Part shown: positions 1-64,000 of the stretch, piece by piece
How positions within the stretch are numbered: position 1 is the stretch's first letter
How the letters are laid out: every line of letters begins with the position of its first letter
Virus record (IMG/VR): IMGVR_UViG_3300033273_000550
Span: 102,013 to 166,012 of that record
Strand: one strand, 5' to 3'
DNA from: a virus
DNA: 64,000 nucleotides
Translations under genes and position numbers: made by a program
Notes under the pieces: model-generated
What the model saw: only the letters and a program-made list of their open reading frames with translations
The model's database searches: none
Told to the model about the DNA's origin: nothing

Positions 1-1
1 T

Positions 2-2785
2 ACAGCTACAGACCCAGAAGGTCAAGGTATTACATTTCAAACAGCCTCAGGATATACAGATGATTTAGTTAGAGTATCTAGCGGTGGTTCTGTAACATTA
101 AATACAGGCTCCACTACTGAACTATTTAACACAGTAGATAGAGGAGATGGAACGTTAGCACATGAAGTAGGAATTACAGCAACAGATACTTTCGGTACTG
201 CTGCAAGTCAAACGTTATACTTTGATGTAACAGCAAACTCAGCACCTGTCTTCAGACAAACTTCCGTAGCTGGAAATATAATTACATCATTTACTGCTAG
301 TAGAAATGAAAATGCTAGTACAGGTGAAGTAGCAAAAATATACTTTACAGATACCAATAGTGACACTATTACTATAAGATCAAGCTCAGTACCAGGTGGA
401 GATTTTACCATTACTAAATACGGTACTTATGTTAGTATAGCTCAAGCTACTGCCTCTTTAGATTATGAAACTACTTCTTCGTATAGTTTTTCTATTACAG
501 CTTCTGATGAGCATTATGAAGCATCTGAAGATACAGACGCAGTAACAACTTTACCTATTACTATAAGCGTAACTGATAACATACATCCTACAATTAACAA
601 CCAGACATTAACAGGGGTAAGTGAAAGTAGTGCAGCAAGCACAGTTGCAGGAAACATTGCAGCATCAGACTCAGAATCTGATACTATTACGTTTTTCAAC
701 TTCACTACATCTAGTAGAAGTTTAGACGGAACACCTATTACTGCAGGTACATACGGTAATACATCATCAGGAAGTGATCCATCAGAAAATCCATTTCAGA
801 TGACATCTGCTGGACAGGTATCTCTAAAGTCTGGACACTTTCTTAACTCAGATATTATTAACCAGTATAAATATACTGTACAGGTTAGAGATAGTTTTAA
901 CACTGCATCTAATACTGCTACAATTACTATTCCTATAGCAGATGATGCTGCACCGTCTATAAGTGGTCTACAGGCATTTTACTTAATAGAGTCTGCTGTA
1001 AGTGGAGCTTCTGTATATGATAGTACAAACGGTTACTCAGGAACAGTAGCTAGACTTACTTCTAATCAATCAGTAACTTGGGAGATAAGTTCATCAAATG
1101 ATTTTGCGATTTCAAGTACTGGATACATAACTGTAGCAAGAAATATTTCTGGTTCTAGCACTGTTGGAGGAAATACAATTAATGGATCGGTAACAGCTTC
1201 AAATAGTTTTGGTACTTCAACAGCAAACACCTTTACAGTAAATATTACAGACAACGTTGGTCCGACAGTTTCTACTGCTACTAATACTAACTTCTTTAAT
1301 ACTAATGGAGCTAGAAGCGGTAGTTACTTATATACCTTTACCTTCTCAGATTCTGAAGGTAACGCAATAGATACAGGATCATTTACTTGGAATTCTGATA
1401 CTTTCTTATCAGCTTCTATTATAAGTAACAATACAGCAAGAGCTTATGTAACCGGTAGTATACCGGCAGGTACATATAGGTATACAGGTTCTATTGCTGA
1501 CGAGCATGGATTTGAAACTACAACTTTTCAAAATGAGTTTACTATCAATCAGGCTCCTATCGGAAGCTTAACTGGTAATACTACATCTCATATTATAGAA
1601 TCAGCAATCAGTGGAGCAGTCCTAAGAAGTTTAACCGGATATAATGCAGGAGTAGCAGCTGATCTAGGCGTAAGTTACTCACCGCAATATAATTCTGCCG
1701 CTGTTCAATCATTTACTTCTTCTAATGCAGCAATCGCTGTTAATAACTCAGGTAATTTGACTTTAGCAGTTAATTTAAGCGGGTCTGCAACAAGTTCAGG
1801 AGATACCATTAGTTCAGATATTACTTTTAGAGATCAATACGATAACGTAGGTTCTGGTAGTATAACAGTAAATGTATTCGGTAATTCAGCTCCTACAGCG
1901 ACATTTGCAAATCAGACAGCTAACTTAACAGCTTCAGTTTCTTCTGGAGATTATTTAGTAGGAGTAACGATCTCTGATACTGAATCAGATACTCCATTTT
2001 CTATGTCTATTTCAGGATTAAGTGGATCCTCGTTTACTGCTGTACCTCAAAACTCTAACTCATCTTCTTATCAAATTCAAGCTTCTGGAACATTAAGTGA
2101 AGGAACATACCCTTACAGTGCTTCTATATTTGATAATTTTGATGAACAAACAAATTATAATAGAACACTAACTATAGCAGCACCTCCTGTACACTGGTAC
2201 GCATATATTATTGAAGGAGGAGCATACGCTACAAATGAAGCAACATCATTACAGATGTTAGGTGATAATAGTGATGACGGAAGTCCTGATGCTAACACAG
2301 CATTAGCAGGATTTGTTTCCGGTTCGATTGGAAATGGAACTTTTACATTCTCAGCCTTTTCAGGTATAGATGCTCAAATAGATACTGCTTTTGAAATTGC
2401 AAGTGGTTCTAGTTTAGAAGGATCAAGAACATCTACAATAATAGATGCAGTAGATCATACCACAGGTAGTGAAGCATCTCCAACTAACATGCTAGCAATA
2501 GTATTTCCATCAGGTTCAGGATTTACCTTACCTGATAGTACAACAACTAGTTTAGGAGGATCAACTGCTGGAGAATATGTATTATATGCAGATAGAGTAG
2601 GAACAGGAATTAACGATGCTGTTCAAACAGCGTTTGTAAGATACTTTGATCTATCAGGATCAGTAACTTACCCAGATACAAATTTAACTAGATTTGGAGT
2701 ATTGTTTACTCAAGGAGATGGCTCTAACGATGTAAACTACTTCTTTATGGCGTCGAGTGGTTCGGCTCCATCATCAACACAATAA
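2..2785 (+). CDS. Large cadherin-like repeat virion adhesin/fibre protein (5' truncated by window edge)
   Basis: I translated frame +2 by hand and it is open from base 2 into the tracked 800..2785 ORF. Cadherin-type motifs: TATDPEG, LDYE (458-469), VTDNIHP, ASDSESD, ITDNVGP, ISDTESD. Ser/Thr-rich beta repeats. Confidence 0.8.
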   Translation, partial: TATDPEGQGITFQTASGYTDDLVRVSSGGSVTLNTGSTTELFNTVDRGDGTLAHEVGITATDTFGTAASQTLYFDVTANSAPVFRQTSVAGNIITSFTASRNENASTGEVAKIYFTDTNSDTITIRSSSVPGGDFTITKYGTYVSIAQATASLDYETTSSYSFSITASDEHYEASEDTDAVTTLPITISVTDNIHPTINNQTLTGVSESSAASTVAGNIAASDSESDTITFFNFTTSSRSLDGTPITAGTYGNTSSGSDPSENPFQMTSAGQVSLKSGHFLNSDIINQYKYTVQVRDSFNTASNTATITIPIADDAAPSISGLQAFYLIESAVSGASVYDSTNGYSGTVARLTSNQSVTWEISSSNDFAISSTGYITVARNISGSSTVGGNTINGSVTASNSFGTSTANTFTVNITDNVGPTVSTATNTNFFNTNGARSGSYLYTFTFSDSEGNAIDTGSFTWNSDTFLSASIISNNTARAYVTGSIPAGTYRYTGSIADEHGFETTTFQNEFTINQAPIGSLTGNTTSHIIESAISGAVLRSLTGYNAGVAADLGVSYSPQYNSAAVQSFTSSNAAIAVNNSGNLTLAVNLSGSATSSGDTISSDITFRDQYDNVGSGSITVNVFGNSAPTATFANQTANLTASVSSGDYLVGVTISDTESDTPFSMSISGLSGSSFTAVPQNSNSSSYQIQASGTLSEGTYPYSASIFDNFDEQTNYNRTLTIAAPPVHWYAYIIEGGAYATNEATSLQMLGDNSDDGSPDANTALAGFVSGSIGNGTFTFSAFSGIDAQIDTAFEIASGSSLEGSRTSTIIDAVDHTTGSEASPTNMLAIVFPSGSGFTLPDSTTTSLGGSTAGEYVLYADRVGTGINDAVQTAFVRYFDLSGSVTYPDTNLTRFGVLFTQGDGSNDVNYFFMASSGSAPSSTQ

Positions 2786-2794
2786 TAGTATAAT

Positions 2795-3475
2795 ATGCCA
2801 ATTAATATCAGTACAGACATAGCGGTAACTACAGGCGGTAAACTAACCGACGTAACTGCAATTCAAGGAGGCTGGCAGACTCTTGACACGGTTGCAGAGA
2901 TGAATGCTCTGACTGGAAGTGCTACTTTGAAAGGTAAGCTTCAAGACGGACAGATTTTCTATATTAGTTCTTCAAATGAACTATACATGTTATCACAATC
3001 AGGTACTGGTATTTTTGCAAATTATTCTTTCAACAGCTTTTCTTGGCCAGGTTCAGGTGGAGGTGGTGGTAGTGGTGATATTACCGCCGTATTTGCCGGT
3101 GATGGTTTATCTGGCGGAGGTTCAAGTGGTAATGTTACATTAAATATAGATGCAGGCTTAGGTATAGGTACGTCTAATGGAGTACATGTTAATACAGGAT
3201 CTGCACATTTTATCACAGGTTCAGTAAAATTGAATGTATTTCAACTGACAGGATCAGTTTATGCTACAACTAATAATTTAGAAGTAACAGGATCATTGTC
3301 ATTAGAAAAAAGCTCAGCCGGAGATACTATAGAAATATATAGTGGGGGTGCTAAAGTATTTAGCGTTTCTAGCTCTGGTGTCATGCAATTAGCAACTCAA
3401 TCTAATACTCCTACAGCAGTAGCTGGTGGAATTTATTTAGATTCAAATTATAATCTGTTTATCGGTTCAGATTAG
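2795..3475 (+). CDS. Putative virion fibre/appendage protein
   Basis: Gly-rich linker GSGGGGGSGDITAV and GDGLSGGG motif shared with the next fibre gene; located in fibre cluster. Confidence 0.6.
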   Translation: MPINISTDIAVTTGGKLTDVTAIQGGWQTLDTVAEMNALTGSATLKGKLQDGQIFYISSSNELYMLSQSGTGIFANYSFNSFSWPGSGGGGGSGDITAVFAGDGLSGGGSSGNVTLNIDAGLGIGTSNGVHVNTGSAHFITGSVKLNVFQLTGSVYATTNNLEVTGSLSLEKSSAGDTIEIYSGGAKVFSVSSSGVMQLATQSNTPTAVAGGIYLDSNYNLFIGSD

Positions 3476-3491
3476 ACAAAATCGATATATT

Positions 3492-3499
3492 TATTTATA
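3492..3499 (+). promoter_or_regulatory. TATTTATA putative late promoter element
   Basis: Exact motif 25 nt upstream of ATG 3525; recurs before many structural genes. Confidence 0.55.
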
Positions 3500-3524
3500 A
3501 CTAATAACAATTAAACTTTAACCT

Positions 3525-4733
3525 ATGGCAAGTTGGAAAAAGGTCGTAGTTTCTGGGTCAGCGATTTCTCAACTAAACAACGACGCTAATTATCTGATAG
3601 ACGCACAGAGTTCAGCCGTACTTACAGGGTCATTTACCGGTTCATTCGTTGGGGATGGATCAGGATTGACTGGTGTAACAGCGGATGGTACATTATCGTC
3701 TTCAGCTCAAATCGCTTCTGACATTTCCGGTGCTTTTGTTTCTGATTCAGCTAGTATCGCTTCTGATATTGCTAGTATTAACGCATTAACATTAGTAACA
3801 GGATCTGCTCAAATTGATCATGATGCTACAACTAATTTCGTAGCCAATGAACACATTGACCACACTTCAGTTAGTATTACTGCTGGTGACGGTTTAAGTG
3901 GTGGTGGTACCATTGCTTCTACTAGAACAATATCTATTAACACAGGATCAGCTCATTTTGAAGGAGGAGTAAAAACTAAATTAAACGCAGAAAGTGTTTT
4001 ATCTTCTTCTCTACAAATTGCAGGTGATATTTCAGGATCATTGACTAGTTTGTCTTCTAGTGTTGCTTCTGATATCGCAGGTCTAGTTACAGATTCAGGT
4101 TCATTCTCTACTAGAGTAACAGCTCTAGAAGATTTTAGTTCATCTTTAGGTGCTGATTTCGTAGACAATACAGAGTTAAATTCAGCTACTTCTTCATTAA
4201 GTGCTTCTTTAGCAGCTGATATTGCAACAAATGATAGTAGATTAGACGATCTAGAAGCTGACGCTCTTATCTCTGGTGCTACATTTAGTTCACCTTCACA
4301 AGGTACTGTAAGAGCTACAATCAATGGAGTAAATACTGATATAGACACAGGATTACAGGCTGGGGACAACGTTACTTTTGCTGATGTAACTATCACAGGA
4401 GACCTAACAACTCAAGGTACAGTAACAAATATTAACACTACTGATCTAAACATCGAAGATAAATTTATCTTAGTAAATTCAGGATCATCAACTGGTAATG
4501 CAGGTCTTATCGCTCAAAATTCATCAACGAATGGACAAGGTACAGCATTATTCTGGGATGATACAGAAAATAGATGGTCATTAGATCATGCAGGAGCAGA
4601 TGCTACAGGCGATACAGCTACAGCAGATGCTAGAATTGCAGCAGTAGCTTTAAGTATTACTGACACTAACTATCAAAAGAATGGAAACATCTTTGTGAGC
4701 GGTAGTGGTGATGTATACATTTACGTAGAATAA
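3525..4733 (+). CDS. Tail fibre-like protein (repeat module family), paralogue 1
   Basis: N-terminal WKKxxxSGS, GSFVGDGSGLTG and SSSAQIASDISG repeats, coiled-coil segments, FSSPSQGTV...LNIEDKFIL module shared with 4751 and 8294. Confidence 0.75.
   Translation: MASWKKVVVSGSAISQLNNDANYLIDAQSSAVLTGSFTGSFVGDGSGLTGVTADGTLSSSAQIASDISGAFVSDSASIASDIASINALTLVTGSAQIDHDATTNFVANEHIDHTSVSITAGDGLSGGGTIASTRTISINTGSAHFEGGVKTKLNAESVLSSSLQIAGDISGSLTSLSSSVASDIAGLVTDSGSFSTRVTALEDFSSSLGADFVDNTELNSATSSLSASLAADIATNDSRLDDLEADALISGATFSSPSQGTVRATINGVNTDIDTGLQAGDNVTFADVTITGDLTTQGTVTNINTTDLNIEDKFILVNSGSSTGNAGLIAQNSSTNGQGTALFWDDTENRWSLDHAGADATGDTATADARIAAVALSITDTNYQKNGNIFVSGSGDVYIYVE
4035..4075 (+). repeat. 41-bp direct repeat copy 1 (one mismatch vs 5186-5226)
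   Basis: ggatcatt[g/c]actagtttgtcttctagtgttgcttctgatat is present in two adjacent fibre genes. Confidence 0.9.
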
Positions 4734-4750
4734 TAATTAACTAGTATAAA

Positions 4751-6199
4751 ATGGCTTGGAAAAAAATAATATTTAGTGGATCCTCGGCTGATCTAACAGC
4801 TATAAATGTTGATGGAGCGGTAACTGCGTCTTCATATACCGGCTCCTTTACAGGTGATGGAACAGGATTAACTGGTATTACTGTAAGCCAAGTCTCAACG
4901 GTATCTGATTCGTTTACTAATGTTACTTCGAAAACTGTAACTCACAATTTTGACAGTTTAAACGTTCATATTTCGGTATTTAACGGAAGTAACGAACAAA
5001 TCATACCTGCTAGTACTACATTAACAGACTCTAATACGGCGGTGGTGACTTTTGACAGTGCCACCTCCGGTAGAGTTGTTGTAAGTCAAGGAGGACATAT
5101 AGTATCTGGTTCTATAGAATTTAATAGTATTGCTAACAAACCAACATTATTATCATCCTCTGCTCAAATATCAAGTGATATCTCGGGATCATTCACTAGT
5201 TTGTCTTCTAGTGTTGCTTCTGATATTGCTTCTAATGTTTCAAGCATTCAAACTTTAGAAGGAAAAACATTACTTTCATCTTCTGCTCAAATTATTCCAG
5301 ATACAACTACAGGTGGTAATACAAAACCAGTTTCAGTTGGTGCTAATGGTGTCGGTTTCAATATTAGTACTATTGATGGTGCGGGTATAGGAATATCTGG
5401 TGGTGAATTAGTAGTTAATGTAGATGGTTCAACAATTGAAATTAACTCTGATACTTTAAGAGTTAAAAACAGTGGTATTGGTGCTTATCAAATAGCTAAT
5501 GATAATGTAACCACAGATAAAATTGCTCACTCTTTAGGTACATTAGGAACTCATTCCTTTACAGGTTCATTTACTGGATCTTTCGTAGGGGACGGTTCAG
5601 GTTTAACAGGAGTTGTAGCTTCAGGTACACTATCTTCCTCAGCACAAATTGCAGATGACATATCCGGTTCTTTATCAAATACAGCAATCGCAGGTCTAGG
5701 AGCAGGAATAATCTCTGCTTCAGCGTTTTCTTCACCTAATCAAGGTACTGTAAGAGCCGTAATTAACGGAGTAACAACAAATGTAGATACAGGATTACAA
5801 ACCGGTGACACTCCAACATTCAGCGGTCTTACAATTACAGGTGACTTGACTGTTACAGGAAATACTTTTGAAGCGCAGGTTACTAACTTAAACGTAGAAG
5901 ACAGGTTTATTTTAGTAAATTCTGGTAGTAGTGGAGGCGATTCAGGTATTATATTTGGAGGTTCTGACCCTGAAGGATCTGGAGTTGTAAACTCTGGTTC
6001 CGGTATATTTTGGGATGCTCCTGCTAATGTATTTGGTTTCGCTCAAGATATAGCTGCTAGTTCTACCTCAGCTACACATACTTCTAAAATAGGTAATATC
6101 GAAACTAGTACATCAAGTCCTAGTGCAGCACCTACTTTCCAAGGAGAAGGTACTATTCATGTAAATACAAACTCAGAAGACATTTGGATATATAGTTAA
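4751..6199 (+). CDS. Tail fibre-like protein, paralogue 2
   Basis: MAWKKIIFSGS start; same repeat modules as 3525; contains THNF beta-sandwich module shared with 6525. Confidence 0.75.
   Translation: MAWKKIIFSGSSADLTAINVDGAVTASSYTGSFTGDGTGLTGITVSQVSTVSDSFTNVTSKTVTHNFDSLNVHISVFNGSNEQIIPASTTLTDSNTAVVTFDSATSGRVVVSQGGHIVSGSIEFNSIANKPTLLSSSAQISSDISGSFTSLSSSVASDIASNVSSIQTLEGKTLLSSSAQIIPDTTTGGNTKPVSVGANGVGFNISTIDGAGIGISGGELVVNVDGSTIEINSDTLRVKNSGIGAYQIANDNVTTDKIAHSLGTLGTHSFTGSFTGSFVGDGSGLTGVVASGTLSSSAQIADDISGSLSNTAIAGLGAGIISASAFSSPNQGTVRAVINGVTTNVDTGLQTGDTPTFSGLTITGDLTVTGNTFEAQVTNLNVEDRFILVNSGSSGGDSGIIFGGSDPEGSGVVNSGSGIFWDAPANVFGFAQDIAASSTSATHTSKIGNIETSTSSPSAAPTFQGEGTIHVNTNSEDIWIYS
5186..5226 (+). 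repeat. 41-bp direct repeat copy 2
   Basis: Matches 4035-4075 with one mismatch. Confidence 0.9.
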
Positions 6200-6204
6200 T
6201 AGTT

Positions 6205-6399
6205 ATGGCAATTATAAGAAAAGGTTCTAATCAAAAAAAAGATAATACTATATCTAATACAAAGGAATTATTTTCCGACAAAGAAATCAATTTTATCATT
6301 AGTAAATTAAGACAGTCTCAATATACTGGACTAGAATTTGAAATGTTCTACTCCATTATTGTAAAATTACAGTCTTTTCTAGAATCTTCTGAAAAATAG
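6205..6399 (+). CDS. Small hypothetical protein (possible fibre assembly factor)
   Basis: 64 aa ORF directly after a fibre gene, same strand, 5 nt gap. Confidence 0.55.
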   Translation: MAIIRKGSNQKKDNTISNTKELFSDKEINFIISKLRQSQYTGLEFEMFYSIIVKLQSFLESSEK

Positions 6400-6473
6400 T
6401 TTTTTCACAGTCTTTTATTTACTATATTTATTAGTATAGGTAAATTAGTTATATTTATTATAAAGCTATTATC

Positions 6474-6510
6474 GGCCCGTAAGGGAAGTGGGCTCTTTGA
6501 GTAACCAACC
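6474..6510 (+). promoter_or_regulatory. GC-rich structured 5' leader element (candidate cis-regulatory RNA)
   Basis: ggcccgtaagggaagtgggctctttgagtaaccaacc: CCC-GUAA-GGG GNRA hairpin plus a second possible stem. It lies between two TATTTATT motifs (6425, 6452) and ATG 6525. Confidence 0.45.
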
Positions 6511-6524
6511 ATAATATTAGTTAA

Positions 6525-8255
6525 ATGCCAAATTGGAAGAAACTTATAGTTAGCGGATCAGACGCAAGCCTATCTAATATCTCTGTAGACAATGCTATAA
6601 CTGCATCTAATCTTAATGTAACTTCAACAGGTTCTATTGATAACCTAACAGTAAATGATAAACTTCAATTAGGAGGAGCTGGTTCTCAATTCTTTGCCTA
6701 TAACGAAGATACCGTAAAAGTTAAATTTGCTAATTGGTACTCATCTAACGATAGACAGTATGGGATGGGTCAACTTTGGTATGAAACTTGGTTTGCAGCC
6801 ATAGATAATCAAGGAGCTAGAGATAATAGAAGAATTGGATTTTACTTAGAAGAACCCGACAGTGGTTCGTCTGATGCAGATGGCGGCTCTGGTGGGCATC
6901 CTTCAAATGCAAGATTTTATGTAGATATAGATGGAGCATATCTTAGCGGGTCATTAAATGTAGAGAATGCAATAACTGCATCATACTTTAAAGGTGATGG
7001 TTCTGCACTTACTAATATATCAGCTGAGGTTACAGAACAAGCTACCGTTTCTGATTCTTTTACAAACGTAACCTCACATTCAGTAACTCATAACTTTGGT
7101 ACTAAAAATGTAATTGTATCTGTTTATAACAACAGCGATCAATTAATTCTCCCTGCTTCTATCACTACAACAGATACTAATACAGTAGATATAACATTCG
7201 ACGTTTCTACCACAGGAAGAGTAGTAGTAGCTAAAGGAGGACATTTAGTATCTGGATCGGCTGTTCTAACAGGAACAGGAGTAATATCTGGTTCATCTCA
7301 ATTGTCTGGGTTTGTATCTCAATCAGGAAATTTTACTACTAATAATGTAATAATTGCAAACGGTAGTAACTCAGTTACATCATCAAATGTACTATCTCTC
7401 GATACAACAAATAACTACTTAGGAATAAATCAGACTAATCCAGAAGTGACCCTTCATATGACTGGAGAAGGACCACAGACTGCTCAAATTCGAATGGAGC
7501 AGTATAATGATACAGCTGATGCTCCTGATATTAGAACTCGTAAAGCTAGAGGAACAGCAGATTCACCATCAGCTCCTAATGCAGGAGACTACCTATTCAG
7601 ACAGAATGTTGAAAGATATGACGGTTCTGGTTTTTCTACAATGCACTCTCAGCAGTTTGATTTAGATAGCTCTGACGCAACCAAAGGAGTTTACCAACTA
7701 CAGACTAATATCGGTAGTGGTTTAGTAACTAGATTTCAAATCTTAAGTAGCGGTGATACTGCCATAAACGGACACTTACTACCATCCTCTCATGAAACTT
7801 ATGATTTAGGGTCAACAACAAAACGCTGGAGAGATTTATATCTTAGCGGCTCTACTATCAACTTAGGAGGTACACTTATTACGAGAGACGGTACTGGGGA
7901 TATTCAATTTAAAGATGATAGCACAGATGAATTAAAAACTCTAAGAGTAAAAGAGTTAGAGATCGGTACAGGAGCTAATAAAACTAAAATTAGACTTGAT
8001 GATGATAATAAAGTATCTTTTGAAAAATCTTCTGATTCTTCTAAAGTAACAACTTCTAATTTCTTTAAGACCTCAGTTAATGCTGCATCTGAATACACTA
8101 TAACCCATGGACTTGGAGAAGATTATCCTATTGTTCAAGTTTACGATACAGATAAAAACCAAGTAATACCTAAAAATATTACGTCTAACTCAAGTAATCA
8201 AGTAAAAATTGAGTTCGATAACAATTTTACAGGAACAGTTGTCATAAAGAAGTAA
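6525..8255 (+). CDS. Tail fibre-like protein, paralogue 3
   Basis: MPNWKKLIVSGS start; YFKGDGSALTNI motif; two THNF/THGL beta-sandwich modules; HLLPS..TYDLGS..KRWRDLYLS fibre motif. Confidence 0.75.
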   Translation: MPNWKKLIVSGSDASLSNISVDNAITASNLNVTSTGSIDNLTVNDKLQLGGAGSQFFAYNEDTVKVKFANWYSSNDRQYGMGQLWYETWFAAIDNQGARDNRRIGFYLEEPDSGSSDADGGSGGHPSNARFYVDIDGAYLSGSLNVENAITASYFKGDGSALTNISAEVTEQATVSDSFTNVTSHSVTHNFGTKNVIVSVYNNSDQLILPASITTTDTNTVDITFDVSTTGRVVVAKGGHLVSGSAVLTGTGVISGSSQLSGFVSQSGNFTTNNVIIANGSNSVTSSNVLSLDTTNNYLGINQTNPEVTLHMTGEGPQTAQIRMEQYNDTADAPDIRTRKARGTADSPSAPNAGDYLFRQNVERYDGSGFSTMHSQQFDLDSSDATKGVYQLQTNIGSGLVTRFQILSSGDTAINGHLLPSSHETYDLGSTTKRWRDLYLSGSTINLGGTLITRDGTGDIQFKDDSTDELKTLRVKELEIGTGANKTKIRLDDDNKVSFEKSSDSSKVTTSNFFKTSVNAASEYTITHGLGEDYPIVQVYDTDKNQVIPKNITSNSSNQVKIEFDNNFTGTVVIKK

Positions 8256-8262
8256 AATAACA

Positions 8263-8270
8263 TATTTATA
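8263..8270 (+). promoter_or_regulatory. TATTTATA putative late promoter element
   Basis: Exact motif 23 nt upstream of ATG 8294. Confidence 0.55.
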
Positions 8271-8293
8271 ATAAATAAAAACTTAAAAAGAAA

Positions 8294-9970
8294 ATGAGAA
8301 TAGATAGCCCTATAATGACTAATGCAGTTATTACTGGATCGTTTTCTGGTTCATTCACCGGTACAGGTAACTTTGAAGGCCTTACTGCTGATTCTGTAGC
8401 CTACGCTAACGTAACAGGAAAACCTGCTTTACTTTCTGGTTCAGCCCAGATTGCCTCTGATATTTCAGGGTCATTTACAAGTACATCATCAAGTATTGCT
8501 TCTAATATAGCAAGTAACTTATCGAGTATTAACACACTTAATGGTAAATCACTTTTATCAGGTTCAGCTCAAATTGCTGCGGATATTAGTGGATCGTTTA
8601 ATTCTGTATCAGCAAGTATAGCAAGTGATATCGCAGGGCTAGATAGTACTTATGCCACTGATACACAGCTTACCTCTCTTAGCTCTTCTGTAGCTTCTGA
8701 TGTAGCTAGTAACTTATCAAGCATTTCTACCTTAAACGGTAAAACCTTATTCTCATCTTCTGCTCAAGTTACTATCACAGAAAGTCAAATCTCAGATTTA
8801 GATCATTATACAGATTCTGATGTTAAAACTAAATTAAATACCGAAAACGTAGTTTCTGGTTCAGTAACTTCTCCTAGCCAAGGTACGGTAAGATTAAATA
8901 ATGTAGACGTAGACTTAGGAGTTCAAACAGGAGATTCACCTACTTTTAGCGGATTAACTGTTTCTAACAATGTTACTATAAATGGTGACCTTACAGTATT
9001 AGGAGATGCTACCGAGCTACAGGTTAGTTCCTTGAATGTAGAAGATATCAATATCACAATTGCATCTGGAGCAGCCGATAGTTCAGCAGCAAACGGTGCT
9101 GGTATTACAATTGCTGGAGCAAATGAATCTTTAACTTGGGATCACGGTAACTCAAGATTTAACTTCTCAGATGACTTAAACGTTGCTGGTAATATTACAC
9201 TCACAGGAACAGTAGATGGAGTTGATATTGCTTCGTTGAATACTACGGTAGGTAATATAGATACTTCAGTACCGGCAATTATAGATAGTTCTGGTACTCC
9301 AGCATTTAATACAGGTATTACTAAAGCAGAAGTACTGTCTATTCTTAATGTAGAAGATGGAGCTGACGTAACAGATGCAACTAACGTTAAATCAAGTTTA
9401 CCATCAGGAGTTGTTTCAGGATCAGCATCTGATGCTAGATCGCAATTAGGATTAGGAACTTTAGCTACTTTATCTTCTATAGATATTAGTAGTAACACTA
9501 ACCTCGGTGTTACAGATACAACAGGACAGACCGGTATCAATATGAGTTTAACAGGAGATAACATCTCAGGTACTCTAGTTGGTTTAGGAACATCGGATGA
9601 TGTACAGTTTGACAGTTTAGGAATTGGCACAGCAGCACCAGGAACTACAGGTGTTATTAGAGCTACTAATGATGTTGTTGCTTTCTATTCTTCTGATGAA
9701 AGACTCAAAGATAATATATCAGAAATTCCAAATGCTTTAGATAAAGTAGAGGCTCTAAAAGGAGTAGAATTTGATTGGAATAATAACCAGGAAGTTTATG
9801 AAGGTCACGATATTGGAGTTATCGCTCAAGATGTTGAAGCAGTACTTCCTGAATTAGTAGAAACTAGAGATAATGGATATAAAGCTGTTAAGTATGAAAA
9901 ATTAACAGCAGTATTAATACAAGCAGTTAAAGAGCTTTCTGCTAAAGTAAAAGAGCTCGAAAATAGATAA
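8294..9970 (+). CDS. Tail fibre with C-terminal intramolecular chaperone (Peptidase_S74)
   Basis: C-terminus SDERLKDNI..IPNALDKV..LKGVEFDW...GVIAQDVEAVLPELV...YEKLTAVLIQAVKEL is the canonical S74 autocleaving chaperone. Confidence 0.9.
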   Translation: MRIDSPIMTNAVITGSFSGSFTGTGNFEGLTADSVAYANVTGKPALLSGSAQIASDISGSFTSTSSSIASNIASNLSSINTLNGKSLLSGSAQIAADISGSFNSVSASIASDIAGLDSTYATDTQLTSLSSSVASDVASNLSSISTLNGKTLFSSSAQVTITESQISDLDHYTDSDVKTKLNTENVVSGSVTSPSQGTVRLNNVDVDLGVQTGDSPTFSGLTVSNNVTINGDLTVLGDATELQVSSLNVEDINITIASGAADSSAANGAGITIAGANESLTWDHGNSRFNFSDDLNVAGNITLTGTVDGVDIASLNTTVGNIDTSVPAIIDSSGTPAFNTGITKAEVLSILNVEDGADVTDATNVKSSLPSGVVSGSASDARSQLGLGTLATLSSIDISSNTNLGVTDTTGQTGINMSLTGDNISGTLVGLGTSDDVQFDSLGIGTAAPGTTGVIRATNDVVAFYSSDERLKDNISEIPNALDKVEALKGVEFDWNNNQEVYEGHDIGVIAQDVEAVLPELVETRDNGYKAVKYEKLTAVLIQAVKELSAKVKELENR

Positions 9971-9982
9971 AAGTTATTTTTA

Positions 9983-10534
9983 ATGGGTTTCGTAATAAGA
10001 GAGGATATTGAGACAAGTCTCGGTCCGACACAAGAGTTATATGTAAGAGTAGAAGGGTTTTCCTTCAACAAAGTTACAGCACAGTTAGGTTTTCAACTAA
10101 CCTACTGGGTAGATAGAGAGCATGCTATAAAGCATAACAGAACCTACCTAGAAGAAGAAGTAAAACCTATGGTGGGATTAGTACAAAATAAAATAATGTA
10201 CTATGATAAGTTAGAAAGCGATGGTGAAGAAATAGAATTCACCCACTTTTTAAAAGTTTCAGTTGCAGAGGAACAAGAGGTAGAAGTACCTCTTTTTGAA
10301 GAACAAGACTATGAGGTAGAAGTTCCGTATGTGAGCTTTGATGAAGAGGGAGAAGAAATTACTAAATTTAGAAAAGTAATTAAAACGAAGAAAGTGCAAG
10401 TAGGGAGTAACAAAGAGATAAGGACAGTCATAGATTTAAAAGCATTTGATGATATTTACGGATACTGTTATAAAAAATTGTTTGACTACCTTACTCAGTT
10501 TTTTCCTAATGATAAAATAGAAATAGTAAAATAA
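9983..10534 (+). CDS. Hypothetical acidic protein following S74 fibre (possible fibre assembly protein)
   Basis: 183 aa ORF, operonic with fibre gene. Confidence 0.6.
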   Translation: MGFVIREDIETSLGPTQELYVRVEGFSFNKVTAQLGFQLTYWVDREHAIKHNRTYLEEEVKPMVGLVQNKIMYYDKLESDGEEIEFTHFLKVSVAEEQEVEVPLFEEQDYEVEVPYVSFDEEGEEITKFRKVIKTKKVQVGSNKEIRTVIDLKAFDDIYGYCYKKLFDYLTQFFPNDKIEIVK

Positions 10535-10993
10535 ATGGCTAGATATACCTACGGGAGCACTAACGTTGCTTACAGTACATTCGACGAGTGGGCAAATAAC
10601 CTACCAGTAGCTGATTCAAATATATCAGCTTCTTCTGCTTTTGGTGATTTCCACCCCGCTATCACTAGTGACTATGAAGCAAGCTTTCTACAAGGTAGTT
10701 CAATATTTTATGGATCTTTTGTAGCTGGTACCGGAGGGACAGTAGAGTTAACTGCTCCATATACAGTTACAGCAACTTCATCTTTTAACATTAAAAATAT
10801 TAACGTAACAAATACTTCTATTACTGCAGTAGCATCAACTTCGTATCCATGGGTTTTTGATTCTTGGAGAACTGCAGCAGGAGGTGGAGGAAGTAGTATT
10901 AGTACAAACGCTACACTTACAATTACAGATGCAGCAATAGCAGATCATACTACTTATTATGCATACTTTACTACAACACATATTGATCCATAG
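10535..10993 (+). CDS. Small virion-associated protein with InlB B-repeat/Flg_new-like beta domain
   Basis: GGTVELTAP...ITAVAS...WVFDSW...STNATLTI...YYAYF pattern. Confidence 0.5.
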   Translation: MARYTYGSTNVAYSTFDEWANNLPVADSNISASSAFGDFHPAITSDYEASFLQGSSIFYGSFVAGTGGTVELTAPYTVTATSSFNIKNINVTNTSITAVASTSYPWVFDSWRTAAGGGGSSISTNATLTITDAAIADHTTYYAYFTTTHIDP

Positions 10994-11011
10994 AATTTAA
11001 GTTAAAAGGTT

Positions 11012-11866
11012 TTGAAAATAATTTGGGTTTTAGAAAATATAAAAAAGAGCGAAGAATTTTACAGTAAGCTCTATATACTTATTCTTTTAGCGTCAGTAAG
11101 ATTATGGAAGAGATACTATCCTTTCGATAGGTGTGTTTTATACTGTGATCAAATGACGTATAATCTTTTGTTAAACTTACAAGTAGAATGCTTATGGGAT
11201 GAGATTGAACTATTCGAAAGTAGTAGAAATATAAATAAAAAAGTTTTTTGGGCATCTTCTAAACTAGAAGTACTTTCTAAACAAGATGAACCTGTAATTA
11301 TAGTTGATAACGATACTCATATATTTTGTAAAATAAAAGATTATCTTGATCCACAAAAAGTTTATATTCATAACTACGAGGTGGGTAAGGGTTATTATCC
11401 TGGAGTTTTAGATCCATATGTACAAAAACTAGCTAAAAAAAGAAGATGGAAAACTGAGTCTGTAAATGTAAGTTTTTTACAACTACCTGATCCTGCTTTT
11501 ACTAAAAAATATGCAGAAGCTAGTTTAGAAATGATGGAAGAGTTTACATTAATGGATGTCCCTCATTCACAATACTTAATATTTTCCGAACAGCTACTTC
11601 TTAAACATATGTTAGAAGAAGAGCAAATCGATTATCAGAGTATTATATCTACTTACTGGAACTGTACAGAGTGGGAATGGGGGGAAGATCACGATAGAGG
11701 TATTTGGAAAATATACGATTCTGGTAAATACATAAAACATTACGGTCCATTAAAGGGGTGGATACTACAAAGTAAAGCCGATCTGAACTATGATGATGAA
11801 GTAAAACATTTGCTTAATTGCATTAATATTCCTAATTTAAACTTAGACCTGATTAAAAAACCATAA
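11012..11866 (+). CDS. GT-A fold nucleotide-diphospho-sugar transferase-like protein (DUF6734-like)
   Basis: FWASSKL...QDEPVIIVDND with DxD motif; late HYG motif; TTG start. Confidence 0.5.
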   Translation: MKIIWVLENIKKSEEFYSKLYILILLASVRLWKRYYPFDRCVLYCDQMTYNLLLNLQVECLWDEIELFESSRNINKKVFWASSKLEVLSKQDEPVIIVDNDTHIFCKIKDYLDPQKVYIHNYEVGKGYYPGVLDPYVQKLAKKRRWKTESVNVSFLQLPDPAFTKKYAEASLEMMEEFTLMDVPHSQYLIFSEQLLLKHMLEEEQIDYQSIISTYWNCTEWEWGEDHDRGIWKIYDSGKYIKHYGPLKGWILQSKADLNYDDEVKHLLNCINIPNLNLDLIKKP

Positions 11867-12627
11867 TGGGAGTTATAGATAAAGAATTTGTAAGACAGTT
11901 TCTAACTAATAATCCTAGATTAGTGGAAAATAAAAAAGGAGAGAAAGTAAAGGTTTTCGATCCCGTTAGGTACCGCTGGACTCATGGTGCTACTGATTAC
12001 CATTTAGGTGACGGTATGTTAATTTATTCGATTATTCAGTTAATGAGATATAAAACCTGTGTTTGTTTAGGTTCAGGAGCAGGATTTATCCCTCGTATAA
12101 TGACCCAGGCTAGATTAGATTTACACGATCAAGGTATATTCTCAGGAGATAAAGATTACAATCACGGTGATATCGGGGAGACATACTTAGTAGATGCTGC
12201 TAATGGCATAGGAGGAAAAATAGACTACTCAGATAATGATAGCTTTTTTAGATATCAATTTGTGCCTAGATTCATTAAAGATACTACTGAGAATGCTTTT
12301 TATAATTATTTTGTTAAGAAAGATATAAAAATTGATTTTCTACATATTGATGCAGGTCATTCTTATGAAGATGTTAAAAAAGATTTTGAACTTTACTCTA
12401 CATTAGTAAAACCGAATGGAATGATATCAATTCACGATACAGATGAGAAGTATCAAGCAGAGCTTATAATCACTGAAGATGAAAAAGAATACTACGAATT
12501 ATTTGATGGACCTCCTAAATTTATAAAAGAAATAGGTTCCGAATGGAAACAATTTAATTTTTTCAATACAGGAATAGAGAAATCAAAACCTGCATCAACA
12601 GGATTAACATTATTACAACGTGTCTAA
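11866..12627 (+). CDS. Class I SAM-dependent methyltransferase (Methyltransf_24-like)
   Basis: CLGSGAG motif I; IDFLHIDAGHSYEDVKKDF...VKPNGMISIHDT. Confidence 0.85.
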   Translation: MGVIDKEFVRQFLTNNPRLVENKKGEKVKVFDPVRYRWTHGATDYHLGDGMLIYSIIQLMRYKTCVCLGSGAGFIPRIMTQARLDLHDQGIFSGDKDYNHGDIGETYLVDAANGIGGKIDYSDNDSFFRYQFVPRFIKDTTENAFYNYFVKKDIKIDFLHIDAGHSYEDVKKDFELYSTLVKPNGMISIHDTDEKYQAELIITEDEKEYYELFDGPPKFIKEIGSEWKQFNFFNTGIEKSKPASTGLTLLQRV

Positions 12628-13240
12628 AATTCTTATAATTACTATTGGGCGAACAGGAAGCACAAACCTTAGTAAAGGATTAGCAGCTAATTTGAATTTG
12701 AAGCTTTTTGACGAACCATTTAATCCGAGTTTAAATAAGTATTCTCATGACTTTAATTTAAAAAAACTTAAAACTAAAAAAAGTCTTATAGTAAAGCATA
12801 TATGGTTTCATACTCCTGTTGAATATAATTATAAAAACTTCTTACAGGAATTTATTACTTATTTTGATAAAATATTTATGTTAGTTCGAAGTAATATAAA
12901 AGAACATTATGAGAGCCTAGTTAACCTGAAATACAGAACAAATACTAAGGTTAATGTTTTTGAAAAGTACAACTACAATGATATACCTTCTAAGTTTAAA
13001 GAAGACTATAAGAATATACTTACTATAGAAAAGCTTAGCAGTTATGTAGAATACCTACATAATTTTTCTATCGATAATAACATACCTATCCTATATTATG
13101 AAAAACTATACTCAGAAGACATTCATAGTAACGTAGATTACATAAGAAAATTTATACCAGAAATATCAGAGAATATTAATACCTATTTAAATCCTGTTAA
13201 TAGACAAAGGTTTGATACGACTTCATTTACGTTAATATGA
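12620..13240 (+). CDS. Sulfotransferase-like protein
   Basis: N-terminal ITIGRTGST PAPS-binding loop followed by EPFN; late ILYYEKL. Confidence 0.7.
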   Translation: MSKILIITIGRTGSTNLSKGLAANLNLKLFDEPFNPSLNKYSHDFNLKKLKTKKSLIVKHIWFHTPVEYNYKNFLQEFITYFDKIFMLVRSNIKEHYESLVNLKYRTNTKVNVFEKYNYNDIPSKFKEDYKNILTIEKLSSYVEYLHNFSIDNNIPILYYEKLYSEDIHSNVDYIRKFIPEISENINTYLNPVNRQRFDTTSFTLI

Positions 13241-13767
13241 ATATAGAGATAATACATAATATACTTTCAGAAAAAACTTTAACTCTAGTAAATAAGAATT
13301 TGGAGTATATTAGAAAAGGGACTTCTTCTTTTTTTAATAGTAAGGACGTATGGCATAAAGAAATAATAGAATTTAGTAAAGAAGTTTTTATACACATATT
13401 ACCTAAAACCTCAAAAGAATTTGATAGTATAAATAAGGATTTATTGAAGTTAAACTTAAATCGACCCCCTAAAGTTATAATGTACTATTTTTGGCAACCC
13501 GGTTCTTATATACCTTGGCATACTGATAAGATATATAGCAACACATTAACTATATACATTAATAAAGAGTGGGACTACTCATGGGGAGGTCTATTCCAAT
13601 ACTATACAAATAAAGAGATTAAAACTATTATTCCTGGATATAACATAGGATTGCTACAATCTGGTGATTTGAAACACTCTACCACAGTAACTACATCCAC
13701 CAGCCCTGTACGAATTTCAATTCAAATATTTTTTGATGATAAAGTTATTAAACGGCAATTAGTATAA
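13237..13767 (+). CDS. 2OG-Fe(II) oxygenase (prolyl-hydroxylase-like)
   Basis: IPWHTD (HxD), WDYSWGGLF, distal H (KHST) and RISIQ. Confidence 0.85.
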   Translation: MNIEIIHNILSEKTLTLVNKNLEYIRKGTSSFFNSKDVWHKEIIEFSKEVFIHILPKTSKEFDSINKDLLKLNLNRPPKVIMYYFWQPGSYIPWHTDKIYSNTLTIYINKEWDYSWGGLFQYYTNKEIKTIIPGYNIGLLQSGDLKHSTTVTTSTSPVRISIQIFFDDKVIKRQLV

Positions 13768-14291
13768 TGAACATACAAAAGACATTTATATTACCTACTG
13801 CGGACTGTGAAGGTCTAATAAAATTAGCAGAATCAACTGGGTTTTCAAAAAGTACGATAGAAGGTTCATATCGAGAGATAAGCTCAAAAGGTATAAGAAA
13901 GTCTTTAGAGAGCACAATAAGAGTAGATGATTATATAAAATCTATTATAGATAAAGCCTTACCAGACACAAAAGTTATAAGATACCCAGAATACTGCAAA
14001 ATAATAAAATACTCTATTGGGGATTACTTTAAAAAGCATAATGATAATGAAGGAATAAACGATAGGTATAAAACTTTACTTATACAGTTATCTGGTAAAA
14101 AAAAGTACACCGGAGCTGATGTTTTAATTTACAAAAAAGATTCATATATTAAAGTAGATAAAACCCAAGGTTCAGGAATACTTTTTGATTCTTTTTTAAC
14201 TCATGAGGTTACACCTCTAACTAAAGGACATAGATATGTTTTTGTTCTCTGGTTCACTTACGACAATTTATATATAAGAAATACGATATAA
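13767..14291 (+). CDS. 2OG-Fe(II) oxygenase (PKHD-like)
   Basis: FKKHND, LFDSFLTHEVTPLTKGHRYVFVLW. Confidence 0.85.
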   Translation: MNIQKTFILPTADCEGLIKLAESTGFSKSTIEGSYREISSKGIRKSLESTIRVDDYIKSIIDKALPDTKVIRYPEYCKIIKYSIGDYFKKHNDNEGINDRYKTLLIQLSGKKKYTGADVLIYKKDSYIKVDKTQGSGILFDSFLTHEVTPLTKGHRYVFVLWFTYDNLYIRNTI

Positions 14292-15127
14292 TGTTAAACC
14301 TAGTTACAGTTGTTGGGAGAAATACTCATATACTACCTCATATGCTAAAACACTATGAAGGTAAAGTAGAAAAACATTATGTAGTTGTCTACAGACAAAG
14401 TGATGATGACGGTATACTTGAAGAAATAGAAGAGTTAGGTATTACTCCATTTAAAGTAGTAACTGAACCTAAGTTCCACTGGGAAAAAGTAACAGATCTA
14501 TATAACGAAGTAAGAGTAACAAAACCTAATGACTGGTGGGTAATATCCGACGACGACGAATTACAGGTATACCCTACAGATATAGACTATCTTATAAGAC
14601 AGTGTGAATATTATGGGTATGATTTTATTACTGGTGGGTTTATAGATAGAATAGGTAAAGGTGGTACTTTTCCAAAAGTGAAGAGAGACACAGATATACA
14701 CAAAGAGTTTCCTCTTGCTGGTTTTTTTCGATTTCCAATGTCTGGTGCGTGTCCTAATAAAGTAACTTTAGCAAAAGGACATCAAAAAATAACACCTGGT
14801 CAACACTATGCTCTTTTTTCTGATGGAAACAGTTGGGGAACTTCTCACCCTAAGCGTTATCCTATAGAAGAATGCTTTACTCAGGTACATCACTTTAAAT
14901 GGGATGAAAGTTGCATCAAGAGAATAAAAGAAGTAGCAGATAATAAAAAAGAATACTCCTTTTCTAATGAATATTTGAAAATGTATAACGCTATAAAGGA
15001 TAGCAATTGGAAAATAGATATAGAGAATAAACTATATCTAGTTGAATCTTTAAAGGAATTTTCTTATATTGATTATTATGACTATTCTAAATGGAATATA
15101 TTAACTCGTAAAATTGTAAAAATTTAA
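14291..15127 (+). CDS. Glycosyltransferase family 2-like protein
   Basis: LPHMLKHY...WWVISDDDEL (DxD), HHFKW. Confidence 0.75.
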   Translation: MLNLVTVVGRNTHILPHMLKHYEGKVEKHYVVVYRQSDDDGILEEIEELGITPFKVVTEPKFHWEKVTDLYNEVRVTKPNDWWVISDDDELQVYPTDIDYLIRQCEYYGYDFITGGFIDRIGKGGTFPKVKRDTDIHKEFPLAGFFRFPMSGACPNKVTLAKGHQKITPGQHYALFSDGNSWGTSHPKRYPIEECFTQVHHFKWDESCIKRIKEVADNKKEYSFSNEYLKMYNAIKDSNWKIDIENKLYLVESLKEFSYIDYYDYSKWNILTRKIVKI

Positions 15128-15129
15128 TT

Positions 15130-15315
15130 ATGGCACAAAACAAGAAAACTGACGCTGAACTTCTTCAAGAAAGAAATACTAAAGCTCTAGAGAAAATAGC
15201 TGCCTCTGTGGATGCTATCGCTTATTGGTTAGAAGATATCGATAAACAAGAATGGAGTGAAAGATTACAATGGTATCTAGCTGAGTTCTTAAAGAATGCA
15301 CAAGAGAATAAATAA
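15130..15315 (+). CDS. Small helical hypothetical protein
   Basis: 61 aa ORF, 2-nt gaps to neighbours. Confidence 0.6.
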   Translation: MAQNKKTDAELLQERNTKALEKIAASVDAIAYWLEDIDKQEWSERLQWYLAEFLKNAQENK

Positions 15316-15317
15316 TT

Positions 15318-16706
15318 GTGGAAAAACTAGCGATAATTGTCCCTTATCGTAATCGTTATGACCAATTAGAAAAATTTACCGAATATATTACTAGGTATTT
15401 AGATAATAGAAAATTTAAGTACTATATTATCGTAGTAGAGCAAGACGATGCTAAAGAGTTTAACAGAGGTAAATTACTTAATATAGGTTATACAGAAGCA
15501 AAAAAGAAAGCTTGTGATTACTTAGTTTTTCACGATGTAGACATGCTTCCTATAGACGTTGACTATTCTTATGTCAACCGTCCTACACATTTAATATCTG
15601 AAGATTTACCTTTTCCTGAATACTTTGGAGGAGTAACATTATTTCCTATAGAGGATTTTGAAAAAATAAATGGATTTTCTAATAATTATTGGGGATGGGG
15701 TTTTGAAGATGATGATATACGTTACAGATGTATGCTAGAAAATGTAGGACTAAGAACTTTTAGCTTACAAAACAAATTTGTTACTTCAAGAGGACTCAAA
15801 CTTAATGGTGAAAATGCTTATGTGAGTACTAGAAATCTTTTAAAGTCAAATAGAGATTTTAGCTTTTTCATTGAGTTCTACCCTCATGAAGTGATGTATG
15901 ATACCGAAAAAGATTTTGATAAATATTCACTTCTATCTATACCCGGATTTGACTTTAGTATTAATTATACCTCTTTCAACAGATTCCAGGTAGAATTCTT
16001 TAATGAAGATAGAAAATACTATCAGGTATACTCTGATGTTATTAATTTAATTAATTCTAGAGTAGGTATAGGTGTAACTTATATTAGAAAAGATAAAAAA
16101 CTTTTATTTTATATCAACGGTAAAAAAATAGGAGATACAATTCATGAAGGAGAAATATACCCTTACCATAAAGAAAGAGTTATATACCTAGGTTGTAGTA
16201 AAGCTAAAGAACATTTTTTACCTACTACCTATACTACCTTTGCTTATTACGATTGTGCGCTAACTAAAGAGGATTTTGCTAGCATAAATAATAACCGTGA
16301 GATAAGTCTATTAGAAAATTTTGAAAACTATAATAATTGCGGTAACTTAAAAACCTATTTTGATTTTAAGTATCTAAAAGAATATAAAGCAATAGACTTA
16401 TCCGGGAATGGTAATGAAGGTGAGATAGAAAAAGGAGAACCTATCAATATAAGTAAACTTACTGTAAACAAGCACGGTATTCCTTACAGAAAAACTGGGC
16501 GTGTAAAGAAGCTTCCTCATATAAATAACGGATTCTATGAAGGAAAATGGAAACATCAATCGACCAGATGGAATCAAATTAGATTCAATAACGAGGTAGA
16601 GAAAGGTTATTATAATACCAAACTAGACGGATTATCAAACTTACAATTTAAAACACATTCTAAAAAACAACGAGGTAAAGTTATAACATTAAACGTTGGT
16701 ATATGA
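15318..16706 (+). CDS. GT7 (beta-1,4-galactosyltransferase-like) glycosyltransferase with inserted LamG/ConA-like domain
   Basis: IIVPYRNR, FNRGKLLNIG, FHDVD, YFGGV, NGFSNNYWGWGFEDDD; about 210 aa beta insert (LKLNGENAYV...FYINGKKIG...IYLG...DLSGNGNEG); GT7 C-terminal strand DGLSNL. Confidence 0.85.
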   Translation: MEKLAIIVPYRNRYDQLEKFTEYITRYLDNRKFKYYIIVVEQDDAKEFNRGKLLNIGYTEAKKKACDYLVFHDVDMLPIDVDYSYVNRPTHLISEDLPFPEYFGGVTLFPIEDFEKINGFSNNYWGWGFEDDDIRYRCMLENVGLRTFSLQNKFVTSRGLKLNGENAYVSTRNLLKSNRDFSFFIEFYPHEVMYDTEKDFDKYSLLSIPGFDFSINYTSFNRFQVEFFNEDRKYYQVYSDVINLINSRVGIGVTYIRKDKKLLFYINGKKIGDTIHEGEIYPYHKERVIYLGCSKAKEHFLPTTYTTFAYYDCALTKEDFASINNNREISLLENFENYNNCGNLKTYFDFKYLKEYKAIDLSGNGNEGEIEKGEPINISKLTVNKHGIPYRKTGRVKKLPHINNGFYEGKWKHQSTRWNQIRFNNEVEKGYYNTKLDGLSNLQFKTHSKKQRGKVITLNVGI

Positions 16707-18115
16707 AGTTAGGAGTGTGTGTACCATACAGAAATAGAGAATTGCATTTGAACGAATTCGTTCCAAAGGTAGGTAAGTATCTTAAAAATAGAGGAATAGA
16801 TTTTCAAATGTACTTTTGTCATCAAACAGATGATAAATTATTTAACAGGGGTGCTACAAAAAATATAGCAGCTAAACATGCACTGGAAGAAGGGTGTGAT
16901 TACATTGTATGGCATGATATAGATATGATACCTGAAGAGGGAGGAGGAGCTGATTATTCGTACCCAAAAGATAATCCTAGACATATAGCAACTCAAATAT
17001 CTCAAATGGACTATAAACTTAAGTATCATGAGTATTTCGGAGGTGCAGTTCTATTTACAAAGGAACAAGTAGAAGCTACTAATGGATATTCTAATAACTA
17101 TTGGGATTGGGGAATGGAAGATGATGATTTATTTTGGAGGTGTTATAAGGAAGGATATTTAAACGATTCCTATTTATTATCAAAGCCGTTAAAGCAAAAG
17201 TATATGTCTTTTGATGGTGAAGGTTCTTACATAAAAATACCTTCTGATAGAAGAACAAAAAGGTTAACTGGTAGTTCTCACACAGTATCTATTTTATGCA
17301 GAGCTTTCCAACAACCAGAAAAACATAACATATACTTAATAGGAGATGAAAAAACTAGATACATAGAGTATCCAATATTTAGAATACCAGGATACGACTA
17401 TGGAATATCTTTTAATAACTCTAGAGCATTAACCTTACAGTTTTGGAATATGTTCTATAAACACAATTATATGTGGGTAAAACGTTACGATAATCACTGG
17501 TCATGGATAACCGCAGTTATAGATGATTCTAATAAAATATCTCATTTTTACTTAAACGGAACAGAAGTAGATTCTAAAGGTGGTTATGGAAGTCCCTCAC
17601 CACTAGAATACTCAGGTAGACTACTTAAATATAAAGAAAGTGATATGTATTTAGGTATGTCTAAAAACGAACCAGAAGATGCTCCTAATAAATATTTTAA
17701 AGGAGATATAGCAAGGGTATATGCATGGGATAGAGCTTTAGATCCTTCTGAGGTCGAAAACTTACATAGAGAAATACCTACTGATATGGTAGTTAATTTA
17801 AATTTTAATAATCCTAGAACTAAATTTAAAAATAATAAGTGCCAGGAAAAAGAAGAGGATATACTAATTCCCAATTCTATTTTACCTCATAGAGTTGAAG
17901 GTAGAATGAGATGTCTTCCTCATAAAGACGAAGGTATAGTAGACGGAAAATTTGCTAAAGGAGAAACTACTGCTAAAAATGAAAGAAGGTATGTACTTCA
18001 AATGCAACAAGGTAAAATTAACCATAAAGAAGATGGTATAAAACAAGTAAAATATGAGTTTGTGAAAGAAACTAAACTTACACCTTGGGCTAAAATGATA
18101 GATATAAAATTATGA
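16703..18115 (+). CDS. Second GT7 glycosyltransferase with inserted LamG/ConA-like domain
   Basis: VCVPYRNR, FNRG, WHDID, YFGGA, NGYSNNYWDWGMEDDD; insert FDGEGSYI...WSWITAV..HFYLNG..MYLG..FKGDIARVYAWDRAL; DGIKQVKY tail. Confidence 0.85.
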   Translation: MKLGVCVPYRNRELHLNEFVPKVGKYLKNRGIDFQMYFCHQTDDKLFNRGATKNIAAKHALEEGCDYIVWHDIDMIPEEGGGADYSYPKDNPRHIATQISQMDYKLKYHEYFGGAVLFTKEQVEATNGYSNNYWDWGMEDDDLFWRCYKEGYLNDSYLLSKPLKQKYMSFDGEGSYIKIPSDRRTKRLTGSSHTVSILCRAFQQPEKHNIYLIGDEKTRYIEYPIFRIPGYDYGISFNNSRALTLQFWNMFYKHNYMWVKRYDNHWSWITAVIDDSNKISHFYLNGTEVDSKGGYGSPSPLEYSGRLLKYKESDMYLGMSKNEPEDAPNKYFKGDIARVYAWDRALDPSEVENLHREIPTDMVVNLNFNNPRTKFKNNKCQEKEEDILIPNSILPHRVEGRMRCLPHKDEGIVDGKFAKGETTAKNERRYVLQMQQGKINHKEDGIKQVKYEFVKETKLTPWAKMIDIKL

Positions 18116-19554
18116 GTGATAAATTAGAGTTAGAAAAAAAGAAAGCTAAGTTACTTTTAGGTAATCACGATTATCAAATTACTAAAGATAAGCTTGATAA
18201 GGTAGGATGCGGTATGTGCTTAGCTAAATGGACACAGACTACTATACACTTACAAATGGGACAAACTCACTCTTGTCACCACCCTGCTACTCATAAAATT
18301 CCACTTAACGAATTAAAAAGAAACCCATCAGCATTACATAATACTTCTTTTAAAAAGCATAAGAGAAAAGAAATGCTTGAAGGAAAAAGACCAGCTGAAT
18401 GTGATTATTGTTGGAACGTAGAAGATAATTCTCCTCAATTTTCTGATAGAGTTTTTAAGTCTAATGAAAGTTGGTCAGCTCCTCATTACGATGAGATTGT
18501 TAATACTCATTGGAGAGCAGATTACAACCCTAAGTACGTAGAGGTAGCATTTTCTAATCAATGTAACTTTGCCTGTTCTTACTGCGGACCTTCCTTCTCT
18601 TCTAAATGGACAGTAGAGGCAAATAAATTTGGACCTTATCCAACTCAAGATAATTTTAATGATATAGAGGCATTGAGGGCTAACGGCAAGATGCCAATTC
18701 ACCACACAGAACATAACCCTTATGTAGAAGCATTTTGGAAATGGTGGCCTGAATTATATAGAGACTTACATACATTTAGAATAACAGGAGGAGAGCCCTT
18801 ACTTTCTAAAGACACTTGGGGTATATTAGATTATATTATTAACGAATCTAATCCTAATACTAAACTTAATTTAGCAATTAATTCTAACCTCGGTGTCCCA
18901 GATGATTTAGTAGATAAATTTATTGATAAAATTAAAAGGATAGAAGATGAAGGAAGAGTAAACGAATTTATTATATTCACCTCTGTTGATACTTGGGGTG
19001 CTCAAGCAGAATATATTAGAAATGGTCTAGAGTTTAATAGAATGTGGGATAATATTAATAAAATATTAACTGCATGTCCGAGAGTTAATGTAACTATTAT
19101 GTCAACTTTCAACGCTATGTCTGTTCCTAATTATAAGAAGTTAGTAGACGGAGTATATAACCTTAAGAAGCTATATTCTCATAAAGATAGGTATTGGGTA
19201 TCAGCGGTCTTTTTAGATACTTCGTACCTAAGACACCCTCTACACCAAACACTTCAGATATTAGAAGAAGAAAAATGGGGACCTGTTCTTTGGGATACAG
19301 TACAGTATGTAGATTTTTTAGGTATTCCTAAATTCGATCACGAATTAGTAGGATATTCAGACGTAGAGGTTCAAAAAATAAAAAGAGCTTATGATTGGAT
19401 GGTCTCTAAATTTAAAGATCCTGAAAAAATTTATAGACAAAGAAGAGATTTTGGTAGGTTCTTTAAAGAGCACGATAGAAGAAGAGGAACGGATTTTAAA
19501 AAGACGTTTCCTGAGCTAGCAGATTTTTTCGATTGGGTTTTAACATTTAAGTAA
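18112..19554 (+). CDS. Radical SAM protein with N-terminal twitch-like Cys cluster
   Basis: CNFACSYC; GGEP; N-terminal C..KW...SCHH...CDYCW. Confidence 0.9.
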   Translation: MSDKLELEKKKAKLLLGNHDYQITKDKLDKVGCGMCLAKWTQTTIHLQMGQTHSCHHPATHKIPLNELKRNPSALHNTSFKKHKRKEMLEGKRPAECDYCWNVEDNSPQFSDRVFKSNESWSAPHYDEIVNTHWRADYNPKYVEVAFSNQCNFACSYCGPSFSSKWTVEANKFGPYPTQDNFNDIEALRANGKMPIHHTEHNPYVEAFWKWWPELYRDLHTFRITGGEPLLSKDTWGILDYIINESNPNTKLNLAINSNLGVPDDLVDKFIDKIKRIEDEGRVNEFIIFTSVDTWGAQAEYIRNGLEFNRMWDNINKILTACPRVNVTIMSTFNAMSVPNYKKLVDGVYNLKKLYSHKDRYWVSAVFLDTSYLRHPLHQTLQILEEEKWGPVLWDTVQYVDFLGIPKFDHELVGYSDVEVQKIKRAYDWMVSKFKDPEKIYRQRRDFGRFFKEHDRRRGTDFKKTFPELADFFDWVLTFK

Positions 19555-20339
19555 TGATTTTAAATAAAGAGAGAAGTTATATTTTTTACGATATAGATAG
19601 ACACGGAGTTTATATTAATCCTGTTTCTGATATGTTTGGTGATAAGTTTACTATGCTATGTAGATTTACCCCAGACTATGATCATATTCAAAAAACTTTA
19701 GAAAGCAGAAGAGATAATTCTAAGTTTAATAGAGTATTTCACAAACAATGTATTGTTGGTAAAAACGGTAAACACACAGGCTTATTTTTTACATCGTTAA
19801 TTGATGATTCTGGTGATATTGTTCATACCGTAGAGTATGAATGGTGGCAAAATCCTTTATGGGAACAAAATCAAAGCGAGGATGATGATGAATGTAAAGC
19901 TATTCGATTCCCAGTAGATCCGTACCAAACAGATACTTTTGAGGTAGTAGTAAAAAAGTACGATGGGGTATTTGAAGTTACTATGAACGGTAAAACACAA
20001 AGTTTAGAGTATGACTGTATAATTGATTACTCTAAGTCTTTTGTTTGGATAGGAGCTGCCAATAGGTTATTAGATGATTCTGAAGCTTATGATGAAGGAT
20101 TTGCTTGTTTATACACTGGTGATATATCATTATTACATATGCAAGAAACTGAGATGAATCAAAGCGATATCGATCTTTGCTTTACTAATTTTAAATCGTT
20201 TAGAGAAAGAGGGTATAATACTAAAGAAGACGTATTGTTTATTTCAACAGATTTTTCTGAAACTACACCTTATAAGGCTAGAGATTTTTCTGGAAATGGT
20301 ACTCATCCTTTGCTGTATAACCCTCATTGGATAGGGTAA
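19554..20339 (+). CDS. Stand-alone LamG/ConA-like domain protein
   Basis: FTMLCRF..IVGK..TMNG..VWIGA..YTGDIS..DFSGNG pattern resembling the GT7 inserts. Confidence 0.55.
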   Translation: MILNKERSYIFYDIDRHGVYINPVSDMFGDKFTMLCRFTPDYDHIQKTLESRRDNSKFNRVFHKQCIVGKNGKHTGLFFTSLIDDSGDIVHTVEYEWWQNPLWEQNQSEDDDECKAIRFPVDPYQTDTFEVVVKKYDGVFEVTMNGKTQSLEYDCIIDYSKSFVWIGAANRLLDDSEAYDEGFACLYTGDISLLHMQETEMNQSDIDLCFTNFKSFRERGYNTKEDVLFISTDFSETTPYKARDFSGNGTHPLLYNPHWIG

Positions 20340-20340
20340 A

Positions 20341-21081
20341 ATGAGAGAAAGACTACTTTATGTTGAAGGTGATAGCTGGACTAGAGGTGATGAAATAACT
20401 TACGATATTAAAGATACGTGGGGTTATACGTTAGCTACTAGTAACAAATTACAGTTAGTCAATACTGCTGAACCTGGTTCTTCTAACGACGGTATAGTAA
20501 GAAGGTTAATTAACAATATTAGTAATTTACTTAAAAAGTATAATCATTGGAATATACATGTAGTAATTGGTTGGTCATCACCAGAACGTAAAGATTTTTT
20601 CTATAATAATGCATGGGATGTTACTTATCCTGCTCAATTTGATTTTACAGATGATGATAAGACTAGAGAAGATTTTCATAGACTGTACGTTGAAAAGTAT
20701 TGGAACGAGGAGGAATATCTTTACAGGTATATTAGTAGTGTGATTAATGTTACTTATTTTCTACATAGTAAAAATATTAAAGTAAACCATTTTAATGCTT
20801 TTTATGAAAATAAGTTTGGTATAGAAAATGGAGAAACTACAAATAATTTTGTAGAAAATTTTTACAATAAAAAAGATAGAGGCTATTTAAAGTATTTACA
20901 TTTAGATAATCTATTAGAAGAGTATAAGTTAATTTATAATAAATACTTTATTGATAAGTCGTTTTTAGAGTATGTTAATGAGATAAAAACAGAGGACAAG
21001 TTATATTTTGATAACTACCACCCTACTCCTTTATCACACAAAAAATGGGGAGAGTATTTAAGCAAAAAGTTGTATGGTTAG
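20341..21081 (+). CDS. SGNH/GDSL hydrolase-fold protein
   Basis: VEGDSW block I, PGSSN, VVIGWS, DNYHP (DxxH). Confidence 0.8.
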   Translation: MRERLLYVEGDSWTRGDEITYDIKDTWGYTLATSNKLQLVNTAEPGSSNDGIVRRLINNISNLLKKYNHWNIHVVIGWSSPERKDFFYNNAWDVTYPAQFDFTDDDKTREDFHRLYVEKYWNEEEYLYRYISSVINVTYFLHSKNIKVNHFNAFYENKFGIENGETTNNFVENFYNKKDRGYLKYLHLDNLLEEYKLIYNKYFIDKSFLEYVNEIKTEDKLYFDNYHPTPLSHKKWGEYLSKKLYG

Positions 21082-22414
21082 TATAGTAGAAGATTTTAAT
21101 AAGATTAGGTTGCATGATCCCGAAGCGTTTCCTGATGTGATGAAACTATACGATCATATTGACGAAATAAAAGAAATAGATAATAGAGGTTTTGAACTCT
21201 GTAGACCTTTATTTTCTCATTCAGAATTACCTAAGTATTTAGATTGTAAAAATATAGATAAAAAAGAGTTTAAATGGGATCAAGAATTTATTTATTCTGT
21301 GCTTTTACATCATAATAATGACTTAGCTGCTAAACATCTTAATTTAATACCGTTTGATATTTTAGAAGCTGTACGTAAAGGTAGCTGTAAATTAATTTTA
21401 GATAATGTTCTCGAAGGTAATAGTATAGATAAATTTTTAGATATTTTATATAAGTCTATCCTTACTTTAAATTTACCTGCTGATAGGATATACTATGTAA
21501 CTAATAATCTATTAGCAGAGAAAGTTCATGCTGACTATTTAGAAAAAAATCCTAAGATAAAAAGCATAAACGTTATTTCATTTATGTATAACGTTATGGA
21601 TGTACATAATTTAAAAGTTAGACCATTATATCATAATCCTATTATAAAAGGAGATTCGTACGAAGTTAACACACCGTATGAAACTACAGCTTTACCACAA
21701 AAACTAGATATAGAAGAAGAGATAGAGTATAAAAAGCAAAATATAGATAAAATAAAAAAGCTTTTAAAAGTAAATAGAACTAACAGAGAAGAAAGAAATC
21801 TATTTATGCTGTACCTTAATAAACATGAACTTTTAGATAACTTTGCTTTAAGCTTTCCTGACTTACCTGAAAACTATTACTACCCAGAACAATTTAAACA
21901 TTTGCTAGAACCTACTAATATTGAAAGTTTAAAAAATAAATTACCCTTTGATATAGACGAAAGCGATAGAACTAATCACGGTCCAGCAGGATTTGGGTTA
22001 AACGAATTTGACGCTGATTTACCTTTTAACCCTATACATTATAGGGACACTTTTATAAGTGTAGTTATGTGTGCTTTTCCTTTTACAGAAAATGCCTGTC
22101 ACTTACATAGCTCTACATTCAATCCTATCTACTGTGGTCATCCAGTTATAGAGTTTGGACCTTACAGACATTTAAGAGAGTTAAAAAATAGAGGTTTTAA
22201 AACTTTTGACAAGTGGTGGGATGAAAGTTATGATGAGATAGAAAATCCTTGGGACAGATTTAATGAGATATTAAAAATAGTTCATAAATTGGCTTTAATG
22301 AGCAAAGATGAGTTATTAGAGATGTATATAGATATGAAAGATATTTTACAATATAACTCTGATCTTATAAGCAATTTCGACGGAAAAAGTTTTTTAAAAG
22401 ATAGATTATTATGA
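21074..22414 (+). CDS. Hypothetical protein, probably GT-B/glyco-related phage family
   Basis: C-terminal NR..R.ER...TFNPI..GHP...G....L..L...GFKTF..WWDESYD motif, which I recognise from phage glyco islands. Confidence 0.5.
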   Translation: MVSIVEDFNKIRLHDPEAFPDVMKLYDHIDEIKEIDNRGFELCRPLFSHSELPKYLDCKNIDKKEFKWDQEFIYSVLLHHNNDLAAKHLNLIPFDILEAVRKGSCKLILDNVLEGNSIDKFLDILYKSILTLNLPADRIYYVTNNLLAEKVHADYLEKNPKIKSINVISFMYNVMDVHNLKVRPLYHNPIIKGDSYEVNTPYETTALPQKLDIEEEIEYKKQNIDKIKKLLKVNRTNREERNLFMLYLNKHELLDNFALSFPDLPENYYYPEQFKHLLEPTNIESLKNKLPFDIDESDRTNHGPAGFGLNEFDADLPFNPIHYRDTFISVVMCAFPFTENACHLHSSTFNPIYCGHPVIEFGPYRHLRELKNRGFKTFDKWWDESYDEIENPWDRFNEILKIVHKLALMSKDELLEMYIDMKDILQYNSDLISNFDGKSFLKDRLL

Positions 22415-22851
22415 TACCGGAGTTTTATAATAAAAAGTTTACTGTTATTACTAAAGAGAAAATCACTTTAGATTTACCGGATTATATTGTTAATTTTTAC
22501 GGTTCCTATGATAAGTGTTATTATGATATAAAAGATTACGAAATTAGCAATGATACGTTTTTTAACGGACATATTATTTTTAATATATTAGAGAAATATC
22601 AAGATGGAATAGAAAAAGTTATAGAAAGTATAATTGAACATAATATTTTAACTCCTAAAAATATCTTTGTTACCGGTATTCATCATCATGGTGTAGACTC
22701 TAAATGTTACTTAACAGATAGTATATGTTACTGTAGTTCCTGGGTGTTGCCTTTTGTATTGAATACAAGCAGGACAGAAAATAACTTATACGGAGAAATG
22801 CAAGTACATAGAATTACTATAAACGAAATTAAAATACAATCATCTATATGA
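22411..22851 (+). CDS. Hypothetical protein
   Basis: 146 aa, ATGA overlaps on both sides. Confidence 0.55.
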   Translation: MIPEFYNKKFTVITKEKITLDLPDYIVNFYGSYDKCYYDIKDYEISNDTFFNGHIIFNILEKYQDGIEKVIESIIEHNILTPKNIFVTGIHHHGVDSKCYLTDSICYCSSWVLPFVLNTSRTENNLYGEMQVHRITINEIKIQSSI

Positions 22852-23627
22852 GAATAGCAGTTTGTATAAGCGGGCAGTTAAGAAACTGGAGATTAGGTTT
22901 CGAAAATCAACAATGGTTCTGGAAGACTGCAAATAGAGATATTGTTGAGGTAGATTATTTTGCTCATACCTGGACAAGTAGTATGGATCGCGAAGGAGTA
23001 TCGCAATCTTATATTGAAAGAGAAGTTGACCAAAAAGAATTTTTAGAGTTCTGTAATAACTTTAACGTTAAAAAAGCTATTTTAGATTCAAAAGAGCAAA
23101 AATCCTTTTATGGAAATGATCACTGGAGCGGGTTATTTTATAGTTTTGCTAAATCTATTCTTTTAAAAAGAGAGTATGAGTTAAAAAATAACTTTGAATA
23201 TGATATAGTAGTTAAATCCAGACCTGATGTAGTATTTAACCCTGATAGGACTTTTTTCATACCCTCTCTACCTAACAATAGTATTTACACTACCCATGGT
23301 GGTCCTATGAAAATGGAGTTTTATATGTACAACTTTAATGATTGCGTTTTCTTTAGTAACTCTTATACTATGGATTTACTACTTAACATACTCCCCTATA
23401 GAAAAAAAGGAATAATTGACTCAGATGAGCAGTTGAAAAATATACACCCACTAGGTCCCGGTGCTCTATTACATGATTATTTTAGAGAATATGGTATAAC
23501 TCCTCATTTTGGGTGTTCCTTTAACGAGGTACTTCTAAAACTAGGATGTCCTGATGATGTTGATATGTTTAATGGTAGAGATTTTAAACGGATGGAAAAG
23601 TATTTTTCCGAATGGTATACTAAATAG
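22848..23627 (+). CDS. Putative glycosyltransferase-like protein
   Basis: MRIAVCISGQLR...DYFAHTW...YDIVVKSRPD motif set; related to 39815. Confidence 0.55.
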   Translation: MRIAVCISGQLRNWRLGFENQQWFWKTANRDIVEVDYFAHTWTSSMDREGVSQSYIEREVDQKEFLEFCNNFNVKKAILDSKEQKSFYGNDHWSGLFYSFAKSILLKREYELKNNFEYDIVVKSRPDVVFNPDRTFFIPSLPNNSIYTTHGGPMKMEFYMYNFNDCVFFSNSYTMDLLLNILPYRKKGIIDSDEQLKNIHPLGPGALLHDYFREYGITPHFGCSFNEVLLKLGCPDDVDMFNGRDFKRMEKYFSEWYTK

Positions 23628-23630
23628 GTT

Positions 23631-24422
23631 ATGATAAACTTAAATAAGAAAGGTACAGTAATACTAACACACTATAGATCTGGTGGTACTCAATTAAGGT
23701 CTATACTACATGGTGTTTTAGAATATATTTATGAGGTCCCTATTGACGATACGTGGGAACTTAATTTTGATGATCAAGATTACGGTTTTGATTACAATAA
23801 GTATCTTACTGAAATTTTCTGTAAAGAGCCGAATGGTTATCAAACTATTCAATTGAATAATCCAATGGTAAGTAGTTATATAGAAAGTACCGATTGGATG
23901 GAAAAAATTATAAAGGATTATGAAGTTATAGTTTTAGAGAGAACAGATATAAAAAAAGCTTTACTTTCATTACCGTTATGGGAAAAATTTATTAAAGAAG
24001 GGTATTACGACTTAGGACCTGACGGATGGACTAGCGGTAATATGAATATTTTTCACAACACTCTTAAGAAAGATCCTATACGGTATACTGAAATATACCA
24101 GGGTATACATTTTGAATTCAACGATTGGAAAAATTATAGAAAGTATTTAGATTTTCAATTAATGCTTTTTTTAAATAGAATTAGAAGCAATAGGTATATA
24201 GCTAGCAAATATAGTCTTCCTGTAATTTACTATAGTGAATACGAATTTGAAACTACTGATAAATTTATTCACCGATTTAAACTAAAAGATGGATCAGATA
24301 AATCCAGATTACGAGGAATGATTGATACTACTAGAAAACACAAAATACCTTATATAGAACAGGATTACTTAGAGTATTTCGACGATAAGACTAAGCAAGT
24401 ATTTAAGTATTGGCAACTATAA
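23631..24422 (+). CDS. Sulfotransferase-like protein
   Basis: ILTHYRSGGT loop, VIVLERTD, VIYYSEY. Confidence 0.55.
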   Translation: MINLNKKGTVILTHYRSGGTQLRSILHGVLEYIYEVPIDDTWELNFDDQDYGFDYNKYLTEIFCKEPNGYQTIQLNNPMVSSYIESTDWMEKIIKDYEVIVLERTDIKKALLSLPLWEKFIKEGYYDLGPDGWTSGNMNIFHNTLKKDPIRYTEIYQGIHFEFNDWKNYRKYLDFQLMLFLNRIRSNRYIASKYSLPVIYYSEYEFETTDKFIHRFKLKDGSDKSRLRGMIDTTRKHKIPYIEQDYLEYFDDKTKQVFKYWQL

Positions 24423-25363
24423 TGAGAAAAAAAGTAGCATTTTATACCTGTACCAACGGGTTAGGACATTACAAAAGAGTAAGCGAAGTAGCTTTACACT
24501 TAGTTAATGACTATGATGTTACTATATACTGTAGTAAATCACAGGCAGAGAAGATAGGTACTGTAGGTTATGCTGAATACATTTATTATACTCAAGATAA
24601 CATCAAATGGAACTTAGTAACTAATGGTGAAAGCGATAAAGCAATAGATACCTACCTTAGCTGGTTACTCCAGTACGGTTCTACAGTAAAAAATTACGAT
24701 ATAGTTATATCAGATAATCTAGCCGGGCTATGCCAATACGGTGATGTAATCTTAATGGGTTCTTTTTTCTGGAAAGATGTATTTAAGTCATACCTTGGGA
24801 ATAATAGATTAACAAGACTCGATGAACGTACATTATTAGATAAGCACCCTACTATTATTACTAATAAGTACGTTGAAACTCAATCAATGAAAGAGTATCC
24901 TTATAAGTTTCAAACAGGTTTTGGTGAATTAAGTAGCCCTCGTATAGCTCATAGCATAAAATACCTATATTATTTACCTCCTAGTAATGATTATGGGTTA
25001 GGTTATAGTAGAGTCATAGATAAGATTGCTAGATTAGATGTACCGTATATTAAATCCGGAGGAGACATACCAGATTTTCCTGAAGCTACTGCTATAATTG
25101 CAAGACCTGGTGTAGGTACTATCACACATTGTGTAAAAAATCAAATACCTCTTATAGCTCTTTATAGTACTAAAGATTCTGAAGAGATAATAGAGCTAGC
25201 TCATATAGTAGAAGAGTTAAAAATAGGATTTAAACAAGATATAGATGAACCTTTACGTTTAGATAAGTTCAAAATGATGAATAATAATACTATATTTTGT
25301 TATGCTGAGAAGTTTGAAGATCAAGGTTACAAAAAAATAGCAAACTATATAAAAGAGTTATGA
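24422..25363 (+). CDS. GT-B fold glycosyltransferase (GT28/GT1-like)
   Basis: NGLGHYKRV, DIVISD, IARPGVGTI..C....IP; ATG at the TAATG overlap preferred over TTG 24410. Confidence 0.7.
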   Translation: MRKKVAFYTCTNGLGHYKRVSEVALHLVNDYDVTIYCSKSQAEKIGTVGYAEYIYYTQDNIKWNLVTNGESDKAIDTYLSWLLQYGSTVKNYDIVISDNLAGLCQYGDVILMGSFFWKDVFKSYLGNNRLTRLDERTLLDKHPTIITNKYVETQSMKEYPYKFQTGFGELSSPRIAHSIKYLYYLPPSNDYGLGYSRVIDKIARLDVPYIKSGGDIPDFPEATAIIARPGVGTITHCVKNQIPLIALYSTKDSEEIIELAHIVEELKIGFKQDIDEPLRLDKFKMMNNNTIFCYAEKFEDQGYKKIANYIKEL

Positions 25364-26121
25364 AAATTGGTATAGTAGGCGTCGGAGTAGTAGGAAGCGC
25401 AATAAAGAAAGGGTTCGAAGAACTAGGACATGAAGTAAAAGTACATGATTTAAAGTTAGGTACGTACATAACAGATGTTTTAGATACTGAGATAGTATAC
25501 CTATGTCTTCCAACTAATTCTAAGCCTGATGGTTCTTGTGATACTGAGGCTCTCATCTGGACTATAGATGCACTATCAGATAAATACTACAAAGGTATCG
25601 TAGCTGTAAAATCAACTATCATACCAGGTACTTATGATAACCTAAAGGTAATGTTTCCTAGTGATAGACTATGCTTAGTACCAGAATTTTTAAGAGAAAA
25701 GTATGCGTTCGAGGATTTCACTCAACGTCATAATGTTTTAGTTATAGGTACTAATAATGAAGAATGTTCTAAAGCTGTAATTAAGTCCCACGGCTACTAC
25801 CCAAAGCAGGTTAAGATATTAACTCCATACGAATGTGAATATGTAAAGTACTTTTCGAATGTTTTTAAAGCGTATAAAACTGTCTTTGCTAATTCATTTG
25901 GTAAGTTATGTGAAAAAAACGGTGTTGATTATAGTAAAATATTAGATGTATATCATGCAGAAGATGTAAAAGAGACTGCTTACTTAAATTACTTTAAAGA
26001 AGGATTTGGCGGGATGTGCTTACCAAAAGACGTAAAAGCATTAGCTAAGTTTGCCGAAGATACCGATATAGATACTTTTAACTTTATACTTTCAGAAAAT
26101 AACAAATTTTTACATGAATAG
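25360..26121 (+). CDS. UDP-glucose/GDP-mannose dehydrogenase family protein (short, lacks C-terminal domain)
   Basis: GVGVVG Rossmann, CLPT, KSTI.PG, PEFLRE, KY..N, GFGGMCLPKD with catalytic Cys. Confidence 0.9.
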   Translation: MKIGIVGVGVVGSAIKKGFEELGHEVKVHDLKLGTYITDVLDTEIVYLCLPTNSKPDGSCDTEALIWTIDALSDKYYKGIVAVKSTIIPGTYDNLKVMFPSDRLCLVPEFLREKYAFEDFTQRHNVLVIGTNNEECSKAVIKSHGYYPKQVKILTPYECEYVKYFSNVFKAYKTVFANSFGKLCEKNGVDYSKILDVYHAEDVKETAYLNYFKEGFGGMCLPKDVKALAKFAEDTDIDTFNFILSENNKFLHE

Positions 26122-26956
26122 AGTTAGATACGCATTTGAAGAATTTAAGGATTTGAAATCTTTTGATATTATACCTTATCAAGATATTATCGATAGGTAT
26201 AACAGTATTCAAATGTCTACATATAATGATTCTCTAGAAAAATCAGATAAAAACACTCAACCGGTAAATTCGACTAAAGAGAAATTTAACCCAAAGCTAG
26301 CTTGGAAAAAACACCCACCTCTCCGATTTAGATACCAGTCTCCAAATACCGGGCTTTCTACATTAGTAAAAGCAGATACTGCTTCTATGGATATGCAAGG
26401 TTTAGGAGAAACATGGGATCATTTTGCTTATTTTACTATACCGTATGAATTCGTTAATAAATTTCAAACAAAAGTTTTAGAGAATCAAATTATCACACCC
26501 TTTAGGTTGTTTATGAAAGAAGCAATAACACAAGGATTAGGACCTAAAGAAATAATGAAATTGAGAAATAAGTATGATAAACTTTACCCTGATCTATATA
26601 ATCATCAAGATTTTAGACCTAAAGTTCCTTATTGGAGATATATGTTAATAGTAGATCAGTTTATTTCAATACTATATGACGGTGTAGTTTATCCTATCTG
26701 TTACAACAATCCAAGTGAGATACTAGACAGAGGAACCCACCGTTCATTAATGATGGCAGGTTCTTATTGTGATGTACCTGTATTAATTTGGTACCCTGAA
26801 CTAGGAGGCAAAGAATTAAAAGAAGAGTGGAAAATTAAATTACAACCAGGGTTTTCTGATAAGAATTTATACATGATACCAGATTATAAAAATAAAATTT
26901 TAAGGTTCTATGATGATGGGGAGGAATTAGAATACACAAATAACAACTTAATATGA
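26114..26956 (+). CDS. Hypothetical protein with ParB/Sulfiredoxin-like motif, paralogue A
   Basis: SI..DGVVYPI...ILDRGTHR...DVPV; shares DLK.FDI..D..DRY and KYDKLYPD with 31263. Confidence 0.55.
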   Translation: MNRVRYAFEEFKDLKSFDIIPYQDIIDRYNSIQMSTYNDSLEKSDKNTQPVNSTKEKFNPKLAWKKHPPLRFRYQSPNTGLSTLVKADTASMDMQGLGETWDHFAYFTIPYEFVNKFQTKVLENQIITPFRLFMKEAITQGLGPKEIMKLRNKYDKLYPDLYNHQDFRPKVPYWRYMLIVDQFISILYDGVVYPICYNNPSEILDRGTHRSLMMAGSYCDVPVLIWYPELGGKELKEEWKIKLQPGFSDKNLYMIPDYKNKILRFYDDGEELEYTNNNLI

Positions 26957-27627
26957 AAAGTATAGCTATAATAATACATGCTAGACAAAAAAGCACTAGA
27001 TGTCCTAATAAGCATTTAAGACCTCTCAATAACTCAGGAGACTGTATATTGGATATTGCAATACGCAATGTAGTAGATCTTAAAAATGTAGAAGAAAAGT
27101 ATCTAGCAGCACATGAACAAGCTATTAAAGACCATTACATACCTGGTATAGACATACTACATAGGGAATATAATTCTGTTGCTCCTGGAAATGCTCATCA
27201 TAGTATAATGTATAAACATTTAGAGAATGTTAAATCAGACTATATTATAAATTACAATCCATGTCAACCTTTTCTTAAGGTAGATAAACTACAGGAAGTT
27301 ATAGATTGGTTTAAGAAATCTCCAATTGAAAGTGCCATTACTGTAAAAGAATCTAAAAACTTTTACTGGGAAAAAAATGCAAAACCAGTTAATTTTAAAC
27401 CTAACGATAGGTTATCTACAACTTCTGGGCCTTCTTTATGGGAGGCAACACATTCATTAGTTATGTATAAACGTAGCTATATGTTGGAAAACTGGGAATT
27501 ATTTCCTAATTTGTACTATGAACCATATCCCTACCTCATTGACTGGCCTGAAGAAGAGTTAGTAGATGTTGATACTGAATTAGATTTTAAACTTGTAAAA
27601 ACTCTTTATAATGAAATACGTAATTGA
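26953..27627 (+). CDS. Acylneuraminate cytidylyltransferase (CMP-nonulosonate synthetase, NeuA-like)
   Basis: IHARQKSTRCPNKHLR, NPCQPF, VDVDTELDF. Confidence 0.85.
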   Translation: MKSIAIIIHARQKSTRCPNKHLRPLNNSGDCILDIAIRNVVDLKNVEEKYLAAHEQAIKDHYIPGIDILHREYNSVAPGNAHHSIMYKHLENVKSDYIINYNPCQPFLKVDKLQEVIDWFKKSPIESAITVKESKNFYWEKNAKPVNFKPNDRLSTTSGPSLWEATHSLVMYKRSYMLENWELFPNLYYEPYPYLIDWPEEELVDVDTELDFKLVKTLYNEIRN

Positions 27628-27910
27628 TATAGATGATACTATTTGTAAAGAAGAAGGACCAGTAATAGATAGACTACCTTTCAAAGATAGAATAGAAAAG
27701 ATAAATAATCTATATGATGAAGGACATACCATTATATTCTATACAGCAAGAGGTAATAAAAGCGGTAGAGGAGAAGCATATTATAGACCTATAACAGAAG
27801 CACAATTAGAAGCTTGGGGGGTAAAATATCATCATTTGTATTTCAAACCTTTCGATGCCGACATATTTATAGATGATAGAGGAGTACACCCAGATGAATT
27901 TTTTAAATGA
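27611..27910 (+). CDS. Capless HAD phosphatase (EcbF/BcbF capsule-biosynthesis type)
   Basis: VIDIDDTI, FYTARG, KP..D.FIDDR in 99 aa. Confidence 0.85.
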   Translation: MKYVIDIDDTICKEEGPVIDRLPFKDRIEKINNLYDEGHTIIFYTARGNKSGRGEAYYRPITEAQLEAWGVKYHHLYFKPFDADIFIDDRGVHPDEFFK

Positions 27911-28497
27911 TACTCAATATAAAAAAAGTTTTAGAAGCGGTTAATAATCCAATAAATGATCCTTGGACTCATTATATTGTAGACGACATTCTCAACTACG
28001 ATTTTACCTATGAATCAAGTTTTGTATTTGACCATGATACATTCTTTCAGCTTATAGGTGAACTTGAATACTATAGACATGAAATATTAAAGACTTATAA
28101 CCCTATTAGGTTAAGAGAAAATGCTCAAGGAGAACCAAGAGAAGAAGTAAAAAATACTTGGGCTAGAGTAAATTGGTTGACAGAACCGCCTTATGTCGAT
28201 AGAGAGATTCATATGGACAATATTAATAAAATATGGACATGTGTTATATACTGCCATCCAGTTGATAATACCGGTACTGTATTAATAGAAGCTGACGGTT
28301 CTACTGTTGCCAAGGAAATAGAGTGGAAGCAAAATAGAGCTTTAATATTCTCACCAGGTAATTCTAATCAACCTACTTGGCATAAAATAATTAATAGTAC
28401 TAATAAAACAAGAAGAGCTATAGCACTTAATATTCAAACTAATAACGATAAACTAAAAGTACCTTATTATGTTTACGATAGGGATCAACAATTATGA
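27907..28497 (+). CDS. 2OG-Fe(II) oxygenase-like protein
   Basis: IHMD, TCVIY, GT, EWKQNRALIF, TWH, RRAIALN. Confidence 0.7.
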   Translation: MILNIKKVLEAVNNPINDPWTHYIVDDILNYDFTYESSFVFDHDTFFQLIGELEYYRHEILKTYNPIRLRENAQGEPREEVKNTWARVNWLTEPPYVDREIHMDNINKIWTCVIYCHPVDNTGTVLIEADGSTVAKEIEWKQNRALIFSPGNSNQPTWHKIINSTNKTRRAIALNIQTNNDKLKVPYYVYDRDQQL

Positions 28498-29231
28498 TGA
28501 AGCAGTTTTTTAATATAGTAGTTCCGATGGCAGGAAGAGGTTCAAGGTTTCAAGAACAAGGGTATACTGACTCTAAACCGTTTATTGACGTAAACGGTAA
28601 ACCTATGATACAAAGAGTAATTGAAAATTTAGATATTGAATTTGATAAAAATTTTAAATTTATTATAATTTGTCAACAAGCAGATTTTGATAAATATGAT
28701 TTTAGTTTCTTTAATGAAATAGTAGGTCATGATAATATAGAAATAATTAAATTACAAAGTACTACTCAAGGAGCTGCTTGCACTCTATTGACAGCAAAAT
28801 ATTATATAGATAATAAAATTCCCTTACTTAGTTTTAACTCTGATCAACTTATAGACTATAATGCTAACGAAACTTTTAGTAGAATGAGTCTTCATGATGG
28901 TGGAATACCTTGCTTTATCGGTGAAGGTAATGATTGGAGTTATGCTAAAACTAATGAAGACGGGTATGTAGTAGAAGTAGCAGAAAAAAAGCAAATTTCT
29001 AACGATGCTACAGCGGGCTACTACTACTGGAGCAGAGGCTCAGATTTTGTTAAGTATGCCGAACAGATGATAGAAGCTAACGATAGGGTGAATAATGAAT
29101 TTTATGTAGCACCTGTATATAACTATGCTATTAAGGACGGTAAACATATTGTGATAACACATGTGGATAAGGTGTATGAATTAGGTACACCTGAATATCT
29201 ACAGAATTACTTAAATGGACTTACAAAATAA
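28494..29231 (+). CDS. Sugar-phosphate nucleotidyltransferase (GT2_BcbE-like), copy 1
   Basis: VPMAGRGSRF..GY..SKP.IDV.GKPMI, GAACT, NSDQ, VAEK..IS..AT.G.YYW, LGTPE. Confidence 0.85.
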   Translation: MMKQFFNIVVPMAGRGSRFQEQGYTDSKPFIDVNGKPMIQRVIENLDIEFDKNFKFIIICQQADFDKYDFSFFNEIVGHDNIEIIKLQSTTQGAACTLLTAKYYIDNKIPLLSFNSDQLIDYNANETFSRMSLHDGGIPCFIGEGNDWSYAKTNEDGYVVEVAEKKQISNDATAGYYYWSRGSDFVKYAEQMIEANDRVNNEFYVAPVYNYAIKDGKHIVITHVDKVYELGTPEYLQNYLNGLTK

Positions 29232-30096
29232 AGATACATTTTTAGATTATAGAAAAGAACAAGAGAAGAGTATACTAGCGAAAGCAGATATTACAAATCC
29301 TCTTAGTTCTTTACTTACTGTAGAGGTTAATACTACTGAACTTTGCAATAGAAGATGTGTGTTTTGTCCTAGATACGATAAAGATGTTTACCCTAACCGT
29401 AACCTTAATATGACTGTAGAAATAGCAGAATTGATAGGTAAAAATTTAAAAATAGATAACTACAAAGGTAAAGTATCTTTTAGCGGATTTAGTGAAAACT
29501 TTATTAATAAGAAATTCGTTGATATAGTTGCTAAATTAAGAGAGTACTTACCTGATAGTTTATTTGAATGTAACACTAATGGGGATTTCGTCACTGAGGA
29601 TTACGTTAGACGTCTATATGATGCAGGATTAGATATACTTTATATTAATCTTTATGATGGAATAGATCAAATAGATAAATTTAATGCTATAATGAAACCT
29701 TTTAAGCAAGAGCAGTATAAGTATAGAGCTCATTACTCTCAAGCTGATTATGGACTTAATTTAAATAATAGAGGAGGTTCTATAACTTGGTTAGGCACTG
29801 ATGAAGACTCAGTGGAGAACTTAAAAGGTACACCTTGTCATTATCCTTTTTATAAGATGTTTGTTGATTGGAATGGAGATGTGATTTTCTGTTCAAATGA
29901 TTGGCAAAAAGAAATTAAAATAGGTAATTTGTCGAAACAGAGACTTAAGGATGTATGGTTCAACGATAAAATCAATAATATAAGAAAAAGACTTATAAAA
30001 GGAGATAGATCAGAAAGTCCTTGCAACAAATGTTCGGTTAACGGACAAATGTTCGGTAAAACTAGTTTTGAAATACTTAAAAAAGCTATCGTATGA
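29215..30096 (+). CDS. Radical SAM/SPASM(twitch) protein
   Basis: CNRRCVFC; C-terminal C..PF..DWNGDV.FC..DW...IGN...CNKC. Confidence 0.9.
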   Translation: MDLQNKDTFLDYRKEQEKSILAKADITNPLSSLLTVEVNTTELCNRRCVFCPRYDKDVYPNRNLNMTVEIAELIGKNLKIDNYKGKVSFSGFSENFINKKFVDIVAKLREYLPDSLFECNTNGDFVTEDYVRRLYDAGLDILYINLYDGIDQIDKFNAIMKPFKQEQYKYRAHYSQADYGLNLNNRGGSITWLGTDEDSVENLKGTPCHYPFYKMFVDWNGDVIFCSNDWQKEIKIGNLSKQRLKDVWFNDKINNIRKRLIKGDRSESPCNKCSVNGQMFGKTSFEILKKAIV

Positions 30097-30584
30097 TTGT
30101 GAGTATGACAAATAAAAACAGAGGACTAGGGTTAGAACTATCTAAACGGTTTGATAATGTATTTGACGGATTTGAAAACTCCTCAGATGTATTTATTAAT
30201 ATAAGGCATAATAGTTTTAACCAGACAGAAATGTTAATGTATGCATATGAGCAATGGAAAGAAGAGAAAAAGACTATAGTTAACATTATAAGCCGTAGTA
30301 AATACCCTAATATTTCTAAAGGTTATTTATATTCTGCATCTAAAGCAGCATTAAGTCATTTATCTACTAATCTTAAAATGAATAGTACTAAAAAATGCAG
30401 AATAATTGATATAAATCCTGGATTATTAGAATCTGATCTACCTTCTTTAAGTTATAAGGAAGTAGCAGATGTAATAGAATACTGTATTAACCTACCTTTT
30501 CATATAGAGGTAGGAGAATTATCATTATGGCATAATACTCCGTATAATGTCGTATCAAAAATGAAAGATGAAAGAAGAGCTTAA
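30093..30584 (+). CDS. Miniature short-chain dehydrogenase/reductase
   Basis: TNKNRGLG degenerate Rossmann, IVNI.S, YSASK, INPG. Confidence 0.75.
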   Translation: MIVSMTNKNRGLGLELSKRFDNVFDGFENSSDVFINIRHNSFNQTEMLMYAYEQWKEEKKTIVNIISRSKYPNISKGYLYSASKAALSHLSTNLKMNSTKKCRIIDINPGLLESDLPSLSYKEVADVIEYCINLPFHIEVGELSLWHNTPYNVVSKMKDERRA

Positions 30585-31266
30585 CATTTATATAGGATAT
30601 GATTCAAGACAAGATGTTACACCGAATTATTCTAAAGTAACAAACTCACCTTTTATGGTGTGTTATGAATCTATAAGACATTTTAACCAAGAAGTATTTA
30701 TTACAGCTCTTAAATTAGATGAACTTATAGAGCAAGGCATATATACTAGAGAGGTAGATCCTTTAGCGAGTACTGAGTTTACCTATAGCAGGTTTTTAAC
30801 TCCTTATCTTAATGGATTCGAAGGAATTGCGTTATTTTGTGACTCAGATTTTCTATGGCAGTGCAATATAACAGATATTCTTGAGTACTATGATCAAACA
30901 AAAGCAGTCATGTGTGTACAACACGACTATGTACCTAAATTAGAACAAAAAATGGATGGGTACAAACAGACTGTCTACCCTAGAAAAAATTGGTCTAGTT
31001 TAATGTTATTTAACTGTGCTCATCCGGATTGCAAAAATTTAACTCCCGAAAATGTAAATACAAAAAGTCCAAAGTATTTACATAGAATGGAATGGACCAC
31101 AGATGATAATATAGGTAACTTACCTTTATGGTATAATTGGTTGGAAGGTGAATATAATGGAGATACAGAACCTTACGCTATACATTATACTAACGGAGGA
31201 CCTTGGTATAAAACATATAACGGAGATTATAAGCAAAACTGGATAGATATTTACAATAAGTTATGA
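30568..31266 (+). CDS. GT8-like nucleotide-diphospho-sugar transferase
   Basis: IGYD.R, STEFTYSRF, FCDSDF (DxD), YPRKNWSSLMLFNC, HYTNGGPW. Confidence 0.85.
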   Translation: MKEELNIYIGYDSRQDVTPNYSKVTNSPFMVCYESIRHFNQEVFITALKLDELIEQGIYTREVDPLASTEFTYSRFLTPYLNGFEGIALFCDSDFLWQCNITDILEYYDQTKAVMCVQHDYVPKLEQKMDGYKQTVYPRKNWSSLMLFNCAHPDCKNLTPENVNTKSPKYLHRMEWTTDDNIGNLPLWYNWLEGEYNGDTEPYAIHYTNGGPWYKTYNGDYKQNWIDIYNKL

Positions 31267-32210
31267 TAAATTGGTGGAAGAAAGATATATTTGACGATTT
31301 AAAACCTTTTGATATTTTATCTTTAGAAGACCTATTAGATAGATACCAGAAAACTTTGAAGACTTTTCCTGAGTATGAACAGCAAGCTGAAGAAGGAAGA
31401 TTTTTTTTAGGAATAAAATCTAAAGACTTATCGGATCCTGATGTTAAATACTTTCATGAAAAATATAACCATCCTAACTGCGATTTAACAAAAGAACCTA
31501 GAGAGAAAATTTGTATGGTTTATAAGGAAGGAAGGAACTTCAATAAAGAAGAATACCATACAGAAGGTAGTATAAAATTTACAGGAGGTACATCAAATTA
31601 CAATGGAAGAGATGGACAGATACGAGGTGGATGGGCAACACCAGAAATAGAAGAGTTTCATTTAGGTCCAGTTCGCGACGGTAAATTAACAGGCGATTGG
31701 ATATACCTTGAGGTACCTTATAATTTAACATATAATTTTTTAGAATTAACAAATAACGGTGTCCCTATACAGATTGCCAAAAAATTTGTTAAAGAAGTAG
31801 AATCAGAAAAAGAAGTAACTTTAGATGTTATAAAGAAATATGAAGAGAAGTATGATAAACTGTATCCTGATTGGAGTCATGATTTTCCTATAAACGGTTA
31901 CTTCCAAATGAAAAAGGACGGGTTACTGTTCCCTGGTGTTTGGTGGCACAGTCATATTATATGTGGACATAGTTACCATAGAATGATAATGACAAGTTTC
32001 AATAAGATGAATTTTCCTTTTGTAATGCCTGTGCCTGCAAATCATAACGGTAGTTGGTATGCTTGTTCGAAATATTGTTCGTATCTTTTTAATAACGAAC
32101 TACATTACCTAACAGCAGAAATTAATATAGAAAAACAAAAAGTATTTTACTCTTTTACTAAAGATCAAAATTGGGCTATAGAGAGAAACAAAGAGTTAAT
32201 TAAAACTTAA
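31263..32210 (+). CDS. Hypothetical protein with ParB/Sulfiredoxin-like motif, paralogue B
   Basis: QMKKDGLLFP...IICGHSYHR...FPFV; paralogous to 26114. Confidence 0.5.
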   Translation: MINWWKKDIFDDLKPFDILSLEDLLDRYQKTLKTFPEYEQQAEEGRFFLGIKSKDLSDPDVKYFHEKYNHPNCDLTKEPREKICMVYKEGRNFNKEEYHTEGSIKFTGGTSNYNGRDGQIRGGWATPEIEEFHLGPVRDGKLTGDWIYLEVPYNLTYNFLELTNNGVPIQIAKKFVKEVESEKEVTLDVIKKYEEKYDKLYPDWSHDFPINGYFQMKKDGLLFPGVWWHSHIICGHSYHRMIMTSFNKMNFPFVMPVPANHNGSWYACSKYCSYLFNNELHYLTAEINIEKQKVFYSFTKDQNWAIERNKELIKT

Positions 32211-32214
32211 TTTA

Positions 32215-33141
32215 ATGCTTGAACCTATAACATATGCATATTTAGAGACTACTAATTACTGTAATCTAGACTGCTCTTTCTGTAACAGAAAAGAAGTTAT
32301 TGGAGCATTACAACACATGCCTCTTCCTAGATTTAGAGAAATGTTAGAAAAGATAAAACATCATCCTATAAAAGAAGCTAAATTAATGGGTATGGGGGAA
32401 CCTATGTTACATCCTCAATTTGATGAAATCTGTAAAACTTTTAAAGAATACTTTCCAGATGCTTTTTTAATTGTTGCAACTAACTGTCAATATCCGATAA
32501 GACCAGGTACTAAAATAGGAGATAAGTTTGAAAACTGTATGAAGTATATCGATTTGTTATATTTTAGTATAGATGGGTATAAAGAGTCATACGAAAGAGA
32601 TAGAGCACCTGCTAAGTGGAGTAAATTAATTAAGTTTTTAGATGACTTTAAAGGTATGAACAGGTATAACTGTAGAGTTACCTGTAATTACGTGGTTAAC
32701 CCAGATAACGTATATGATATACAGATTATTAAAGACGAAATAGTAGATGTATACGATTTAGAAGAACTTAGATTAAATATTGCTCAAAACTGGTCTGAGG
32801 ATGAAAGCATGCCAGGTGGTTATTCTCAAGAAGATATTAAGTATATTAAAGATAACTGGAAAGAAAATATTAAAGGTAAAGACAATTGGGAATTCGACCA
32901 ATGTTTTTGGGTAAAAGAAGGAGTTTACACTACAGTTGAAGGTCATGTTAAAATGTGCTGTTTGAATACAGGTGCTGAACCGTTTGGTAACCTGTTTGAC
33001 GAAGATATAGATACAATTAGAATGTCTAAAGAGTATACAGCAGTAAGAGAAGGTTGTGCTACTAACAATCCTACAAGTCATTGTAAGAATTGTTCCTATA
33101 AAGAACTTTCTCCTATGTTAGGGTTGATTAGAAGTGAATGA
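32215..33141 (+). CDS. Radical SAM/SPASM(twitch) protein
   Basis: CNLDCSFC, GMGEP, C-terminal CFW...EGHVKMCC...FGNL...CKNC. Confidence 0.9.
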   Translation: MLEPITYAYLETTNYCNLDCSFCNRKEVIGALQHMPLPRFREMLEKIKHHPIKEAKLMGMGEPMLHPQFDEICKTFKEYFPDAFLIVATNCQYPIRPGTKIGDKFENCMKYIDLLYFSIDGYKESYERDRAPAKWSKLIKFLDDFKGMNRYNCRVTCNYVVNPDNVYDIQIIKDEIVDVYDLEELRLNIAQNWSEDESMPGGYSQEDIKYIKDNWKENIKGKDNWEFDQCFWVKEGVYTTVEGHVKMCCLNTGAEPFGNLFDEDIDTIRMSKEYTAVREGCATNNPTSHCKNCSYKELSPMLGLIRSE

Positions 33142-34016
33142 AACGAATTAAAATAGATAATATTAACAATAAGGTACTAGTAGCAGCAGGATGCTCACAC
33201 ACAGCTGGTTGTGCATTTTACAAAAACCCTAAATTTAGAGTAAATTCACAAGGAGTATACGAAGATGTTATAGAGTGGGCTTCTGAAGAACTAGCAGATT
33301 TATATAAAGTACCTTGTTCTTTAAAATTAGTTGATGAAAAACTAAGTTGGCATGGTAAATTAAAAGACCTACTTAATTTTGATACTAATATTAACTTAGG
33401 TTTCGGAGGAGCAGGTTATGAAGCTTGTAGTACTGCTTTAAAGCACTACATATTTAAAAAAAGTACATTAGATAACCACCTTATTATACTTCAGCTACCT
33501 TCTCCAAGCAGGGTAATGATACCTGATACACAGAATGAAAAGTATAATATAAACTTAACTAGCGACTATATAAACGACCCGGACAGATCTTACGCAGAGA
33601 ATAGTCTTCTACAAAACTTTTTTGAACCAGGTTTTTATGAAGTAAAGTTTTTACAGGATATACTTTATTTACAGGATTATATTGAAACTAAGGGGGGGAA
33701 TTTTCGTATAATTACTGACTTTTTATACCCTTCTTTTCTTACCGGTAAATTTTTAAATAAACATAAGGTAGAATTCGAAACATTCTTCAGAAGAGGTAGT
33801 TATAAACCTTTTTATAACTTTGATATAAACTTTATTTTAGATAAATTGAATACTATAGCAATACCGGCTACCGAAAGTTATAAAACATTAGCTAGTCAAG
33901 GTTTAGTATTTGATGATAATCACTTATCTGAAGACGGTAACGCTCAATTAGCTAATCTCATTTATAAGAATTTAGAGAATTATTCTAAATTTAAATTAAG
34001 TACAACAGTTATATAA
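33138..34016 (+). CDS. SGNH hydrolase-fold protein
   Basis: AAGCSHTAG, NLG.GGAG, DDNHLS..GN. Confidence 0.7.
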   Translation: MKRIKIDNINNKVLVAAGCSHTAGCAFYKNPKFRVNSQGVYEDVIEWASEELADLYKVPCSLKLVDEKLSWHGKLKDLLNFDTNINLGFGGAGYEACSTALKHYIFKKSTLDNHLIILQLPSPSRVMIPDTQNEKYNINLTSDYINDPDRSYAENSLLQNFFEPGFYEVKFLQDILYLQDYIETKGGNFRIITDFLYPSFLTGKFLNKHKVEFETFFRRGSYKPFYNFDINFILDKLNTIAIPATESYKTLASQGLVFDDNHLSEDGNAQLANLIYKNLENYSKFKLSTTVI

Positions 34017-35047
34017 TGAAAAAGCACTTAAAAAATATTGTTCGAAAAAGCAACTTACTTGATAAAACAGCATACAAGTATGTTTTAGATCAGAATGAAA
34101 GAAATTTTTTAATGCATAAAGGTAAATGGCAAGATTTTATTAATAGTTTAAGACAAGAAGATTTTTTCTTTTATCCTAATTCTAAAAAATTTGTAAGGAA
34201 GTTAGCTAAGCATATTAGAGTTAGAGAATATAATATAATGTTAACACCAGGCTCTGATACAGCTATCAAAACTATCTTTGAAGCATTCGAGTTAAAAGGT
34301 AAGAACATTGTTACTACTAATTACTGTTTTCCAATGTACGATGTTTATGCTGATCTATACGAAGCAAACTTAGTCAAAGCTAGATATAAAAGAGAGAGAT
34401 TTAAAATAAGAAATTTAATAGAAAAAATTAATGAGGATACAGAGTTTATTATTATCGCTAACCCAAACTCTCCTTTAGGTGATCTATATACATTCGATGA
34501 GATTAAAATGTTATTAGACACAGGTAAATACGTTGTTATAGATGAGGCTTATATAGAATTAACAGAAGCAGAATCAGTCACGACACTAATAGACGAATAT
34601 CAAAATCTTATAGTAACAAGAACTTTTTCAAAAGGCTTAGGAGCAGCAGGCTGTAGATTAGGTTATATAGTTAGTTGTCGAGAAAATATGGAAATACTTT
34701 CTAAATTTAGAATGATGTATGAAGTTAACTCCATAGGTTTACTATACGGAGAATACATCTTAGATAACTACCCAGAATATCTTCGTTACTTACAAACGAC
34801 TATAAAGCAGAAAAAATTATTAGTAAGTCAGCTACAAAATATGCATTATAATATTGTAGACACGGACTGTACTTGGTTTTTTATTGAAAAAACCGAAAGA
34901 TTAGAACAAATATTTAGAGACCATTGGGTTAGTTATAGAACCTTAACCCTACCGGGTAGGAGAAGTTCTGAATGGATTAAGTTTAATTACGATTTAGCAC
35001 TTAGAAATACTTATTTTATTAACGATTTATTAAATGAAGTACGTTAG
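34016..35047 (+). CDS. PLP-dependent class I/II enzyme (HisC/CobD-like aminotransferase or decarboxylase)
   Basis: LDQNE, YP, PGSD.AI, NPNSPLG, DEAY, RTFSK.LG.AG.RLGY. Confidence 0.9.
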   Translation: MKKHLKNIVRKSNLLDKTAYKYVLDQNERNFLMHKGKWQDFINSLRQEDFFFYPNSKKFVRKLAKHIRVREYNIMLTPGSDTAIKTIFEAFELKGKNIVTTNYCFPMYDVYADLYEANLVKARYKRERFKIRNLIEKINEDTEFIIIANPNSPLGDLYTFDEIKMLLDTGKYVVIDEAYIELTEAESVTTLIDEYQNLIVTRTFSKGLGAAGCRLGYIVSCRENMEILSKFRMMYEVNSIGLLYGEYILDNYPEYLRYLQTTIKQKKLLVSQLQNMHYNIVDTDCTWFFIEKTERLEQIFRDHWVSYRTLTLPGRRSSEWIKFNYDLALRNTYFINDLLNEVR

Positions 35048-36353
35048 TAGATTTGATAGAAGCCTAATCGAAGGAGTTTTTAAAGAATCGTATGTATATT
35101 CGATCAAAGAACTTCCTTTAAACCTAGCTTATTTCCAAGATAGTAGACAAAATATACGTTGGGAGTATACCTACGGTAGTATAGGTCTTGTAAATAAAAT
35201 AAATGATTTTTATAGAGTCGAGACGAGATTATTAGAGCTTATAACTTCTGGTGATTCACCTTCTAGTTTAAGACAGAGACTCAATATAGTTAATACTTTA
35301 TTACTTTGTAACTTAGATACTGACGTTCCTGTACATACCTCAATAAGTCCTGAACATAATTTACAAGGAGAAGTAGACCTTAAGGATATAAAACCAGGTG
35401 ACATTTATTTTATAGCTCATCCTGGACATACTAGAGTAGAAGGTTCAATCTTTCTTAATATACCTTTAAAAAATAGTCTACTTTACATTAATAAAAAACA
35501 TAATTTAACTCTTAAACAAAATAACAATGTTCAAAGAGTTCATACAATCGGAAAATTATTAGAGAGCTTTAATAGCAGATTTACAGATAAGGATAAAAAA
35601 TACTGGTATAGTTTTAGCAGAAACAAACCCCTCGATCCTACAGTACGCAATAGATTAAAAACTCATGATAAGACAGATGTAAGAATTCTTAAGCTCGGTA
35701 GGATATTAGAAAGAGGGAGTAAAATTAAAAGATCCTCTCACCCTTCTGCTCAATACCTAAAAGAGACATATAAATCTTTTAATAATTTCTGCAATCAGTT
35801 ATTTACTAATAATATTAAAATTTATACTCAAAGTATAGGTAATGTTAGGCATAAATTTTTTGAAAATAGCAATTCTATATTGGAGGATAAATTAAAGTTA
35901 AAACTTAACACTAATCAGAGTGTTTATAACCTGATTAATAATAAAGTTAATTACATAGATCTACCTGCAAGGAATGAAGCAGAGAGATTTGATTTTGATA
36001 CTAAATATGAAAAACTAATACATAGCGAACTTACTAATGTACTTAGTAAAGCTCCTAGTAAAGATCATAAAATGTTTACAAATAATAGTTTTAAGTATAT
36101 TCAAACTAAAGAAACTAATATAGAAGATTTGGTAAGACTAAATAACTATAAAGGTTTTATTATATTTGTAGATAGTGATCAAATTAACTATATTAATAGA
36201 GCATTAGAGGAATTGTTATTCTGTATACCTTATGAGGTAAGCTTATCTCGTACAGAAAATAATGCTATAAAAATTGTAAACTGTGCACACGAGGGATGGA
36301 AGAGTAGTGAACTTAGAAAAGAAGTAGTTATAGATAATAGATTTTTATTATGA
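35034..36353 (+). CDS. Hypothetical protein (possible distant ParB-like HPG.TR motif)
   Basis: 439 aa, operonic; FIAHPGHTR motif. Confidence 0.5.
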   Translation: MKYVSRFDRSLIEGVFKESYVYSIKELPLNLAYFQDSRQNIRWEYTYGSIGLVNKINDFYRVETRLLELITSGDSPSSLRQRLNIVNTLLLCNLDTDVPVHTSISPEHNLQGEVDLKDIKPGDIYFIAHPGHTRVEGSIFLNIPLKNSLLYINKKHNLTLKQNNNVQRVHTIGKLLESFNSRFTDKDKKYWYSFSRNKPLDPTVRNRLKTHDKTDVRILKLGRILERGSKIKRSSHPSAQYLKETYKSFNNFCNQLFTNNIKIYTQSIGNVRHKFFENSNSILEDKLKLKLNTNQSVYNLINNKVNYIDLPARNEAERFDFDTKYEKLIHSELTNVLSKAPSKDHKMFTNNSFKYIQTKETNIEDLVRLNNYKGFIIFVDSDQINYINRALEELLFCIPYEVSLSRTENNAIKIVNCAHEGWKSSELRKEVVIDNRFLL

Positions 36354-37165
36354 AAATAGGGTTTTTAACAAAATACAAACATCTCCCAGAATTTTCTTCT
36401 TTTGTTGAGAGTAAATTTGAATGTATTGACTTACATAAAGGAATAGTCGAAGTAGATTATATTTTCTCAGCTCCTAATTATACCTTAAGTGAAGTTGATG
36501 ATAGTTTAGTTGAGAATACAAAATGTAAAGCTGTTATTACCCCTTCTACAGGTACTAATCATATTAAAACAAATCTTGTACCTATTATTAGCATTAAAAA
36601 TGATAAGATATTAGAAAGTATAACCTCTACTGCAGAACATAACTTACTTTTAATATTAAGGCTTGCTAGAGAGATAGAACCATATAGACAGTTAAGTTCC
36701 TTAAACTTAGGAATATTAGGGTATGGAAGATTAGGTAAAATACTTCATCGTATTGCTACTCCTATTTTTAAAAATATATACACAGCCGATAAAGAATATC
36801 AAGATAAAGATTTCTATTCTAAAACAGACATACTCAGTATTAATATAGATCTAACTGAAGATAATTATGATTTTATTAATAAGAGTTATGTAGAGAAATT
36901 TAGTAAAAATATCTATATTGTTAATACAGCAAGAGGAGAAGTAGTAAACGAAGAAGAAATAAGTATTCTTACTTACGATGGTAAGGTATTAGGATATGGA
37001 ACTGATGTTATAAAAGAAGAGTTTAATTCTACTGCTACGACTATGAAAAGTTATTATAATCCCAAGATTATAGTAACAAGACATATAGGGGGTACTGCTA
37101 TCGAAGCTCAAGAAACTGCTTATAGACATTTAATTAATAAAGTACTTAATGAAAATAATATCTGA
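36350..37165 (+). CDS. D-isomer-specific 2-hydroxyacid dehydrogenase (SerA-like)
   Basis: STGTNHI, TAEH, GILGYGRLG, NTARGEVV, TDV, HIGG. Confidence 0.9.
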   Translation: MKIGFLTKYKHLPEFSSFVESKFECIDLHKGIVEVDYIFSAPNYTLSEVDDSLVENTKCKAVITPSTGTNHIKTNLVPIISIKNDKILESITSTAEHNLLLILRLAREIEPYRQLSSLNLGILGYGRLGKILHRIATPIFKNIYTADKEYQDKDFYSKTDILSINIDLTEDNYDFINKSYVEKFSKNIYIVNTARGEVVNEEEISILTYDGKVLGYGTDVIKEEFNSTATTMKSYYNPKIIVTRHIGGTAIEAQETAYRHLINKVLNENNI

Positions 37166-37979
37166 ACTTTGTCAAAACCATAACGGTAATCTAGATGTAC
37201 TAGATAATATGATTAAAATGGCGGCTGTTGGTAGCGATATAGTTAAAATACAGTCTATAAAAGCATCTACTTTTACTTACAGAGAAGAATATGAGAGCTT
37301 TAGACCTTATGAACCAGAATTTTTACGACTAAAAGGATTAGAACTCAGTAAAGAAGATGAGGAGTTTTTTATTTTTAAATGTTTAGAGTATGGAGTAGAA
37401 TCTATGACAACCGTTTTTGTTCCTCAACATGCTAGCTATTTTAATAACTTAGGTTATGACAATTTGAAACTATCCGGATATTCCATACCAGCTTTTGACT
37501 ATGGTAAAAAATTAAAAAACTTTAAATTTAAAAGATTATTTTTCTCTACTTCTAGTCTTACATTAGAAGAAATAAAAGAAACTGTAAAGAATCTAGATGA
37601 AATGAATATAGAGTACTATATGATGCAATGTACCTGTATTTATCCAACACCGTTAGAAAAACTTAATCTACAGAATATAGAATTCTATAGAAAGTTAGGA
37701 ATAAAAAACGTAGGTTTAAGTGATCACTCTAATCCTCATCAAGATGGTTTACTTTCTTCTAAGTTAGCAATATTTCAAGGAATTGATGTACTGGAAAGAC
37801 ATTTTACTATTTTAGACATTGAAGATACTAGAGACGGTAAAGTTTCAATTACTCCTAAGATGTTATCAGAACTAAAAAGGTTCAGTAGAATGTCCAAAGA
37901 AGATCAGTATAGAGAGTTAAATGAGTTTACAGAAACTCAAATTTTTAATCACGACTACTATAGAGGTAGGTTTAAATGA
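37149..37979 (+). CDS. neuB: N-acetylneuraminate synthase family (NeuB-like ulosonate synthase), no C-terminal SAF domain
   Basis: ISELCQNHNG, VKIQ, QC...YPT, GLSDHS, LERHFT, D..VS.TP. Confidence 0.9.
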   Translation: MKIISELCQNHNGNLDVLDNMIKMAAVGSDIVKIQSIKASTFTYREEYESFRPYEPEFLRLKGLELSKEDEEFFIFKCLEYGVESMTTVFVPQHASYFNNLGYDNLKLSGYSIPAFDYGKKLKNFKFKRLFFSTSSLTLEEIKETVKNLDEMNIEYYMMQCTCIYPTPLEKLNLQNIEFYRKLGIKNVGLSDHSNPHQDGLLSSKLAIFQGIDVLERHFTILDIEDTRDGKVSITPKMLSELKRFSRMSKEDQYRELNEFTETQIFNHDYYRGRFK

Positions 37980-37992
37980 TTAAAGTGAGTAC

Positions 37993-38000
37993 TATTTATA
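37993..38000 (+). promoter_or_regulatory. TATTTATA putative late promoter element
   Basis: Exact motif 17 nt upstream of ATG 38018, inside the glyco cluster. Confidence 0.55.
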
Positions 38001-38017
38001 ATAAATGGTAATAAGTT

Positions 38018-39382
38018 ATGAAACCAGTAAATTTTATTATATTTGACTTAGATGGAGTCTTAATAGAAACCAAAGACTTACATTTTGAGGCTTTAAACAA
38101 GGCACTTGGTGAATATGCAATAGATATGTCTGAACATCTTGCTATTTACGACGGTTTAACCACTTCACAGAAACTCAAAGTACTATCAGAAAAAAAAGGA
38201 CTACCAATCGAATTACATAAGGAAATTTGGAAAAAAAAGCAGTTGATAACTTTTGAAATGCTTAGAAGTATTAAACCTGATAAAAGACTACAGAATATAA
38301 TGTCGGAGTTAGTTAAAAAAGGTTATAAGTTAGGATTATGTACTAACTCTATACGTAAAACTGCTATTACAGTATTATCTAAATTAGGAGTAGCAGAATA
38401 TATGGATTTAATTCTGTCTGGAGAAGATGTAACTAACCCAAAACCTCATCCTGAAATATACTGGAAGGCTATATCTAAAATGAGCGTACTTCCGGAAGAG
38501 ACTTTGATAGTAGAAGATTCTCCATTCGGTTTATTAGCTGCATCTAGAAGTAAATCTAATATACTTAGAGTAAATAAACCTAAAGATGTTACATTAGAGA
38601 ATATAGAAAAGAAGTTAAAAGAAATACAGACTGGTATGAAACAACCAACACCAGCTTGGAGAGATGAAAACCTTACTGTGCTTATTCCAATGGCAGGAGC
38701 AGGAAGTAGATTCCAACAGGCAGGTTATACTTTTCCTAAACCTCTCATCGATGTAAAAGGAAAACCAATGATTCAAGTAGTAGTAGATAATTTAAATATA
38801 AAAGCTACATATGTTTACGTTGTACAGAAAGAACATAGACAAAAGTACAATTTAGATACCCTTCTTAATTTAATTACTCCTGGCTGTAAAATAGTAGAAG
38901 TAGACGGCATAACAGAAGGAGCTGCTTGTACAGCACTACTTGCTAAAGAGTATATCGATAATGATAATGCTTTATTCTTTGCTAATTCAGACCAGTATGT
39001 AGACTGGGATAGTAATGAGTTTTTATATAAGATGAATGAAACTGAAGCTGATGGCGGTATTGTAACATTTAAAGCTACTCACCCTAAGTGGTCTTTTGCT
39101 AAAGTAAACAAAGAAGGAATAGTAACTGAAGTTGCAGAAAAGAATCCTATATCAGATATCGCAACTGTAGGATTTTACTATTGGAAAAAAGGTTCTGATT
39201 TTGTAAAGTATGCAGAGGATATGATTAAAAAAGATATTAGAGTTAATAATGAATTTTACGTATGCCCTGTATTTAATCAAGCTATTGAAGATAATAAGAA
39301 AATTAGAACATTCAATATAAATAAAATGTGGGGATTAGGTACTCCTGAGGATCTTAAATACTACTTAGAAAATTTTAAATGA
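38018..39382 (+). CDS. HAD-IA phosphatase fused to GT2_BcbE-like nucleotidyltransferase (copy 2)
   Basis: FDLDGVL, KPHPEIY, VEDS, then IPMAGAGSRF...KP.IDVKGKPMI...GAACT...NSDQ...LGTPE. Confidence 0.9.
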   Translation: MKPVNFIIFDLDGVLIETKDLHFEALNKALGEYAIDMSEHLAIYDGLTTSQKLKVLSEKKGLPIELHKEIWKKKQLITFEMLRSIKPDKRLQNIMSELVKKGYKLGLCTNSIRKTAITVLSKLGVAEYMDLILSGEDVTNPKPHPEIYWKAISKMSVLPEETLIVEDSPFGLLAASRSKSNILRVNKPKDVTLENIEKKLKEIQTGMKQPTPAWRDENLTVLIPMAGAGSRFQQAGYTFPKPLIDVKGKPMIQVVVDNLNIKATYVYVVQKEHRQKYNLDTLLNLITPGCKIVEVDGITEGAACTALLAKEYIDNDNALFFANSDQYVDWDSNEFLYKMNETEADGGIVTFKATHPKWSFAKVNKEGIVTEVAEKNPISDIATVGFYYWKKGSDFVKYAEDMIKKDIRVNNEFYVCPVFNQAIEDNKKIRTFNINKMWGLGTPEDLKYYLENFK

Positions 39383-39822
39383 AACTAATAGCTCACAGAG
39401 GTAACATAACTGGCCCTAAACCTGAATTAGAAAACTCTCCTGATTATATTTTTGAAGCTATCAAAAAAGGTTTTGATGTAGAGATAGATGTTTGGTACAG
39501 TACAGACGGTAAGTTTATGCTAGGTCACGATAATCCTGATTATAAATTTCCTTTTGAGCTTTTAGAAAATTGGTACAGTAGATTATGGATACACTGTAAA
39601 AATTATTTAGCTTTAGCTAAGTTAGTAGAAATAGATAAAGGAGGTCATAAACTTAACTACTTTTGGCACGAAGAAGATTTTGCTACCCTCACCTCAAAAG
39701 GGTACATATGGAGTATACATCCAATAGATTATGGTATATTAGTTATGCCTGAAAGTTCTAACACAGTTCAAACAACTACTACGAAAGGTATATGTAGTGA
39801 TTTTATAGGAGAGTATGCCTAA
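39379..39822 (+). CDS. Minimal glycerophosphodiester phosphodiesterase/PI-PLC-like protein
   Basis: IAHRG, ENS, DVEIDV, LGHD, WIHCKN. Confidence 0.8.
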   Translation: MKLIAHRGNITGPKPELENSPDYIFEAIKKGFDVEIDVWYSTDGKFMLGHDNPDYKFPFELLENWYSRLWIHCKNYLALAKLVEIDKGGHKLNYFWHEEDFATLTSKGYIWSIHPIDYGILVMPESSNTVQTTTTKGICSDFIGEYA

Positions 39823-40468
39823 AGCAATTATCATATCAGGACTCTTAACACATCTTTCAGATAATATTATACCTTTTTTAGATAAAGATACTGACGTATA
39901 CTGTTATACTTGGAATATAGATTGGAACGGTAGATGGATGGTTAAGTTAAATAGGTATAAGAAATACTGTAATGATATAAAAGTAGTTTTAGAAAAACCT
40001 AAATTCGAAAAAAAACTACATTCATATTTTTACTCTACGTATAAAACTGTTAATATGATTGATGATATTGACAAGTATGACCGTATTATTAAGTTTAAAC
40101 CTAATGTAGAAGGAGATATAAATTATGTAGGAGACTTAGACTACTATTTTTTAAAAGCTAAATTACAATCCAGACCTTTGCTTTCTAATACTAATAAAGA
40201 GGAATGTATCTTCGGTACAGTTCATTATCAATCAATGGATGAGCGAATGTTTACTACTTATCCGTTGGCTTTAAAGAAATTATTTCATATCTTGGAAGAA
40301 GAGTTTATTCCTACTATGCTAAGTATAGATGCTTTTTGCAGTATGAAGTATGGTGAAAATTACGAAGGTAGTTTATTTTGGAAGGAATGGGTTGATAACA
40401 AACAAGTAAAGTTAATACAAGATATTGATTTAAGAATCCCTAATAGTAAATCATATGCCAATTCATAG
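39815..40468 (+). CDS. Putative glycosyltransferase-like protein (related to 22848)
   Basis: AIIISG...DVYCYTW...YDRIIKFKP. Confidence 0.45.
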   Translation: MPKAIIISGLLTHLSDNIIPFLDKDTDVYCYTWNIDWNGRWMVKLNRYKKYCNDIKVVLEKPKFEKKLHSYFYSTYKTVNMIDDIDKYDRIIKFKPNVEGDINYVGDLDYYFLKAKLQSRPLLSNTNKEECIFGTVHYQSMDERMFTTYPLALKKLFHILEEEFIPTMLSIDAFCSMKYGENYEGSLFWKEWVDNKQVKLIQDIDLRIPNSKSYANS

Positions 40469-40718
40469 AACAAAAAATAGCTTAACAGAAAACGAAATAG
40501 CTGACTTTAAACTTATAAAAAGCAGAGAAGAGTTTTTAGATAAAGAAATGGCTGAAGTAGGTTTATTAGAGCTCCAAATTAAGTTAAGAAAGGAATCTAA
40601 TGAAAATTTCTATAAAGAGACAGTTAATTTACGAAAGCAGCTAGCTAAGTATATTAAAGAGAAGTATGGCGATGGATCCATTGATCTCGATAAAGGTAAA
40701 TTTATTCCTTCTAAATAA
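40455..40718 (+). CDS. Small coiled-coil hypothetical protein
   Basis: 87 aa; ends KYGDGSIDLDKGKF. Confidence 0.6.
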   Translation: MPIHRTKNSLTENEIADFKLIKSREEFLDKEMAEVGLLELQIKLRKESNENFYKETVNLRKQLAKYIKEKYGDGSIDLDKGKFIPSK

Positions 40719-40795
40719 CTTTTTCACTCTTAAATACGATATTTATTAATATATAATACGGACCACTTGTAAAAATGGTTTCGATTTTCTCGATA

Positions 40796-40803
40796 TATTT
40801 ATA
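40796..40803 (+). promoter_or_regulatory. TATTTATA putative late promoter element
   Basis: 27 nt upstream of sheath ATG; second variant TATTTATT at 40740. Confidence 0.55.
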
Positions 40804-40830
40804 ATAGACTAAAAATAAACTAAAGCGAAC

Positions 40831-42582
40831 ATGGCAGAAACTATTATCTCCCCAGGTGTATTTCAAAGAGAGAATGATATTTCATTTATCACTCCTGCAC
40901 CAGTTGAAGTAGGAGCAGCAATTATTGGCCCTACAGTTAAAGGACCTGTTGAGATTCCTACTACTGTAACATCATATAATCAATATGTAAGGCTTTTCGG
41001 CGATGTATTTGAAAATGGAACAGCTAAAGACGAATACTTTACATCTATAGCTGCAAAAAATTACTTTAGTCAAGGAGGTAACACACTGCTTGTGACTAGA
41101 GTTGTAACTGGTTCATATACTAGTGCTGCTAACACACACATTTCAGCAAGCGACAAAGGTGCTACACAGCCTTTTACCATTAAGACAATCGGTCAAGGAA
41201 CAATTTATAATAATTTATCATCATCAGACGGAACTTACGATGGAGCAATCGATGAAAATTCATTAGATGCTTCATTAGTTTCAGGATCTGCTGACAGTAT
41301 TAGATGGGAAATCTCTAACATTAGTAATGCTAAGGGAACATTTACTTTATCTGTACGTAGAGGTAATGATAATAAGAATCAAAAAGTTGTTTTAGAGACA
41401 TTCAATAATCTTTCGTTAGATCCTAACAGTGAAAACTACGTAGCAAAAGCTATCGGTACTCAATATAAGACTCAATCAGGAGGAGAGATCACTGTAAACG
41501 GAGAGTTTACTAATAAATCTAACTACATTTATGTAAGTGCAGTTAATTTAAAAACTCTTAACTACTTAGGTAATGACGGATCAACAGTAGGAGTAGATTC
41601 AGGAGGAACTTCTTATTCTGCTTCTTTACCAATTGCTGAGTCAGGATCATTCTACAATGCTACTGGTACTCAAAAAGCATCAGGTTCAATGAACCTTTAC
41701 GGTAATATTAACGGTACAGATTCTCAAGGTCTAACCTCAGGTAACTACTCAGATGTAATTACTTTATTAGAGAATTCTGACGATTATAAATTTAACATTA
41801 TTTCTGCTCCAGGTATTACAAACACTCACCATGGAACAACTGTTGACAGTTTAATCTCACTAGCAGAGACTAGAGGAGATTGTATTGCAGTAGTAGACTT
41901 AGTAGGATACGGAAGCAACGTAAGTGCAGTAAATACTCAAGCAGCAGATCTAAATAGCTCATATGCAGCATCATACTGGCCATGGCTACAAACTAGCTCA
42001 GGTACAGGTAAAAATATCTGGATCCCAGCATCAGTAGTTATTCCAGGAGTATATTCATTTACAGATAATAGTTCAGCACCATGGTTTGCACCTGCTGGAT
42101 TAGTTAGAGGTGGATTAGTTGGAGTTATTCAAGCAGAAAAGAAATTATCTAAAGCAAATAGAGATTCTTTATATGATAACAAAGTTAACCCAATTGCAAC
42201 CTTCCCTGGAACTGGATTAGCAGTATTTGGTCAGAAAACGCTACAAACTAAAGCATCTGCTCTAGATAGAGTAAATGTAAGAAGACTATTAATCGAATTA
42301 AAAGAGTTCGTTGGAAATCAAGCTCAAAACTTGGTATTCGAGCAGAACACTATCGCTACAAGAAACAGATTCTTATCTGCTGTAAATCCATACTTAGATT
42401 CAGTAGTACAAAGACAAGGATTGTATGCTTATAGAGTGGTAATGGATGATAGCAACAACACTGCTGAAGTTGTAGATAGAAATCAATTAGTTGGTCAGAT
42501 CTTTATCCAACCAGCTAGAACAGCAGAATTTATAGTACTTGACTTCGTAGTAGAGCCAACAGGAGCTACATTTGGTCAATAA
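40831..42582 (+). CDS. Contractile tail sheath protein (T4 gp18-like)
   Basis: SPGVF.RE.D.S, GP..KGP, PWFAPAG..RG, NPI, GQKTL, RVNVRRLL, FEQN. Confidence 0.97.
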   Translation: MAETIISPGVFQRENDISFITPAPVEVGAAIIGPTVKGPVEIPTTVTSYNQYVRLFGDVFENGTAKDEYFTSIAAKNYFSQGGNTLLVTRVVTGSYTSAANTHISASDKGATQPFTIKTIGQGTIYNNLSSSDGTYDGAIDENSLDASLVSGSADSIRWEISNISNAKGTFTLSVRRGNDNKNQKVVLETFNNLSLDPNSENYVAKAIGTQYKTQSGGEITVNGEFTNKSNYIYVSAVNLKTLNYLGNDGSTVGVDSGGTSYSASLPIAESGSFYNATGTQKASGSMNLYGNINGTDSQGLTSGNYSDVITLLENSDDYKFNIISAPGITNTHHGTTVDSLISLAETRGDCIAVVDLVGYGSNVSAVNTQAADLNSSYAASYWPWLQTSSGTGKNIWIPASVVIPGVYSFTDNSSAPWFAPAGLVRGGLVGVIQAEKKLSKANRDSLYDNKVNPIATFPGTGLAVFGQKTLQTKASALDRVNVRRLLIELKEFVGNQAQNLVFEQNTIATRNRFLSAVNPYLDSVVQRQGLYAYRVVMDDSNNTAEVVDRNQLVGQIFIQPARTAEFIVLDFVVEPTGATFGQ

Positions 42583-42595
42583 TTTAAAAATTAGA

Positions 42596-42603
42596 TATTT
42601 ATA
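42596..42603 (+). promoter_or_regulatory. TATTTATA putative late promoter element
   Basis: 13 nt upstream of tube ATG. Confidence 0.55.
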
Positions 42604-42616
42604 ATAAATTAATAAC

Positions 42617-43102
42617 ATGGCAGTATTAGACGCAAACGAAATCATGTTTAGAGCCTTTGAACCAAAGGTACAGAACAGATTTATACTTAATATCGATACG
42701 ATCCCTGCTTATTTAGTTAAGAATGTAAAAGCTCCTACTTTTACTGATAACTCAATCAAGCTAGATCATATTAACTCGTATAGAAAGATTCGTGGTAAGA
42801 GAGAGTGGGAAGATATGACTATGACACTCTATGATCCAATCACTCCTTCAGGAGCTCAAGCAGTAATGGAGTGGGCAAGATTATCATACGAATCAGTAAC
42901 AGGTAGAGCAGGTTATTCTGATTTCTACAAAAAAGATCTTACTCTTAATATTTTAGGTCCTGTAGGAGATATCATCGGAGAATGGGTAATCAAAGGAGCT
43001 TTCTTAGTCAATGGAGACTTTGGACAGTTTGATTGGTCTACAGATGAAGTAGTTGACCTTAATATTACAGTAGCTATGGATTATTGCGTCTTGAATTACT
43101 AA
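42617..43102 (+). CDS. Tail tube protein (T4 gp19-like)
   Basis: QNRFIL...WEDMTMTLYDP...EW...YKKDLTL.ILGP.G.II.EW.IKGAF; follows sheath. Confidence 0.93.
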   Translation: MAVLDANEIMFRAFEPKVQNRFILNIDTIPAYLVKNVKAPTFTDNSIKLDHINSYRKIRGKREWEDMTMTLYDPITPSGAQAVMEWARLSYESVTGRAGYSDFYKKDLTLNILGPVGDIIGEWVIKGAFLVNGDFGQFDWSTDEVVDLNITVAMDYCVLNY

Positions 43103-43126
43103 CGCTACACTACATATTCTAATATT

Positions 43127-43155
43127 AACCCGGATTCATTTCCGGGTTTTTTTTT
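43127..43155 (+). terminator. Rho-independent terminator after sheath-tube operon
   Basis: aacccgga-ttcatt-tccgggtt followed by a T run. Confidence 0.9.
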
Positions 43156-43244
43156 CGAATTATTCTTCATATATTAAATTAATATTACGGCAAGTTTAAG
43201 AGAATATTACTAACTGCCTATTTATTAATATAAAACATCCAATT

Positions 43245-43478
43245 ATGAAGAAAGCATTTAACCTTATTTTAGTAGGTATGCTGTTATTCGGGATGATAGC
43301 AGCAGCCAACACGACCGATCCGGTACGTGAAGCAAAAGCCAAACAGTATGAATATCTGAAGAAGGCTAAGTACTTCGAAATTCGAGCAGAATTAGAAGCA
43401 GGAAAAATTACATTAGAAGAAGCCCAAGCCAAGTGGCAAAAGGCAATTAACAAATTAAAAAAAGAAGAGGGTAAATAA
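43245..43478 (+). CDS. Small secreted/membrane protein with N-terminal signal peptide
   Basis: MKK + hydrophobic core + AAA cleavage-like site; charged helical mature part; TATTTATT at 43219 and own terminator. Confidence 0.7.
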   Translation: MKKAFNLILVGMLLFGMIAAANTTDPVREAKAKQYEYLKKAKYFEIRAELEAGKITLEEAQAKWQKAINKLKKEEGK

Positions 43479-43489
43479 CCCTCTTTTTT
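43465..43489 (+). terminator. Rho-independent terminator
   Basis: aagagggt-aaata-accctctt + tttt, overlapping the stop of 43245. Confidence 0.8.
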
Positions 43490-43515
43490 GTTGTATATGA
43501 AATTTTAAAGTGCTA

Positions 43516-43523
43516 TATTTATA
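43516..43523 (+). promoter_or_regulatory. TATTTATA putative late promoter element
   Basis: 30 nt upstream of ATG 43554. Confidence 0.55.
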
Positions 43524-43553
43524 TAAAAGACTAGTTTTTTTAAAATAAAATTT

Positions 43554-44294
43554 ATGGCCGAATTTAAATTACCTACCGAAACGGTAGACTTACCATCAAG
43601 AGGATTACTATATCCTGAAACTTCTCCTTTATCGAAAGGTACTTTAGAAATGAAGTATATGACAGCTAAGGAAGAAGATATTCTAACTAACCAGAATTAT
43701 ATTCAAAACGGTGTAGTATTAGATAAACTACTTCAGTCTCTTATTGTTACTGAAGGTATTAACTATAACGAATTATTAGTAGGTGATAAGAATGCATTGT
43801 TAATTGCAGCTAGAATTCTTTCTTACGGTAAAGATTACAATGTAATTATGGAAGGACAAAGTCTGGATATAGACTTAACTACTTTTGAAAATAAACCTAT
43901 TGATGAAAGTAACTATAAAGATAGAAAGAACTCATTTACTATCAAGTTACCTAATTCCGGTAATGAAGTTACTTTTAAATTATTGACTCATGGAGATGAA
44001 AAGAACATAGAAAAAGAACTTCAAGGGTTAAGAAAGATTAATAAACAAGAATCTAAAGAGGTAACAACAAGACTTAAGCATATTATTACAGCAGTTAATG
44101 GTGCTACCGATATCAGTGATATCAGAGAGTTTGTTGACAATTATTTATTAGCTAAAGATGCAAGAGTATTAAGAGAGGAATATGCAAGGGTTTCTCCTGA
44201 TATTGATCTTACATTTAATTATACCAATAGTTTAGGTGATGAGGAGGTCGCTACCTTGCCTATTACCTTTCGCTTTTTTTGGCCTGAAGGCTAG
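43554..44294 (+). CDS. T4 gp26-like baseplate hub / tail assembly chaperone
   Basis: LPSRG..Y...MKYMTAKEEDIL, D..ALLIAAR..SYG.DY; ends FFWP; lies just before tape measure. Confidence 0.85.
   Translation: MAEFKLPTETVDLPSRGLLYPETSPLSKGTLEMKYMTAKEEDILTNQNYIQNGVVLDKLLQSLIVTEGINYNELLVGDKNALLIAARILSYGKDYNVIMEGQSLDIDLTTFENKPIDESNYKDRKNSFTIKLPNSGNEVTFKLLTHGDEKNIEKELQGLRKINKQESKEVTTRLKHIITAVNGATDISDIREFVDNYLLAKDARVLREEYARVSPDIDLTFNYTNSLGDEEVATLPITFRFFWPEG
44274..44280 (+). other. Candidate +1 programmed frameshift site TTT_TTT_T
   Basis: 7-T run at the end of 43554 ORF; the +1 frame stays open to 44529. Confidence 0.55.
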
Positions 44295-44529
44295 CGATAG
44301 ATCTTCTATTTTTTCACAAATTCATGAAATAGTATTTCACGGTAACGGAGGATACGATTGGTATTCTGTGTATAATATGCCTATATGGCTTCGTAAATTT
44401 ACGTTTATGAAGTTGAAAGAACACTTTGAAGCTATTAATGATACTAATAAACAACCTCAGAAAACTAAAAGTAAGGTTCATCGACCGGATATAAAACCAT
44501 CTTATACAACAAAGGCTTCTTCCAAATAG
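44275..44529 (+). CDS. Frameshift extension of tail chaperone (GT-like; T4 gp51-like position)
   Basis: Reading frame of tracked ORF 44236..44529 with IFSQIHEIVFHG.GGY....YNMPIWLR; overlaps the upstream gene in the +1 frame. Confidence 0.6.
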   Translation, partial: FFGLKASDRSSIFSQIHEIVFHGNGGYDWYSVYNMPIWLRKFTFMKLKEHFEAINDTNKQPQKTKSKVHRPDIKPSYTTKASSK

Positions 44530-44537
44530 GAGCCTTT
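44511..44537 (+). terminator. Hairpin at end of chaperone extension
   Basis: aaaggct...agccttt inverted repeat spanning the stop codon. Confidence 0.5.
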
Positions 44538-44539
44538 AC

Positions 44540-44547
44540 TATTTATA
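44540..44547 (+). promoter_or_regulatory. TATTTATA putative late promoter element
   Basis: 17 nt upstream of tape measure ATG. Confidence 0.55.
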
Positions 44548-44564
44548 TTATATAGAACTCTTAC

Positions 44565-46964
44565 ATGGCTATAAACGATAACGAAAGAAGGAAAGCTAGA
44601 CAACAGGCTGACGAGATAGCACTCATATTCAAAGATACATTTTTTAGTATTGCAGATGAGTTTGCTGATCGTATGTCTGATGCTTTCGAAGCTGGTACTG
44701 ATAGAGGTTTTAGCGCTACTACAGTTAAGAGTGTAGAGCGACAGATAAAAGATCTAGGACGCTCATATGATCAACTCTCCCGTAATCAATCACGTATTAT
44801 AAAAGGTACTCTTAAAGAAAGAGATATACGTGCGCAGATACTAGAATTTGATAAAAAAAGAGAGGCAGTTCTTACTCAAATGAGTCTAATTGCTGATGAA
44901 ACTTCACAAGAGTACACAAGGTTAAGACGAGATTTAGCTGCTATAGAAAAGACTGCTGAAGGACTAACACAGGAATTAGAAAACCAAATCGTTGCATTAA
45001 AGAGGTTAAATTCTCAAACTGCATTTTTCGATTCTCTAGCCGAAGCTGCTAAAAGTATTCCTGGCTTAGGGCCATTAATCTCCGGTCCTTTTAAAGAAGC
45101 TCAAGAAGCCGCTAGATTAGCAGCTTTGAAAACTGATGATTTTATAACCGCATTTGCTGCGGGAATTGGGACGTTAGGTGTATCACTAGGTCAAACACTT
45201 TTAGGACCAAAAGGTATTTTAATTACATTAGTTAAAGTAAATGATCAGGTAACAGAAATAGGTAGAGAATTTGCTATTTCCGGAGCATCCGCTCTGAAAT
45301 TTAGAAAAGAGCTTGACTCCGCTGCTGAATCTACATTAGTACTTACAAAAGAACTTATTGCAGCTAATTTCCAATTAAATAATCTAGTTGGAATCGCAGG
45401 TAGATTTGACGAAAAACTAGTAACTACTTTTGGTGAACTTACAACCTTATTAGGACTTACAGAAGAAGAAGCTGGCAAACTACTATTAAACACTAGTAAT
45501 TTAAACACCTCGGCTAATGACTTTACTAGCGCATTAGCAGAGAGTTTAGTTATAGAGAGTCAATTGCAAGGAATAGCAATAGGATTAAAAGATGCTTTTC
45601 AAGAGGTAAGTAATATATCTGCAGAGACTGCTCTTAACCTTAGAAGAAATGAAAATGCAATTGCTGCTGCTGTAGTACAAAGTAGAAGATTAGGTCTTTC
45701 ATTTGATGTATTAGAAAATTCTGCTGATAGTTTATTAGATTTTGAATCTTCTATTAGATCAGAATTAGAAGCAGAACTATTAACAGGAAGACAGCTTAAT
45801 TTAGAAAGAGCAAGAGCCGCAGCATTAACCGGAGATACGGTAACTCTACAAAGAGAATTAGGTAAAAATTTCGGTACACTAGCAGATTTTGAAAATCAAT
45901 CTGTTTTAGCTAGAAGAGCACAAGCACAAGCTCTAGGAATGTCTGTAGAAGAATTAGCCAATATTCTATTAAAGCAAGAGGCTGTTATAGCTAATGAAGA
46001 AGCTGCTTTAAGATTAAACGCAGAACAAATTAGAGGTGCTAGAAAATTAGCAGAAGAAGAAGGTATAACTTTTGGGCAAGCCCTTAAAAATCAAGCTATG
46101 CAGCTATCAGCTACACAGACTTTAGAAAGATTTGCTGGTAAGCTACAACAAGCTTTTGCTTCATTAATCCAGGTAATCGAGCCTGCTCTTAACACAGTTA
46201 CTAAATTAGTAGAAAAACTATCTGGTAATTCATTTTTTGCAACAGCAGCAAAATCTATCTTAGGTGTAGGTTCAACTATTGCTATAGTTAGTTCGATAAT
46301 GAACTTTGGGAAGTCTATTATTAGTGGAGCAAGAGGTTCTACACCTGCTAATCCTATGTATACTGCAAATGTAGGTGGCTTAGGAGGTGATCCTAATCAA
46401 CTTTCCTTATTCCCTGAAGGACCAGTACCTAGTGGTAAGAACCCCAAAGGTTTTAAAAATAGTAGAATGATGGGTAAATTTGGGAAAGCAGGCAAGTACG
46501 CCAGATTTGGTAGATTAGCTAAATTTGGGGGAGCAACTGCTCTGATAAGCTCTGGTATAAATTTAGGTACCAACTTAATGGATGATAAATTAAGTACTGG
46601 AGATGCCTTAATGAAAACATTAGATCAAAATAAATTTACAGCCTTAGGAGCAGGAATTGGAGCTCTTTTTGGAGGAATTGGAGCAGTACCTGGTGCTGCA
46701 ATAGGAGGCTTATTAGACGTTTTCGCTAATAACGCAGGTTTTAATGGTACCTACGACGACTTTATAGTTAGACCAGGACAAAAACCTATGAGGTTTAACA
46801 AAGGTGATATAGTAGCCGGAGGTACTAATTTAGGAGGTAATAATAAAGGGTTAGAAGATAAATTTGATAAACTGATTGCTTTAGTAGAAAAAGGATCAGT
46901 AATTAATATGGAATCAAGAAAAGTTGGTACCGCAATGGTTTTATCAGGAATTAAAAACGCTTAA
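44565..46964 (+). CDS. Tape measure protein
   Basis: 799 aa, Ala/Leu-rich helical, Gly-zipper hydrophobic segment near C-terminus, position after chaperones. Confidence 0.9.
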   Translation: MAINDNERRKARQQADEIALIFKDTFFSIADEFADRMSDAFEAGTDRGFSATTVKSVERQIKDLGRSYDQLSRNQSRIIKGTLKERDIRAQILEFDKKREAVLTQMSLIADETSQEYTRLRRDLAAIEKTAEGLTQELENQIVALKRLNSQTAFFDSLAEAAKSIPGLGPLISGPFKEAQEAARLAALKTDDFITAFAAGIGTLGVSLGQTLLGPKGILITLVKVNDQVTEIGREFAISGASALKFRKELDSAAESTLVLTKELIAANFQLNNLVGIAGRFDEKLVTTFGELTTLLGLTEEEAGKLLLNTSNLNTSANDFTSALAESLVIESQLQGIAIGLKDAFQEVSNISAETALNLRRNENAIAAAVVQSRRLGLSFDVLENSADSLLDFESSIRSELEAELLTGRQLNLERARAAALTGDTVTLQRELGKNFGTLADFENQSVLARRAQAQALGMSVEELANILLKQEAVIANEEAALRLNAEQIRGARKLAEEEGITFGQALKNQAMQLSATQTLERFAGKLQQAFASLIQVIEPALNTVTKLVEKLSGNSFFATAAKSILGVGSTIAIVSSIMNFGKSIISGARGSTPANPMYTANVGGLGGDPNQLSLFPEGPVPSGKNPKGFKNSRMMGKFGKAGKYARFGRLAKFGGATALISSGINLGTNLMDDKLSTGDALMKTLDQNKFTALGAGIGALFGGIGAVPGAAIGGLLDVFANNAGFNGTYDDFIVRPGQKPMRFNKGDIVAGGTNLGGNNKGLEDKFDKLIALVEKGSVINMESRKVGTAMVLSGIKNA

Positions 46965-46966
46965 AC

Positions 46967-46974
46967 TATTTATA
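46967..46974 (+). promoter_or_regulatory. TATTTATA putative late promoter element
   Basis: 16 nt upstream of ATG 46991. Confidence 0.55.
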
Positions 46975-46990
46975 ATAAAAATTAACAATC

Positions 46991-47197
46991 ATGGGAATTA
47001 AAGATTCATTTTTAAACAATCCTTCAGGATTAAGCCTAGGAGGAATCACACCACCAACAAGACCAGGTGCATTAAGAACATCAACTATGCATAACCAGTC
47101 TTCTATTAATGATAATCCAGATATTGAACAACAACCTTCAGTATTGGATCTTGACGGAGTTACTCCACCAAAGTATTTAGATAACCCACCTAACTAG
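46991..47197 (+). CDS. Small Pro-rich virion protein
   Basis: 68 aa with an internal repeat (PSGLSLGGITPP / PSVLDLDGVTPP). Confidence 0.65.
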   Translation: MGIKDSFLNNPSGLSLGGITPPTRPGALRTSTMHNQSSINDNPDIEQQPSVLDLDGVTPPKYLDNPPN

Positions 47198-47200
47198 TAA

Positions 47201-48631
47201 ATGGGAATCTTAAGGAACTACATAGAAAGGGGTATCCCCGATAATAACAGATTTTACTTTGAATCAGGTAATAAACCCCTGGTTACAAAAGACATTCCTG
47301 TTAAAATAGATTCTAGGGTTCCTAACTCTACTAATCAAATTACTAGAAGAGTAAACGATTTAGAGAGGATAGCCAAGTTACTAATTAAACCACCAGGGTT
47401 AAAGTATATAGCTAATGAAACTATGCTTCAAGCTAGTACTTTTAAACCTGATCCTAATAAGACTTTTATAGGCAATAAATTAAAGCAGTTAGGAAGCGGT
47501 TTATTAGGTACAGCTAAGACATTAGGTTCCACTTTAGCACAAGTTCCAGTAAACGGAACAGGTACTCACTTTGTAAAAGGATTTGCCGGTCAAGCAAAAA
47601 ATACTTATTTAAGACAGCAAAATGGTACTAAGTTAGGAGCAGCACCACATGCATTAGCTTTAGGAGGTGGAGAAATATCTATTGATCCAACCAGAAGTGT
47701 TCTCTTAGAGTACTTAAATTCTAAGTTTGCTCCTCAACCATTTGAGGATAATAAGCTAAAAAGTGATTCTCTTCAAAAAGAGTCAGATGAATTATCTAAC
47801 AATAAGAGCATAAGAGTAAGATTAGGTGATCCAACTATTGGTGATAAAGTTTTAGCAAGAGACGGTATTAATATGCTTTCTCCTTTCGATCCAACAGAAG
47901 ATCAATTTAAAAGATTATTAGATAGGAATAATATAGAGCTAAAAGATGGAGCCTATAAAACTCAGTTTGGTCAAACTTTAGGAAGAGATTTTGTAAAATT
48001 TAGAATACATATAGTTACTCCTGGAGAAAGAAATAATGCACCAAGTAGAAAAGTATTATTCTTTAGAGCATTCTTAGATAATTTTAACGATAATTATTCT
48101 GGTAATTGGAACACATACAATTATGTTGGTAGAGGAGAAAACTTTTATACATATAATGGTCTAGATAGACAGATAAGTTTAGGTTTTAAAGTGGCAGCAC
48201 AGACTGGTGAAGAGATGAGACCTATCTATCAAAAATTAAACTACTTAGTTTCTTCAGTAGCTCCTACATATGAAGATAACTTTATGAGAGGAACATTTGT
48301 TCAAATGACTGTTGGTGATTATATATATGAATTACCTGGTATAATGAACTCAGTATCTTTAGACTGGCAATCTGACTACCCATGGGAGATTGCTATGAAT
48401 AGACCTGAAGAATTAGAAAGAGATATACCGCAACAGGAACTACCTATGATATTAAATTGTAACTTAACATTTACACCGATTCATAAATTCTTACCAACAG
48501 CAGATGGAGATAGAAACGCATATATTACTAATGCTACTACTCCTGATGAAAGAAATAAAATAGTAGGAGGACGTACAAGACCACGAGTTGAAACGGCTAA
48601 TGAGATTACCCCTCAAGGTAGTACAAACTAA
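47201..48631 (+). CDS. Baseplate tube-initiator-like protein (gp48/gp54-like)
   Basis: FRAFLDNFND.YSGNW....YVGRGE.FY.Y....R.IS.GF...G.M.SVSLDW tube-fold pattern; after TMP. Confidence 0.7.
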   Translation: MGILRNYIERGIPDNNRFYFESGNKPLVTKDIPVKIDSRVPNSTNQITRRVNDLERIAKLLIKPPGLKYIANETMLQASTFKPDPNKTFIGNKLKQLGSGLLGTAKTLGSTLAQVPVNGTGTHFVKGFAGQAKNTYLRQQNGTKLGAAPHALALGGGEISIDPTRSVLLEYLNSKFAPQPFEDNKLKSDSLQKESDELSNNKSIRVRLGDPTIGDKVLARDGINMLSPFDPTEDQFKRLLDRNNIELKDGAYKTQFGQTLGRDFVKFRIHIVTPGERNNAPSRKVLFFRAFLDNFNDNYSGNWNTYNYVGRGENFYTYNGLDRQISLGFKVAAQTGEEMRPIYQKLNYLVSSVAPTYEDNFMRGTFVQMTVGDYIYELPGIMNSVSLDWQSDYPWEIAMNRPEELERDIPQQELPMILNCNLTFTPIHKFLPTADGDRNAYITNATTPDERNKIVGGRTRPRVETANEITPQGSTN

Positions 48632-48636
48632 ATAGA

Positions 48637-48939
48637 ATGAATAGATATAAAGGAATAGATAGAAATATAGATAACGATAGAGGCAGATATATCTCTAACG
48701 CTATATACCCTACTATACCAGAAACTGAAGATGATATATACATTATAGCTTCTTCTGGAGATAGATACGATACTTTAGCATCTAGCTTTTATAACGATTC
48801 ATCATTATGGTGGATTATAGCTAGTTCTAATAATCACGATAGATCTTCACTAACTATTACTCCTGGAGTACAAATAAGAATACCAGCAGATAAAACCTTA
48901 GCATTACAATTATTTGAGGCAGTAAATAAAACAAGGTAA
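48637..48939 (+). CDS. LysM-like baseplate wedge protein (gp53/tail X-like)
   Basis: GDRYDTLASSFYNDSSLWWIIA..N...PGVQIRIP. Confidence 0.85.
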   Translation: MNRYKGIDRNIDNDRGRYISNAIYPTIPETEDDIYIIASSGDRYDTLASSFYNDSSLWWIIASSNNHDRSSLTITPGVQIRIPADKTLALQLFEAVNKTR

Positions 48940-48940
48940 A

Positions 48941-51900
48941 ATGAGTTTAGGTTACAATAGTAATTTTAAAATACACGTACCTATAACTTCAGGTTCTATA
49001 GAACAGTTAAAGGTAAGAAGTAAAATACTCTCTAAAAAGGAAAGAACCGAGAGAGATATACTTTATTTATCATCTAGAGCACCTTGGGTTAAAGTTTCAT
49101 CAGCGGTCAATGTTGTTGATGGTGACGAAAAAACTAAAGATTATTTACTTGCTGAAGAAAATGTCTTAGCAGGTGGAACATACGATGCAAGCTCAGGTAA
49201 GTATAAAAGTGGTATATTTGAAAAAGTAAGCAGTTATAACCTATCAGAGCCTGGAGAGGGATATAGACCAGTTCCCGGTGTCGTAGGAATCACTTCTCAA
49301 TATTTAGGTACATACGGTACTTATAAAGAAACAACAATTGATATTCAAGTTAATTCTTTAGATCAACTCGATCTAATGGATAAATTATACTTTAGACCTG
49401 GTATGTCTCTACTAGTTGAATGGGGTCATTCAGTTTATGCTACTAGTACTAAGAATGATTATCAGATAGTAAATAACATAGAAACAGTTTCTAACTTCTT
49501 TGCTGCTACAGGGCAAACAGGTTATAAGTCTATAAGTGATGTAAATAAAGCTATAGACGAAATAAAAGTAAAATCAGGATTCAATTATGATGCTGCCTAC
49601 GGTCAAATAGTTAACTTTAACTGGACAGTAAATGATGATATGACTTATACCTGCAGTGTAAGAATGTTAAGTCATGGTAGTTTAATTGAATCGTTAGGAT
49701 TGCTTTCTAATGCTTCTTCTAATACCGGTACATTATTTGCTGGAGAAGGAGAAGATGTAGAAGATAAACCTTTATCTAGTGGACTTACTTTACTACACGA
49801 TGTATTTAGCGCTATAATGAGTTTAGAAGACTTTACAGAAGCTACAACTAATGAACTTACTTGGGATAAACTAACAGAAAATAATCAAAAAAAATTAGGA
49901 CCATTAGTTGCCGAAGTACTAACTAATGTTAATTCTATTGGTAAAAGTAATGGAAGACCGTTTAATTATGTTCCTTTTAAATATGAAGGAGATAAAAGCG
50001 AAAAAACAAAATACTTAAGATTTATACAGATATCAGATTTCTTAAACCTAGTTAATGAGATATTTTGTCCCAAAAACGATGGGGTACTGTTAGCAGGTTT
50101 TTATACTGGCGAAGTAGATGATAACGATGCTCCTATAAATACTACTCCTTATTTAACTTTTCCTGATCATATATCTGCTGATCCTTCAAGAGTACTTTTT
50201 AGATCAAAAACTATTTCCGACCCTTTTAGGTACAAGATTATAGAAGATTTCCCTGAAGAAGAAAATGATATACTTAATATTTACGTTGAGGTAGGATTTT
50301 TACTACGTACTGTAGAAAGTATAGTAAATAGAAATAGTGAGAGTGATCAAACAGTTTACGATTTTGTTTATTCTATAATTAAGCAAGTTCAAAGTGTGAT
50401 GGGGGACGTTAACGAGTTTGATATACACCCTGATGGAGAATTAAATTATATAGTAGATAGAAAAGTACTGCCTACAAAAAGTCTTTTAGAATCTAAAGAC
50501 GCTTATATTGAATTAAGAGGTTCTAAATCTCCAGTGAGAGGTATAAATATAACTTCAGAGATTACAAATGATTTATCTACAACCTTAGCAATTGGTGCTA
50601 CTGCTGGTAATACAGACCTATCTAATGATGTCCTTAATTTGCAGAAATGGAATGAGAATTTAGAAGATAGAATATTACATAAGATAAGATTTATAGATTC
50701 TAAAACTAAATTTAGAGCTAAGTACGATAGTACTATGCAGGATCGAATTAAAATTCAAAATTTTAGAAATTTAAGTATATTTGTCGGTAAGGTTAATTAC
50801 TATAAGGTTAGTTATGAGAACAATGAATTTAATGCTAAGCTTCACGAAACATCTATATGGGAAAAAGCAGGACAAGCAATACGAGCGTATTTTAACACAG
50901 GTGTAGTATTTTACGCTGATAAAAAATATCCTAAAGGAGCGATAAATATTAATGCTTACGATGAAGTTAATATATCAGGATTACATAAAAAATGTATGCA
51001 GGAACTTCTTATTCTTAACACTATCAAGCAAGGAGAGAACCCACCAGGATTGATACCTATTGATCTATCTTTTATTGTAGACGGTTTAGCAAGCTTTAAT
51101 ATTGGTGAAGCATTTGGAGTTAAAAAAGGAGTTCTACCAAGCAAATATGATGATACTGTAGGATTTATAGTCACCGGTATAGATCATAATATAGGTACAG
51201 ATGGATGGACAACACAGATTACAGGTAGAATGTTTATCCCTGATACTATAGAAAAAGCAGATATACAAGATTTACCAGTAGCAGAAGAAATAGTAACCAC
51301 AGAAATAAAAGATTTTTTATCTGATTTCGAATTTGCTCCTATATTTATGTCACCGACAGGAAAACAACCTATAAGTAGAAATGATTTAGATGTTGTATAC
51401 CCAACTGAGATTGGTTTAACCCAACCCCGTACTACTATAGTCGGGGCACCACAACCAGGTGCTCCAAGAGGAGAAAGAAAACATCAAGGGTGGGATATAA
51501 AAACTAAAGCTGAAAACGCTATTTATGCACCTATATCCGGTAGAGTACAGTGGGTTAGTCGTTTTAGTGTAGGTAAAGCTAAATTTAGAGGTATTGTAGG
51601 AAGTGGTAATTCAGGAAAACCCAAATTCTTTACTAAAAAAGATCTTCGTGGCGGAGGGTACTTAAAAGTAGTAGGTACCGGCGAGTACGAAGGATGGGAG
51701 TTTAAAATAGGATATACCAAACCTAATAATAACTACGAACCTAATATGGAAGTAACAAAAGGTCAGCCTATTGGCAAAGCCTTAGACTTAAACGTAATAA
51801 ACACAGTAAGAGTTGGAGATCAGGTACACGTTTATGGAGGTTACGATACTACTGAAAATGATACAGATAGGATGGATCCTCACCTACACGTAGAAGCTCG

Positions 51901-51955
51901 TTATAACGGCTCTATTTATGATATGTCTCAATACGATAAATGGGAAACTAAATAA
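48941..51955 (+). CDS. Baseplate hub protein with C-terminal M23 peptidase
   Basis: Hub-like N-terminus (LYFRPGMSLLVEWG); C-terminal HQGWD, APISG.V, VTKGQPIG, PHLHVE. Confidence 0.8.
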   Translation: MSLGYNSNFKIHVPITSGSIEQLKVRSKILSKKERTERDILYLSSRAPWVKVSSAVNVVDGDEKTKDYLLAEENVLAGGTYDASSGKYKSGIFEKVSSYNLSEPGEGYRPVPGVVGITSQYLGTYGTYKETTIDIQVNSLDQLDLMDKLYFRPGMSLLVEWGHSVYATSTKNDYQIVNNIETVSNFFAATGQTGYKSISDVNKAIDEIKVKSGFNYDAAYGQIVNFNWTVNDDMTYTCSVRMLSHGSLIESLGLLSNASSNTGTLFAGEGEDVEDKPLSSGLTLLHDVFSAIMSLEDFTEATTNELTWDKLTENNQKKLGPLVAEVLTNVNSIGKSNGRPFNYVPFKYEGDKSEKTKYLRFIQISDFLNLVNEIFCPKNDGVLLAGFYTGEVDDNDAPINTTPYLTFPDHISADPSRVLFRSKTISDPFRYKIIEDFPEEENDILNIYVEVGFLLRTVESIVNRNSESDQTVYDFVYSIIKQVQSVMGDVNEFDIHPDGELNYIVDRKVLPTKSLLESKDAYIELRGSKSPVRGINITSEITNDLSTTLAIGATAGNTDLSNDVLNLQKWNENLEDRILHKIRFIDSKTKFRAKYDSTMQDRIKIQNFRNLSIFVGKVNYYKVSYENNEFNAKLHETSIWEKAGQAIRAYFNTGVVFYADKKYPKGAININAYDEVNISGLHKKCMQELLILNTIKQGENPPGLIPIDLSFIVDGLASFNIGEAFGVKKGVLPSKYDDTVGFIVTGIDHNIGTDGWTTQITGRMFIPDTIEKADIQDLPVAEEIVTTEIKDFLSDFEFAPIFMSPTGKQPISRNDLDVVYPTEIGLTQPRTTIVGAPQPGAPRGERKHQGWDIKTKAENAIYAPISGRVQWVSRFSVGKAKFRGIVGSGNSGKPKFFTKKDLRGGGYLKVVGTGEYEGWEFKIGYTKPNNNYEPNMEVTKGQPIGKALDLNVINTVRVGDQVHVYGGYDTTENDTDRMDPHLHVEARYNGSIYDMSQYDKWETK

Positions 51956-52467
51956 TGTACATACCAGAAGGAAAATATAAAAAAGCTGTCTACACCCAAG
52001 GTGGTGATTTAATAAATGAAAATGGTACAGAGTATCAAGGATGGTACTTTGAAGACTATAAAGGTAGAATATTCTCTGGTAAAAAGCCTGAAAAAAAATC
52101 TAAAAGACTTCTTAAACTTTCTGATGAAGAAGATGCTTTTGCTCAAATGACTTTTACTTCTGAAAAAATTGAACCTACAGAACTAGATTATGAAAATGGT
52201 ACTTTTACAAGATACTTTCTTCAAAACTTCCGTACCTCTAAAATAATAGAAGTAACTAAACAGAAATGGTTAGCTATAAAAGGAAAAAATAGAACAGCTT
52301 TTGCTAAGATAGAATGGATACTCAAAGGTCCTGCTGATAATGTTAAAAAAGGAGATTATATTTACTTCGGTGCAGAAGCTAAAAATAAAGAATTAGTTGA
52401 AGAACAAGTAGGAATTAAGAATTTAAAAGACTATATTACTGATTATAGAGAGTTTGTTAAAGACTAG
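51955..52467 (+). CDS. Hypothetical baseplate-associated protein
   Basis: 170 aa, TAATG-coupled to hub gene. Confidence 0.6.
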   Translation: MYIPEGKYKKAVYTQGGDLINENGTEYQGWYFEDYKGRIFSGKKPEKKSKRLLKLSDEEDAFAQMTFTSEKIEPTELDYENGTFTRYFLQNFRTSKIIEVTKQKWLAIKGKNRTAFAKIEWILKGPADNVKKGDYIYFGAEAKNKELVEEQVGIKNLKDYITDYREFVKD

Positions 52468-52496
52468 TTGCTAGTTTAAGATAAAAAGGTTATATT
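52468..52496 (+). promoter_or_regulatory. Sigma70-like promoter TTGCTA-N17-TATATT
   Basis: -35 at 52468-52473, -10 at 52491-52496, upstream of PolA-like gene. Confidence 0.65.
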
Positions 52497-52512
52497 GTTA
52501 AAAAGGTTATAA

Positions 52513-53838
52513 GTGTTTTATATAGTAGAATCAGATACTCAATTAGACAGGTTAGATAAGCTTCATAGATTCGGAGCCTTTATTTACGTTATTCCTGATA
52601 ACTTTAATTTTCATCCAAAGTTAACAGATACTTGTGCTGTTTATGTTAGACCGTTAAATAGTAAACATGGATTTATAGTTCCTATTAAACACTCAGAAGG
52701 ACTTAATGTTGAAAAAGAACGTATCTACGAAATACTTAAAAAATATAGTAAACTTTATACTATAGATAAGAAAGAACTACTATACCACTTTAATTTACAG
52801 CAGAGCATTGATGTATCTTTACTTCATTCGATGACTACATATGAAAGATTAGAATATAATAAAGATCATTCTTTAGTAAATAATTTTTATAATAAGCATA
52901 ATTCTAAATCTGATATCAATGCAATCATACCTTTATCGATTTTGTATAAAGTATGTGAAAAAATTCATGATCAAGTAAAATCCTCAATGGATTTTGTGAT
53001 TCCCGCAGGCTTTGACTTCTATAATTCGACTGCAACTAATGTTTTTTACTTGTTAGAACAGTCTGGAATGGGTATTTATTATAAAGCCTTTAACGAATTA
53101 TTTAAACCTCGTAACCCGATATATAACACAGTAGATAATAAAGTTTTAACCTATTATAATTTATACAATGCAACCTCTAGACCTACTAATGCTTTTAATT
53201 CTGTCAACTTCGCTGCTATACCTAAGGGTGACCAGTATAGGAAGGCTTTCCGTCCCCAAGGCGACTACTTTGTGGAGTTCGATTTTGATGGTTACCACCT
53301 TAGGCTACTTTGCGATCAAATTGGCTATAAGCTAACGAACGAATCCGCACATAAGCAGCTAGCTAAGTTATATTTTGAAAAGGATGAAATATCCGATGAT
53401 GAATATGCTCAAGCTAAACAGATTAACTTTCATGCTATTTACGGGAAGATACCTGAGAAATACGCTTTTCTTGAAGTCTTCGAAAAAATACAGCAATATA
53501 TTAACTCATTATGGGTAAAGTATGAAGGGGTGGGTGTAGTACATAATCCAATGACTGAGAAACCTTTTACTGAGAAGTTAAAAGATATGAACCCTCAGAA
53601 GCTGATGAATTATATGATGCAGTCGTTGGAAACTTCAAGAAACATTCTTATCTTAAAAGAAGTACTTAGGTATCTTGATAAAAAGCGCACTAAAGTATGT
53701 TTGTATACTTATGATGCGCTTCTTTTTGATTTTTATAAAGAAGATGGTAAGGAAACTTTAGAAGATTTGAAAAAAATACTAGAAGAAGGTGGAAAATACC
53801 CAGTTAAATTTAAATACTCGGAGAATCTAGTTTTATGA
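52513..53838 (+). CDS. Short, divergent family A DNA polymerase-like protein
   Basis: TSRP, motif A DFDGYHLR, motif B AKQINFHAIYG, NY..Q, motif C YTYDALLF; GTG start. Confidence 0.8.
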   Translation: MFYIVESDTQLDRLDKLHRFGAFIYVIPDNFNFHPKLTDTCAVYVRPLNSKHGFIVPIKHSEGLNVEKERIYEILKKYSKLYTIDKKELLYHFNLQQSIDVSLLHSMTTYERLEYNKDHSLVNNFYNKHNSKSDINAIIPLSILYKVCEKIHDQVKSSMDFVIPAGFDFYNSTATNVFYLLEQSGMGIYYKAFNELFKPRNPIYNTVDNKVLTYYNLYNATSRPTNAFNSVNFAAIPKGDQYRKAFRPQGDYFVEFDFDGYHLRLLCDQIGYKLTNESAHKQLAKLYFEKDEISDDEYAQAKQINFHAIYGKIPEKYAFLEVFEKIQQYINSLWVKYEGVGVVHNPMTEKPFTEKLKDMNPQKLMNYMMQSLETSRNILILKEVLRYLDKKRTKVCLYTYDALLFDFYKEDGKETLEDLKKILEEGGKYPVKFKYSENLVL

Positions 53839-53860
53839 AACAATTTAATATTTATTTTAA

Positions 53861-54310
53861 ATGTCAGTAGTTGTAAGTCCTCAATTCGATTATGATATTG
53901 AGCCTTTATATTTAAATGAAGATATGAGTAACAAACTATTCTGTACTTTCGCTACAGAAGATTCTCTTGATACAGTATTAGAGCAAATTCAAGATAAGTA
54001 CAAGATTATTTATAATAAAATATTCGTTTTATATTCCAAAAGTCAAGACGAATATATTTGTACTTATAATGTGGATTTCGGTAACGTAAGTACTTTCCTA
54101 GAAAATACTATTCTAGTACATAGAAAGAAAGAATCTAACACTCTCTATACTATTAATGCGTTAAATACTCTAATAAAAGAACTCAACGAAGGAGTTCTAG
54201 ATACTTCTTATAGAGTAAACTGGAATGATTTCAGAAACTGCATTCTTCTTACTAAAGGTCCTGAGCTAAAAAGAATTAATACAAGATTATTTAAAATTCT
54301 TGAATTATAG
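53861..54310 (+). CDS. Conserved-looking hypothetical protein
   Basis: KLFCTF...VHRKKESNTLYTINALN motif; between polymerase and SSB. Confidence 0.65.
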   Translation: MSVVVSPQFDYDIEPLYLNEDMSNKLFCTFATEDSLDTVLEQIQDKYKIIYNKIFVLYSKSQDEYICTYNVDFGNVSTFLENTILVHRKKESNTLYTINALNTLIKELNEGVLDTSYRVNWNDFRNCILLTKGPELKRINTRLFKILEL

Positions 54311-54339
54311 TTGCTCGTTCGATCTTAATTAGCTATATT
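54311..54339 (+). promoter_or_regulatory. Sigma70-like promoter TTGCTC-N17-TATATT
   Basis: -35 at 54311-54316, -10 at 54334-54339, upstream of SSB gene. Confidence 0.65.
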
Positions 54340-54367
54340 ATAGTAAACATAAATAAGTTATATAAAT

Positions 54368-55171
54368 ATGGATTTAAATGCGATTAAGGCTAAACTAGAT
54401 GCCTTGAACAACAACGGTCAGCAAAAAGAAAAAACTGACTATTCGACAATTTTTTGGAAACCTGAATTAGGTAAACAAACTGTTAGAATTGTTCCGTCTG
54501 CTTACGATCCTACTTTTCCTTTTAAAGAGTTGAAATTTCACTATGGTGTGGGGAAGTATCCAATGGTGTCTTTATCAAACTTTGGTAAACAAGACCCTAT
54601 TGAAGAATTCGTAAAAGAACTTAGAAAGACAAACGACAAGGATAACTGGTCCCTATCAGGTAAACTTAATCCTAAAACTAGAATCTTTGCTCCTGTAATA
54701 GTTAGAGGAGAAGAAGATAAAGGTGTTAGGTTATGGGGATTCGGTATTACTATCTACAAAGCTCTTCTGGCATTAGCTGAAGATGAGGATGTAGGTGACT
54801 ATACTGATGTTATTAACGGATGGGATTTAATCGTTGAGCAACAACAAGGTAACCCTTACCCGACTACTACTGTTAGAATTAAACCTAAACAGACTCCATT
54901 ATCAGATAATAATGATTTAGTAGATACGTGGTTAAAGACTCAACCTAATCCTACTGAAGTACACACTCAGTATGACTACGAATTTATTAAAAAGCAATTA
55001 CAGAATTATCTTAACCCTGGATCTGCTGAAGATTCTGCTCCAGCAGCATTACCAGGAGGTTCGGATACTGTAGAATCTGCTGCTCCTCAAAAGACTGACT
55101 TTACATTGGAAACTGCTACGTCAGGTAACCAAGATACAGTTAGTAAATTTGACGACTTATTTAATGAGTAA
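54368..55171 (+). CDS. Single-stranded DNA-binding protein (T4 gp32-like)
   Basis: FWKP..G...VRIVP, DPIEE, V.VRGEE..GV.LW.FG, D......G.D, acidic tail FDDLFNE. Confidence 0.85.
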   Translation: MDLNAIKAKLDALNNNGQQKEKTDYSTIFWKPELGKQTVRIVPSAYDPTFPFKELKFHYGVGKYPMVSLSNFGKQDPIEEFVKELRKTNDKDNWSLSGKLNPKTRIFAPVIVRGEEDKGVRLWGFGITIYKALLALAEDEDVGDYTDVINGWDLIVEQQQGNPYPTTTVRIKPKQTPLSDNNDLVDTWLKTQPNPTEVHTQYDYEFIKKQLQNYLNPGSAEDSAPAALPGGSDTVESAAPQKTDFTLETATSGNQDTVSKFDDLFNE

Positions 55172-55177
55172 CTCATC

Positions 55178-55205
55178 AGGCCGCTAAGGCGGCCTTTTAC
55201 TTTTA
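55178..55205 (+). terminator. Rho-independent terminator
   Basis: aggccgc-taag-gcggcct + tttacttttattt. Confidence 0.85.
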
Positions 55206-55212
55206 TTTAATT

Positions 55213-56286
55213 ATGGCTAAAAAGAAACAAGAGGTCCAGGATAGGGCCACGGAGGCGGTACGTAAATCTTTCAACTTAGGTAACTTTAAAAAGAAGAAAG
55301 GATTCTCTAATGCTTCTGTAAAATTTAAAGAACAAGGCTGGATTCCTTTATCCAAAGCTTTTCAAGATATAACTTCACTACCTGGTATTCCTACCGGACA
55401 TATTACCCTACTTAGAGGACATAGTGATACTGGAAAAACTACTGCATTAATTGAAGCTGCAGTAAATGCTCAAAAAATGGGTGTACTTCCAGTTTTTATT
55501 ATTACTGAGATGAAATGGTCTTGGGAACATGCTAAAGAAATGGGTCTTCAAGTAGAAGAGGTTAAAGATGAAGCTGGTAATGTTATAGATTATGAAGGAC
55601 ATTTCCTTTATGCTGATAGAGGTACGTTAAATACTATAGAAGATGTAGCAGTTTATATTGCAGATCTAATGGATGAACAAGCTAAAGGTAATCTACCTTT
55701 CGATATGTGCTTCTTCTGGGATAGTATTGGTTCAGTACCCTGTGAATTATCAGTAAAATCAAATAAGAATAATAACGAATGGAATGCCGGTGCGATGTCT
55801 ACTCAGTTTGGTAATAATCTTAATCAAAAGATTCTATTATCAAGAAAAGAAAACTCACCGTATACTAATACTATGGTAGCTATTAATAAGGTTTGGACTA
55901 TGAAACCTGAATCACCTATGGGTATGCCGAAATTACAGAATAAAGGAGGTATGTCGATGTGGTACGATGCTACTTTAGTAGTAACATTCGGTAATATTAC
56001 TAACCCAGGTACTTCTAAGATTAAAGCTATCAAAAACGGTATGCAAGTAGAGTTCGCTAAAAGAACAAACGTACAGATAGAAAAGAATCATATCGGAGGA
56101 GTACAGTCTAGAGGTAGAATCGTAATGACTCAACACGGTTTTATTGAAGACGATAAACGAGCTATTGATAAGTATAAAGACGAACACAAAGACCACTGGT
56201 TAAAGTTAGTTGGTAGTTTAGACTTTGATTTAATTGAGGAGGGTGATTTAGAAGAAACACCAATTTCACCTAACTTACTTGATTAA
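55213..56286 (+). CDS. uvsX: RecA/UvsX-like recombinase
   Basis: GIPTGHITLLRGHSDTGKTT Walker A, FFWDSIGS Walker B, INKVW, GG. Confidence 0.9.
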   Translation: MAKKKQEVQDRATEAVRKSFNLGNFKKKKGFSNASVKFKEQGWIPLSKAFQDITSLPGIPTGHITLLRGHSDTGKTTALIEAAVNAQKMGVLPVFIITEMKWSWEHAKEMGLQVEEVKDEAGNVIDYEGHFLYADRGTLNTIEDVAVYIADLMDEQAKGNLPFDMCFFWDSIGSVPCELSVKSNKNNNEWNAGAMSTQFGNNLNQKILLSRKENSPYTNTMVAINKVWTMKPESPMGMPKLQNKGGMSMWYDATLVVTFGNITNPGTSKIKAIKNGMQVEFAKRTNVQIEKNHIGGVQSRGRIVMTQHGFIEDDKRAIDKYKDEHKDHWLKLVGSLDFDLIEEGDLEETPISPNLLD

Positions 56287-57305
56287 TGGCTTACGACGAT
56301 ATTCTAAAGAATTTAAAGCAGACCCCACCCCCTGAGTTGAACGATCACGTTCTAGTGATCGATGCTATGAATATGTTAATTCGTAGCTTTTCATTACTCA
56401 AAGCGATGAGCCCATCTGGTCACCACATAGGTGGCTTGGTGGGATTCATGCGCTCACTTGGTTATGTAACAAGAATTTTTGACCCTACTAGAGTAATTAT
56501 AGTATGGGACGGTAAAGGAGGTTCTGGTAATAGGCAGAATATTGATCCAAATTATAAAGCACACAGAGCAAATACTAGAATTACCCACTGGGGATTATAC
56601 GATACTAAAGAAGAAGAGACAGAAGCGTTAATTGGACAGTTATTTAGAACTAAAGACTATCTAGAATGCCTTCCGGTACAGCAGATTATGATGGAAAAGT
56701 TAGAAGCTGATGATATTATAGCATACCTAGCTTCTCAAATTACCAAGAGTAATAAAAAGATGACAATTATATCATCGGATAAAGACTTCTTACAGTTAGT
56801 TAACAGTAATATAAACGTATATGCTCCAGTTAAAAAGAAAACCTTTACAATTGATAATATAAAGGAAGAACTAAAGGTAATTCCAGAAAATTACAATATA
56901 GTTAAAGCCTTATTAGGTGATAATTCAGACGGTTTAAGAGGAGTAAAAGGATTAGGTATAAAAACTATAGTTAATGAGTTTCCTATGCTTACCACAGATC
57001 CTAATATGACGTTAGATTATGTGTTTGATACTTGTGAATCTAATTTAGAAGGTAAAAAAATCTTTGCTAAAATTCTTCATAATTGGGATAAGGTAAATAC
57101 TAATTTTGAATTAATGGATTTACATGAGTCTGTGTTGGATGATAGAGAAAAAAAGACTATATTGGATATAATAAAAAGTGATATACCTGATCTTCAGACA
57201 GGAGCTTTCCTTCACTTGTTAGATGTAGATAAGATTGAAGGAATAACAAAGAATACTGAAGGATGGTTAGAAACTTTTAGGGGTTTAACGGTTTTTAAAA
57301 AATAG
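56286..57305 (+). CDS. 5'-3' exonuclease / RNase H (T4 Rnh, PolI N-terminal-like)
   Basis: IDAMN, WDG, YKAHR, EADD, SSDKDFLQL, GDNSD..GVKGLG.KT. Confidence 0.95.
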   Translation: MAYDDILKNLKQTPPPELNDHVLVIDAMNMLIRSFSLLKAMSPSGHHIGGLVGFMRSLGYVTRIFDPTRVIIVWDGKGGSGNRQNIDPNYKAHRANTRITHWGLYDTKEEETEALIGQLFRTKDYLECLPVQQIMMEKLEADDIIAYLASQITKSNKKMTIISSDKDFLQLVNSNINVYAPVKKKTFTIDNIKEELKVIPENYNIVKALLGDNSDGLRGVKGLGIKTIVNEFPMLTTDPNMTLDYVFDTCESNLEGKKIFAKILHNWDKVNTNFELMDLHESVLDDREKKTILDIIKSDIPDLQTGAFLHLLDVDKIEGITKNTEGWLETFRGLTVFKK

Positions 57306-57313
57306 GTTATTAA

Positions 57314-58654
57314 ATGACATTAAAAAGTTTACAGAATTACGGTAAAGGATTTCAGTTAAAAGTATTAGGATCTCTTCTTACCGATAAAAAGTTTCTTCTC
57401 AATGTAAGAGACGTACTATATGATCACTACTTTGATGCTGATTCTCATAAATGGATAGTAAAGCAGATTTGTGATTACTTTGATAAGTATCATACTAACA
57501 TTACTATGGATGTTCTTAAAGTAGAACTTCAGAAAGTAGAGAACGAAGTGCTTCAAGTTGCTTTGAAAGAAGAACTCAGAAATTCCTATCAAGCATCTCA
57601 AGAAGATTTAGAATATGTACAAGAAGAATTTACCACTTTTTGTAAGAATCAAGAGATGAAAAATGCTATCTTAAATTCTGCTGATCTACTTAAAGATGGA
57701 GATTTTGATGGTATTAGAAATATGATTGAAAAGGCTATGAAAGCCGGAATGGATAAAAATATTGGTCATGAATATAACAAAGATGTTGAAACGAGATATC
57801 GTATTGATTACCGTCCTACTATCCCTAGCCCTTGGCCTATACTTAACGAAGGTATTCAAGGAGGATTTGGCCCAGGAGATCTTGGAATTGTGTTTGGTAA
57901 TCCTGGTGGGGGTAAAAGCTGGACTATGGTCGCTATTGCTGCTCACGCAGTACAACTCGGATACAAAGTTAATTACTACACGCTGGAACTCGGGGAGGAT
58001 TATGTTGGTAAGCGTTTTGATTGTTACTTTACTGGTTATTCTATTGACGAGGTAAATAAGCATAGAAAAGAAGTTCAAGCTCATGTAGATAACTTAAAAG
58101 GTAAGTTAATAGTTAAAGAATACGCTCCTAAATCAGCTACTGTAGGTACTATTAGATCTCATATTCAAAAATGTGTGGATATGGAGCATAAACCTGATTT
58201 GGTTATTATTGATTATGTAGATTATCTTAGAGCACCTTCTAAATCTAAATTTAGCGAAAGAAAAGATGAGATTGATGATGTATTTATCGCTACTAAAGGT
58301 TTAGCTAAAGAGCTTAAAATACCTATTCTTACTCCTTCTCAGGTTAACAGAATGGGAGCTAAAGATTCAGTTATTGAAGGAGATAAAGCAGCTGGGTCTT
58401 ATGATAAAATGATGGTAGCAGATATTTGTTTATCATTATCAAGACAGAAAGAAGATAAAGTATTAGGTACTGGTAGAGTTCACGTAATGAAAAATAGATA
58501 TGGACAAGACGGTATGACTTATAATGTAAAAATGGATACTAATAACGGTCATATTGAGTTCGAAGGTAAGGCTGATCCTTCTGATCTAATACCTGACAGT
58601 CAAGATAAACCTAAATTCAACTTGACTAGAGAACAAATGTCAAAATTATTGTAA
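57314..58654 (+). CDS. DnaB-family replicative helicase (T4 gp41-like)
   Basis: GNPGGGKS, YTLEL, IIDYVD, TPSQVNR, KNRYG. Confidence 0.95.
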   Translation: MTLKSLQNYGKGFQLKVLGSLLTDKKFLLNVRDVLYDHYFDADSHKWIVKQICDYFDKYHTNITMDVLKVELQKVENEVLQVALKEELRNSYQASQEDLEYVQEEFTTFCKNQEMKNAILNSADLLKDGDFDGIRNMIEKAMKAGMDKNIGHEYNKDVETRYRIDYRPTIPSPWPILNEGIQGGFGPGDLGIVFGNPGGGKSWTMVAIAAHAVQLGYKVNYYTLELGEDYVGKRFDCYFTGYSIDEVNKHRKEVQAHVDNLKGKLIVKEYAPKSATVGTIRSHIQKCVDMEHKPDLVIIDYVDYLRAPSKSKFSERKDEIDDVFIATKGLAKELKIPILTPSQVNRMGAKDSVIEGDKAAGSYDKMMVADICLSLSRQKEDKVLGTGRVHVMKNRYGQDGMTYNVKMDTNNGHIEFEGKADPSDLIPDSQDKPKFNLTREQMSKLL

Positions 58655-58697
58655 AAAGTTTACGTGGAAGTAAAATATATATTGTATTTATTAACAC

Positions 58698-58722
58698 GGC
58701 CTCAAAGTTCTCTTATGAGGCC
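58698..58722 (+). promoter_or_regulatory. GC-rich hairpin in nrdB leader
   Basis: ggcctca...tgaggcc, just after TATTTATT (58685). Confidence 0.4.
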
Positions 58723-58759
58723 ATATTTGTCTAACACCTTAAGTAATATATAAAGATAT

Positions 58760-59737
58760 ATGAGTTTATTAGAAGAAAGAGTTGTGTACAAACCGTTCGA
58801 ATATCCTAAAGCATTTGATTACTGGCTAAAGCAACAACAAGCACACTGGTTACATACAGAAGTACCTATGGCACAAGACGTATCTGACTGGAAAAGTAAT
58901 ATGAAAGATCATGAAAAAAACGTTGTTGGTGGGATATTGAAAGGATTCGCACAAACTGAAACTATTGTAAATGATTATTGGTCAACACTAGTAACTAAAT
59001 GGTTTAGAAAACCAGAAGTTATTATGATGGGAACTACATTAGGATCTTCAGAAACTATTCATGCCGAAGCATATTCTTTATTGAACGAACAATTAGGTTT
59101 AGATAATTTTGCCGAGTTTTTAGAAGATGAAACTACTATGGCAAAGATTGAAAACTTAATGAATGTAAGAGATGGTCATGATGGTACTCCTAACTGGCAT
59201 GATAGAGCTAAATCTTTAGCTATTTTCTCTGCATTTACTGAAGGTGTTAACTTGTTTTCTTCTTTTGCTGTTTTATTATCATTTAAAATGAGAAACTTAC
59301 TAAAAGGAGTAGGTCAGATTGTAGAATGGTCTGTTAGAGACGAATCATTACATTCAGATGCTGGATGTTGGCTATTTAGAACTTTAATGGAAGAACATCC
59401 AGAATTTAAAACTCCTGAATTAGTAGCTGATATTGAAGAAGCTGCTAAAAATGCTTTACAGTTAGAGTTTGACTTTATTGATAAGGTATTTGAAATGGGT
59501 GATTTAGAGAACTTAGGTAAGGAAGAGCTTAAAAACTTTATTCGTCATAGAGTAAATACTAAGATGAGTGATTTAGGTCTTAAACCTATCGTTCCTGCTT
59601 CAGAAATCGATAAAGGAGCATTAAAAACTATGAAGTGGTTTGATGCAGTTATTGCTGGTAAACAACAAACTGACTTCTTTGCAAATAGAGTTACTAATTA
59701 CGCTAAAGGCCATATGGACTGGTCATCAGCATTTTAA
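58760..59737 (+). CDS. nrdB: Ribonucleotide reductase class Ia beta subunit
   Basis: YKPFEYP, W...E, ETIH..AY, EGV..FSSF, RDESLH, DFF. Confidence 0.97.
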   Translation: MSLLEERVVYKPFEYPKAFDYWLKQQQAHWLHTEVPMAQDVSDWKSNMKDHEKNVVGGILKGFAQTETIVNDYWSTLVTKWFRKPEVIMMGTTLGSSETIHAEAYSLLNEQLGLDNFAEFLEDETTMAKIENLMNVRDGHDGTPNWHDRAKSLAIFSAFTEGVNLFSSFAVLLSFKMRNLLKGVGQIVEWSVRDESLHSDAGCWLFRTLMEEHPEFKTPELVADIEEAAKNALQLEFDFIDKVFEMGDLENLGKEELKNFIRHRVNTKMSDLGLKPIVPASEIDKGALKTMKWFDAVIAGKQQTDFFANRVTNYAKGHMDWSSAF

Positions 59738-59746
59738 ATAAAGGTT

Positions 59747-61462
59747 ATGAGTTTAGTAGTAGATACTTCCCAATGGGAAGCTGGCAAAGATTATCCTGAG
59801 TGGATGAATGAAGTTTCGATAGCAACTATCTCTAAAGGATATTTGTTACCCGACGAAACACCTAGAAAAGCATACAAACGTGTAGCAGACACGATTGCAA
59901 AAAGATTAGACCGACCAGATTTAGCGAGCAAATTCTTTCGCTATATGTGGAAAGGTTGGTTGAACTTAGCCTCACCTGTACTATCCAATACTGGAACCGA
60001 TAGAGGGCTCCCAATCTCTTGTTTTGGTATAGACACACCTGATTCGATTAGAGGAATAGGCCTTACTAACGCTGAGTTAATGAGGCTTACTTCCTTAGGT
60101 GGTGGAGTAGGTATTGGTTTATCTAAAGTTAGAGGTAGAGGAGAAAAAATCGGTAATGCAGGTATGGGACAATCAGAAGGAGTTGTGCCATGGGCTAAGA
60201 TTTATGATTCAACCATTATAGCAACAAATCAAGGTGCAGTAAGGCGTGGAGCAGCCTCTGTAAACTTAGATATTAATCACCCAGATATTAAAGAATACCT
60301 ACAGATCAGAAGACCTAAAGGGGATCCAAATCGCCAGTGTCTTAATCTACACCAATGTGTTGTAGTAGATGACTCTTTCATGCAAAAATTAGATCATAGA
60401 GATCCTGAGGCAATGGAACTGTGGGTAGAAATACTTAAATCAAGGGTAGAAACAGGTGAACCTTACCTTATGTTTAAGGATAATGTAAATAAAAATAATC
60501 CACCGGCATACGTTAAGAATAACTTGGATGTAACAATGACAAATATATGTTCCGAGATAACATTATTTACAGATGAAGAGCACAGCTTCATTTGCTGTCT
60601 TTCATCGGTTAACCTTACAAAATGGCATGAATGGCGCAACACAGATCTTATAGAAACAGCAATATATTTTTTAGACGGGGTCTTAGAAGAATTCTTAGCA
60701 AAAACTTCTGGAAGAGAATCATTGGTAAGAGCACACAGATCCGCTAAAAAAGGTAGAGCTATTGGTTTAGGAGTCTTAGGTTGGCATACATTATTACAGA
60801 ACGAAAGAATACCGTTTGCATCTATTGCAGCTACATCGTTAACTCATCAAATATTCTCTGATATTAGACAAAAAGCAGAAAATGCTTCGAGAAAATTAGC
60901 TGATGAGTATGGAGAACCAATTTGGTGTAGAGGTACAGGAATGAGAAACTCTCACTTACTAGCTATCGCACCTACTGTATCAAATTCTACAATATCAGGA
61001 GGTGTTTCAGCAGGTATAGAACCTGTACCAGCAAACGTCTATACATTTAACTCAGCAAAAGGTACATTTATACGTAAAAATCCTGCTTTAGAGTCTTACT
61101 TAGAAGAAAAAGGAGCTAACACAGAAGAAGTATGGGATCAAATTATGAAAGATAGAGGGTCTATCGCTAATTTACCTGAAGATGTTATGCCTGCAGAAGA
61201 TAAACCTATCTTTTTAACATTTGCAGAAATTAATCAGTTACAATTAGTAGAACAAGCTGCTGCTAGACAAAAGTATATTGATCAAACTCAATCGTTAAAT
61301 TTAGCATTTGATCCAACAGATTCACCTAAATTTATTAACCAAGTTCACCAAACGGCTTGGAGATTAGGAGTAAAAACACTATATTATTTAAGAACAGATT
61401 CAGTAATCAATGGAGATATTGGTTCAAGAACCGCAGAAGATTGTTTAAGTTGTGATGGATAA
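59747..61462 (+). CDS. nrdA: Ribonucleotide reductase class Ia alpha subunit (no ATP cone)
   Basis: PISCF, GGGVG, RRGA, TNICSEI, CCLSS, IAPT, KTLYY, C-terminal CLSCDG. Confidence 0.97.
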   Translation: MSLVVDTSQWEAGKDYPEWMNEVSIATISKGYLLPDETPRKAYKRVADTIAKRLDRPDLASKFFRYMWKGWLNLASPVLSNTGTDRGLPISCFGIDTPDSIRGIGLTNAELMRLTSLGGGVGIGLSKVRGRGEKIGNAGMGQSEGVVPWAKIYDSTIIATNQGAVRRGAASVNLDINHPDIKEYLQIRRPKGDPNRQCLNLHQCVVVDDSFMQKLDHRDPEAMELWVEILKSRVETGEPYLMFKDNVNKNNPPAYVKNNLDVTMTNICSEITLFTDEEHSFICCLSSVNLTKWHEWRNTDLIETAIYFLDGVLEEFLAKTSGRESLVRAHRSAKKGRAIGLGVLGWHTLLQNERIPFASIAATSLTHQIFSDIRQKAENASRKLADEYGEPIWCRGTGMRNSHLLAIAPTVSNSTISGGVSAGIEPVPANVYTFNSAKGTFIRKNPALESYLEEKGANTEEVWDQIMKDRGSIANLPEDVMPAEDKPIFLTFAEINQLQLVEQAAARQKYIDQTQSLNLAFDPTDSPKFINQVHQTAWRLGVKTLYYLRTDSVINGDIGSRTAEDCLSCDG

Positions 61463-61655
61463 AATAAAAGGACTAGGAGACGTACTATTTATAATAACAA
61501 AGTATACCGGAATCAGGTGGATCGTAAAAAAGATCTGGGGTGAAGATTGCGGATGCGATGAACGGCAAGATTTTCTTAATGAAAAGTTTAATTTTACTAA
61601 AGAAGATCTAGAAGCTGATTTATTAAAAAAACCAAAACCTACACCAAAGTTATGA
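61452..61655 (+). CDS. Small protein with CGC motif
   Basis: GLGD....ITKYTGI...DCGC.ER...LN. Confidence 0.65.
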   Translation: MMDKIKGLGDVLFIITKYTGIRWIVKKIWGEDCGCDERQDFLNEKFNFTKEDLEADLLKKPKPTPKL

Positions 61656-62926
61656 CAAAGAAAAAAGGTTCTATTTTTATACAAATTGCAAGTTATAGAG
61701 ATCCAGAATTAAGAAATACTCTAGCTTCACTTTTAGATAATGCTGATAACCCAGATAGGTTAAAAATATGTATTGCATGGCAGCATGCTAAGGCAGATGA
61801 GTGGGATACATTAGATGAGTATTTTGATGATAAGAGATTTAAGATAATTGATATAGATTATAGAGACTCAAAAGGAGCATGCTGGGCTAGAAACTTAATT
61901 CAACAAGAATACAACAATGAAGATTACACTCTTCAATTAGATTCTCATCATAGATTTACTAAAGGCTGGGATACAACGTTAATTGATATGTTAACAGACC
62001 TTCAGAAGAAAGGTCATAAAAAACCTCTTTTAACAGCTTATATTCCTTCGTTCAATCCTGAAAATGATCCTGAAGGTAGAGTACAAGTTCCATGGAAAAT
62101 GAACTTTGATAGGTTTACACCAGAAGGAGTAGTCTTTTTCTTACCTGCTGCTATTGATGATTGGCAGGAAAGAGATGAACCAGTGCCAGCTAGATTCTTC
62201 TCTGCTCACTTTACCTTTACCTTAGGTATTTTTGCTAAAGAAGTACAGCACGATCCTCAATTTTATTTCCATGGGGAAGAAATATCATTAGCAGTTAGAG
62301 CATTTACTCACGGTTACGATTTATTTCACCCTCATAGAGTTATTGCATGGCATGAATATACTAGAAAAGGTAGAACAAAACAGTGGGATGATGACCCAAT
62401 ATGGGCGGATAGAAATAGATTAACATTTCATAGACTAAAAGGTCTATTAGGCACTGATGGAACTACGTGTTCACCGTGTATGAGGAAAAGATTAGAACCA
62501 TATTATCTAGGAGAAGAAAGAACCTTAGAAGATTATGAGAGATATGCTGGAATTAGGTTTAAAGATAGAGGTATTCAAGAATGGACTACAGATAATAAAT
62601 ACCCACCTAATCCTGAGGTAGATGATTATGATAACTCTTTTAATTCCCTATTCAGACACTGTATAGACATACATTTAGACTCGGTCTCTGAAGATGATTA
62701 TGAATTTTGGGCTGTTGCGTTCCAGGATAAGGATGGAAACGACTTATATAGAAAAGATGCTGATGCCCAAGAAATTAAAGGATTGATTAATCATGCGAAA
62801 AATAATGATAATTGGATAAATCTATGGAGAGAATATACAGGTCCAGTGCCTGCAAGTTGGGTAGTATGGCCATATTCTAAGTCTAAAGAATGGTGTAATA
62901 GGTTAACCGGTAAATTAGGAGTATAA
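61652..62926 (+). CDS. GT60-like (GlcNAc family, Gnt1-type) glycosyltransferase
   Basis: SIFIQIASYRDPE, GACWAR, Y.LQLDSH.RF..GWD, LLTAY, F.GEE....VRAFT.GYD. Confidence 0.85.
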   Translation: MTKKKGSIFIQIASYRDPELRNTLASLLDNADNPDRLKICIAWQHAKADEWDTLDEYFDDKRFKIIDIDYRDSKGACWARNLIQQEYNNEDYTLQLDSHHRFTKGWDTTLIDMLTDLQKKGHKKPLLTAYIPSFNPENDPEGRVQVPWKMNFDRFTPEGVVFFLPAAIDDWQERDEPVPARFFSAHFTFTLGIFAKEVQHDPQFYFHGEEISLAVRAFTHGYDLFHPHRVIAWHEYTRKGRTKQWDDDPIWADRNRLTFHRLKGLLGTDGTTCSPCMRKRLEPYYLGEERTLEDYERYAGIRFKDRGIQEWTTDNKYPPNPEVDDYDNSFNSLFRHCIDIHLDSVSEDDYEFWAVAFQDKDGNDLYRKDADAQEIKGLINHAKNNDNWINLWREYTGPVPASWVVWPYSKSKEWCNRLTGKLGV

Positions 62927-63708
62927 TGGTTGTAGAAACCTATAATGAATTTAGTTTTATTTTAGGTTACTATCTACCTGAAGCTTTTACGTTGTATAAG
63001 GAAGGAAAACTAAAAGAAACAAAAAGTAGAATAGGGACTAAAGAATTTTTTTATTTTTCTCCTGATCATAAAGAATATAATAGACAGATTAATAATATAG
63101 AATTTAATCTTTCGAATTTTTATAGTAATAACTGTACATTAGTCGAAAATAAGTCTTTTCCTGATTTAAATACATACTATAAAAACGATAAGTATAAATT
63201 TGATAAACCGATAGTCACCATTCAGAATAAAAATAATATTGAATGGGGAGTAGATTTGTTTAATTTTTACTCTAATACTGATTTATCTGAAATTATTAAT
63301 ATATTAGGTAGTAAGTATCAAATAGTGTACATAAGAATGCCTGAAAAAGGAGCTTTTAATACAAGCCCTGACAGTGTAGGTTATGTAGACTTAAAAGATA
63401 AAGAATACTTAAAAGAAAATCACCCAGAAGTTACCATTTTAGATGACTTAGTTGAAGATAACTGGAATATTGAACAAATGAAAGCTATGGCTAACGCTGA
63501 TAAACACCTAACAGTAGCAGGTGGGGATGCAGTACTAGCAGCTTACTTTAAAGGTGACTTAGTAATATATAATTCATTAGGAACTACTGCTACTAATAGA
63601 GGCATATGGGGTACTAATTCTTATTTATCTAAATTTAGCGGTAGTAGTATAAACGGATTTAATGAAAAGTCTCAAATTTTAGATTATATTAAAAATAAAT
63701 GGCTATAG
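62926..63708 (+). CDS. Hypothetical protein, possibly GT-B-like
   Basis: 260 aa, coupled to GT60 gene; KPIVTIQNK..IEW, YQIVYIR, GGDAVLA. Confidence 0.5.
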   Translation: MVVETYNEFSFILGYYLPEAFTLYKEGKLKETKSRIGTKEFFYFSPDHKEYNRQINNIEFNLSNFYSNNCTLVENKSFPDLNTYYKNDKYKFDKPIVTIQNKNNIEWGVDLFNFYSNTDLSEIINILGSKYQIVYIRMPEKGAFNTSPDSVGYVDLKDKEYLKENHPEVTILDDLVEDNWNIEQMKAMANADKHLTVAGGDAVLAAYFKGDLVIYNSLGTTATNRGIWGTNSYLSKFSGSSINGFNEKSQILDYIKNKWL

Positions 63709-64000
63709 ACGTAAGAATACATTATTATAAAAATGAAAAGTGGGGTAGATACCACTTACCTTGGATTACTCAATTCTCGGAATATATCAAAAAGTACCAT
63801 ACTGTCGAACTTAAGGATTATTATAAAGGTGATGGTAAGTGGGACGGACCTATAGATTTACAAGAACCTATTCTATTTAATAGAGCAAAAACAACCAACC
63901 CAGGAATCGGAGATACAGATTTTATTATAGAAAATCTTAATAATAACGAGATAGTAGTTGTTACGTTTTGTAAATTCTTTCATCACCGTATGGTACATTG
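63699..64000 (+). CDS. Hypothetical protein (3' truncated by window edge)
   Basis: ATG 63699 opens MAIDVRIHYYKNEKWGRYHLPW..., with no stop to the window end. Confidence 0.6.
   Translation, partial: MAIDVRIHYYKNEKWGRYHLPWITQFSEYIKKYHTVELKDYYKGDGKWDGPIDLQEPILFNRAKTTNPGIGDTDFIIENLNNNEIVVVTFCKFFHHRMVH

What the first reader, a model, noticed from the sequence alone, without database searches (positions are those of the whole stretch)
11012..40468. About 29 kb late-expressed phage glycan synthesis and tailoring operon between fibre and tail genes (candidate virion glycosylation system)
Seen: about 37 same-strand genes, nearly all overlapping or within a few nt, placed between the fibre cluster and the sheath gene. 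They include about 8 glycosyltransferase-like proteins plus sugar activation (NeuA, two BcbE-type NTases, UDP-sugar DH) and tailoring enzymes (methyl, sulfo, SGNH acyl, 2OG oxygenase, radical SAM). No hairpin terminator was seen between the fibre operon starting at 8263 and the cluster, and one internal TATTTATA precedes 38018. No Wzx/Wzy/ABC export or undecaprenyl-priming gene is present. Inference: this is a cytoplasmic, lipid-carrier-independent pathway that decorates the Ser/Thr-rich fibres or capsid, comparable to giant-virus fibril glycosylation. I know of no characterised bacteriophage system of this scale. Host surface or DNA modification remain alternatives.
Basis: partly seen in the sequence, partly recalled or inferred. 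Interest (0 to 1): 0.88.

Follow-up and report, generated by a model that had tools for sequence, protein, structure and literature searches.

The report
Phage sugar-decoration gene island beside tail fibres
An uncultured relative of a Flavobacterium phage carries a 30-kb block of soluble sugar-making and sugar-transferring enzymes between its tail-fibre and tail-sheath genes; similar islands are already described in marine phages, but whether they coat the virus particle or the host surface has never been tested.

Summary
Positions 11012-40718 carry 37 tightly packed ORFs between fibre gene 8294 and sheath gene 40831. They form a ~30-kb insertion relative to the cultured Flavobacterium phage immuto. 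Six glycosyltransferases are supported and one more is only a candidate. Also present are two sugar-1-P nucleotidyltransferases, a NeuB-like synthase with a CMP-transferase, three radical SAM enzymes, three 2OG oxygenases, a methyltransferase and an SGNH-like protein. No sulfotransferase was found. No product has a membrane-spanning segment.

New here: the 5' part (methyltransferase, GT2, two GT7 enzymes with an inserted LamG-like domain, N-twitch radical SAM) is a strictly collinear cassette. It occurs in more than 130 uncultured viral contigs, almost always just downstream of a large fibre-like gene, and in no cultured phage searched.

A late-type motif (TATTTATA) precedes the fibre, sheath and tube genes and ORF 38018. 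No terminator above chance intervenes.

The target is unresolved: virion (fibre) glycosylation about 0.45, host-envelope remodelling (the published reading of such islands) about 0.3. 5hmC/5hmU-type DNA glycosylation is unlikely, because no ThyA/ThyX was found and a QueC gene lies elsewhere.

First-stage readers of this scan noted similar operons in other genomes; none had been followed up.

The parts
8263..8271 (+). late-type promoter-like motif TATTTATAA, 31 nt upstream of fibre gene 8294; the last such motif before the cluster
   Evidence: It is the most enriched intergenic 8-mer of the genome: 23 of 44 copies lie in the 3.9% of the DNA that is intergenic.
8294..9970 (+). tail fibre with a C-terminal intramolecular chaperone (Peptidase_S74); S+T 25%
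9983..10993 (+). two small ORFs, a 183-aa acidic protein and a 152-aa protein with S+T 29%; they travel with the cassette and are absent from immuto; candidate fibre accessory or acceptor proteins
   Evidence: no Pfam or PHROG hit
11012..11866 (+). DUF6734 protein, probable GT8-like GT-A glycosyltransferase
   Evidence: Pfam E 9e-14; invariant D99-x-D101 in 25 homologues; nearest predicted structures are GT8/Nucleotid_trans, TM 0.61-0.64
11866..12627 (+). SAM methyltransferase (Methyltransf_24); first gene of the widely conserved core
12620..14291 (+). unknown 206-aa ORF plus two prolyl-hydroxylase-type 2OG-Fe(II) oxygenases; an insertion into the core that has no counterpart in the other loci
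14291..15127 (+). GT2-like GT-A glycosyltransferase (Glyco_tranf_2_4, just below the Pfam cut-off); conserved in 130 loci
15130..15315 (+). 61-aa ORF that fills the only apparent gap
   Evidence: no family hit
15318..18115 (+). two paralogous GT7 (beta-1,4-galactosyltransferase-type) enzymes, each with a LamG/ConA-like domain inserted before the C-terminal His segment
   Evidence: (beta4GalT1, E 2e-46)
18112..19554 (+). radical SAM enzyme with an N-terminal twitch domain (NCBIfam NF033640, 336 bits against a cut-off of 170); tandemly amplified up to about 6 copies in related loci
19554..20339 (+). free-standing homologue of the LamG-like insert
   Evidence: hhalign probability 98.5%, E 2e-15 against the insert region
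20341..21081 (+). DUF6071 protein, SGNH/GDSL-like by motifs (GDS...H)
21074..22414 (+). GT-B fold glycosyltransferase of a virus-only family
   Evidence: AF2 pLDDT 89.5; Foldseek finds trehalose-6-P synthases and SdgB with probability 1.0; Atlas
22848..23627 (+). GT-A fold glycosyltransferase, GT6-like
   Evidence: AF2 pLDDT 92; Foldseek finds BoGT6a and alpha3GalT with probability 1.0
24410..25363 (+). candidate GT-B glycosyltransferase, unconfirmed
   Evidence: weak Glyco_trans_1_3 hit, E 0.03; N-terminal NGxGH loop; no Pfam or PDB support
25360..26121 (+). truncated nucleotide-sugar dehydrogenase (central part only)
26953..27910 (+). CMP-sugar cytidylyltransferase (KdsB/NeuA type) followed by a 99-aa HAD-like phosphatase
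27907..28497 (+). third 2OG-Fe(II) oxygenase
28494..29231 (+). sugar-1-phosphate nucleotidyltransferase, paralogue of the C-terminal half of 38018
29215..33141 (+). two radical SAM/SPASM enzymes (29215, 32215) flanking an SDR fragment (30093) and two unknown ORFs (30568, 31263)
34016..37979 (+). HisC/CobD-like PLP enzyme, an unknown 439-aa ORF, a D-2-hydroxyacid dehydrogenase, and a NeuB-family synthase (276 aa, without the C-terminal domain)
37993..38001 (+). the only intergenic late-type motif inside the cluster, 25 nt upstream of 38018
38018..39382 (+). fusion of a beta-phosphoglucomutase-like HAD domain and a sugar-1-P nucleotidyltransferase
39379..40718 (+). three unknown ORFs; 39815 and 40455 recur just before the sheath gene in related loci
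40796..42582 (+). late-type motif and tail sheath gene (3' boundary)

Best explanation
The cluster is a late-expressed, fully cytoplasmic glycosylation island of an immuto-like myophage that infects Flavobacteriia. It has two parts.

1. A conserved core: a GT8-like DUF6734 protein, a methyltransferase, a GT2, two GT7 enzymes with an inserted LamG-like recognition domain, and an N-twitch radical SAM enzyme.
2. A variable supply-and-tailoring part. It activates hexose-1-phosphates through HAD/beta-PGM-like and nucleotidyltransferase proteins. It makes a CMP-activated 2-keto-3-deoxy (ulosonic) acid through a NeuB-like synthase, a HAD phosphatase and a cytidylyltransferase. It modifies sugars or acceptor residues through SPASM radical SAM enzymes, 2OG oxygenases, an SGNH-like protein, a PLP enzyme and a 2-hydroxyacid dehydrogenase.

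The transferases then build the glycan directly on an acceptor in the cytoplasm, without a lipid carrier. The most likely acceptors are the fibre proteins, or the small Ser/Thr-rich protein 10535, encoded immediately upstream, modified before or during virion assembly.

Shown here: gene content, solubility, position, conserved synteny, the promoter-like motif and the lack of terminators. Inferred: late co-transcription, the sugar identities and, above all, the acceptor.
For: 1. Content. Six supported glycosyltransferases plus nucleotide-sugar enzymes are present.

2. Solubility. No product has a TM-like segment, and there is no flippase, polymerase or priming transferase.

3. Position. The block is a ~30-kb insertion exactly between fibre and sheath, where immuto has five small genes in about 2.4 kb.

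4. Synteny.
- The core is strictly collinear in more than 130 viral loci.
- In two divergent groups of loci it directly follows a 600-1400-aa fibre-like ORF.
- In 28 of the fetched loci a sheath homologue lies downstream of the cassette.
- ORFs 9983 and 10535 co-occur with the cassette and are absent from immuto.

5. Transcription signals.
- TATTTATA sits 20-40 nt upstream of fibre, sheath, tube, hub and tape-measure-region genes.
- It occurs once inside the cluster, at 37993.
- The genome's other recurrent promoter-like motif does not occur in the cluster.
- No terminators above chance occur before 43127.

6. Recognition module. The GT7 enzymes keep their catalytic motifs, and their LamG-like insert diverges much faster than the catalytic part (47% against 75% identity). 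This is as expected for an acceptor-recognition module.

7. The 2OG oxygenases are of the prolyl-hydroxylase type (PF13640), a family made mostly of protein hydroxylases (established knowledge).

8. DNA modification is accounted for elsewhere. The genome has QueC, and immuto replaces all G by a 7-deazaguanine derivative (PMC10516641).

9. Precedent. Mycobacteriophage virions are glycosylated by phage-encoded transferases (Freeman 2023, cited in PMC12619734).

10. Weak sign of transcription. Near-identical metatranscriptome pieces fall on cluster genes at the same low depth as on the sheath gene.
Against: - No direct evidence on the acceptor was obtained.
- Fibre Ser/Thr richness is generic: immuto fibres without the cluster have the same composition.
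- Adjacency to fibre genes is equally expected for a hypervariable 'host recognition' island that remodels the host surface, which is the published reading (PMC7029224, PMC7824862).
- Soluble transferases are normal in O-antigen pathways and could use host priming and export.
- The whole genome is on one strand, and read-through over 29 kb is inferred, not observed.
- The motif count in the window is not above chance (15 against 13 expected); only its placement is informative.
- The metatranscriptome pieces may be carried-over DNA.
- No Maf-type or other known protein O-glycosyltransferase family was detected.
Confidence: 0.45

Rival explanations
1. Host-envelope remodelling. The enzymes extend or alter host undecaprenyl-linked O-antigen, capsule or glycoprotein glycans on the cytoplasmic face, and host flippases export the product. 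This changes the cell surface to block superinfection or to stop progeny from re-adsorbing to debris.
For: This is the published interpretation of fibre-adjacent glycosyltransferase and radical SAM islands in pelagi- and cyanomyophages and of cyanophage LPS clusters (PMC7029224, PMC12801897, PMC7824862). Several transferases belong to families common in LPS synthesis: GT8-like, GT2, and a GT6-like enzyme whose closest structure is Bacteroides BoGT6a. DUF6734 relatives occur in Bacteroidota.
Against: There is no membrane protein, priming transferase, flippase, polymerase or Gtr component. Only late-type promoter motifs are present, which leaves little time for surface turnover in a lytic cycle. 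The GT7+LamG architecture appears only in viral or virus-like contigs, and cellular homologues lack the insert. The minimal cassettes in relatives are wedged between fibre and sheath genes.
Confidence: 0.3
2. Synthesis of a free or otherwise non-virion product. This could be a secondary-metabolite-like glycoside, or the enzymes could glycosylate or hydroxylate host or phage non-structural proteins, or manipulate nucleotide-sugar pools. In this reading the cluster is a composite of unrelated modules gathered in a hypervariable spot.
For: Many ORFs remain unknown, and the cluster is modular and variable between relatives. Radical SAM/SPASM, PLP, 2OG and methyltransferase genes are also typical of natural-product clusters. 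A sugar- and amino-acid-derived metabolite cluster has been proposed for jumbo cyanophages (PMC7824862).
Against: No precursor peptide, NRPS/PKS or export gene was seen. The core is dominated by four to five transferases kept in strict order beside fibre genes.
Confidence: 0.15
3. Glycosylation or hypermodification of phage DNA.
For: Phage glycosyltransferases classically modify DNA. Radical SAM, PLP and 2OG enzymes occur in thymidine hypermodification pathways (established knowledge).
Against: The genome has no ThyA-family hydroxymethylase and no ThyX, so the usual hydroxymethyl-pyrimidine attachment point is missing. A QueC gene lies outside the cluster. The cultured relative immuto fully replaces G with fdPreQ1 using genes unrelated to this cluster (PMC10516641), and immuto lacks the cluster altogether.
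Confidence: 0.05

Closest known systems
Host recognition cluster (HRC) of pelagimyophages and cyanomyophages (Zaragoza-Solas et al. 2020, PMC7029224)
   Same: It is a large hypervariable island inside the structural module of a T4-like marine myophage. It combines tail-fibre genes with many glycosyltransferases, nucleotide-sugar genes and gain or loss of radical SAM cassettes. It has not been tested experimentally.
   Different: The phage lineage is different (immuto-like, Flavobacteriia host) and so is the position (fibre-sheath rather than VrlC-gp14). The published islands are described as GT8-rich and read as host O-chain modification. The conserved MTase-GT2-GT7/LamG-N-twitch rSAM core and its all-soluble make-up were not described there.
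Cyanophage LPS / cell-wall synthesis and modification clusters (P-SSM2, S-SCSM1, S-SCSM2R; PMC12801897)
   Same: These are tens of phage-encoded sugar genes: 13 glycosyltransferases and 22 genes in S-SCSM2R, including KdsA/KdsB-type ulosonic acid genes. Their function is only inferred.
   Different: No cultured phage in the searched collection has the GT7+LamG enzyme. The radical SAM enzyme has one distant cultured homologue, in RsoM2USA at 38% identity.
Mycobacteriophage virion glycosylation (Freeman et al. 2023, cited in PMC12619734 and PMC12801897)
   Same: Phage-encoded cytoplasmic glycosyltransferases decorate structural proteins. This is the only experimentally shown bacteriophage precedent for the favoured reading.
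   Different: Those systems use a handful of transferases and host sugar nucleotides, and they modify the capsid and tail-tube C-termini. No homology to them was tested or found here, and the scale here is about ten times larger.
Flagellin-type cytoplasmic O-glycosylation islands with nonulosonic acids (Campylobacter, Helicobacter, Aeromonas; established knowledge)
   Same: It is a lipid-carrier-independent cytoplasmic O-glycosylation of a Ser/Thr-rich surface filament. It uses a NeuB-family synthase, a CMP-transferase and a hypervariable set of tailoring genes.
   Different: No Maf-family transferase, no PseB/PseC or LegB/LegC-type dehydratase or aminotransferase and no NeuC was detected. The NeuB homologue scores far below the equivalog cut-offs.
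Giant-virus fibril and capsid glycosylation (Mimivirus, chloroviruses; established knowledge)
   Same: It is virus-encoded, host-independent sugar-nucleotide synthesis plus soluble transferases that decorate virion surface proteins. Prolyl/lysyl-hydroxylase-type 2OG oxygenases accompany the transferases.
   Different: The hosts are eukaryotic and no orthology was shown. The resemblance is functional only.

Membership tests
Hypervariable fibre-associated glycan island (HRC type) of marine T4-like myophages | Lies inside the virion structural module, next to tail-fibre genes | tested here: met
   Fibres lie at 2-9970, the sheath at 40831 and the MCP upstream at G000 95297-96637
Hypervariable fibre-associated glycan island (HRC type) of marine T4-like myophages | Non-syntenic or variable between related phages | tested here: met
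   It is absent from immuto. The distance from cassette to sheath is 10-15 kb in 17 relatives against 29.8 kb here, and gene content differs
Hypervariable fibre-associated glycan island (HRC type) of marine T4-like myophages | Contains several glycosyltransferases, sugar-nucleotide genes and radical SAM cassettes | tested here: met
Hypervariable fibre-associated glycan island (HRC type) of marine T4-like myophages | Located between VrlC and the neck gene gp14, as in pelagimyophages | tested here: not met
   Here it lies between a fibre gene and the sheath gene. VrlC and gp14 homologues were not searched for.
Phage virion glycosylation system | Glycan covalently bound to virion structural proteins and dependent on phage transferases | not testable with these tools
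   Needs virions, glycan staining and mass spectrometry
Gtr-type serotype-converting O-antigen modification | GtrA flippase, GtrB bactoprenol transferase and an integral-membrane GtrC | tested here: not met
   No Pfam hit of that kind and no TM-like segment in any ORF
Wzx/Wzy- or ABC-dependent polysaccharide gene cluster | Initiating phosphoglycosyl transferase, flippase or ABC exporter, and polymerase | tested here: not met
T-even-type DNA glycosylation | dCMP/dUMP hydroxymethylase (ThyA family) that provides the attachment base | tested here: not met
   No PF00303 or PF02511 match in the 191-kb genome, with positive controls
CMP-nonulosonic acid pathway (Neu/Pse/Leg) | NeuB-family PEP-condensing synthase | tested here: met
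   PF03102, E 7e-32. However, it scores 114 bits against the 400-bit equivalog cut-off and lacks the C-terminal domain
CMP-nonulosonic acid pathway (Neu/Pse/Leg) | CMP-sugar synthetase | tested here: met
   CTP_transf_3, E 4e-10. The best NCBIfam hits are weak KdsB subfamilies
CMP-nonulosonic acid pathway (Neu/Pse/Leg) | Upstream enzymes: NeuC epimerase, or PseB/C or LegB/C dehydratase and DegT aminotransferase | tested here: not met
   None was found by Pfam or NCBIfam. A Kdo/Kdn-like route (synthase, HAD phosphatase, CMP-transferase) fits better, but that is an inference.
GT7 (beta-1,4-galactosyltransferase family) | GT7 N and C Pfam domains, the DxD motif and the WGxEDDD motif | tested here: met
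   Pfam E 1e-15 to 1e-23. Invariant HDxD and WxWGxEDxD motifs. beta4GalT1 and beta4GalT7 hit at E 2e-46 to 2.5e-41. A ~220-aa LamG-like insert is an added feature.
Flagellin-type cytoplasmic O-glycosylation | Maf (motility-associated factor) family transferase | tested here: not met
   No such Pfam family appeared among the hits of any cluster ORF

The most novel reading that the evidence does not exclude
The collinear core cassette is a widespread, phage-specific machine for cytoplasmic protein glycosylation. The core consists of a GT8-like protein, a methyltransferase, a GT2, two lectin-inserted GT7 enzymes and an N-twitch radical SAM enzyme. It builds complex, rapidly diversifying glycans on tail fibres, here including a CMP-activated ulosonic acid. 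If so, many abundant marine and freshwater myophages carry sugar-coated receptor-binding proteins. The 'LPS genes' long annotated in their host-recognition islands would then serve the virion rather than the host surface.
Probability: 0.35. Interest if true: 0.85.

Novelty: new variant of a known kind. Interest (0 to 1): 0.55.

Why it matters
Large sugar-gene islands beside the tail-fibre genes of abundant marine myophages have been annotated as 'LPS genes' since the first cyanophage genomes. They are assumed to alter the host surface, and nobody has tested the target.

This window offers a clean case. It is a 30-kb insertion relative to a cultured phage, and it is made only of soluble proteins. 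It also reveals a compact conserved core of four to six genes, whose GT7+LamG enzyme alone forms about 1,700 protein clusters in metagenomes. That core could be expressed together with its neighbouring fibre gene to settle the question.

If virions are the target, phage receptor-binding proteins of major ocean and lake phages are glycoproteins. That would bear on host range, particle stability, grazing, and how these islands should be annotated. If the host is the target, the core defines a new soluble route of phage-driven surface conversion.

Tried and rejected
Searches that gave nothing useful:
- Profile searches of three unknown families against PDB sequences gave nothing usable.
- PHROGs gave almost no annotation for 19 unknown ORFs. 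Pfam at E up to 5 gave only noise for most.
- The ESM Atlas gave no lead for 35034, whose stored model is poor.
- Megablast of 24 kb of the cluster against cultured phages found no match. tblastn of GT7+LamG against cultured phages found no match.

Claims not supported:
Only their weak paralogy was seen.
- 24410 could not be confirmed as a glycosyltransferase.

Arguments rejected:
- Ser/Thr richness of the fibres as evidence for glycosylation was rejected after the immuto control.
- Co-orientation as evidence for an operon was rejected, because the whole genome is on one strand.
- The raw count of TATTTATA was rejected as evidence because it is not above chance. Only its placement is used.

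Inconclusive:
- The metatranscriptome look-up gave only a few short contigs, and DNA carry-over cannot be excluded.

Full report
**What the window is.** The window is positions 102013-166012 of a 191,416-bp IMG/VR virus record rated complete. Its tail sheath and tube genes are 79% identical in DNA to Flavobacterium phage vB_FspM_immuto, a 160-kb genome. The window also encodes a T4-type sheath, tube and baseplate hub, and the genome has a gp23-type capsid gene upstream. All but 3 of 233 ORFs lie on one strand. The phage is therefore an uncultured immuto-like myophage, presumably of Flavobacteriia. DNA runs from algae-associated and aquatic metagenomes hold parts of it.

**Checking the observation.** From 11012 to 40718 there are 37 + strand ORFs. 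The only apparent gap holds a 61-aa ORF at 15130-15315. Of the 38 junctions between 10535 and 40455, 31 overlap and 5 have gaps of 0-4 nt. G+C drops to 0.28-0.33 inside the cluster, against 0.35-0.38 in the flanking structural genes.

Pfam and NCBIfam confirm these enzymes:
- A Methyltransf_24 methyltransferase (11866).
- Three prolyl-hydroxylase-type 2OG oxygenases (13237, 13767, 27907), with HxD...H intact.
- A GT2-like enzyme (14291).
- Two GT7 enzymes with a LamG_3 domain (15318, 16703).
- A radical SAM enzyme of the N-terminal-twitch family NF033640 (18112; 336 bits against a cut-off of 170).
- Two radical SAM/SPASM enzymes (29215, 32215).
- A truncated nucleotide-sugar dehydrogenase (25360).
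- A KdsB/NeuA-type cytidylyltransferase (26953).
- Two paralogous sugar-1-P nucleotidyltransferases (28494 and the C-terminal half of 38018). The second is fused to a beta-phosphoglucomutase-like HAD domain.
- A HisC/CobD-like PLP enzyme (34016).
- A D-2-hydroxyacid dehydrogenase (36350).
- A NeuB-family synthase (37149) that scores far below the equivalog cut-offs and lacks the C-terminal domain.

Sixteen ORFs had no Pfam hit. I built alignments from homologues in related loci to study some of them.
- AlphaFold models of two were confident (pLDDT 89.5 and 92).
- 21074 has a GT-B fold. Its top Foldseek hits are trehalose-6-P synthases and the protein O-GlcNAc transferase SdgB.
- 22848 has a GT6-like GT-A fold, closest to Bacteroides BoGT6a and alpha3GalT.
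- DUF6734 (11012) has an invariant DxD and GT8-like structural neighbours.
- The DUF6071 family (20341) carries GDS...H motifs of SGNH hydrolases.
- 19554 is a free-standing copy of the LamG-like insert (hhalign probability 98.5%).
- 24410 remains an unconfirmed transferase candidate.

No sulfotransferase was found. No ORF has a TM-like segment.

**Synteny and distribution (new here).** In immuto only five small genes, about 2.4 kb, separate the last fibre gene from the sheath gene. The cluster is thus a ~30-kb insertion at a syntenic point. This matches the 31-kb difference in genome size.

Searching IMG/VR with the GT7+LamG and radical SAM proteins returned 62 and more than 530 viral stretches. 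A tblastn of all window proteins against the 141 fetched viral loci gave these results:
- The order methyltransferase, GT2, GT7+LamG, GT7+LamG, N-twitch radical SAM is strictly conserved in 122-140 of them.
- The radical SAM gene is often amplified in tandem, up to about six copies.
- The cassette is often followed by the GT-B enzyme 21074.
- In 28 loci a tail sheath homologue lies downstream of the cassette.

In both a closer group and a more divergent group of loci, the cassette directly follows a 600-1400-aa ORF with fibre-like composition. In the closer group it also follows homologues of 9983, 10535 and DUF6734, which immuto lacks.

The GT7+LamG protein family has 1,699 clusters at 90% identity in metagenomes, all unnamed. 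It has no match in 50,697 cultured phage records. In prokaryote genomes the full architecture occurs only in ten MAG contigs that look like binned phage DNA. Cellular homologues have the GT7 part alone.

The family profile matches beta4GalT1 and beta4GalT7 at E 2e-46 to 2.5e-41 over the catalytic N-part. The LamG-like insert diverges much faster than the catalytic part, 47% against 75% identity.

**Expression signals.** TATTTATA is the most enriched intergenic 8-mer of the genome. Of its 44 copies, 23 lie in the 3.9% of the DNA that is intergenic. In the window it sits 20-40 nt upstream of 3525, fibre 8294, 38018, the sheath, the tube, the hub, 44565 and 46991.

The total count in the window is not above chance, so only placement is informative. 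Inside the cluster the single intergenic copy is at 37993. A second recurrent promoter-like motif (GTTG...TATATTTAAG), found in other parts of the genome, does not occur in the cluster. Terminator-like hairpins on the + strand are not above chance until the strong ones after the tube gene at 43127 and 43461.

Late co-transcription with fibre gene 8294 is therefore plausible but inferred. A few near-identical metatranscriptome contigs fall on cluster genes at the same low depth as on the sheath gene. This is weak support, and DNA carry-over is not excluded.

**What it does.** Fairly secure: the cluster makes activated sugars and transfers them in the cytoplasm without its own lipid-carrier or export machinery.

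The acceptor is not shown. I favour virion proteins, meaning the upstream fibres or the co-occurring Ser/Thr-rich protein 10535, at about 0.45. The reasons are:
- the conserved fibre-cassette-sheath arrangement;
- the exclusively late-type signals;
- the virus-specific, fast-evolving lectin-like insert in the GT7 enzymes;
- the protein-hydroxylase-type oxygenases;
- the experimental precedent in mycobacteriophages (Freeman 2023, cited in PMC12619734).

Against this, Ser/Thr richness is generic, since immuto fibres have the same composition. Adjacency to fibres is also what a host-recognition island would show.

The published reading of comparable islands is remodelling of the host O-antigen or capsule to block superinfection (PMC7029224; PMC12801897; PMC7824862). 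It remains a serious rival at about 0.3, because soluble transferases could use host priming and export.

DNA glycosylation is unlikely. The genome has no ThyA/ThyX-family enzyme. It has QueC, and immuto replaces all G by fdPreQ1 using unrelated genes (PMC10516641).

The ulosonic-acid branch lacks NeuC and the Pse/Leg enzymes. It looks more like a Kdo/Kdn-type route of synthase, HAD phosphatase and CMP-transferase, which is an inference.

**Comparison and novelty.** The closest known thing is the 'host recognition cluster' of pelagi- and cyanomyophages. That is a hypervariable island in the structural module with fibres, glycosyltransferases and radical SAM cassettes (PMC7029224). The kind is therefore known, and of similar or larger size, but none has been characterised.

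What differs here:
- the phage lineage and the exact position;
- the fully soluble make-up;
- the compact collinear core with lectin-inserted GT7 enzymes and an N-twitch radical SAM enzyme. I found no description of this core in the searchable literature.

First-stage readers of this scan noted similar operons in several other genomes. Those notes were unchecked, and I treated them as leads only.

**Verdict.** The finding is a new variant of a known kind, of moderate to high interest because a small conserved core now makes the long-open question of the target directly testable.

Noticed in passing
G000:C1:169647-170378 (just beyond the window's 3' end): A QueC homologue (E 2e-38). This implies a 7-deazaguanine DNA modification pathway like that of phage immuto (fdPreQ1). 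The Pfam TGT model did not find a DpdA.
   Followed up: partly
genome positions 8401, 32115, 34084, 35317, 44105, 187749 of G000 (outside the window): A second recurrent promoter-like element, GTTG-N6-CTGA-N(~12)-TATATTTAAG, lies upstream of genes in other regions of the genome. It looks like an early/middle promoter class distinct from TATTTATA.
   Followed up: no
window 25360-26121: The nucleotide-sugar dehydrogenase covers only profile positions 64-283 of 413. It has no N-terminal Rossmann start and no C-terminal domain, yet homologues of similar extent occur in 15 related loci. It may be a conserved truncated form rather than a pseudogene.
   Followed up: partly
window 26114-26956 and 31263-32210: Two unknown ORFs are weak paralogues (phmmer E 5e-8).
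   Followed up: partly
window 3525-9970: Four fibre-like ORFs (3525, 4751, 6525, 8294) share sequence modules (phmmer E 1e-23 to 1e-49). Only 8294 ends in a Peptidase_S74 intramolecular chaperone. The 5'-open ORF 2-2785 has a cadherin-like domain.
   Followed up: partly
window 43127-43148 and 43461-43489: These are the first strong intrinsic-terminator-like hairpins downstream of the cluster, directly after the tail tube gene. They bracket a 450-nt spacer before the baseplate hub gene.
   Followed up: no
loci L145-L154 (MAG contigs labelled Pelagibacterales, Flavobacteriaceae, Gammaproteobacteria, Spirochaetaceae and others): Full-length GT7+LamG genes occur in 'bacterial' MAG contigs, some of 196-248 kb. 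These are probably phage genomes binned into MAGs. L047 is likewise labelled as a giant-virus MAG but carries the phage cassette.
   Followed up: no
related loci, e.g. L014, L027-L029, L139, L143: The N-twitch radical SAM gene is amplified in tandem to 5-6 copies in some relatives, while the window has one. The GT6-like gene 22848 is amplified 3-4 times in others (L095, L102, L119).
   Followed up: partly
window 12001-40000: G+C is 0.28-0.33 inside the cluster against 0.35-0.38 in the flanking structural genes. This is consistent with a separate origin or a different constraint.
   Followed up: no

What the first reader, a model, noticed from the sequence alone, without database searches (positions are those of the whole stretch)
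26953..37979. Phage-encoded CMP-nonulosonate (sialic-acid-like) pathway with a divergent NeuB and no NeuC
Seen: NeuB-like synthase (37149), NeuA-like cytidylyltransferase (26953) and an adjacent capless HAD phosphatase (27611). No UDP-GlcNAc 2-epimerase or Leg/Pse dehydratase-aminotransferase set is in the window. Established: synthase + HAD + cytidylyltransferase without NeuC is the logic of the Bacteroides KDN pathway (via KDN-9-phosphate). The NeuB departs from the usual motifs (SELCQNHNG, KLSGYS instead of KIGSG) and lacks the C-terminal SAF domain. Inference: it makes KDN or an unknown ulosonic acid, possibly for mimicry or shielding of the virion.
Basis: partly seen in the sequence, partly recalled or inferred. 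Interest (0 to 1): 0.78.

Follow-up and report, generated by a model that had tools for sequence, protein, structure and literature searches.

The report
Phage copy of uncharacterised ulosonic-acid cassette
A large marine phage carries a sialic-acid-type synthase and activating enzyme from a previously undescribed enzyme set, also found in SAR11, Prochlorococcus, Thaumarchaeota and Bacteroidota, so it probably makes an unknown acidic sugar rather than KDN.

Summary
The three genes are real. ORF 37149-37979 is a NeuB-family synthase with no SAF domain. ORF 26953-27627 is a very divergent CTP_transf_3 cytidylyltransferase. ORF 27611-27910 is a 99-aa capless HAD. The complete 191-kb phage genome has no NeuC, PseG or KdsC-type phosphatase.

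The KDN reading is not supported. The HAD is of the EcbF/BcbF type. Homologues occur in 391 phage records, none of which matched this NeuB. It pairs with the NTP-transferase, not with NeuB.

The NeuB belongs to a separate clade with a CQNH motif and a YYRGRF tail in place of SAF. This clade splits 100/100 from the PseI, NeuB and LegI-like references.

In 76 cellular loci, this clade sits in a recurring cassette:
- a GT28-like protein;
- a CBS nucleotide-sugar dehydrogenase;
- a PseF-like cytidylyltransferase;
- a D-2-hydroxyacid dehydrogenase, or a LarA fusion instead;
- NeuB;
- a BFO_1060-like transferase.

The phage has homologues of all but the last. They lie in a syntenic glycan island just upstream of the tail sheath gene.

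The most likely product is a CMP-activated ulosonic acid of unknown structure. A dehydratase/aminotransferase/GNAT set about 100 kb away keeps a Pse/Leg-like route open. This scan has already noted phage nonulosonic-acid pathways in at least 45 other genomes.

The parts
24410..25363 (+). GT28/MJ1255-like GT-B protein (317 aa). It could be the transferase or a PseG-like NDP-sugar hydrolase. It is a member of the cassette.
   Evidence: The Atlas feature search scores 0.95 to Glyco_tran_28_C / Glyco_trans_1_3 clusters. NCBIfam MJ1255 is weak. BLAST finds 25 hits to the GT28-like neighbours of cellular CQNH-type NeuB. It is 39% identical to its syntenic orthologue in L045.
25360..26121 (+). Short nucleotide-sugar-dehydrogenase-like protein (253 aa). 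It has the Rossmann and central domains only, with no CBS domain and no C-terminal nucleotide-binding domain.
   Evidence: Pfam UDPG_MGDP_dh_N and central domain. It keeps GxGxVG and the catalytic GFGGxC(L/F)PKD cysteine motif. BLAST finds 16 hits to cassette CBS-dehydrogenases, and the best hit is a 286-aa short form in a CPR genome.
26114..26956 (+). Unknown protein (280 aa), conserved next to the cytidylyltransferase.
   Evidence: No Pfam or NCBIfam hit. It is 36% identical to its syntenic orthologue.
26953..27627 (+). Divergent CTP_transf_3 cytidylyltransferase, the presumed CMP-ulosonate synthetase.
   Evidence: It is 68-78% identical across the phage clade. It is the only copy above the Pfam cut-off in the genome.
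27611..27910 (+). 99-aa capless HAD phosphatase of the EcbF/BcbF/BT0820 type, probably partnered with the NTP-transferase.
   Evidence: It is 72-89% identical across the clade.
27907..28497 (+). 2OG-Fe(II) oxygenase-like protein. It is a lineage-specific insertion.
   Evidence: The Pfam hit is weak. It is absent from relatives.
28494..29231 (+). Sugar-1-phosphate nucleotidyltransferase, similar to PDB 4EVW.
   Evidence: It is 81-85% identical to its orthologues. It is 48% identical to the C-terminal half of the 38018 fusion.
29215..30096 (+). Radical SAM/SPASM enzyme. It is an accessory gene.
   Evidence: It is present in only 1 of 28 related loci.
30093..32210 (+). An SDR fragment (163 aa) and two unknown ORFs. 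These are accessory genes.
   Evidence: They are present in only a few related loci.
32215..33141 (+). Radical SAM/SPASM enzyme belonging to the strongly conserved core.
   Evidence: It is 71-87% identical in 18 loci.
33138..34016 (+). Unknown protein (292 aa).
   Evidence: No family or PDB hit. Its orthologues are 27-33% identical.
34016..35047 (+). Class I/II PLP enzyme resembling HisC and CobD.
   Evidence: Pfam Aminotran_1_2 at E 2e-33. NCBIfam hisC scores 171 bits, below its cut-off.
35034..36353 (+). Unknown 439-aa protein with an invariant HPGxTR motif. Its C-terminal domain weakly resembles a GT-A fold.
   Evidence: The AlphaFold2 model has pLDDT 81. Foldseek finds nothing at E <= 0.001. 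VIA-align gives Z <= 4.6 to GT-A folds over residues 258-439, which is not decisive. It is not related to BFO_1060-type transferases.
36350..37165 (+). D-isomer-specific 2-hydroxyacid dehydrogenase. It overlaps the NeuB start and is a member of the cassette.
   Evidence: Pfam 2-Hacid_dh_C at E 7e-21. BLAST finds 29 hits to the dehydrogenase next to cellular CQNH-type NeuB.
37149..37979 (+). SAF-less NeuB-family ulosonate synthase of the CQNH/YYRGRF clade.
38018..39382 (+). Fusion of a HAD_2 domain (beta-phosphoglucomutase-like) and an NTP-transferase. It is an independent NDP-sugar module.
   Evidence: It is 54-58% identical to genes in Synechococcus phages; the surrounding 19-kb cluster inspected in S-CAM9 has no NeuB.

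Best explanation
The NeuB-like and NeuA-like genes are the phage version of a widespread but uncharacterised cellular cassette.

The cassette contains a GT28-like protein, a nucleotide-sugar-dehydrogenase-like enzyme, a PseF-like cytidylyltransferase, a D-2-hydroxyacid dehydrogenase and a SAF-less 'CQNH/YYRGRF' NeuB.

Inferred mechanism:
1. NeuB condenses PEP with an aldose of unknown identity to give a 3-deoxy-2-ulosonic acid.
2. The dehydrogenase-like enzyme and the 2-hydroxyacid dehydrogenase tailor the precursor or the product.
3. The cytidylyltransferase makes the CMP-activated donor.
4. The surrounding transferases of the ~29-kb island use this donor late in infection, on virion proteins or on the host surface.

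The mini-HAD most likely serves the neighbouring NTP-transferase as a BcbE/BcbF-like pair that makes an NDP-sugar. It is probably not a ulosonate-phosphate phosphatase.

Shown here: family membership, conserved catalytic residues, clade placement, recurrence of the cassette and synteny.
Inferred only: the reaction order, the substrate, the product and the target of glycosylation.
For: Fold and residues:
- NeuB fold.
- Residues aligned to the N. meningitidis NeuB active-site residues as I recall them (K53, Q55, K129, H215, E234, H236, D247) are invariant across 67 homologues.

Clade:
- The CQNH clade is set apart by the CQNH motif, RPY, an insertion after SDHS, TxDGxVS and a C-terminal NRxYYRGRF in place of SAF.
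- It separates 100/100 from the clade holding the PseI, NeuB and LegI-like references. The viral clade, also 100/100, is nested among cellular sequences.

Cellular neighbourhoods:
- 235 stretches in the one-genome-per-species collection encode this NeuB type.
- Among the 76 of the 80 best loci in which the NeuB ORF was recovered, neighbours are CTP_transf_3 in 57, CBS-NDP-sugar dehydrogenase in 55, 2-Hacid_dh in 29, GT28-like in 26 and BFO_1060-like glycosyltransferase in 22.
- A CTP_transf_3-LarA fusion occurs in 9 loci and never together with 2-Hacid_dh.

Phage counterparts:
- Phage ORFs 24410, 25360, 36350 and 37149 hit exactly these neighbour families.
- The phage cytidylyltransferase aligns full length with the cassette enzyme.
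- The gene order matches L014, L049 and L045.

Conservation:
- CTP_transf_3, NeuB, the mini-HAD, the NTP-transferase, one radical SAM enzyme and the HAD-NTP fusion are 66-85% identical to L002 and L005.
- The tail sheath is 61-62% identical and the other island genes 28-51%.
Against: - No enzyme activity, metabolite or glycan was measured.
- The phage dehydrogenase lacks the CBS and nucleotide-binding domains, so its substrate may differ from that of the cellular enzyme.
- The phage cytidylyltransferase is so divergent that BLAST does not link it to the cassette enzyme.
- No BFO_1060-like, Maf-like or otherwise recognisable ulosonate transferase was found.
- No KDN-9-P synthase reference sequence could be put in the tree, so KDN specificity is not formally excluded.
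- The mini-HAD is strongly conserved inside this module, so a phosphorylated intermediate remains possible.
Confidence: 0.6

Rival explanations
1. KDN-type phosphorylated route. NeuB condenses PEP with mannose-6-phosphate or another sugar phosphate. The adjacent mini-HAD removes the phosphate. The cytidylyltransferase then makes CMP-KDN.
For: - No NeuC or PseG is encoded.
- A capless HAD overlaps the end of the cytidylyltransferase gene and is 72-89% conserved across the clade.
- Phosphorylated routes need only three enzymes and a central metabolite (PMC6200933).
- HAD_2 genes lie near CQNH-type NeuB in 12 of 76 cellular loci.
Against: - The HAD is of the EcbF/BcbF/BT0820 type, not KdsC/YrbI, and the genome has none of the latter.
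- In relatives the HAD is separated from the cytidylyltransferase and overlaps the NTP-transferase.
- HAD homologues occur in 391 phage records that did not match this NeuB, there beside nucleotidyltransferase-like genes.
- The conserved partners of this NeuB clade are dehydrogenases and a GT28-like protein, which a KDN pathway does not need.
Confidence: 0.1
2. Pse/Leg-like diamino nonulosonate. The SDR, DegT and GNAT genes at about 23.7-29.1 kb of the genome make a 2,4-diacetamido-trideoxyhexose nucleotide. The GT28-like ORF 24410 hydrolyses it as PseG does. NeuB and the cytidylyltransferase complete the pathway.
For: - The best NCBIfam hit for the DegT protein is PseC at 246 bits, and for the GNAT it is PseH.
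- The best PDB sequence hit for NeuB is PseI.
- The cytidylyltransferase aligns full length with PseF-like enzymes.
- Some relatives of this NeuB clade sit next to a Glyco_tran_28_C or Epimerase_2 gene.
Against: - Every one of these hits is far below its equivalog cut-off.
- The best hit for the SDR is UDP-4-keto-pentose/UDP-xylose synthase, not PseB or LegB. This fits an Ara4N-like route with the adjacent dehydrogenase.
- The PseG model finds nothing even at E <= 1.
- The two clusters lie about 100 kb apart, and I could not test whether they co-occur in relatives.
- DegT is near the cellular cassette in only about 10 of 76 loci.
Confidence: 0.15
3. The product is not a CMP-sugar. The NeuB product is reduced by the 2-hydroxyacid dehydrogenase, or transaminated by the HisC-like enzyme at C2, to a deoxy-aldonic or amino acid. 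That acid is then attached as a non-glycosidic substituent.
For: - The 2-Hacid_dh gene overlaps the NeuB start, and a class I/II aminotransferase lies 2 kb upstream.
- The 2-Hacid_dh family includes 2-keto-aldonate reductases (established knowledge of the GhrB/TkrA family).
Against: - A CTP_transf_3 gene accompanies this NeuB clade in 57 of 76 loci, and 9 more carry the CTP_transf_3-LarA fusion.
- BFO_1060-like transferases follow the cassette in 22 loci.
- The aminotransferase is not a frequent neighbour in the cellular cassettes.
Confidence: 0.08

Closest known systems
Bacterial nonulosonic-acid pathways: NeuB/NeuA (Neu5Ac), PseI/PseF (pseudaminic acid) and LegI/LegF (legionaminic acid)
   Same: Both have a PEP-dependent TIM-barrel synthase of Pfam PF03102 with the same metal- and PEP-binding residues. 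Both also have a CTP_transf_3 cytidylyltransferase and sit inside a glycan locus.
   Different: - The synthase lacks the SAF domain and carries a YYRGRF tail instead.
- It falls in a clade separated 100/100 from the PseI, NeuB and LegI-like references.
- It scores 114 and 84 bits against cut-offs of 400 and 340.
- There is no NeuC, LegG or PseG.
- Its partners are a nucleotide-sugar-dehydrogenase-like enzyme and a D-2-hydroxyacid dehydrogenase.
CMP-KDN pathway of Bacteroides thetaiotaomicron (BT1713-BT1715) and Prymnesium parvum (PMC6200933)
   Same: Both have a synthase and a cytidylyltransferase without a 2-epimerase, and a capless HAD lies nearby.
   Different: - The HAD belongs to another subfamily (EcbF/BcbF/BT0820, not KdsC/YrbI).
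- It is linked to an NTP-transferase.
- The module carries extra conserved dehydrogenases.
- The sequence relationship to KDN-9-P synthases was not tested.
SAF-less NeuB homologue of Leptospira borgpetersenii (PDB 6NCS, 290 aa)
   Same: It is the best structural match (Foldseek E 2e-18, TM 0.77/0.75), and it is also a NeuB barrel without a SAF domain.
   Different: Sequence identity is only 21%, and the sequence score is lower than for SAF-bearing NeuB and PseI (31 bits against 48-52). I know of no assigned function for it.
EcbF/BcbF capsule-locus phosphatases and BT0820 (PDB 9IQW, 1XPJ, 2OBB), and the mini-HADs of T4-like phages
   Same: The 99-aa HAD matches these at E 1e-11 to 0.01. It is 43-45% identical to cyanophage genes.
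   Different: None of these has an assigned substrate. In cyanophage records the gene is annotated 'phosphoheptose isomerase', which does not fit a HAD fold.
Phage-encoded nonulosonic-acid cassettes noted earlier in this scan (for example e1-371062, e1-3482829)
   Same: These are also phages that carry a NeuB-type synthase and a cytidylyltransferase beside structural genes.
   Different: Those cassettes are Pse/Leg-like, with dehydratase and aminotransferase steps and often a Maf-type transferase. This genome has no Maf, and its NeuB clade and partner enzymes are different.

Membership tests
NeuB family (Pfam PF03102), PEP-dependent ulosonate synthases | Profile match above the curated cut-off | tested here: met
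   111.2 bits against a cut-off of 22.1, covering profile positions 3-231 of 241.
NeuB family (Pfam PF03102), PEP-dependent ulosonate synthases | TIM-barrel fold like solved NeuB and PseI structures | tested here: met
   The AlphaFold2 model has pLDDT 92.9. Foldseek gives probability 1.00 and TMq 0.75-0.79 to 6NCS, 1XUU and 8H2C.
NeuB family (Pfam PF03102), PEP-dependent ulosonate synthases | Metal-binding His pair and PEP-binding Lys, Gln, Glu and Asp residues | tested here: met
   K33, Q35, K107, S133, Y165, P166, S191, H193, E216, H218 and D229 are invariant in 67 homologues. In one search they align to the NmNeuB residues I recall as the active site: K53, Q55, K129, H215, E234, H236 and D247. 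NmNeuB E134 and N184 are replaced by Ser and Cys.
NeuB family (Pfam PF03102), PEP-dependent ulosonate synthases | C-terminal SAF (antifreeze-like) domain that closes the sugar site of the partner subunit | tested here: not met
   There is no SAF hit. The protein ends 28 residues after the barrel, in a helical tail with the motif YYRGRF.
N-acetylneuraminate/legionaminate synthase equivalog (TIGR03569) and PseI equivalog (TIGR03586) | Score above the curated equivalog cut-off | tested here: not met
   114.2 against 399.65 bits, and 84.5 against 340.25 bits.
Bacteroides-type CMP-KDN pathway | KdsC/YrbI-family C0 HAD phosphatase specific for KDN-9-P | tested here: not met
   TIGR01670 finds nothing in the genome at E <= 0.1. 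The HAD present matches EcbF-BcbF and the BT0820 family.
Bacteroides-type CMP-KDN pathway | Synthase that uses mannose-6-phosphate, or that groups with KDN-9-P synthases | not testable with these tools
   No KDN-9-P synthase sequence could be obtained through the tools, and no assay is possible.
CTP_transf_3 CMP-ulosonate synthetases (KdsB, NeuA, PseF, LegF) | Profile match and full-length homology, including the N-terminal AR..S.R.P.K nucleotide loop | tested here: met
   Pfam gives 40.2 bits against 22.6. hhalign to PseF-like cassette enzymes gives 97.1% probability and E 5e-11 over 215 columns. The loop reads HARQKSTRCPNKH.
CTP_transf_3 CMP-ulosonate synthetases (KdsB, NeuA, PseF, LegF) | Membership of a named equivalog (PseF or KdsB) | tested here: not met
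   PseF scores 18.5 against 205.7 bits. The KdsB subfamilies score at most 28.6 against at least 193.
HAD superfamily, capless (C0) phosphatases | Motif I DxDxT, motif II Thr/Ser, motif IV acidic pair, and no cap insert | tested here: met
   The motifs IDIDDT, YTAR and FIDDRG fit within 99 residues. The protein aligns end to end with 9IQW and 1XPJ.
CQNH/YYRGRF NeuB cassette (defined here, uncharacterised) | CQNH motif, YYRGRF tail and placement in the clade | tested here: met
   C8, Q9, N10, H11, Y270 and R274 are invariant in the clade. The clade has 100/100 support.
CQNH/YYRGRF NeuB cassette (defined here, uncharacterised) | Neighbouring GT28-like protein, NDP-sugar-dehydrogenase-like protein, CTP_transf_3 and 2-Hacid_dh | tested here: met
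   The phage ORFs at 24410, 25360, 26953 and 36350 are homologous to these. The dehydrogenase is a truncated form.

The most novel reading that the evidence does not exclude
The cassette makes a new class of CMP-activated ulosonic acid that also carries an alpha-hydroxy-acid group. One example would be a nine-carbon dicarboxylic 'ulosaric' acid built from a uronic acid, or oxidised at its terminal carbon by the nucleotide-sugar-dehydrogenase-like enzyme. That alpha-hydroxyl would then be oxidised or epimerised by the D-2-hydroxyacid dehydrogenase, or by LarA in Thaumarchaeota. If so, abundant marine microbes (SAR11, Prochlorococcus, Thaumarchaeota, Bacteroidota) and their large phages share an undescribed acidic surface sugar, and the phage uses it on its own particle.
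Probability: 0.2. Interest if true: 0.8.

Novelty: new variant of a known kind. Interest (0 to 1): 0.6.

Why it matters
Sialic-acid-like sugars shape recognition of cell surfaces, including recognition by phages.

This NeuB clade and its partner enzymes occur across some of the most abundant marine bacteria and archaea, and in a large clade of uncultured 166-191 kb marine myoviruses. More than 1,700 close homologues turned up in metagenomes. I found no description of the cassette or its product in the papers I could search.

Identifying the product would add a sugar to the known nonulosonic-acid family. It would also explain a gene set found in the surface-glycan loci of SAR11, Prochlorococcus and Thaumarchaeota. 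Finally, it would give a concrete case of a phage making its own acidic glycan, with the biosynthetic genes more conserved than the tail sheath.

Tried and rejected
- **Deposited phages.** tblastn of the NeuB and the cytidylyltransferase found nothing in 50,697 phage records. A canonical LegI-like query hit only 3 records, one of which is a Moritella viscosa bacterial contig. No cultured relative carries the module.
- **Literature.** Searches for phage NeuB, marine phage sialic acid synthase, capsule biosynthesis phosphatase, 9IQW, SAF-less NeuB, and 2-hydroxyacid dehydrogenase with sialic acid synthase found nothing relevant. Wang et al. 2008 on Bacteroides KDN is not held.
- **KDN-9-P synthase in the tree.** No reference sequence could be obtained. 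Relatives cannot be drawn for a virus record.
- **ORF 35034 as the ulosonate transferase.** hhalign to BFO_1060-like transferases gives probability 0.1%. Foldseek finds nothing and VIA-align gives Z <= 4.6. The ESM Atlas model is too poor to use. Its function stays unknown.
- **Two 'ParB/Srx-like paralogues' (26114 and 33138).** BLASTP shows no similarity between them. I did not pursue this.
- **Maf-type transferase.** None is present in the genome.
- **HAD-NTP-transferase fusion as part of the ulosonate route.** I rejected this because Synechococcus phages carry the same fusion, and the surrounding 19-kb cluster inspected in S-CAM9 has no NeuB.
- **Plasmid hits.** They are only 25-29% identical, in mixed contexts.

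Full report
**Setting**

The window is G000:C1:102013-166012 of a 191,416-bp virus record that CheckV rates as complete. All genes run on the + strand.

The tail sheath (40831-42582) is 64% identical to that of Flavobacterium phage vB_FspM_immuto and distantly T4-like.

Between a fibre gene with an S74 chaperone domain (8294-9970) and the sheath gene lies a ~29-kb glycan island. It holds glycosyltransferases, 2OG-Fe oxygenases, radical SAM enzymes, nucleotidyltransferases and the genes of this finding.

**Observation**

*NeuB-like ORF, 37149-37979.*
- It is a clear PF03102 member at 111 bits.
- It models as a TIM barrel with pLDDT 92.9.
- The best solved folds are the SAF-less Leptospira homologue 6NCS, N. 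meningitidis NeuB and C. jejuni PseI.
- It has no SAF domain.
- It scores far below the NeuB/LegI and PseI equivalog cut-offs: 114 against 400 bits, and 84 against 340.
- Residues aligned to the NmNeuB metal and PEP ligands are invariant in 67 homologues.

*Cytidylyltransferase, 26953-27627.*
- It passes the CTP_transf_3 cut-off.
- It aligns over its full length with PseF-like enzymes, with hhalign probability 97%.
- It is otherwise very divergent.

*Mini-HAD, 27611-27910.*
- It is a 99-aa capless HAD with DxDxT and DD motifs.
- It matches the EcbF/BcbF and BT0820 families and PDB 9IQW, 1XPJ and 2OBB.

*Absences.* The whole genome lacks Epimerase_2 (NeuC/LegG), PseG and the KdsC-type phosphatase.

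*Caveat.* Outside the window, at about 23.7-29.1 kb of the genome, there are several further sugar genes:
- a second short dehydrogenase;
- a GNAT, best hit PseH;
- an SDR, best hit UDP-4-keto-pentose/UDP-xylose synthase;
- a DegT aminotransferase, best hit PseC at 246 bits, below its cut-off.

**The module is conserved in a large phage clade**

The NeuB has more than 1,700 homologues in metagenomes. The 120 best-scoring are almost all full-length (~277 aa), many come from marine samples (Tara), and they lie on contigs of up to 182 kb.

In 28 related loci, the module always lies just upstream of the tail sheath gene. Synteny extends over about 20 kb upstream.

Conservation is bimodal when the window is compared with relatives whose sheath is 61-62% identical:

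| Gene | Identity |
|---|---|
| Cytidylyltransferase | 76-77% |
| Mini-HAD | 72% |
| NTP-transferase 28494 | 81-85% |
| Radical SAM 32215 | 75% |
| NeuB | 66-69% |
| HAD-NTP-transferase fusion | 73-75% |
| Remaining island genes | 28-51% |

The enzymes likely to make activated sugars are therefore under stronger constraint than the tail sheath.

**The mini-HAD does not belong to a KDN-like trio**

- In relatives, another gene separates it from the cytidylyltransferase, and it overlaps the NTP-transferase.
- Homologues at 43-45% identity occur in 391 phage records, including cyanophages and T4-like coliphages. None of these records matched this NeuB. In the best-matching cyanophage records they lie beside genes annotated as nucleotidyltransferases or carbohydrate kinases.
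- The stand-alone NTP-transferase is 48% identical to the C-terminal half of the HAD_2-NTP-transferase fusion at 38018.
- That fusion occurs at 54-58% identity in Synechococcus phages; the glycosyltransferase cluster around it in S-CAM9 has no NeuB.

These are therefore phosphatase-plus-nucleotidyltransferase modules for NDP-sugars.

**A distinct NeuB clade**

At 50% clustering, the nearest relatives outside the phage family are proteins of about 315-325 aa at 35-43% identity. They also lack SAF.

Alignment shows signatures specific to this clade:
- AExCQNHxG in place of AEIGxNHxG;
- an RPY motif;
- KxASYDC in cellular members and KLSGYS in the phages;
- an insertion after SDHS;
- ERHFTxL..TxDGxVS;
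- a C-terminal NRxYYRGRF where SAF would be.

A maximum-likelihood tree of 52 sequences splits this clade from the SAF-bearing clade with 100/100 support. The SAF-bearing clade contains three references labelled by genomic context:
- PseI from an Aureibacter pseBCF...I locus;
- NeuB from a Moritella neuABC locus;
- a LegI-like gene from a canonical Leg locus.

The phage clade, itself supported 100/100, is nested among the cellular CQNH sequences.

**The cellular cassette**

A scan of one genome per prokaryote species found 235 genomic stretches that encode this NeuB type. The best 80 come from Bacteroidota, Pelagibacteraceae, SAR116, Prochlorococcus, Thaumarchaeota, CPR, Asgard archaea and others. 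The closest match, at 40%, is a Pseudotenacibaculum.

I clustered the neighbours of NeuB in the 76 of those 80 loci in which the NeuB ORF was recovered:

| Neighbour | Loci |
|---|---|
| CTP_transf_3 (PseF-like, 168 bits, below cut-off) | 57 |
| CBS-domain nucleotide-sugar dehydrogenase (best hit UDP-ManNAc dehydrogenase) | 55 |
| D-2-hydroxyacid dehydrogenase | 29 |
| GT28/MJ1255-like protein | 26 |
| BFO_1060-family glycosyltransferase-like protein | 22 |
| HAD_2 | 12 |
| CTP_transf_3 fused to a LarA-type nickel-pincer 2-hydroxyacid racemase | 9 |

The LarA fusion never occurs together with the 2-hydroxyacid dehydrogenase.

The usual gene order is GT28-like, CBS-dehydrogenase, CTP_transf_3, 2-Hacid_dh, NeuB, then a methyltransferase and the BFO_1060-like gene.

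Phage ORFs 24410, 25360, 36350 and 37149 hit exactly these families. The phage cytidylyltransferase is a remote but full-length homologue. The phage dehydrogenase is a short form that keeps the Rossmann motif and the catalytic GFGGxC(L/F)PKD cysteine but lacks the CBS and nucleotide-binding domains. A similar short form occurs in a CPR cassette.

**Interpretation**

The best-supported reading is a phage copy of this uncharacterised cassette, making a CMP-activated ulosonic acid of unknown structure.

This NeuB clade is repeatedly linked with a nucleotide-sugar-type dehydrogenase and with enzymes that act on alpha-hydroxy acids. Those enzymes are a D-2-hydroxyacid dehydrogenase or, as mutually exclusive alternatives, LarA. 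This suggests that the sugar carries a second carboxylate or another alpha-hydroxy-acid group. That is inference only.

KDN is possible but not favoured. A Pse/Leg-like product built with the distant DegT/SDR/GNAT genes, using ORF 24410 as a PseG analogue, also remains possible.

The target of glycosylation is untested. No Maf-type or BFO_1060-type transferase was found. ORF 35034 remains unassigned.

**Known context**

The phosphorylated KDN route and its enzymes are described in PMC6200933. I found no paper on this cassette or on phage NeuB genes of this type. Earlier notes of this scan list phage nonulosonic-acid pathways in at least 45 other genomes, mostly Pse/Leg-like with Maf transferases. 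The general theme is therefore recurrent. What is specific here is the NeuB clade and its partner enzymes.

Noticed in passing
G000:C1 about 21,300-31,100 (L011:5319-15133), outside the window: A second sugar cluster. It contains GT1, GT2, a 271-aa short nucleotide-sugar-dehydrogenase-like protein, a GNAT, an SDR (best hit UDP-4-keto-pentose/UDP-xylose synthase), DegT (best hit PseC, also ArnB-like), a 132-aa cytidylyltransferase-like protein, a second SDR and a further GT. It may be an Ara4N-like or amino-dideoxyhexose route.
   Followed up: partly
window 38018-39822; L043 (Synechococcus phage S-CAM9): The HAD_2-NTP-transferase fusion and the 147-aa ORF after it are shared with Synechococcus phages: 54-58% identity for the fusion (S-CAM9, S-PRM1, DSL-LC03, B23) and 42% for the 147-aa ORF in S-CAM9. 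In S-CAM9 they lie among glycosyltransferase genes with no NeuB.
   Followed up: partly
L044 (Synechococcus phage S-CAM3, 6001-6321) and many cyanophage records: Homologues of the 99-aa HAD are annotated 'phosphoheptose isomerase' in deposited cyanophage genomes. The sequence has HAD motifs and matches HAD structures, so that annotation looks wrong.
   Followed up: partly
L090:9940-11904 and eight other Thaumarchaeota loci (L067, L083, L095, L104, L108, L112, L114, L127): A CTP_transf_3 cytidylyltransferase is fused to a LarA-type nickel-pincer 2-hydroxyacid racemase directly after NeuB. This fusion never co-occurs with the D-2-hydroxyacid dehydrogenase seen in bacterial cassettes.
   Followed up: partly
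window 35034-36353: A conserved 439-aa protein with an invariant HPGxTR motif and a confident model (pLDDT 81) but no significant structural match. Its C-terminal 180 residues weakly resemble a GT-A fold, with Z 4.6 at best.
   Followed up: partly
window 11012-43102 compared with L045, L002 and L005: Conservation across the island is bimodal. Six putative sugar-nucleotide enzymes are 66-85% identical, the tail sheath 61-62%, and the glycosyltransferases and unknown genes 28-51%.
   Followed up: yes
window 25360-26121 and L011:7663-8478: The genome has two copies of a truncated UDP-glucose/GDP-mannose-dehydrogenase-like protein (253 and 271 aa, 28% identical). Both keep the catalytic Cys motif and both lack the C-terminal nucleotide-binding domain.
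   Followed up: partly
L014 (76-kb metagenome contig): One cellular locus carries both a canonical legionaminic-acid set, with a SAF-bearing NeuB, and the CQNH-type cassette. The two synthase types are therefore probably not redundant.
   Followed up: no

What the first reader, a model, noticed from the sequence alone, without database searches (positions are those of the whole stretch)
52513..53838. Miniature PolA with steric-gate and motif substitutions
Seen: 441 aa with both catalytic Asp residues kept. Motif A reads DFDGYHLR, so His replaces the Glu equivalent to Klenow E710. In motif B, Tyr replaces the R754-equivalent and His follows NF. Motif C is YDA instead of HDE. Much of the thumb region appears absent. 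Established: E710 is the ribose steric gate in family A polymerases. Inference: this may not be the main replicase. It could incorporate rNTPs or modified nucleotides (primer synthesis, repair), working with the adjacent gp32, 5' exonuclease and helicase.
Basis: partly seen in the sequence, partly recalled or inferred. Interest (0 to 1): 0.65.

Follow-up and report, generated by a model that had tools for sequence, protein, structure and literature searches.

The report
Thumbless second phage polymerase (divPolA1)
This gene encodes a small Pol I-type polymerase with no thumb, dead proofreading and an altered nucleotide pocket; it belongs to divPolA1, a family described by computation in 2024 and never assayed, which large aquatic phages carry beside their main replicase.

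Summary
ORF 52513-53838 encodes 441 aa with both catalytic Asp. His sits at the Klenow E710 position, Tyr at R754 and Y-D-A replaces H-D-E. About 80 residues of thumb are missing.

The protein is not a one-off. It is 62% identical to gp001 of Flavobacterium phage immuto, a named member of divPolA1 (Yutin et al., Virol J 2024;21:200). This scan has already met the same family on other DNA.

The same genome encodes a complete 778-aa PolA with intact exonuclease motifs. Every other fairly complete genome I checked also carries a full-size PolA or PolB.

Three points I did not find in the passages of the paper I read:
- The substitutions are a family-wide signature (His in 100 of 102 diverse members).
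- A 149-aa gene of unknown fold, p149, always follows the polymerase. It occurs in exactly the same 6 of 50,697 phage records.
- Two copies of the phage's promoter-like motif bracket the pair.

Most likely this is a catalytic, non-proofreading, low-processivity accessory polymerase of the gp32/UvsX/FEN/DnaB module. Ribonucleotide use is possible but untested. It is a new member of a known, unassayed family; interest is moderate.

The parts
52468..52496 (+). Promoter-like motif TTG-N20-TATATT, ending 16 nt before the GTG start of the polymerase gene
   Evidence: There are 7 copies in the window against 2.8 expected, and none of 100 shuffles reached 7.
52513..53838 (+). divPolA1-family polymerase, 441 aa, GTG start
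   Evidence: It is 62% identical to immuto gp001. Pfam DNA_pol_A scores 35.8 bits against a cut-off of 34.3. Z is about 27 to Pol I large fragments over residues 1-441.
52513..52917 (+). N-terminal domain (about residues 1-135): a vestigial 3'-5' exonuclease-like fold with no catalytic carboxylate motif
   Evidence: The whole model aligns to Bst chain 300-876. There is no Pfam DNA_pol_A_exo1 hit. The first strand reads AFIYVIP, with no D-x-E. H34, H60, K87 and D100 are nearly invariant.
52933..53112 (+). Thumb stump (about residues 141-200); roughly 80 residues of the Pol I thumb are absent
53155..53226 (+). Motif 2 (YNLYNATSRPTN...); R223 matches Klenow R668 and is invariant
53269..53310 (+). 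Motif A (FVEFDFDGYHLRLL): D257 matches D705, Y261 is at the I709 position, H262 is at the E710 steric-gate position
53398..53448 (+). Motif B / O-helix (DEYAQAKQINFHAIYGK): Y298 at the R754 position, K302 = K758, F306 = F762, Y310 = Y766
53599..53643 (+). Motif 6 (KLMNYMMQSLETSRN): Q370 matches Q849 and is invariant; E373 is invariant
53695..53733 (+). Motif C (VCLYTYDALLFDF): Y400 at the H881 position, D401 = D882, A402 at the E883 position, D406 invariant
53861..54310 (+). p149: a 149-aa protein of unknown family that always accompanies the polymerase
   Evidence: It is adjacent in all 78 IMG/VR loci that reach far enough. It is found beside distant family members. It occurs in the same 6 of 50,697 phage records as the polymerase. 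No Pfam, PHROG or PDB relative was found.
54311..54339 (+). Second promoter-like motif TTG-N20-TATATT, starting one base after the p149 stop codon and lying before gp32
54368..55171 (+). gp32-like single-stranded DNA binding protein
55178..55195 (+). Terminator-like G+C-rich hairpin with a T run, just after gp32
55213..56286 (+). UvsX/RecA-like recombinase
56286..57305 (+). Separate 5'-3' exonuclease (FEN), the domain that is fused to the polymerase in bacterial Pol I
57314..58654 (+). DnaB-like replicative helicase

Best explanation
The gene is a member of divPolA1, a divergent branch of family A polymerases. These are compact Klenow-like proteins whose proofreading domain is a dead scaffold and whose thumb is nearly deleted. 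Their nucleotide pocket is remodelled: His for the steric-gate Glu, Tyr for the triphosphate-binding Arg, and Tyr-Asp-Ser/Ala for His-Asp-Glu.

The protein keeps the two metal-binding Asp, the O-helix Lys, Phe and Tyr, and the two residues that read the minor groove of the primer terminus (R668 and Q849 equivalents). It should therefore still carry out template-directed synthesis from a primer. Without a thumb or proofreading, it would do so in short, distributive runs.

I infer that it is the second, accessory polymerase of the phage's gp32/UvsX/FEN/DnaB replication-recombination module. It is probably co-transcribed with, and may work with, the 149-aa protein p149. Likely tasks are short-patch synthesis: filling gaps after the separate FEN removes primers, extending primers, or extending recombination D-loops. 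The 778-aa proofreading PolA encoded elsewhere in the genome would do the bulk copying.

Shown: family membership, fold, conserved residues, gene order and the presence of a second polymerase. Inferred: catalytic activity, low processivity, the partnership with p149 and the actual task.
For: Family and fold:
- The protein is 62% identical over its full length to immuto gp001, a phage named as a divPolA1 carrier in PMC11348598.
- The AlphaFold model has pLDDT 96.8. Its best matches are Pol I large fragments: Foldseek E 7e-18, and Z about 27 with about 410 residues aligned over residues 1-441.
- About 80 residues of thumb are deleted, and no exonuclease signature is detectable.

Conservation:
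- R223, D257, K302, Q370, E373, D401 and D406 are invariant. H262, F306, Y310 and Y400 are conserved in at least 96% of 102 members that are 26-74% identical to the query.
- dN/dS is about 0.18, so the gene is under purifying selection.

Second polymerase:
- The same genome has a 778-aa PolA scoring 196 bits, with a Pfam 3'-5' exonuclease hit of 47 bits.
- Immuto and five immuto-like IMG/VR genomes also have a full-size PolA.
- Mel-JY01, LR756508.1 and a 168-kb IMG/VR genome have a full-size PolB instead.

Context:
- The order polymerase, p149, gp32, RecA/UvsX, FEN, DnaB is conserved in 70+ loci and in members about 30% identical.
- p149 and the polymerase occur in the same 6 of 50,697 phage records.
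- Promoter-like motifs bracket the pair.

Precedent: a thumb-truncated Klenow stays active but loses processivity and fidelity (Minnick 1996, as cited in PMC10061031).
Against: - No member of the family has been assayed, so activity, substrate and processivity are all inferred.
- In Klenow, the residues equivalent to Y298 (R754) and A402 (E883) matter for catalysis (my own knowledge). Their loss could mean poor or different chemistry.
- The polymerase sits in the conserved replication array, while the full-size polymerase lies among nucleotide-modification genes and differs between relatives (family A, B or C). One could read this as the small enzyme being the core replicase. The 2024 paper itself calls the role of the 'regular' polymerases 'less obvious'.
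- T4, T7 and T5 need no separate gap-filling polymerase (my own knowledge).
- The polymerase evolves about 2.5 times faster than p149, gp32 and UvsX (dS is near saturation, so the ratios are rough).
Confidence: 0.55

Rival explanations
1. divPolA1, perhaps with p149 and other module proteins supplying the missing grip on DNA, is the core replicase. The full-size PolA, PolB or PolC would then serve repair or another specialised task.
For: divPolA1 is the constant element of the conserved gp32/UvsX/FEN/DnaB array. The full-size polymerase belongs to different families in related phages and lies among nucleotide-modification and chaperonin genes (PMC11348598). [quoted passage not shown]
Against: A polymerase with no thumb and no proofreading is a poor fit for copying 160-190 kb or more. 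The full-size PolA has intact ExoI-III motifs and canonical motifs A and B. Swapping of the main replicase between related phages is the general pattern that the same paper documents, so variability does not argue against a replicase role for the full-size enzyme. No genome checked carries divPolA1 alone.
Confidence: 0.15
2. The remodelled pocket relaxes or reverses sugar selection. The enzyme would then make or extend RNA or mixed primers (a Pol alpha-like or primase-like role), or act as a small RNA polymerase.
For: His replaces the steric-gate Glu in 100 of 102 members, and the neighbouring I709 position is Tyr or Phe. The consensus motif C, Y-D-S, resembles the H-D-S of T7 RNA polymerase (my own knowledge). 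Two precedents exist for small thumb-reduced enzymes of this fold that work with a small partner: CCPol-MP primase (PMC7581432, PMC10061031) and N4 RNAPII (PMC4496689). The 2024 paper raises an RNA polymerase reading for the sister group divPolA2.
Against: F306 (the F762 position), which packs against the deoxyribose in DNA polymerases, is kept in 98 of 102 members. His is bulky and could still block a 2'-OH. The only Pfam hit is DNA_pol_A, and no RNA polymerase is among the top 50 rows shown by either structure search. The Arg of the RNA polymerase motif B (R-x3-K) is also missing. The genome has a DnaG-type primase (immuto gp091). The p149 model is ferredoxin-like in its N-terminal half (pLDDT 73) and matched no OB-fold SSB such as MP.
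Confidence: 0.15
3. It is a polymerase-shaped protein that no longer catalyses synthesis and serves as a scaffold or DNA-end binding subunit of the replication module.
For: The counterparts of R754 and E883, both important for catalysis in Klenow (my own knowledge), are lost family-wide. The thumb and O1-helix region are trimmed. The gene evolves faster than its neighbours.
Against: Both metal-binding Asp, the O-helix Lys, Y766, F762, R668 and Q849 equivalents are invariant or nearly so across members down to 26% identity. That pattern is what catalysis would select for and is hard to explain for a mere scaffold.
Confidence: 0.05

Closest known systems
divPolA1 (Yutin, Tolstoy, Mutz, Wolf, Krupovic, Koonin; Virol J 2024;21:200; PMC11348598)
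   Same: It is 62% identical to the copy in Flavobacterium phage immuto, one of the named carriers. It shares the truncated thumb, dead exonuclease domain, retained palm catalytic residues, the same downstream replication genes, and a 'regular' polymerase in the same genome.
   Different: Nothing excludes it from the family. The paper lists 14 phages, whereas I find more than 1000 clusters at 50% identity, a Microcystis phage and a 484-kb phage. In the passages I read, the paper does not discuss the His at the steric gate (the word 'steric' does not occur in it), the lost Arg and Glu, or the 149-aa companion gene.
Pol I large fragment (Klenow, Bst, Taq)
   Same: The overall fold matches over the whole length (Z about 27). 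Equivalents of D705, D882, K758, F762, Y766, R668, R682 and Q849 are kept. As in Bst and Taq, the exonuclease-like domain is inactive.
   Different: About 140 residues shorter. The thumb is almost absent and the O1-helix region is trimmed. E710 is His, I709 is Tyr, R754 is Tyr, H881 is Tyr and E883 is Ala or Ser. The 5'-3' exonuclease is a separate gene.
CCPol-MP primase-polymerase of SCCmec elements (Bebel et al., eLife 2020; Rice, Front Mol Biosci 2023)
   Same: A reduced family A polymerase with a shortened thumb, encoded next to a small partner gene and a helicase.
   Different: CCPol belongs to Bacillota mobile islands and has a partial exonuclease domain or none. Its partner MP has an OB fold, whereas the p149 model is ferredoxin-like in its N-terminal half. 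There is no detectable sequence relation, and binding and priming are untested here.
Phage N4 RNA polymerase II (gp15/gp16) and T7-like RNA polymerases
   Same: A minimal enzyme of the same superfamily with a truncated thumb that depends on cofactors. The family consensus Y-D-S resembles H-D-S.
   Different: There is no Pfam or structural preference for RNA polymerases. The motif B Arg is absent. A Klenow-like N-terminal domain is present instead of a promoter-binding domain.
divPolA2 (same 2024 paper; barbaviruses)
   Same: A second, divergent, exonuclease-less PolA carried alongside a regular polymerase.
   Different: divPolA2 has an unrelated N-terminal globular domain and a variable gene context, and it gives RNA polymerase structural hits. 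divPolA1 has a Klenow-like N-terminal domain and a fixed replication context.

Membership tests
divPolA1 | Sequence homology to the named members (immuto phages MW353175-7) | tested here: met
   62% identity over 441 of 441 residues, E 1e-176. The named members are listed in PMC11348598.
divPolA1 | Palm domain with the main catalytic residues kept | tested here: met
   D257 and D401 are invariant, as are K302, R223 and Q370.
divPolA1 | Truncated thumb | tested here: met
   About 80 residues are deleted relative to Bst. The model shows only a short stump.
divPolA1 | 3'-5' exonuclease domain present but inactivated | tested here: met
   The N-terminal domain aligns structurally to the Bst N-terminal domain. 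There is no Pfam exonuclease hit, while the genome's large PolA scores 47 bits. There is no D-x-E on the first strand.
divPolA1 | Encoded in addition to a 'regular' polymerase in a phage genome of about 155-190 kb | tested here: met
   The genome is 191,416 bp, with a 778-aa PolA at G000:C1:188295-190631.
divPolA1 | Conserved array of replication genes downstream | tested here: met
   gp32, UvsX/RecA, FEN and DnaB follow.
Canonical Pol I-type DNA polymerase (Pfam DNA_pol_A) | Motif A D-Y-S-Q-I-E-L-R with the Glu steric gate | tested here: not met
   The motif reads D-F-D-G-Y-H-L-R, and His is present in 100 of 102 members.
Canonical Pol I-type DNA polymerase (Pfam DNA_pol_A) | Motif B R-x3-K-x3-F-x3-Y-G | tested here: not met
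   The Arg is replaced by Tyr (75 of 102 members; Arg in only 4). K, F, Y and G are kept.
Canonical Pol I-type DNA polymerase (Pfam DNA_pol_A) | Motif C H-D-E | tested here: not met
   Y-D-A here, and Y-D-S or Y-D-A across the family.
Canonical Pol I-type DNA polymerase (Pfam DNA_pol_A) | Score above the Pfam gathering threshold | tested here: met
   35.8 bits against a cut-off of 34.3, so only just.
T7-like single-subunit RNA polymerase | Match to the RNA polymerase family profile, or best structural matches among RNA polymerases | tested here: inconclusive
   The only Pfam hit at E <= 0.01 is DNA_pol_A. No RNA polymerase is among the top 50 rows shown by either structure search. Absence from these lists does not exclude a distant relation.
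CCPol-MP type primase-polymerase | Small OB-fold single-stranded DNA binding partner encoded next to the polymerase | tested here: not met
   A small partner gene is present. However, its model (pLDDT 73) is ferredoxin-like in its N-terminal half and matched no OB-fold SSB.
CCPol-MP type primase-polymerase | De novo DNA primer synthesis by the complex | not testable with these tools
   This needs biochemistry.

The most novel reading that the evidence does not exclude
divPolA1 and p149 form a two-subunit enzyme whose His-based sugar pocket and missing thumb let it accept RNA primers or ribonucleotides. It would be the constant primer-handling polymerase (Pol alpha-like or primase-like) of these phages' replisomes. 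That constancy would explain why the bulk replicase can be exchanged between families A, B and C without disturbing the rest of the module.
Probability: 0.15. Interest if true: 0.8.

Novelty: new member of a known kind. Interest (0 to 1): 0.42.

Why it matters
Family A polymerases are among the best understood enzymes, and the Glu steric gate, the O-helix Arg and the thumb are textbook features. This is a very large natural family: more than 1000 clusters at 50% identity, abundant in marine and freshwater phages. It has kept the catalytic core for a long time while dispensing with all three features.

An assay of one member would show how much of the Pol I blueprint is really needed. It would also show whether His can act as a sugar gate. 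It could explain why these phages keep two polymerases and can swap the large one. A small, thumbless, exonuclease-free polymerase might also be useful as a tool. The strictly co-inherited 149-aa protein is an untouched lead.

Tried and rejected
- Complex prediction of the polymerase with p149 gave no verdict (score 0.00 against a mark of 0.32). This is neither for nor against binding.
- p149 could not be identified. There is no Pfam or PHROG hit and no PDB sequence relative. Foldseek against the PDB gave nothing below E 0.06. VIA-align gave Z of 6.5 or less, only to generic ferredoxin-like domains. BFVD returned only an uncharacterised homologue. The ESM Atlas was uninformative. Weak resemblance to viral origin-binding or Rep-type domains is below any threshold.
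- The idea that the phage lacks a primase, so that the small polymerase must prime, is rejected. A DnaG/Toprim gene is present (immuto gp091).
- The idea that the small and large PolA are recent duplicates is rejected. hhalign between them gives only E 0.14.
- No PHROG family matches the polymerase.
- A scan of 185,579 bacterial and archaeal species genomes for close relatives found none. The profile-based scan could not be run.

Full report
**What is there.** The window is bases 102013-166012 of a 191,416-bp virus record rated complete. ORF 52513-53838 on the + strand starts at GTG and encodes 441 residues. Homologues begin at the same residue. Pfam DNA_pol_A matches only residues 205-424, at 35.8 bits against a cut-off of 34.3. 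No PHROG family matches. The downstream genes are a 149-aa ORF of no known family (p149), a gp32-like SSB, a UvsX/RecA recombinase, a separate 5'-3' exonuclease (FEN) and a DnaB-like helicase.

**The motifs.** Three independent alignments place H262 opposite the Pol I steric-gate Glu. These are phmmer to Aquifex Pol I, the family profile to Bst large fragment and hhalign to the genome's own large PolA. From the same alignments:
- K302 is the K758 equivalent, so Y298 lies at the R754 position.
- F306 and Y310 are the F762 and Y766 equivalents.
- D257 and D401 are the two metal-binding Asp.
- Y400 lies at the H881 position and A402 at the E883 position.
- R223 and Q370 match R668 and Q849, the residues that read the minor groove at the primer terminus.
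- R243 aligns with the R682 equivalent.

**The fold.** I built an alignment of 102 diverse homologues and obtained an AlphaFold model with mean pLDDT 96.8 and pTM 0.93. Foldseek ranks Klenow first (E 7e-18, TM 0.73). VIA-align gives Z about 27 to Bst and M. smegmatis Pol I large fragments, with about 410 residues aligned over model residues 1-441. The protein is thus a complete but compacted Klenow-like enzyme, not just a polymerase domain.
- The N-terminal 135 residues or so correspond to the exonuclease domain. They give no Pfam exonuclease hit, whereas the genome's large PolA scores 47 bits. The first strand reads AFIYVIP and has no D-x-E.
- The profile alignment to Bst skips about 80 residues between the base of the thumb and motif 2, so the thumb is almost gone.
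- A further stretch after the Y-G of motif B, the O1-helix region, is also trimmed.

**It is a conserved family, not a decayed copy.**
- A word-indexed search found 1483 clusters at 90% identity.
- An exhaustive HMMER search found 1062 representatives at 50% identity, 469 of them below 1e-30 and nearly all 420-460 aa long.
- Across 102 members that are 26-74% identical to the query, R223, D257, K302, Q370, E373, D401 and D406 are invariant.
- Position 262 is His in 100 (Gln in 2). Position 261 is Tyr or Phe in 99. Position 298 is Tyr in 75 (Arg in 4). F306 is kept in 98, Y310 in 100 and Y400 in 101.
- Position 402 is Ser in 74 and Ala in 27. The family consensus for motif C is therefore Y-D-S.
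- The His after 'NF' is a local feature (5 of 102).
- dN/dS over 25 genome pairs is about 0.18. That indicates purifying selection, though it is looser than for p149, gp32 and UvsX (0.06-0.07). dS is near saturation, so the values are rough.

**It is already named.** An earlier follow-up note of this scan, on another genome, pointed to Yutin et al., Virol J 2024;21:200 (PMC11348598), and I read the paper. [quoted passage not shown] According to the paper:
- Each phage also encodes a regular polymerase of family A, B or C.
- The thumb is truncated and all three exonuclease Asp are replaced.
- The palm catalytic residues are kept.
- The downstream replication genes suggest a role in replication.

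The window's protein is 62% identical over its full length to immuto gp001, and the gene order is the same, so it is a member. The word 'steric' does not occur in the paper. No later paper in the library mentions divPolA1. The 2023 reclassification of PolAs shows no such group in the passages I searched.

**A second polymerase is always present.**
- This genome encodes a 778-aa PolA at G000:C1:188295-190631, outside the window. It has ExoI-III motifs, motif A DYESLEPH, motif B RNKAKAYSLGVAYG and motif C VHDQ. It has no PolB and no DnaE.
- Immuto has the same large PolA.
- Five immuto-like IMG/VR genomes each carry one polymerase of about 780 aa and one of about 441 aa.
- Microcystis phage Mel-JY01 has an 855-aa PolB instead.
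- The 484-kb record LR756508.1 has a PolB and a DnaE-like gene.
- A 168-kb IMG/VR genome at about 30% identity has an 856-aa PolB.
- The two PolAs of this genome are only remotely related (hhalign E 0.14).

**The companion gene.**
- In every one of the 78 IMG/VR loci that extend past the polymerase, p149 follows it. It is 67-88% identical to the window's copy, which is more conserved than the polymerase itself at 46-75%.
- It is also next to or near the polymerase in Mel-JY01 and LR756508.1, and in three distant metagenomic contigs.
- Among 50,697 phage records, the polymerase and p149 hit exactly the same six.
- A promoter-like motif, TTG-N20-TATATT, lies 16 nt before the polymerase start. 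A second copy begins one base after the p149 stop. There are 7 copies in the window against 2.8 expected. A strong terminator-like hairpin follows gp32. The pair therefore looks like a two-gene unit.
- p149 has at least 8000 clusters at 90% identity and no annotation.
- Its model (pLDDT 73) has a ferredoxin-like N-terminal half and a small beta-rich C-terminal half, with no informative match.

**What it most likely does.** The catalytic Asp pair, the O-helix Lys/Phe/Tyr and the minor-groove readers are the residues a template-directed, primer-dependent polymerase needs. They are the ones held invariant. A thumb-truncated Klenow remains active but loses processivity and fidelity (Minnick 1996, as cited in PMC10061031).

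A separate full-size polymerase with proofreading is always present, and a DnaG-type primase is present too. I therefore read divPolA1 as an accessory, distributive, non-proofreading DNA polymerase of the gp32/UvsX/FEN/DnaB module. Plausible tasks are gap filling with the separate FEN, primer extension or D-loop extension. The specific task is inference.

The main rival is that divPolA1 is the constant core replicase. It draws on divPolA1's fixed place in the replication array and on the variable identity and odd neighbourhood of the large polymerase. The missing thumb and proofreading count against it.

His is at the gate and motif C is RNA-polymerase-like. However, F306 is DNA-polymerase-like, His is bulky, and the best structural matches are DNA polymerases.

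Precedents for small thumb-reduced enzymes of this fold that need a small cofactor are CCPol-MP and N4 RNAPII. The p149 model matched no OB-fold SSB like MP.

**Verdict.** The gene is a new member of the computationally described but unassayed divPolA1 family. The family-wide active-site signature, the much larger size of the family and the strictly co-inherited p149 are additions worth testing at the bench.

Noticed in passing
window 53861-54310: p149 is a very widespread small protein of unknown function. It has at least 8000 clusters at 90% identity, many 80-88% identical in marine metagenomes including Tara. It has an invariant H-R-K-K-x-x-N-T-L-Y-T-I-N stretch and no family assignment.
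   Followed up: partly
window 15042, 36166, 43491, 52468, 54311, 57135, 61357 (all + strand): The motif TTG-N20-TATATT occurs 7 times against 2.8 expected by chance. The copies at 52468 and 54311 both begin TTGCT and sit exactly at gene boundaries.
   Followed up: partly
G000:C1:188295-190631 (outside the window; L001:379-2715): The genome's full-size PolA has Leu at the F762 position (KAYSLGVAYG) and H-D-Q instead of H-D-E in motif C. It is followed directly by a MetK-like S-adenosylmethionine synthetase ORF (recognised by eye from the translation, not searched).
   Followed up: no
NC_055915.1 (L003, L004): As annotated in the record, the cultured relative immuto encodes a full 7-deazaguanine set (FolE, QueD, QueE, QueC, QueF, DpdA) plus a formyltransferase-like gene beside its large PolA. 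Its DNA is therefore probably modified after replication. Earlier notes report the same pathway in this genome beyond the window.
   Followed up: no
window 51955-52467: A 170-aa ORF of no known family lies just upstream of the polymerase. It is conserved at only 24-45% identity across related loci and probably ends the tail and baseplate module.
   Followed up: no
L091:11406-13244 and L092:3625-5463: In one distant lineage a 612-aa ORF with no Pfam hit is inserted between divPolA1 and the p149 homologue. In LR756508.1 two ORFs (358 and 104 aa) sit there.
   Followed up: no
window 55178-55195: A strong G+C-rich hairpin with a T run lies immediately after gp32. It is the only clear terminator-like site in the replication array.
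   Followed up: no
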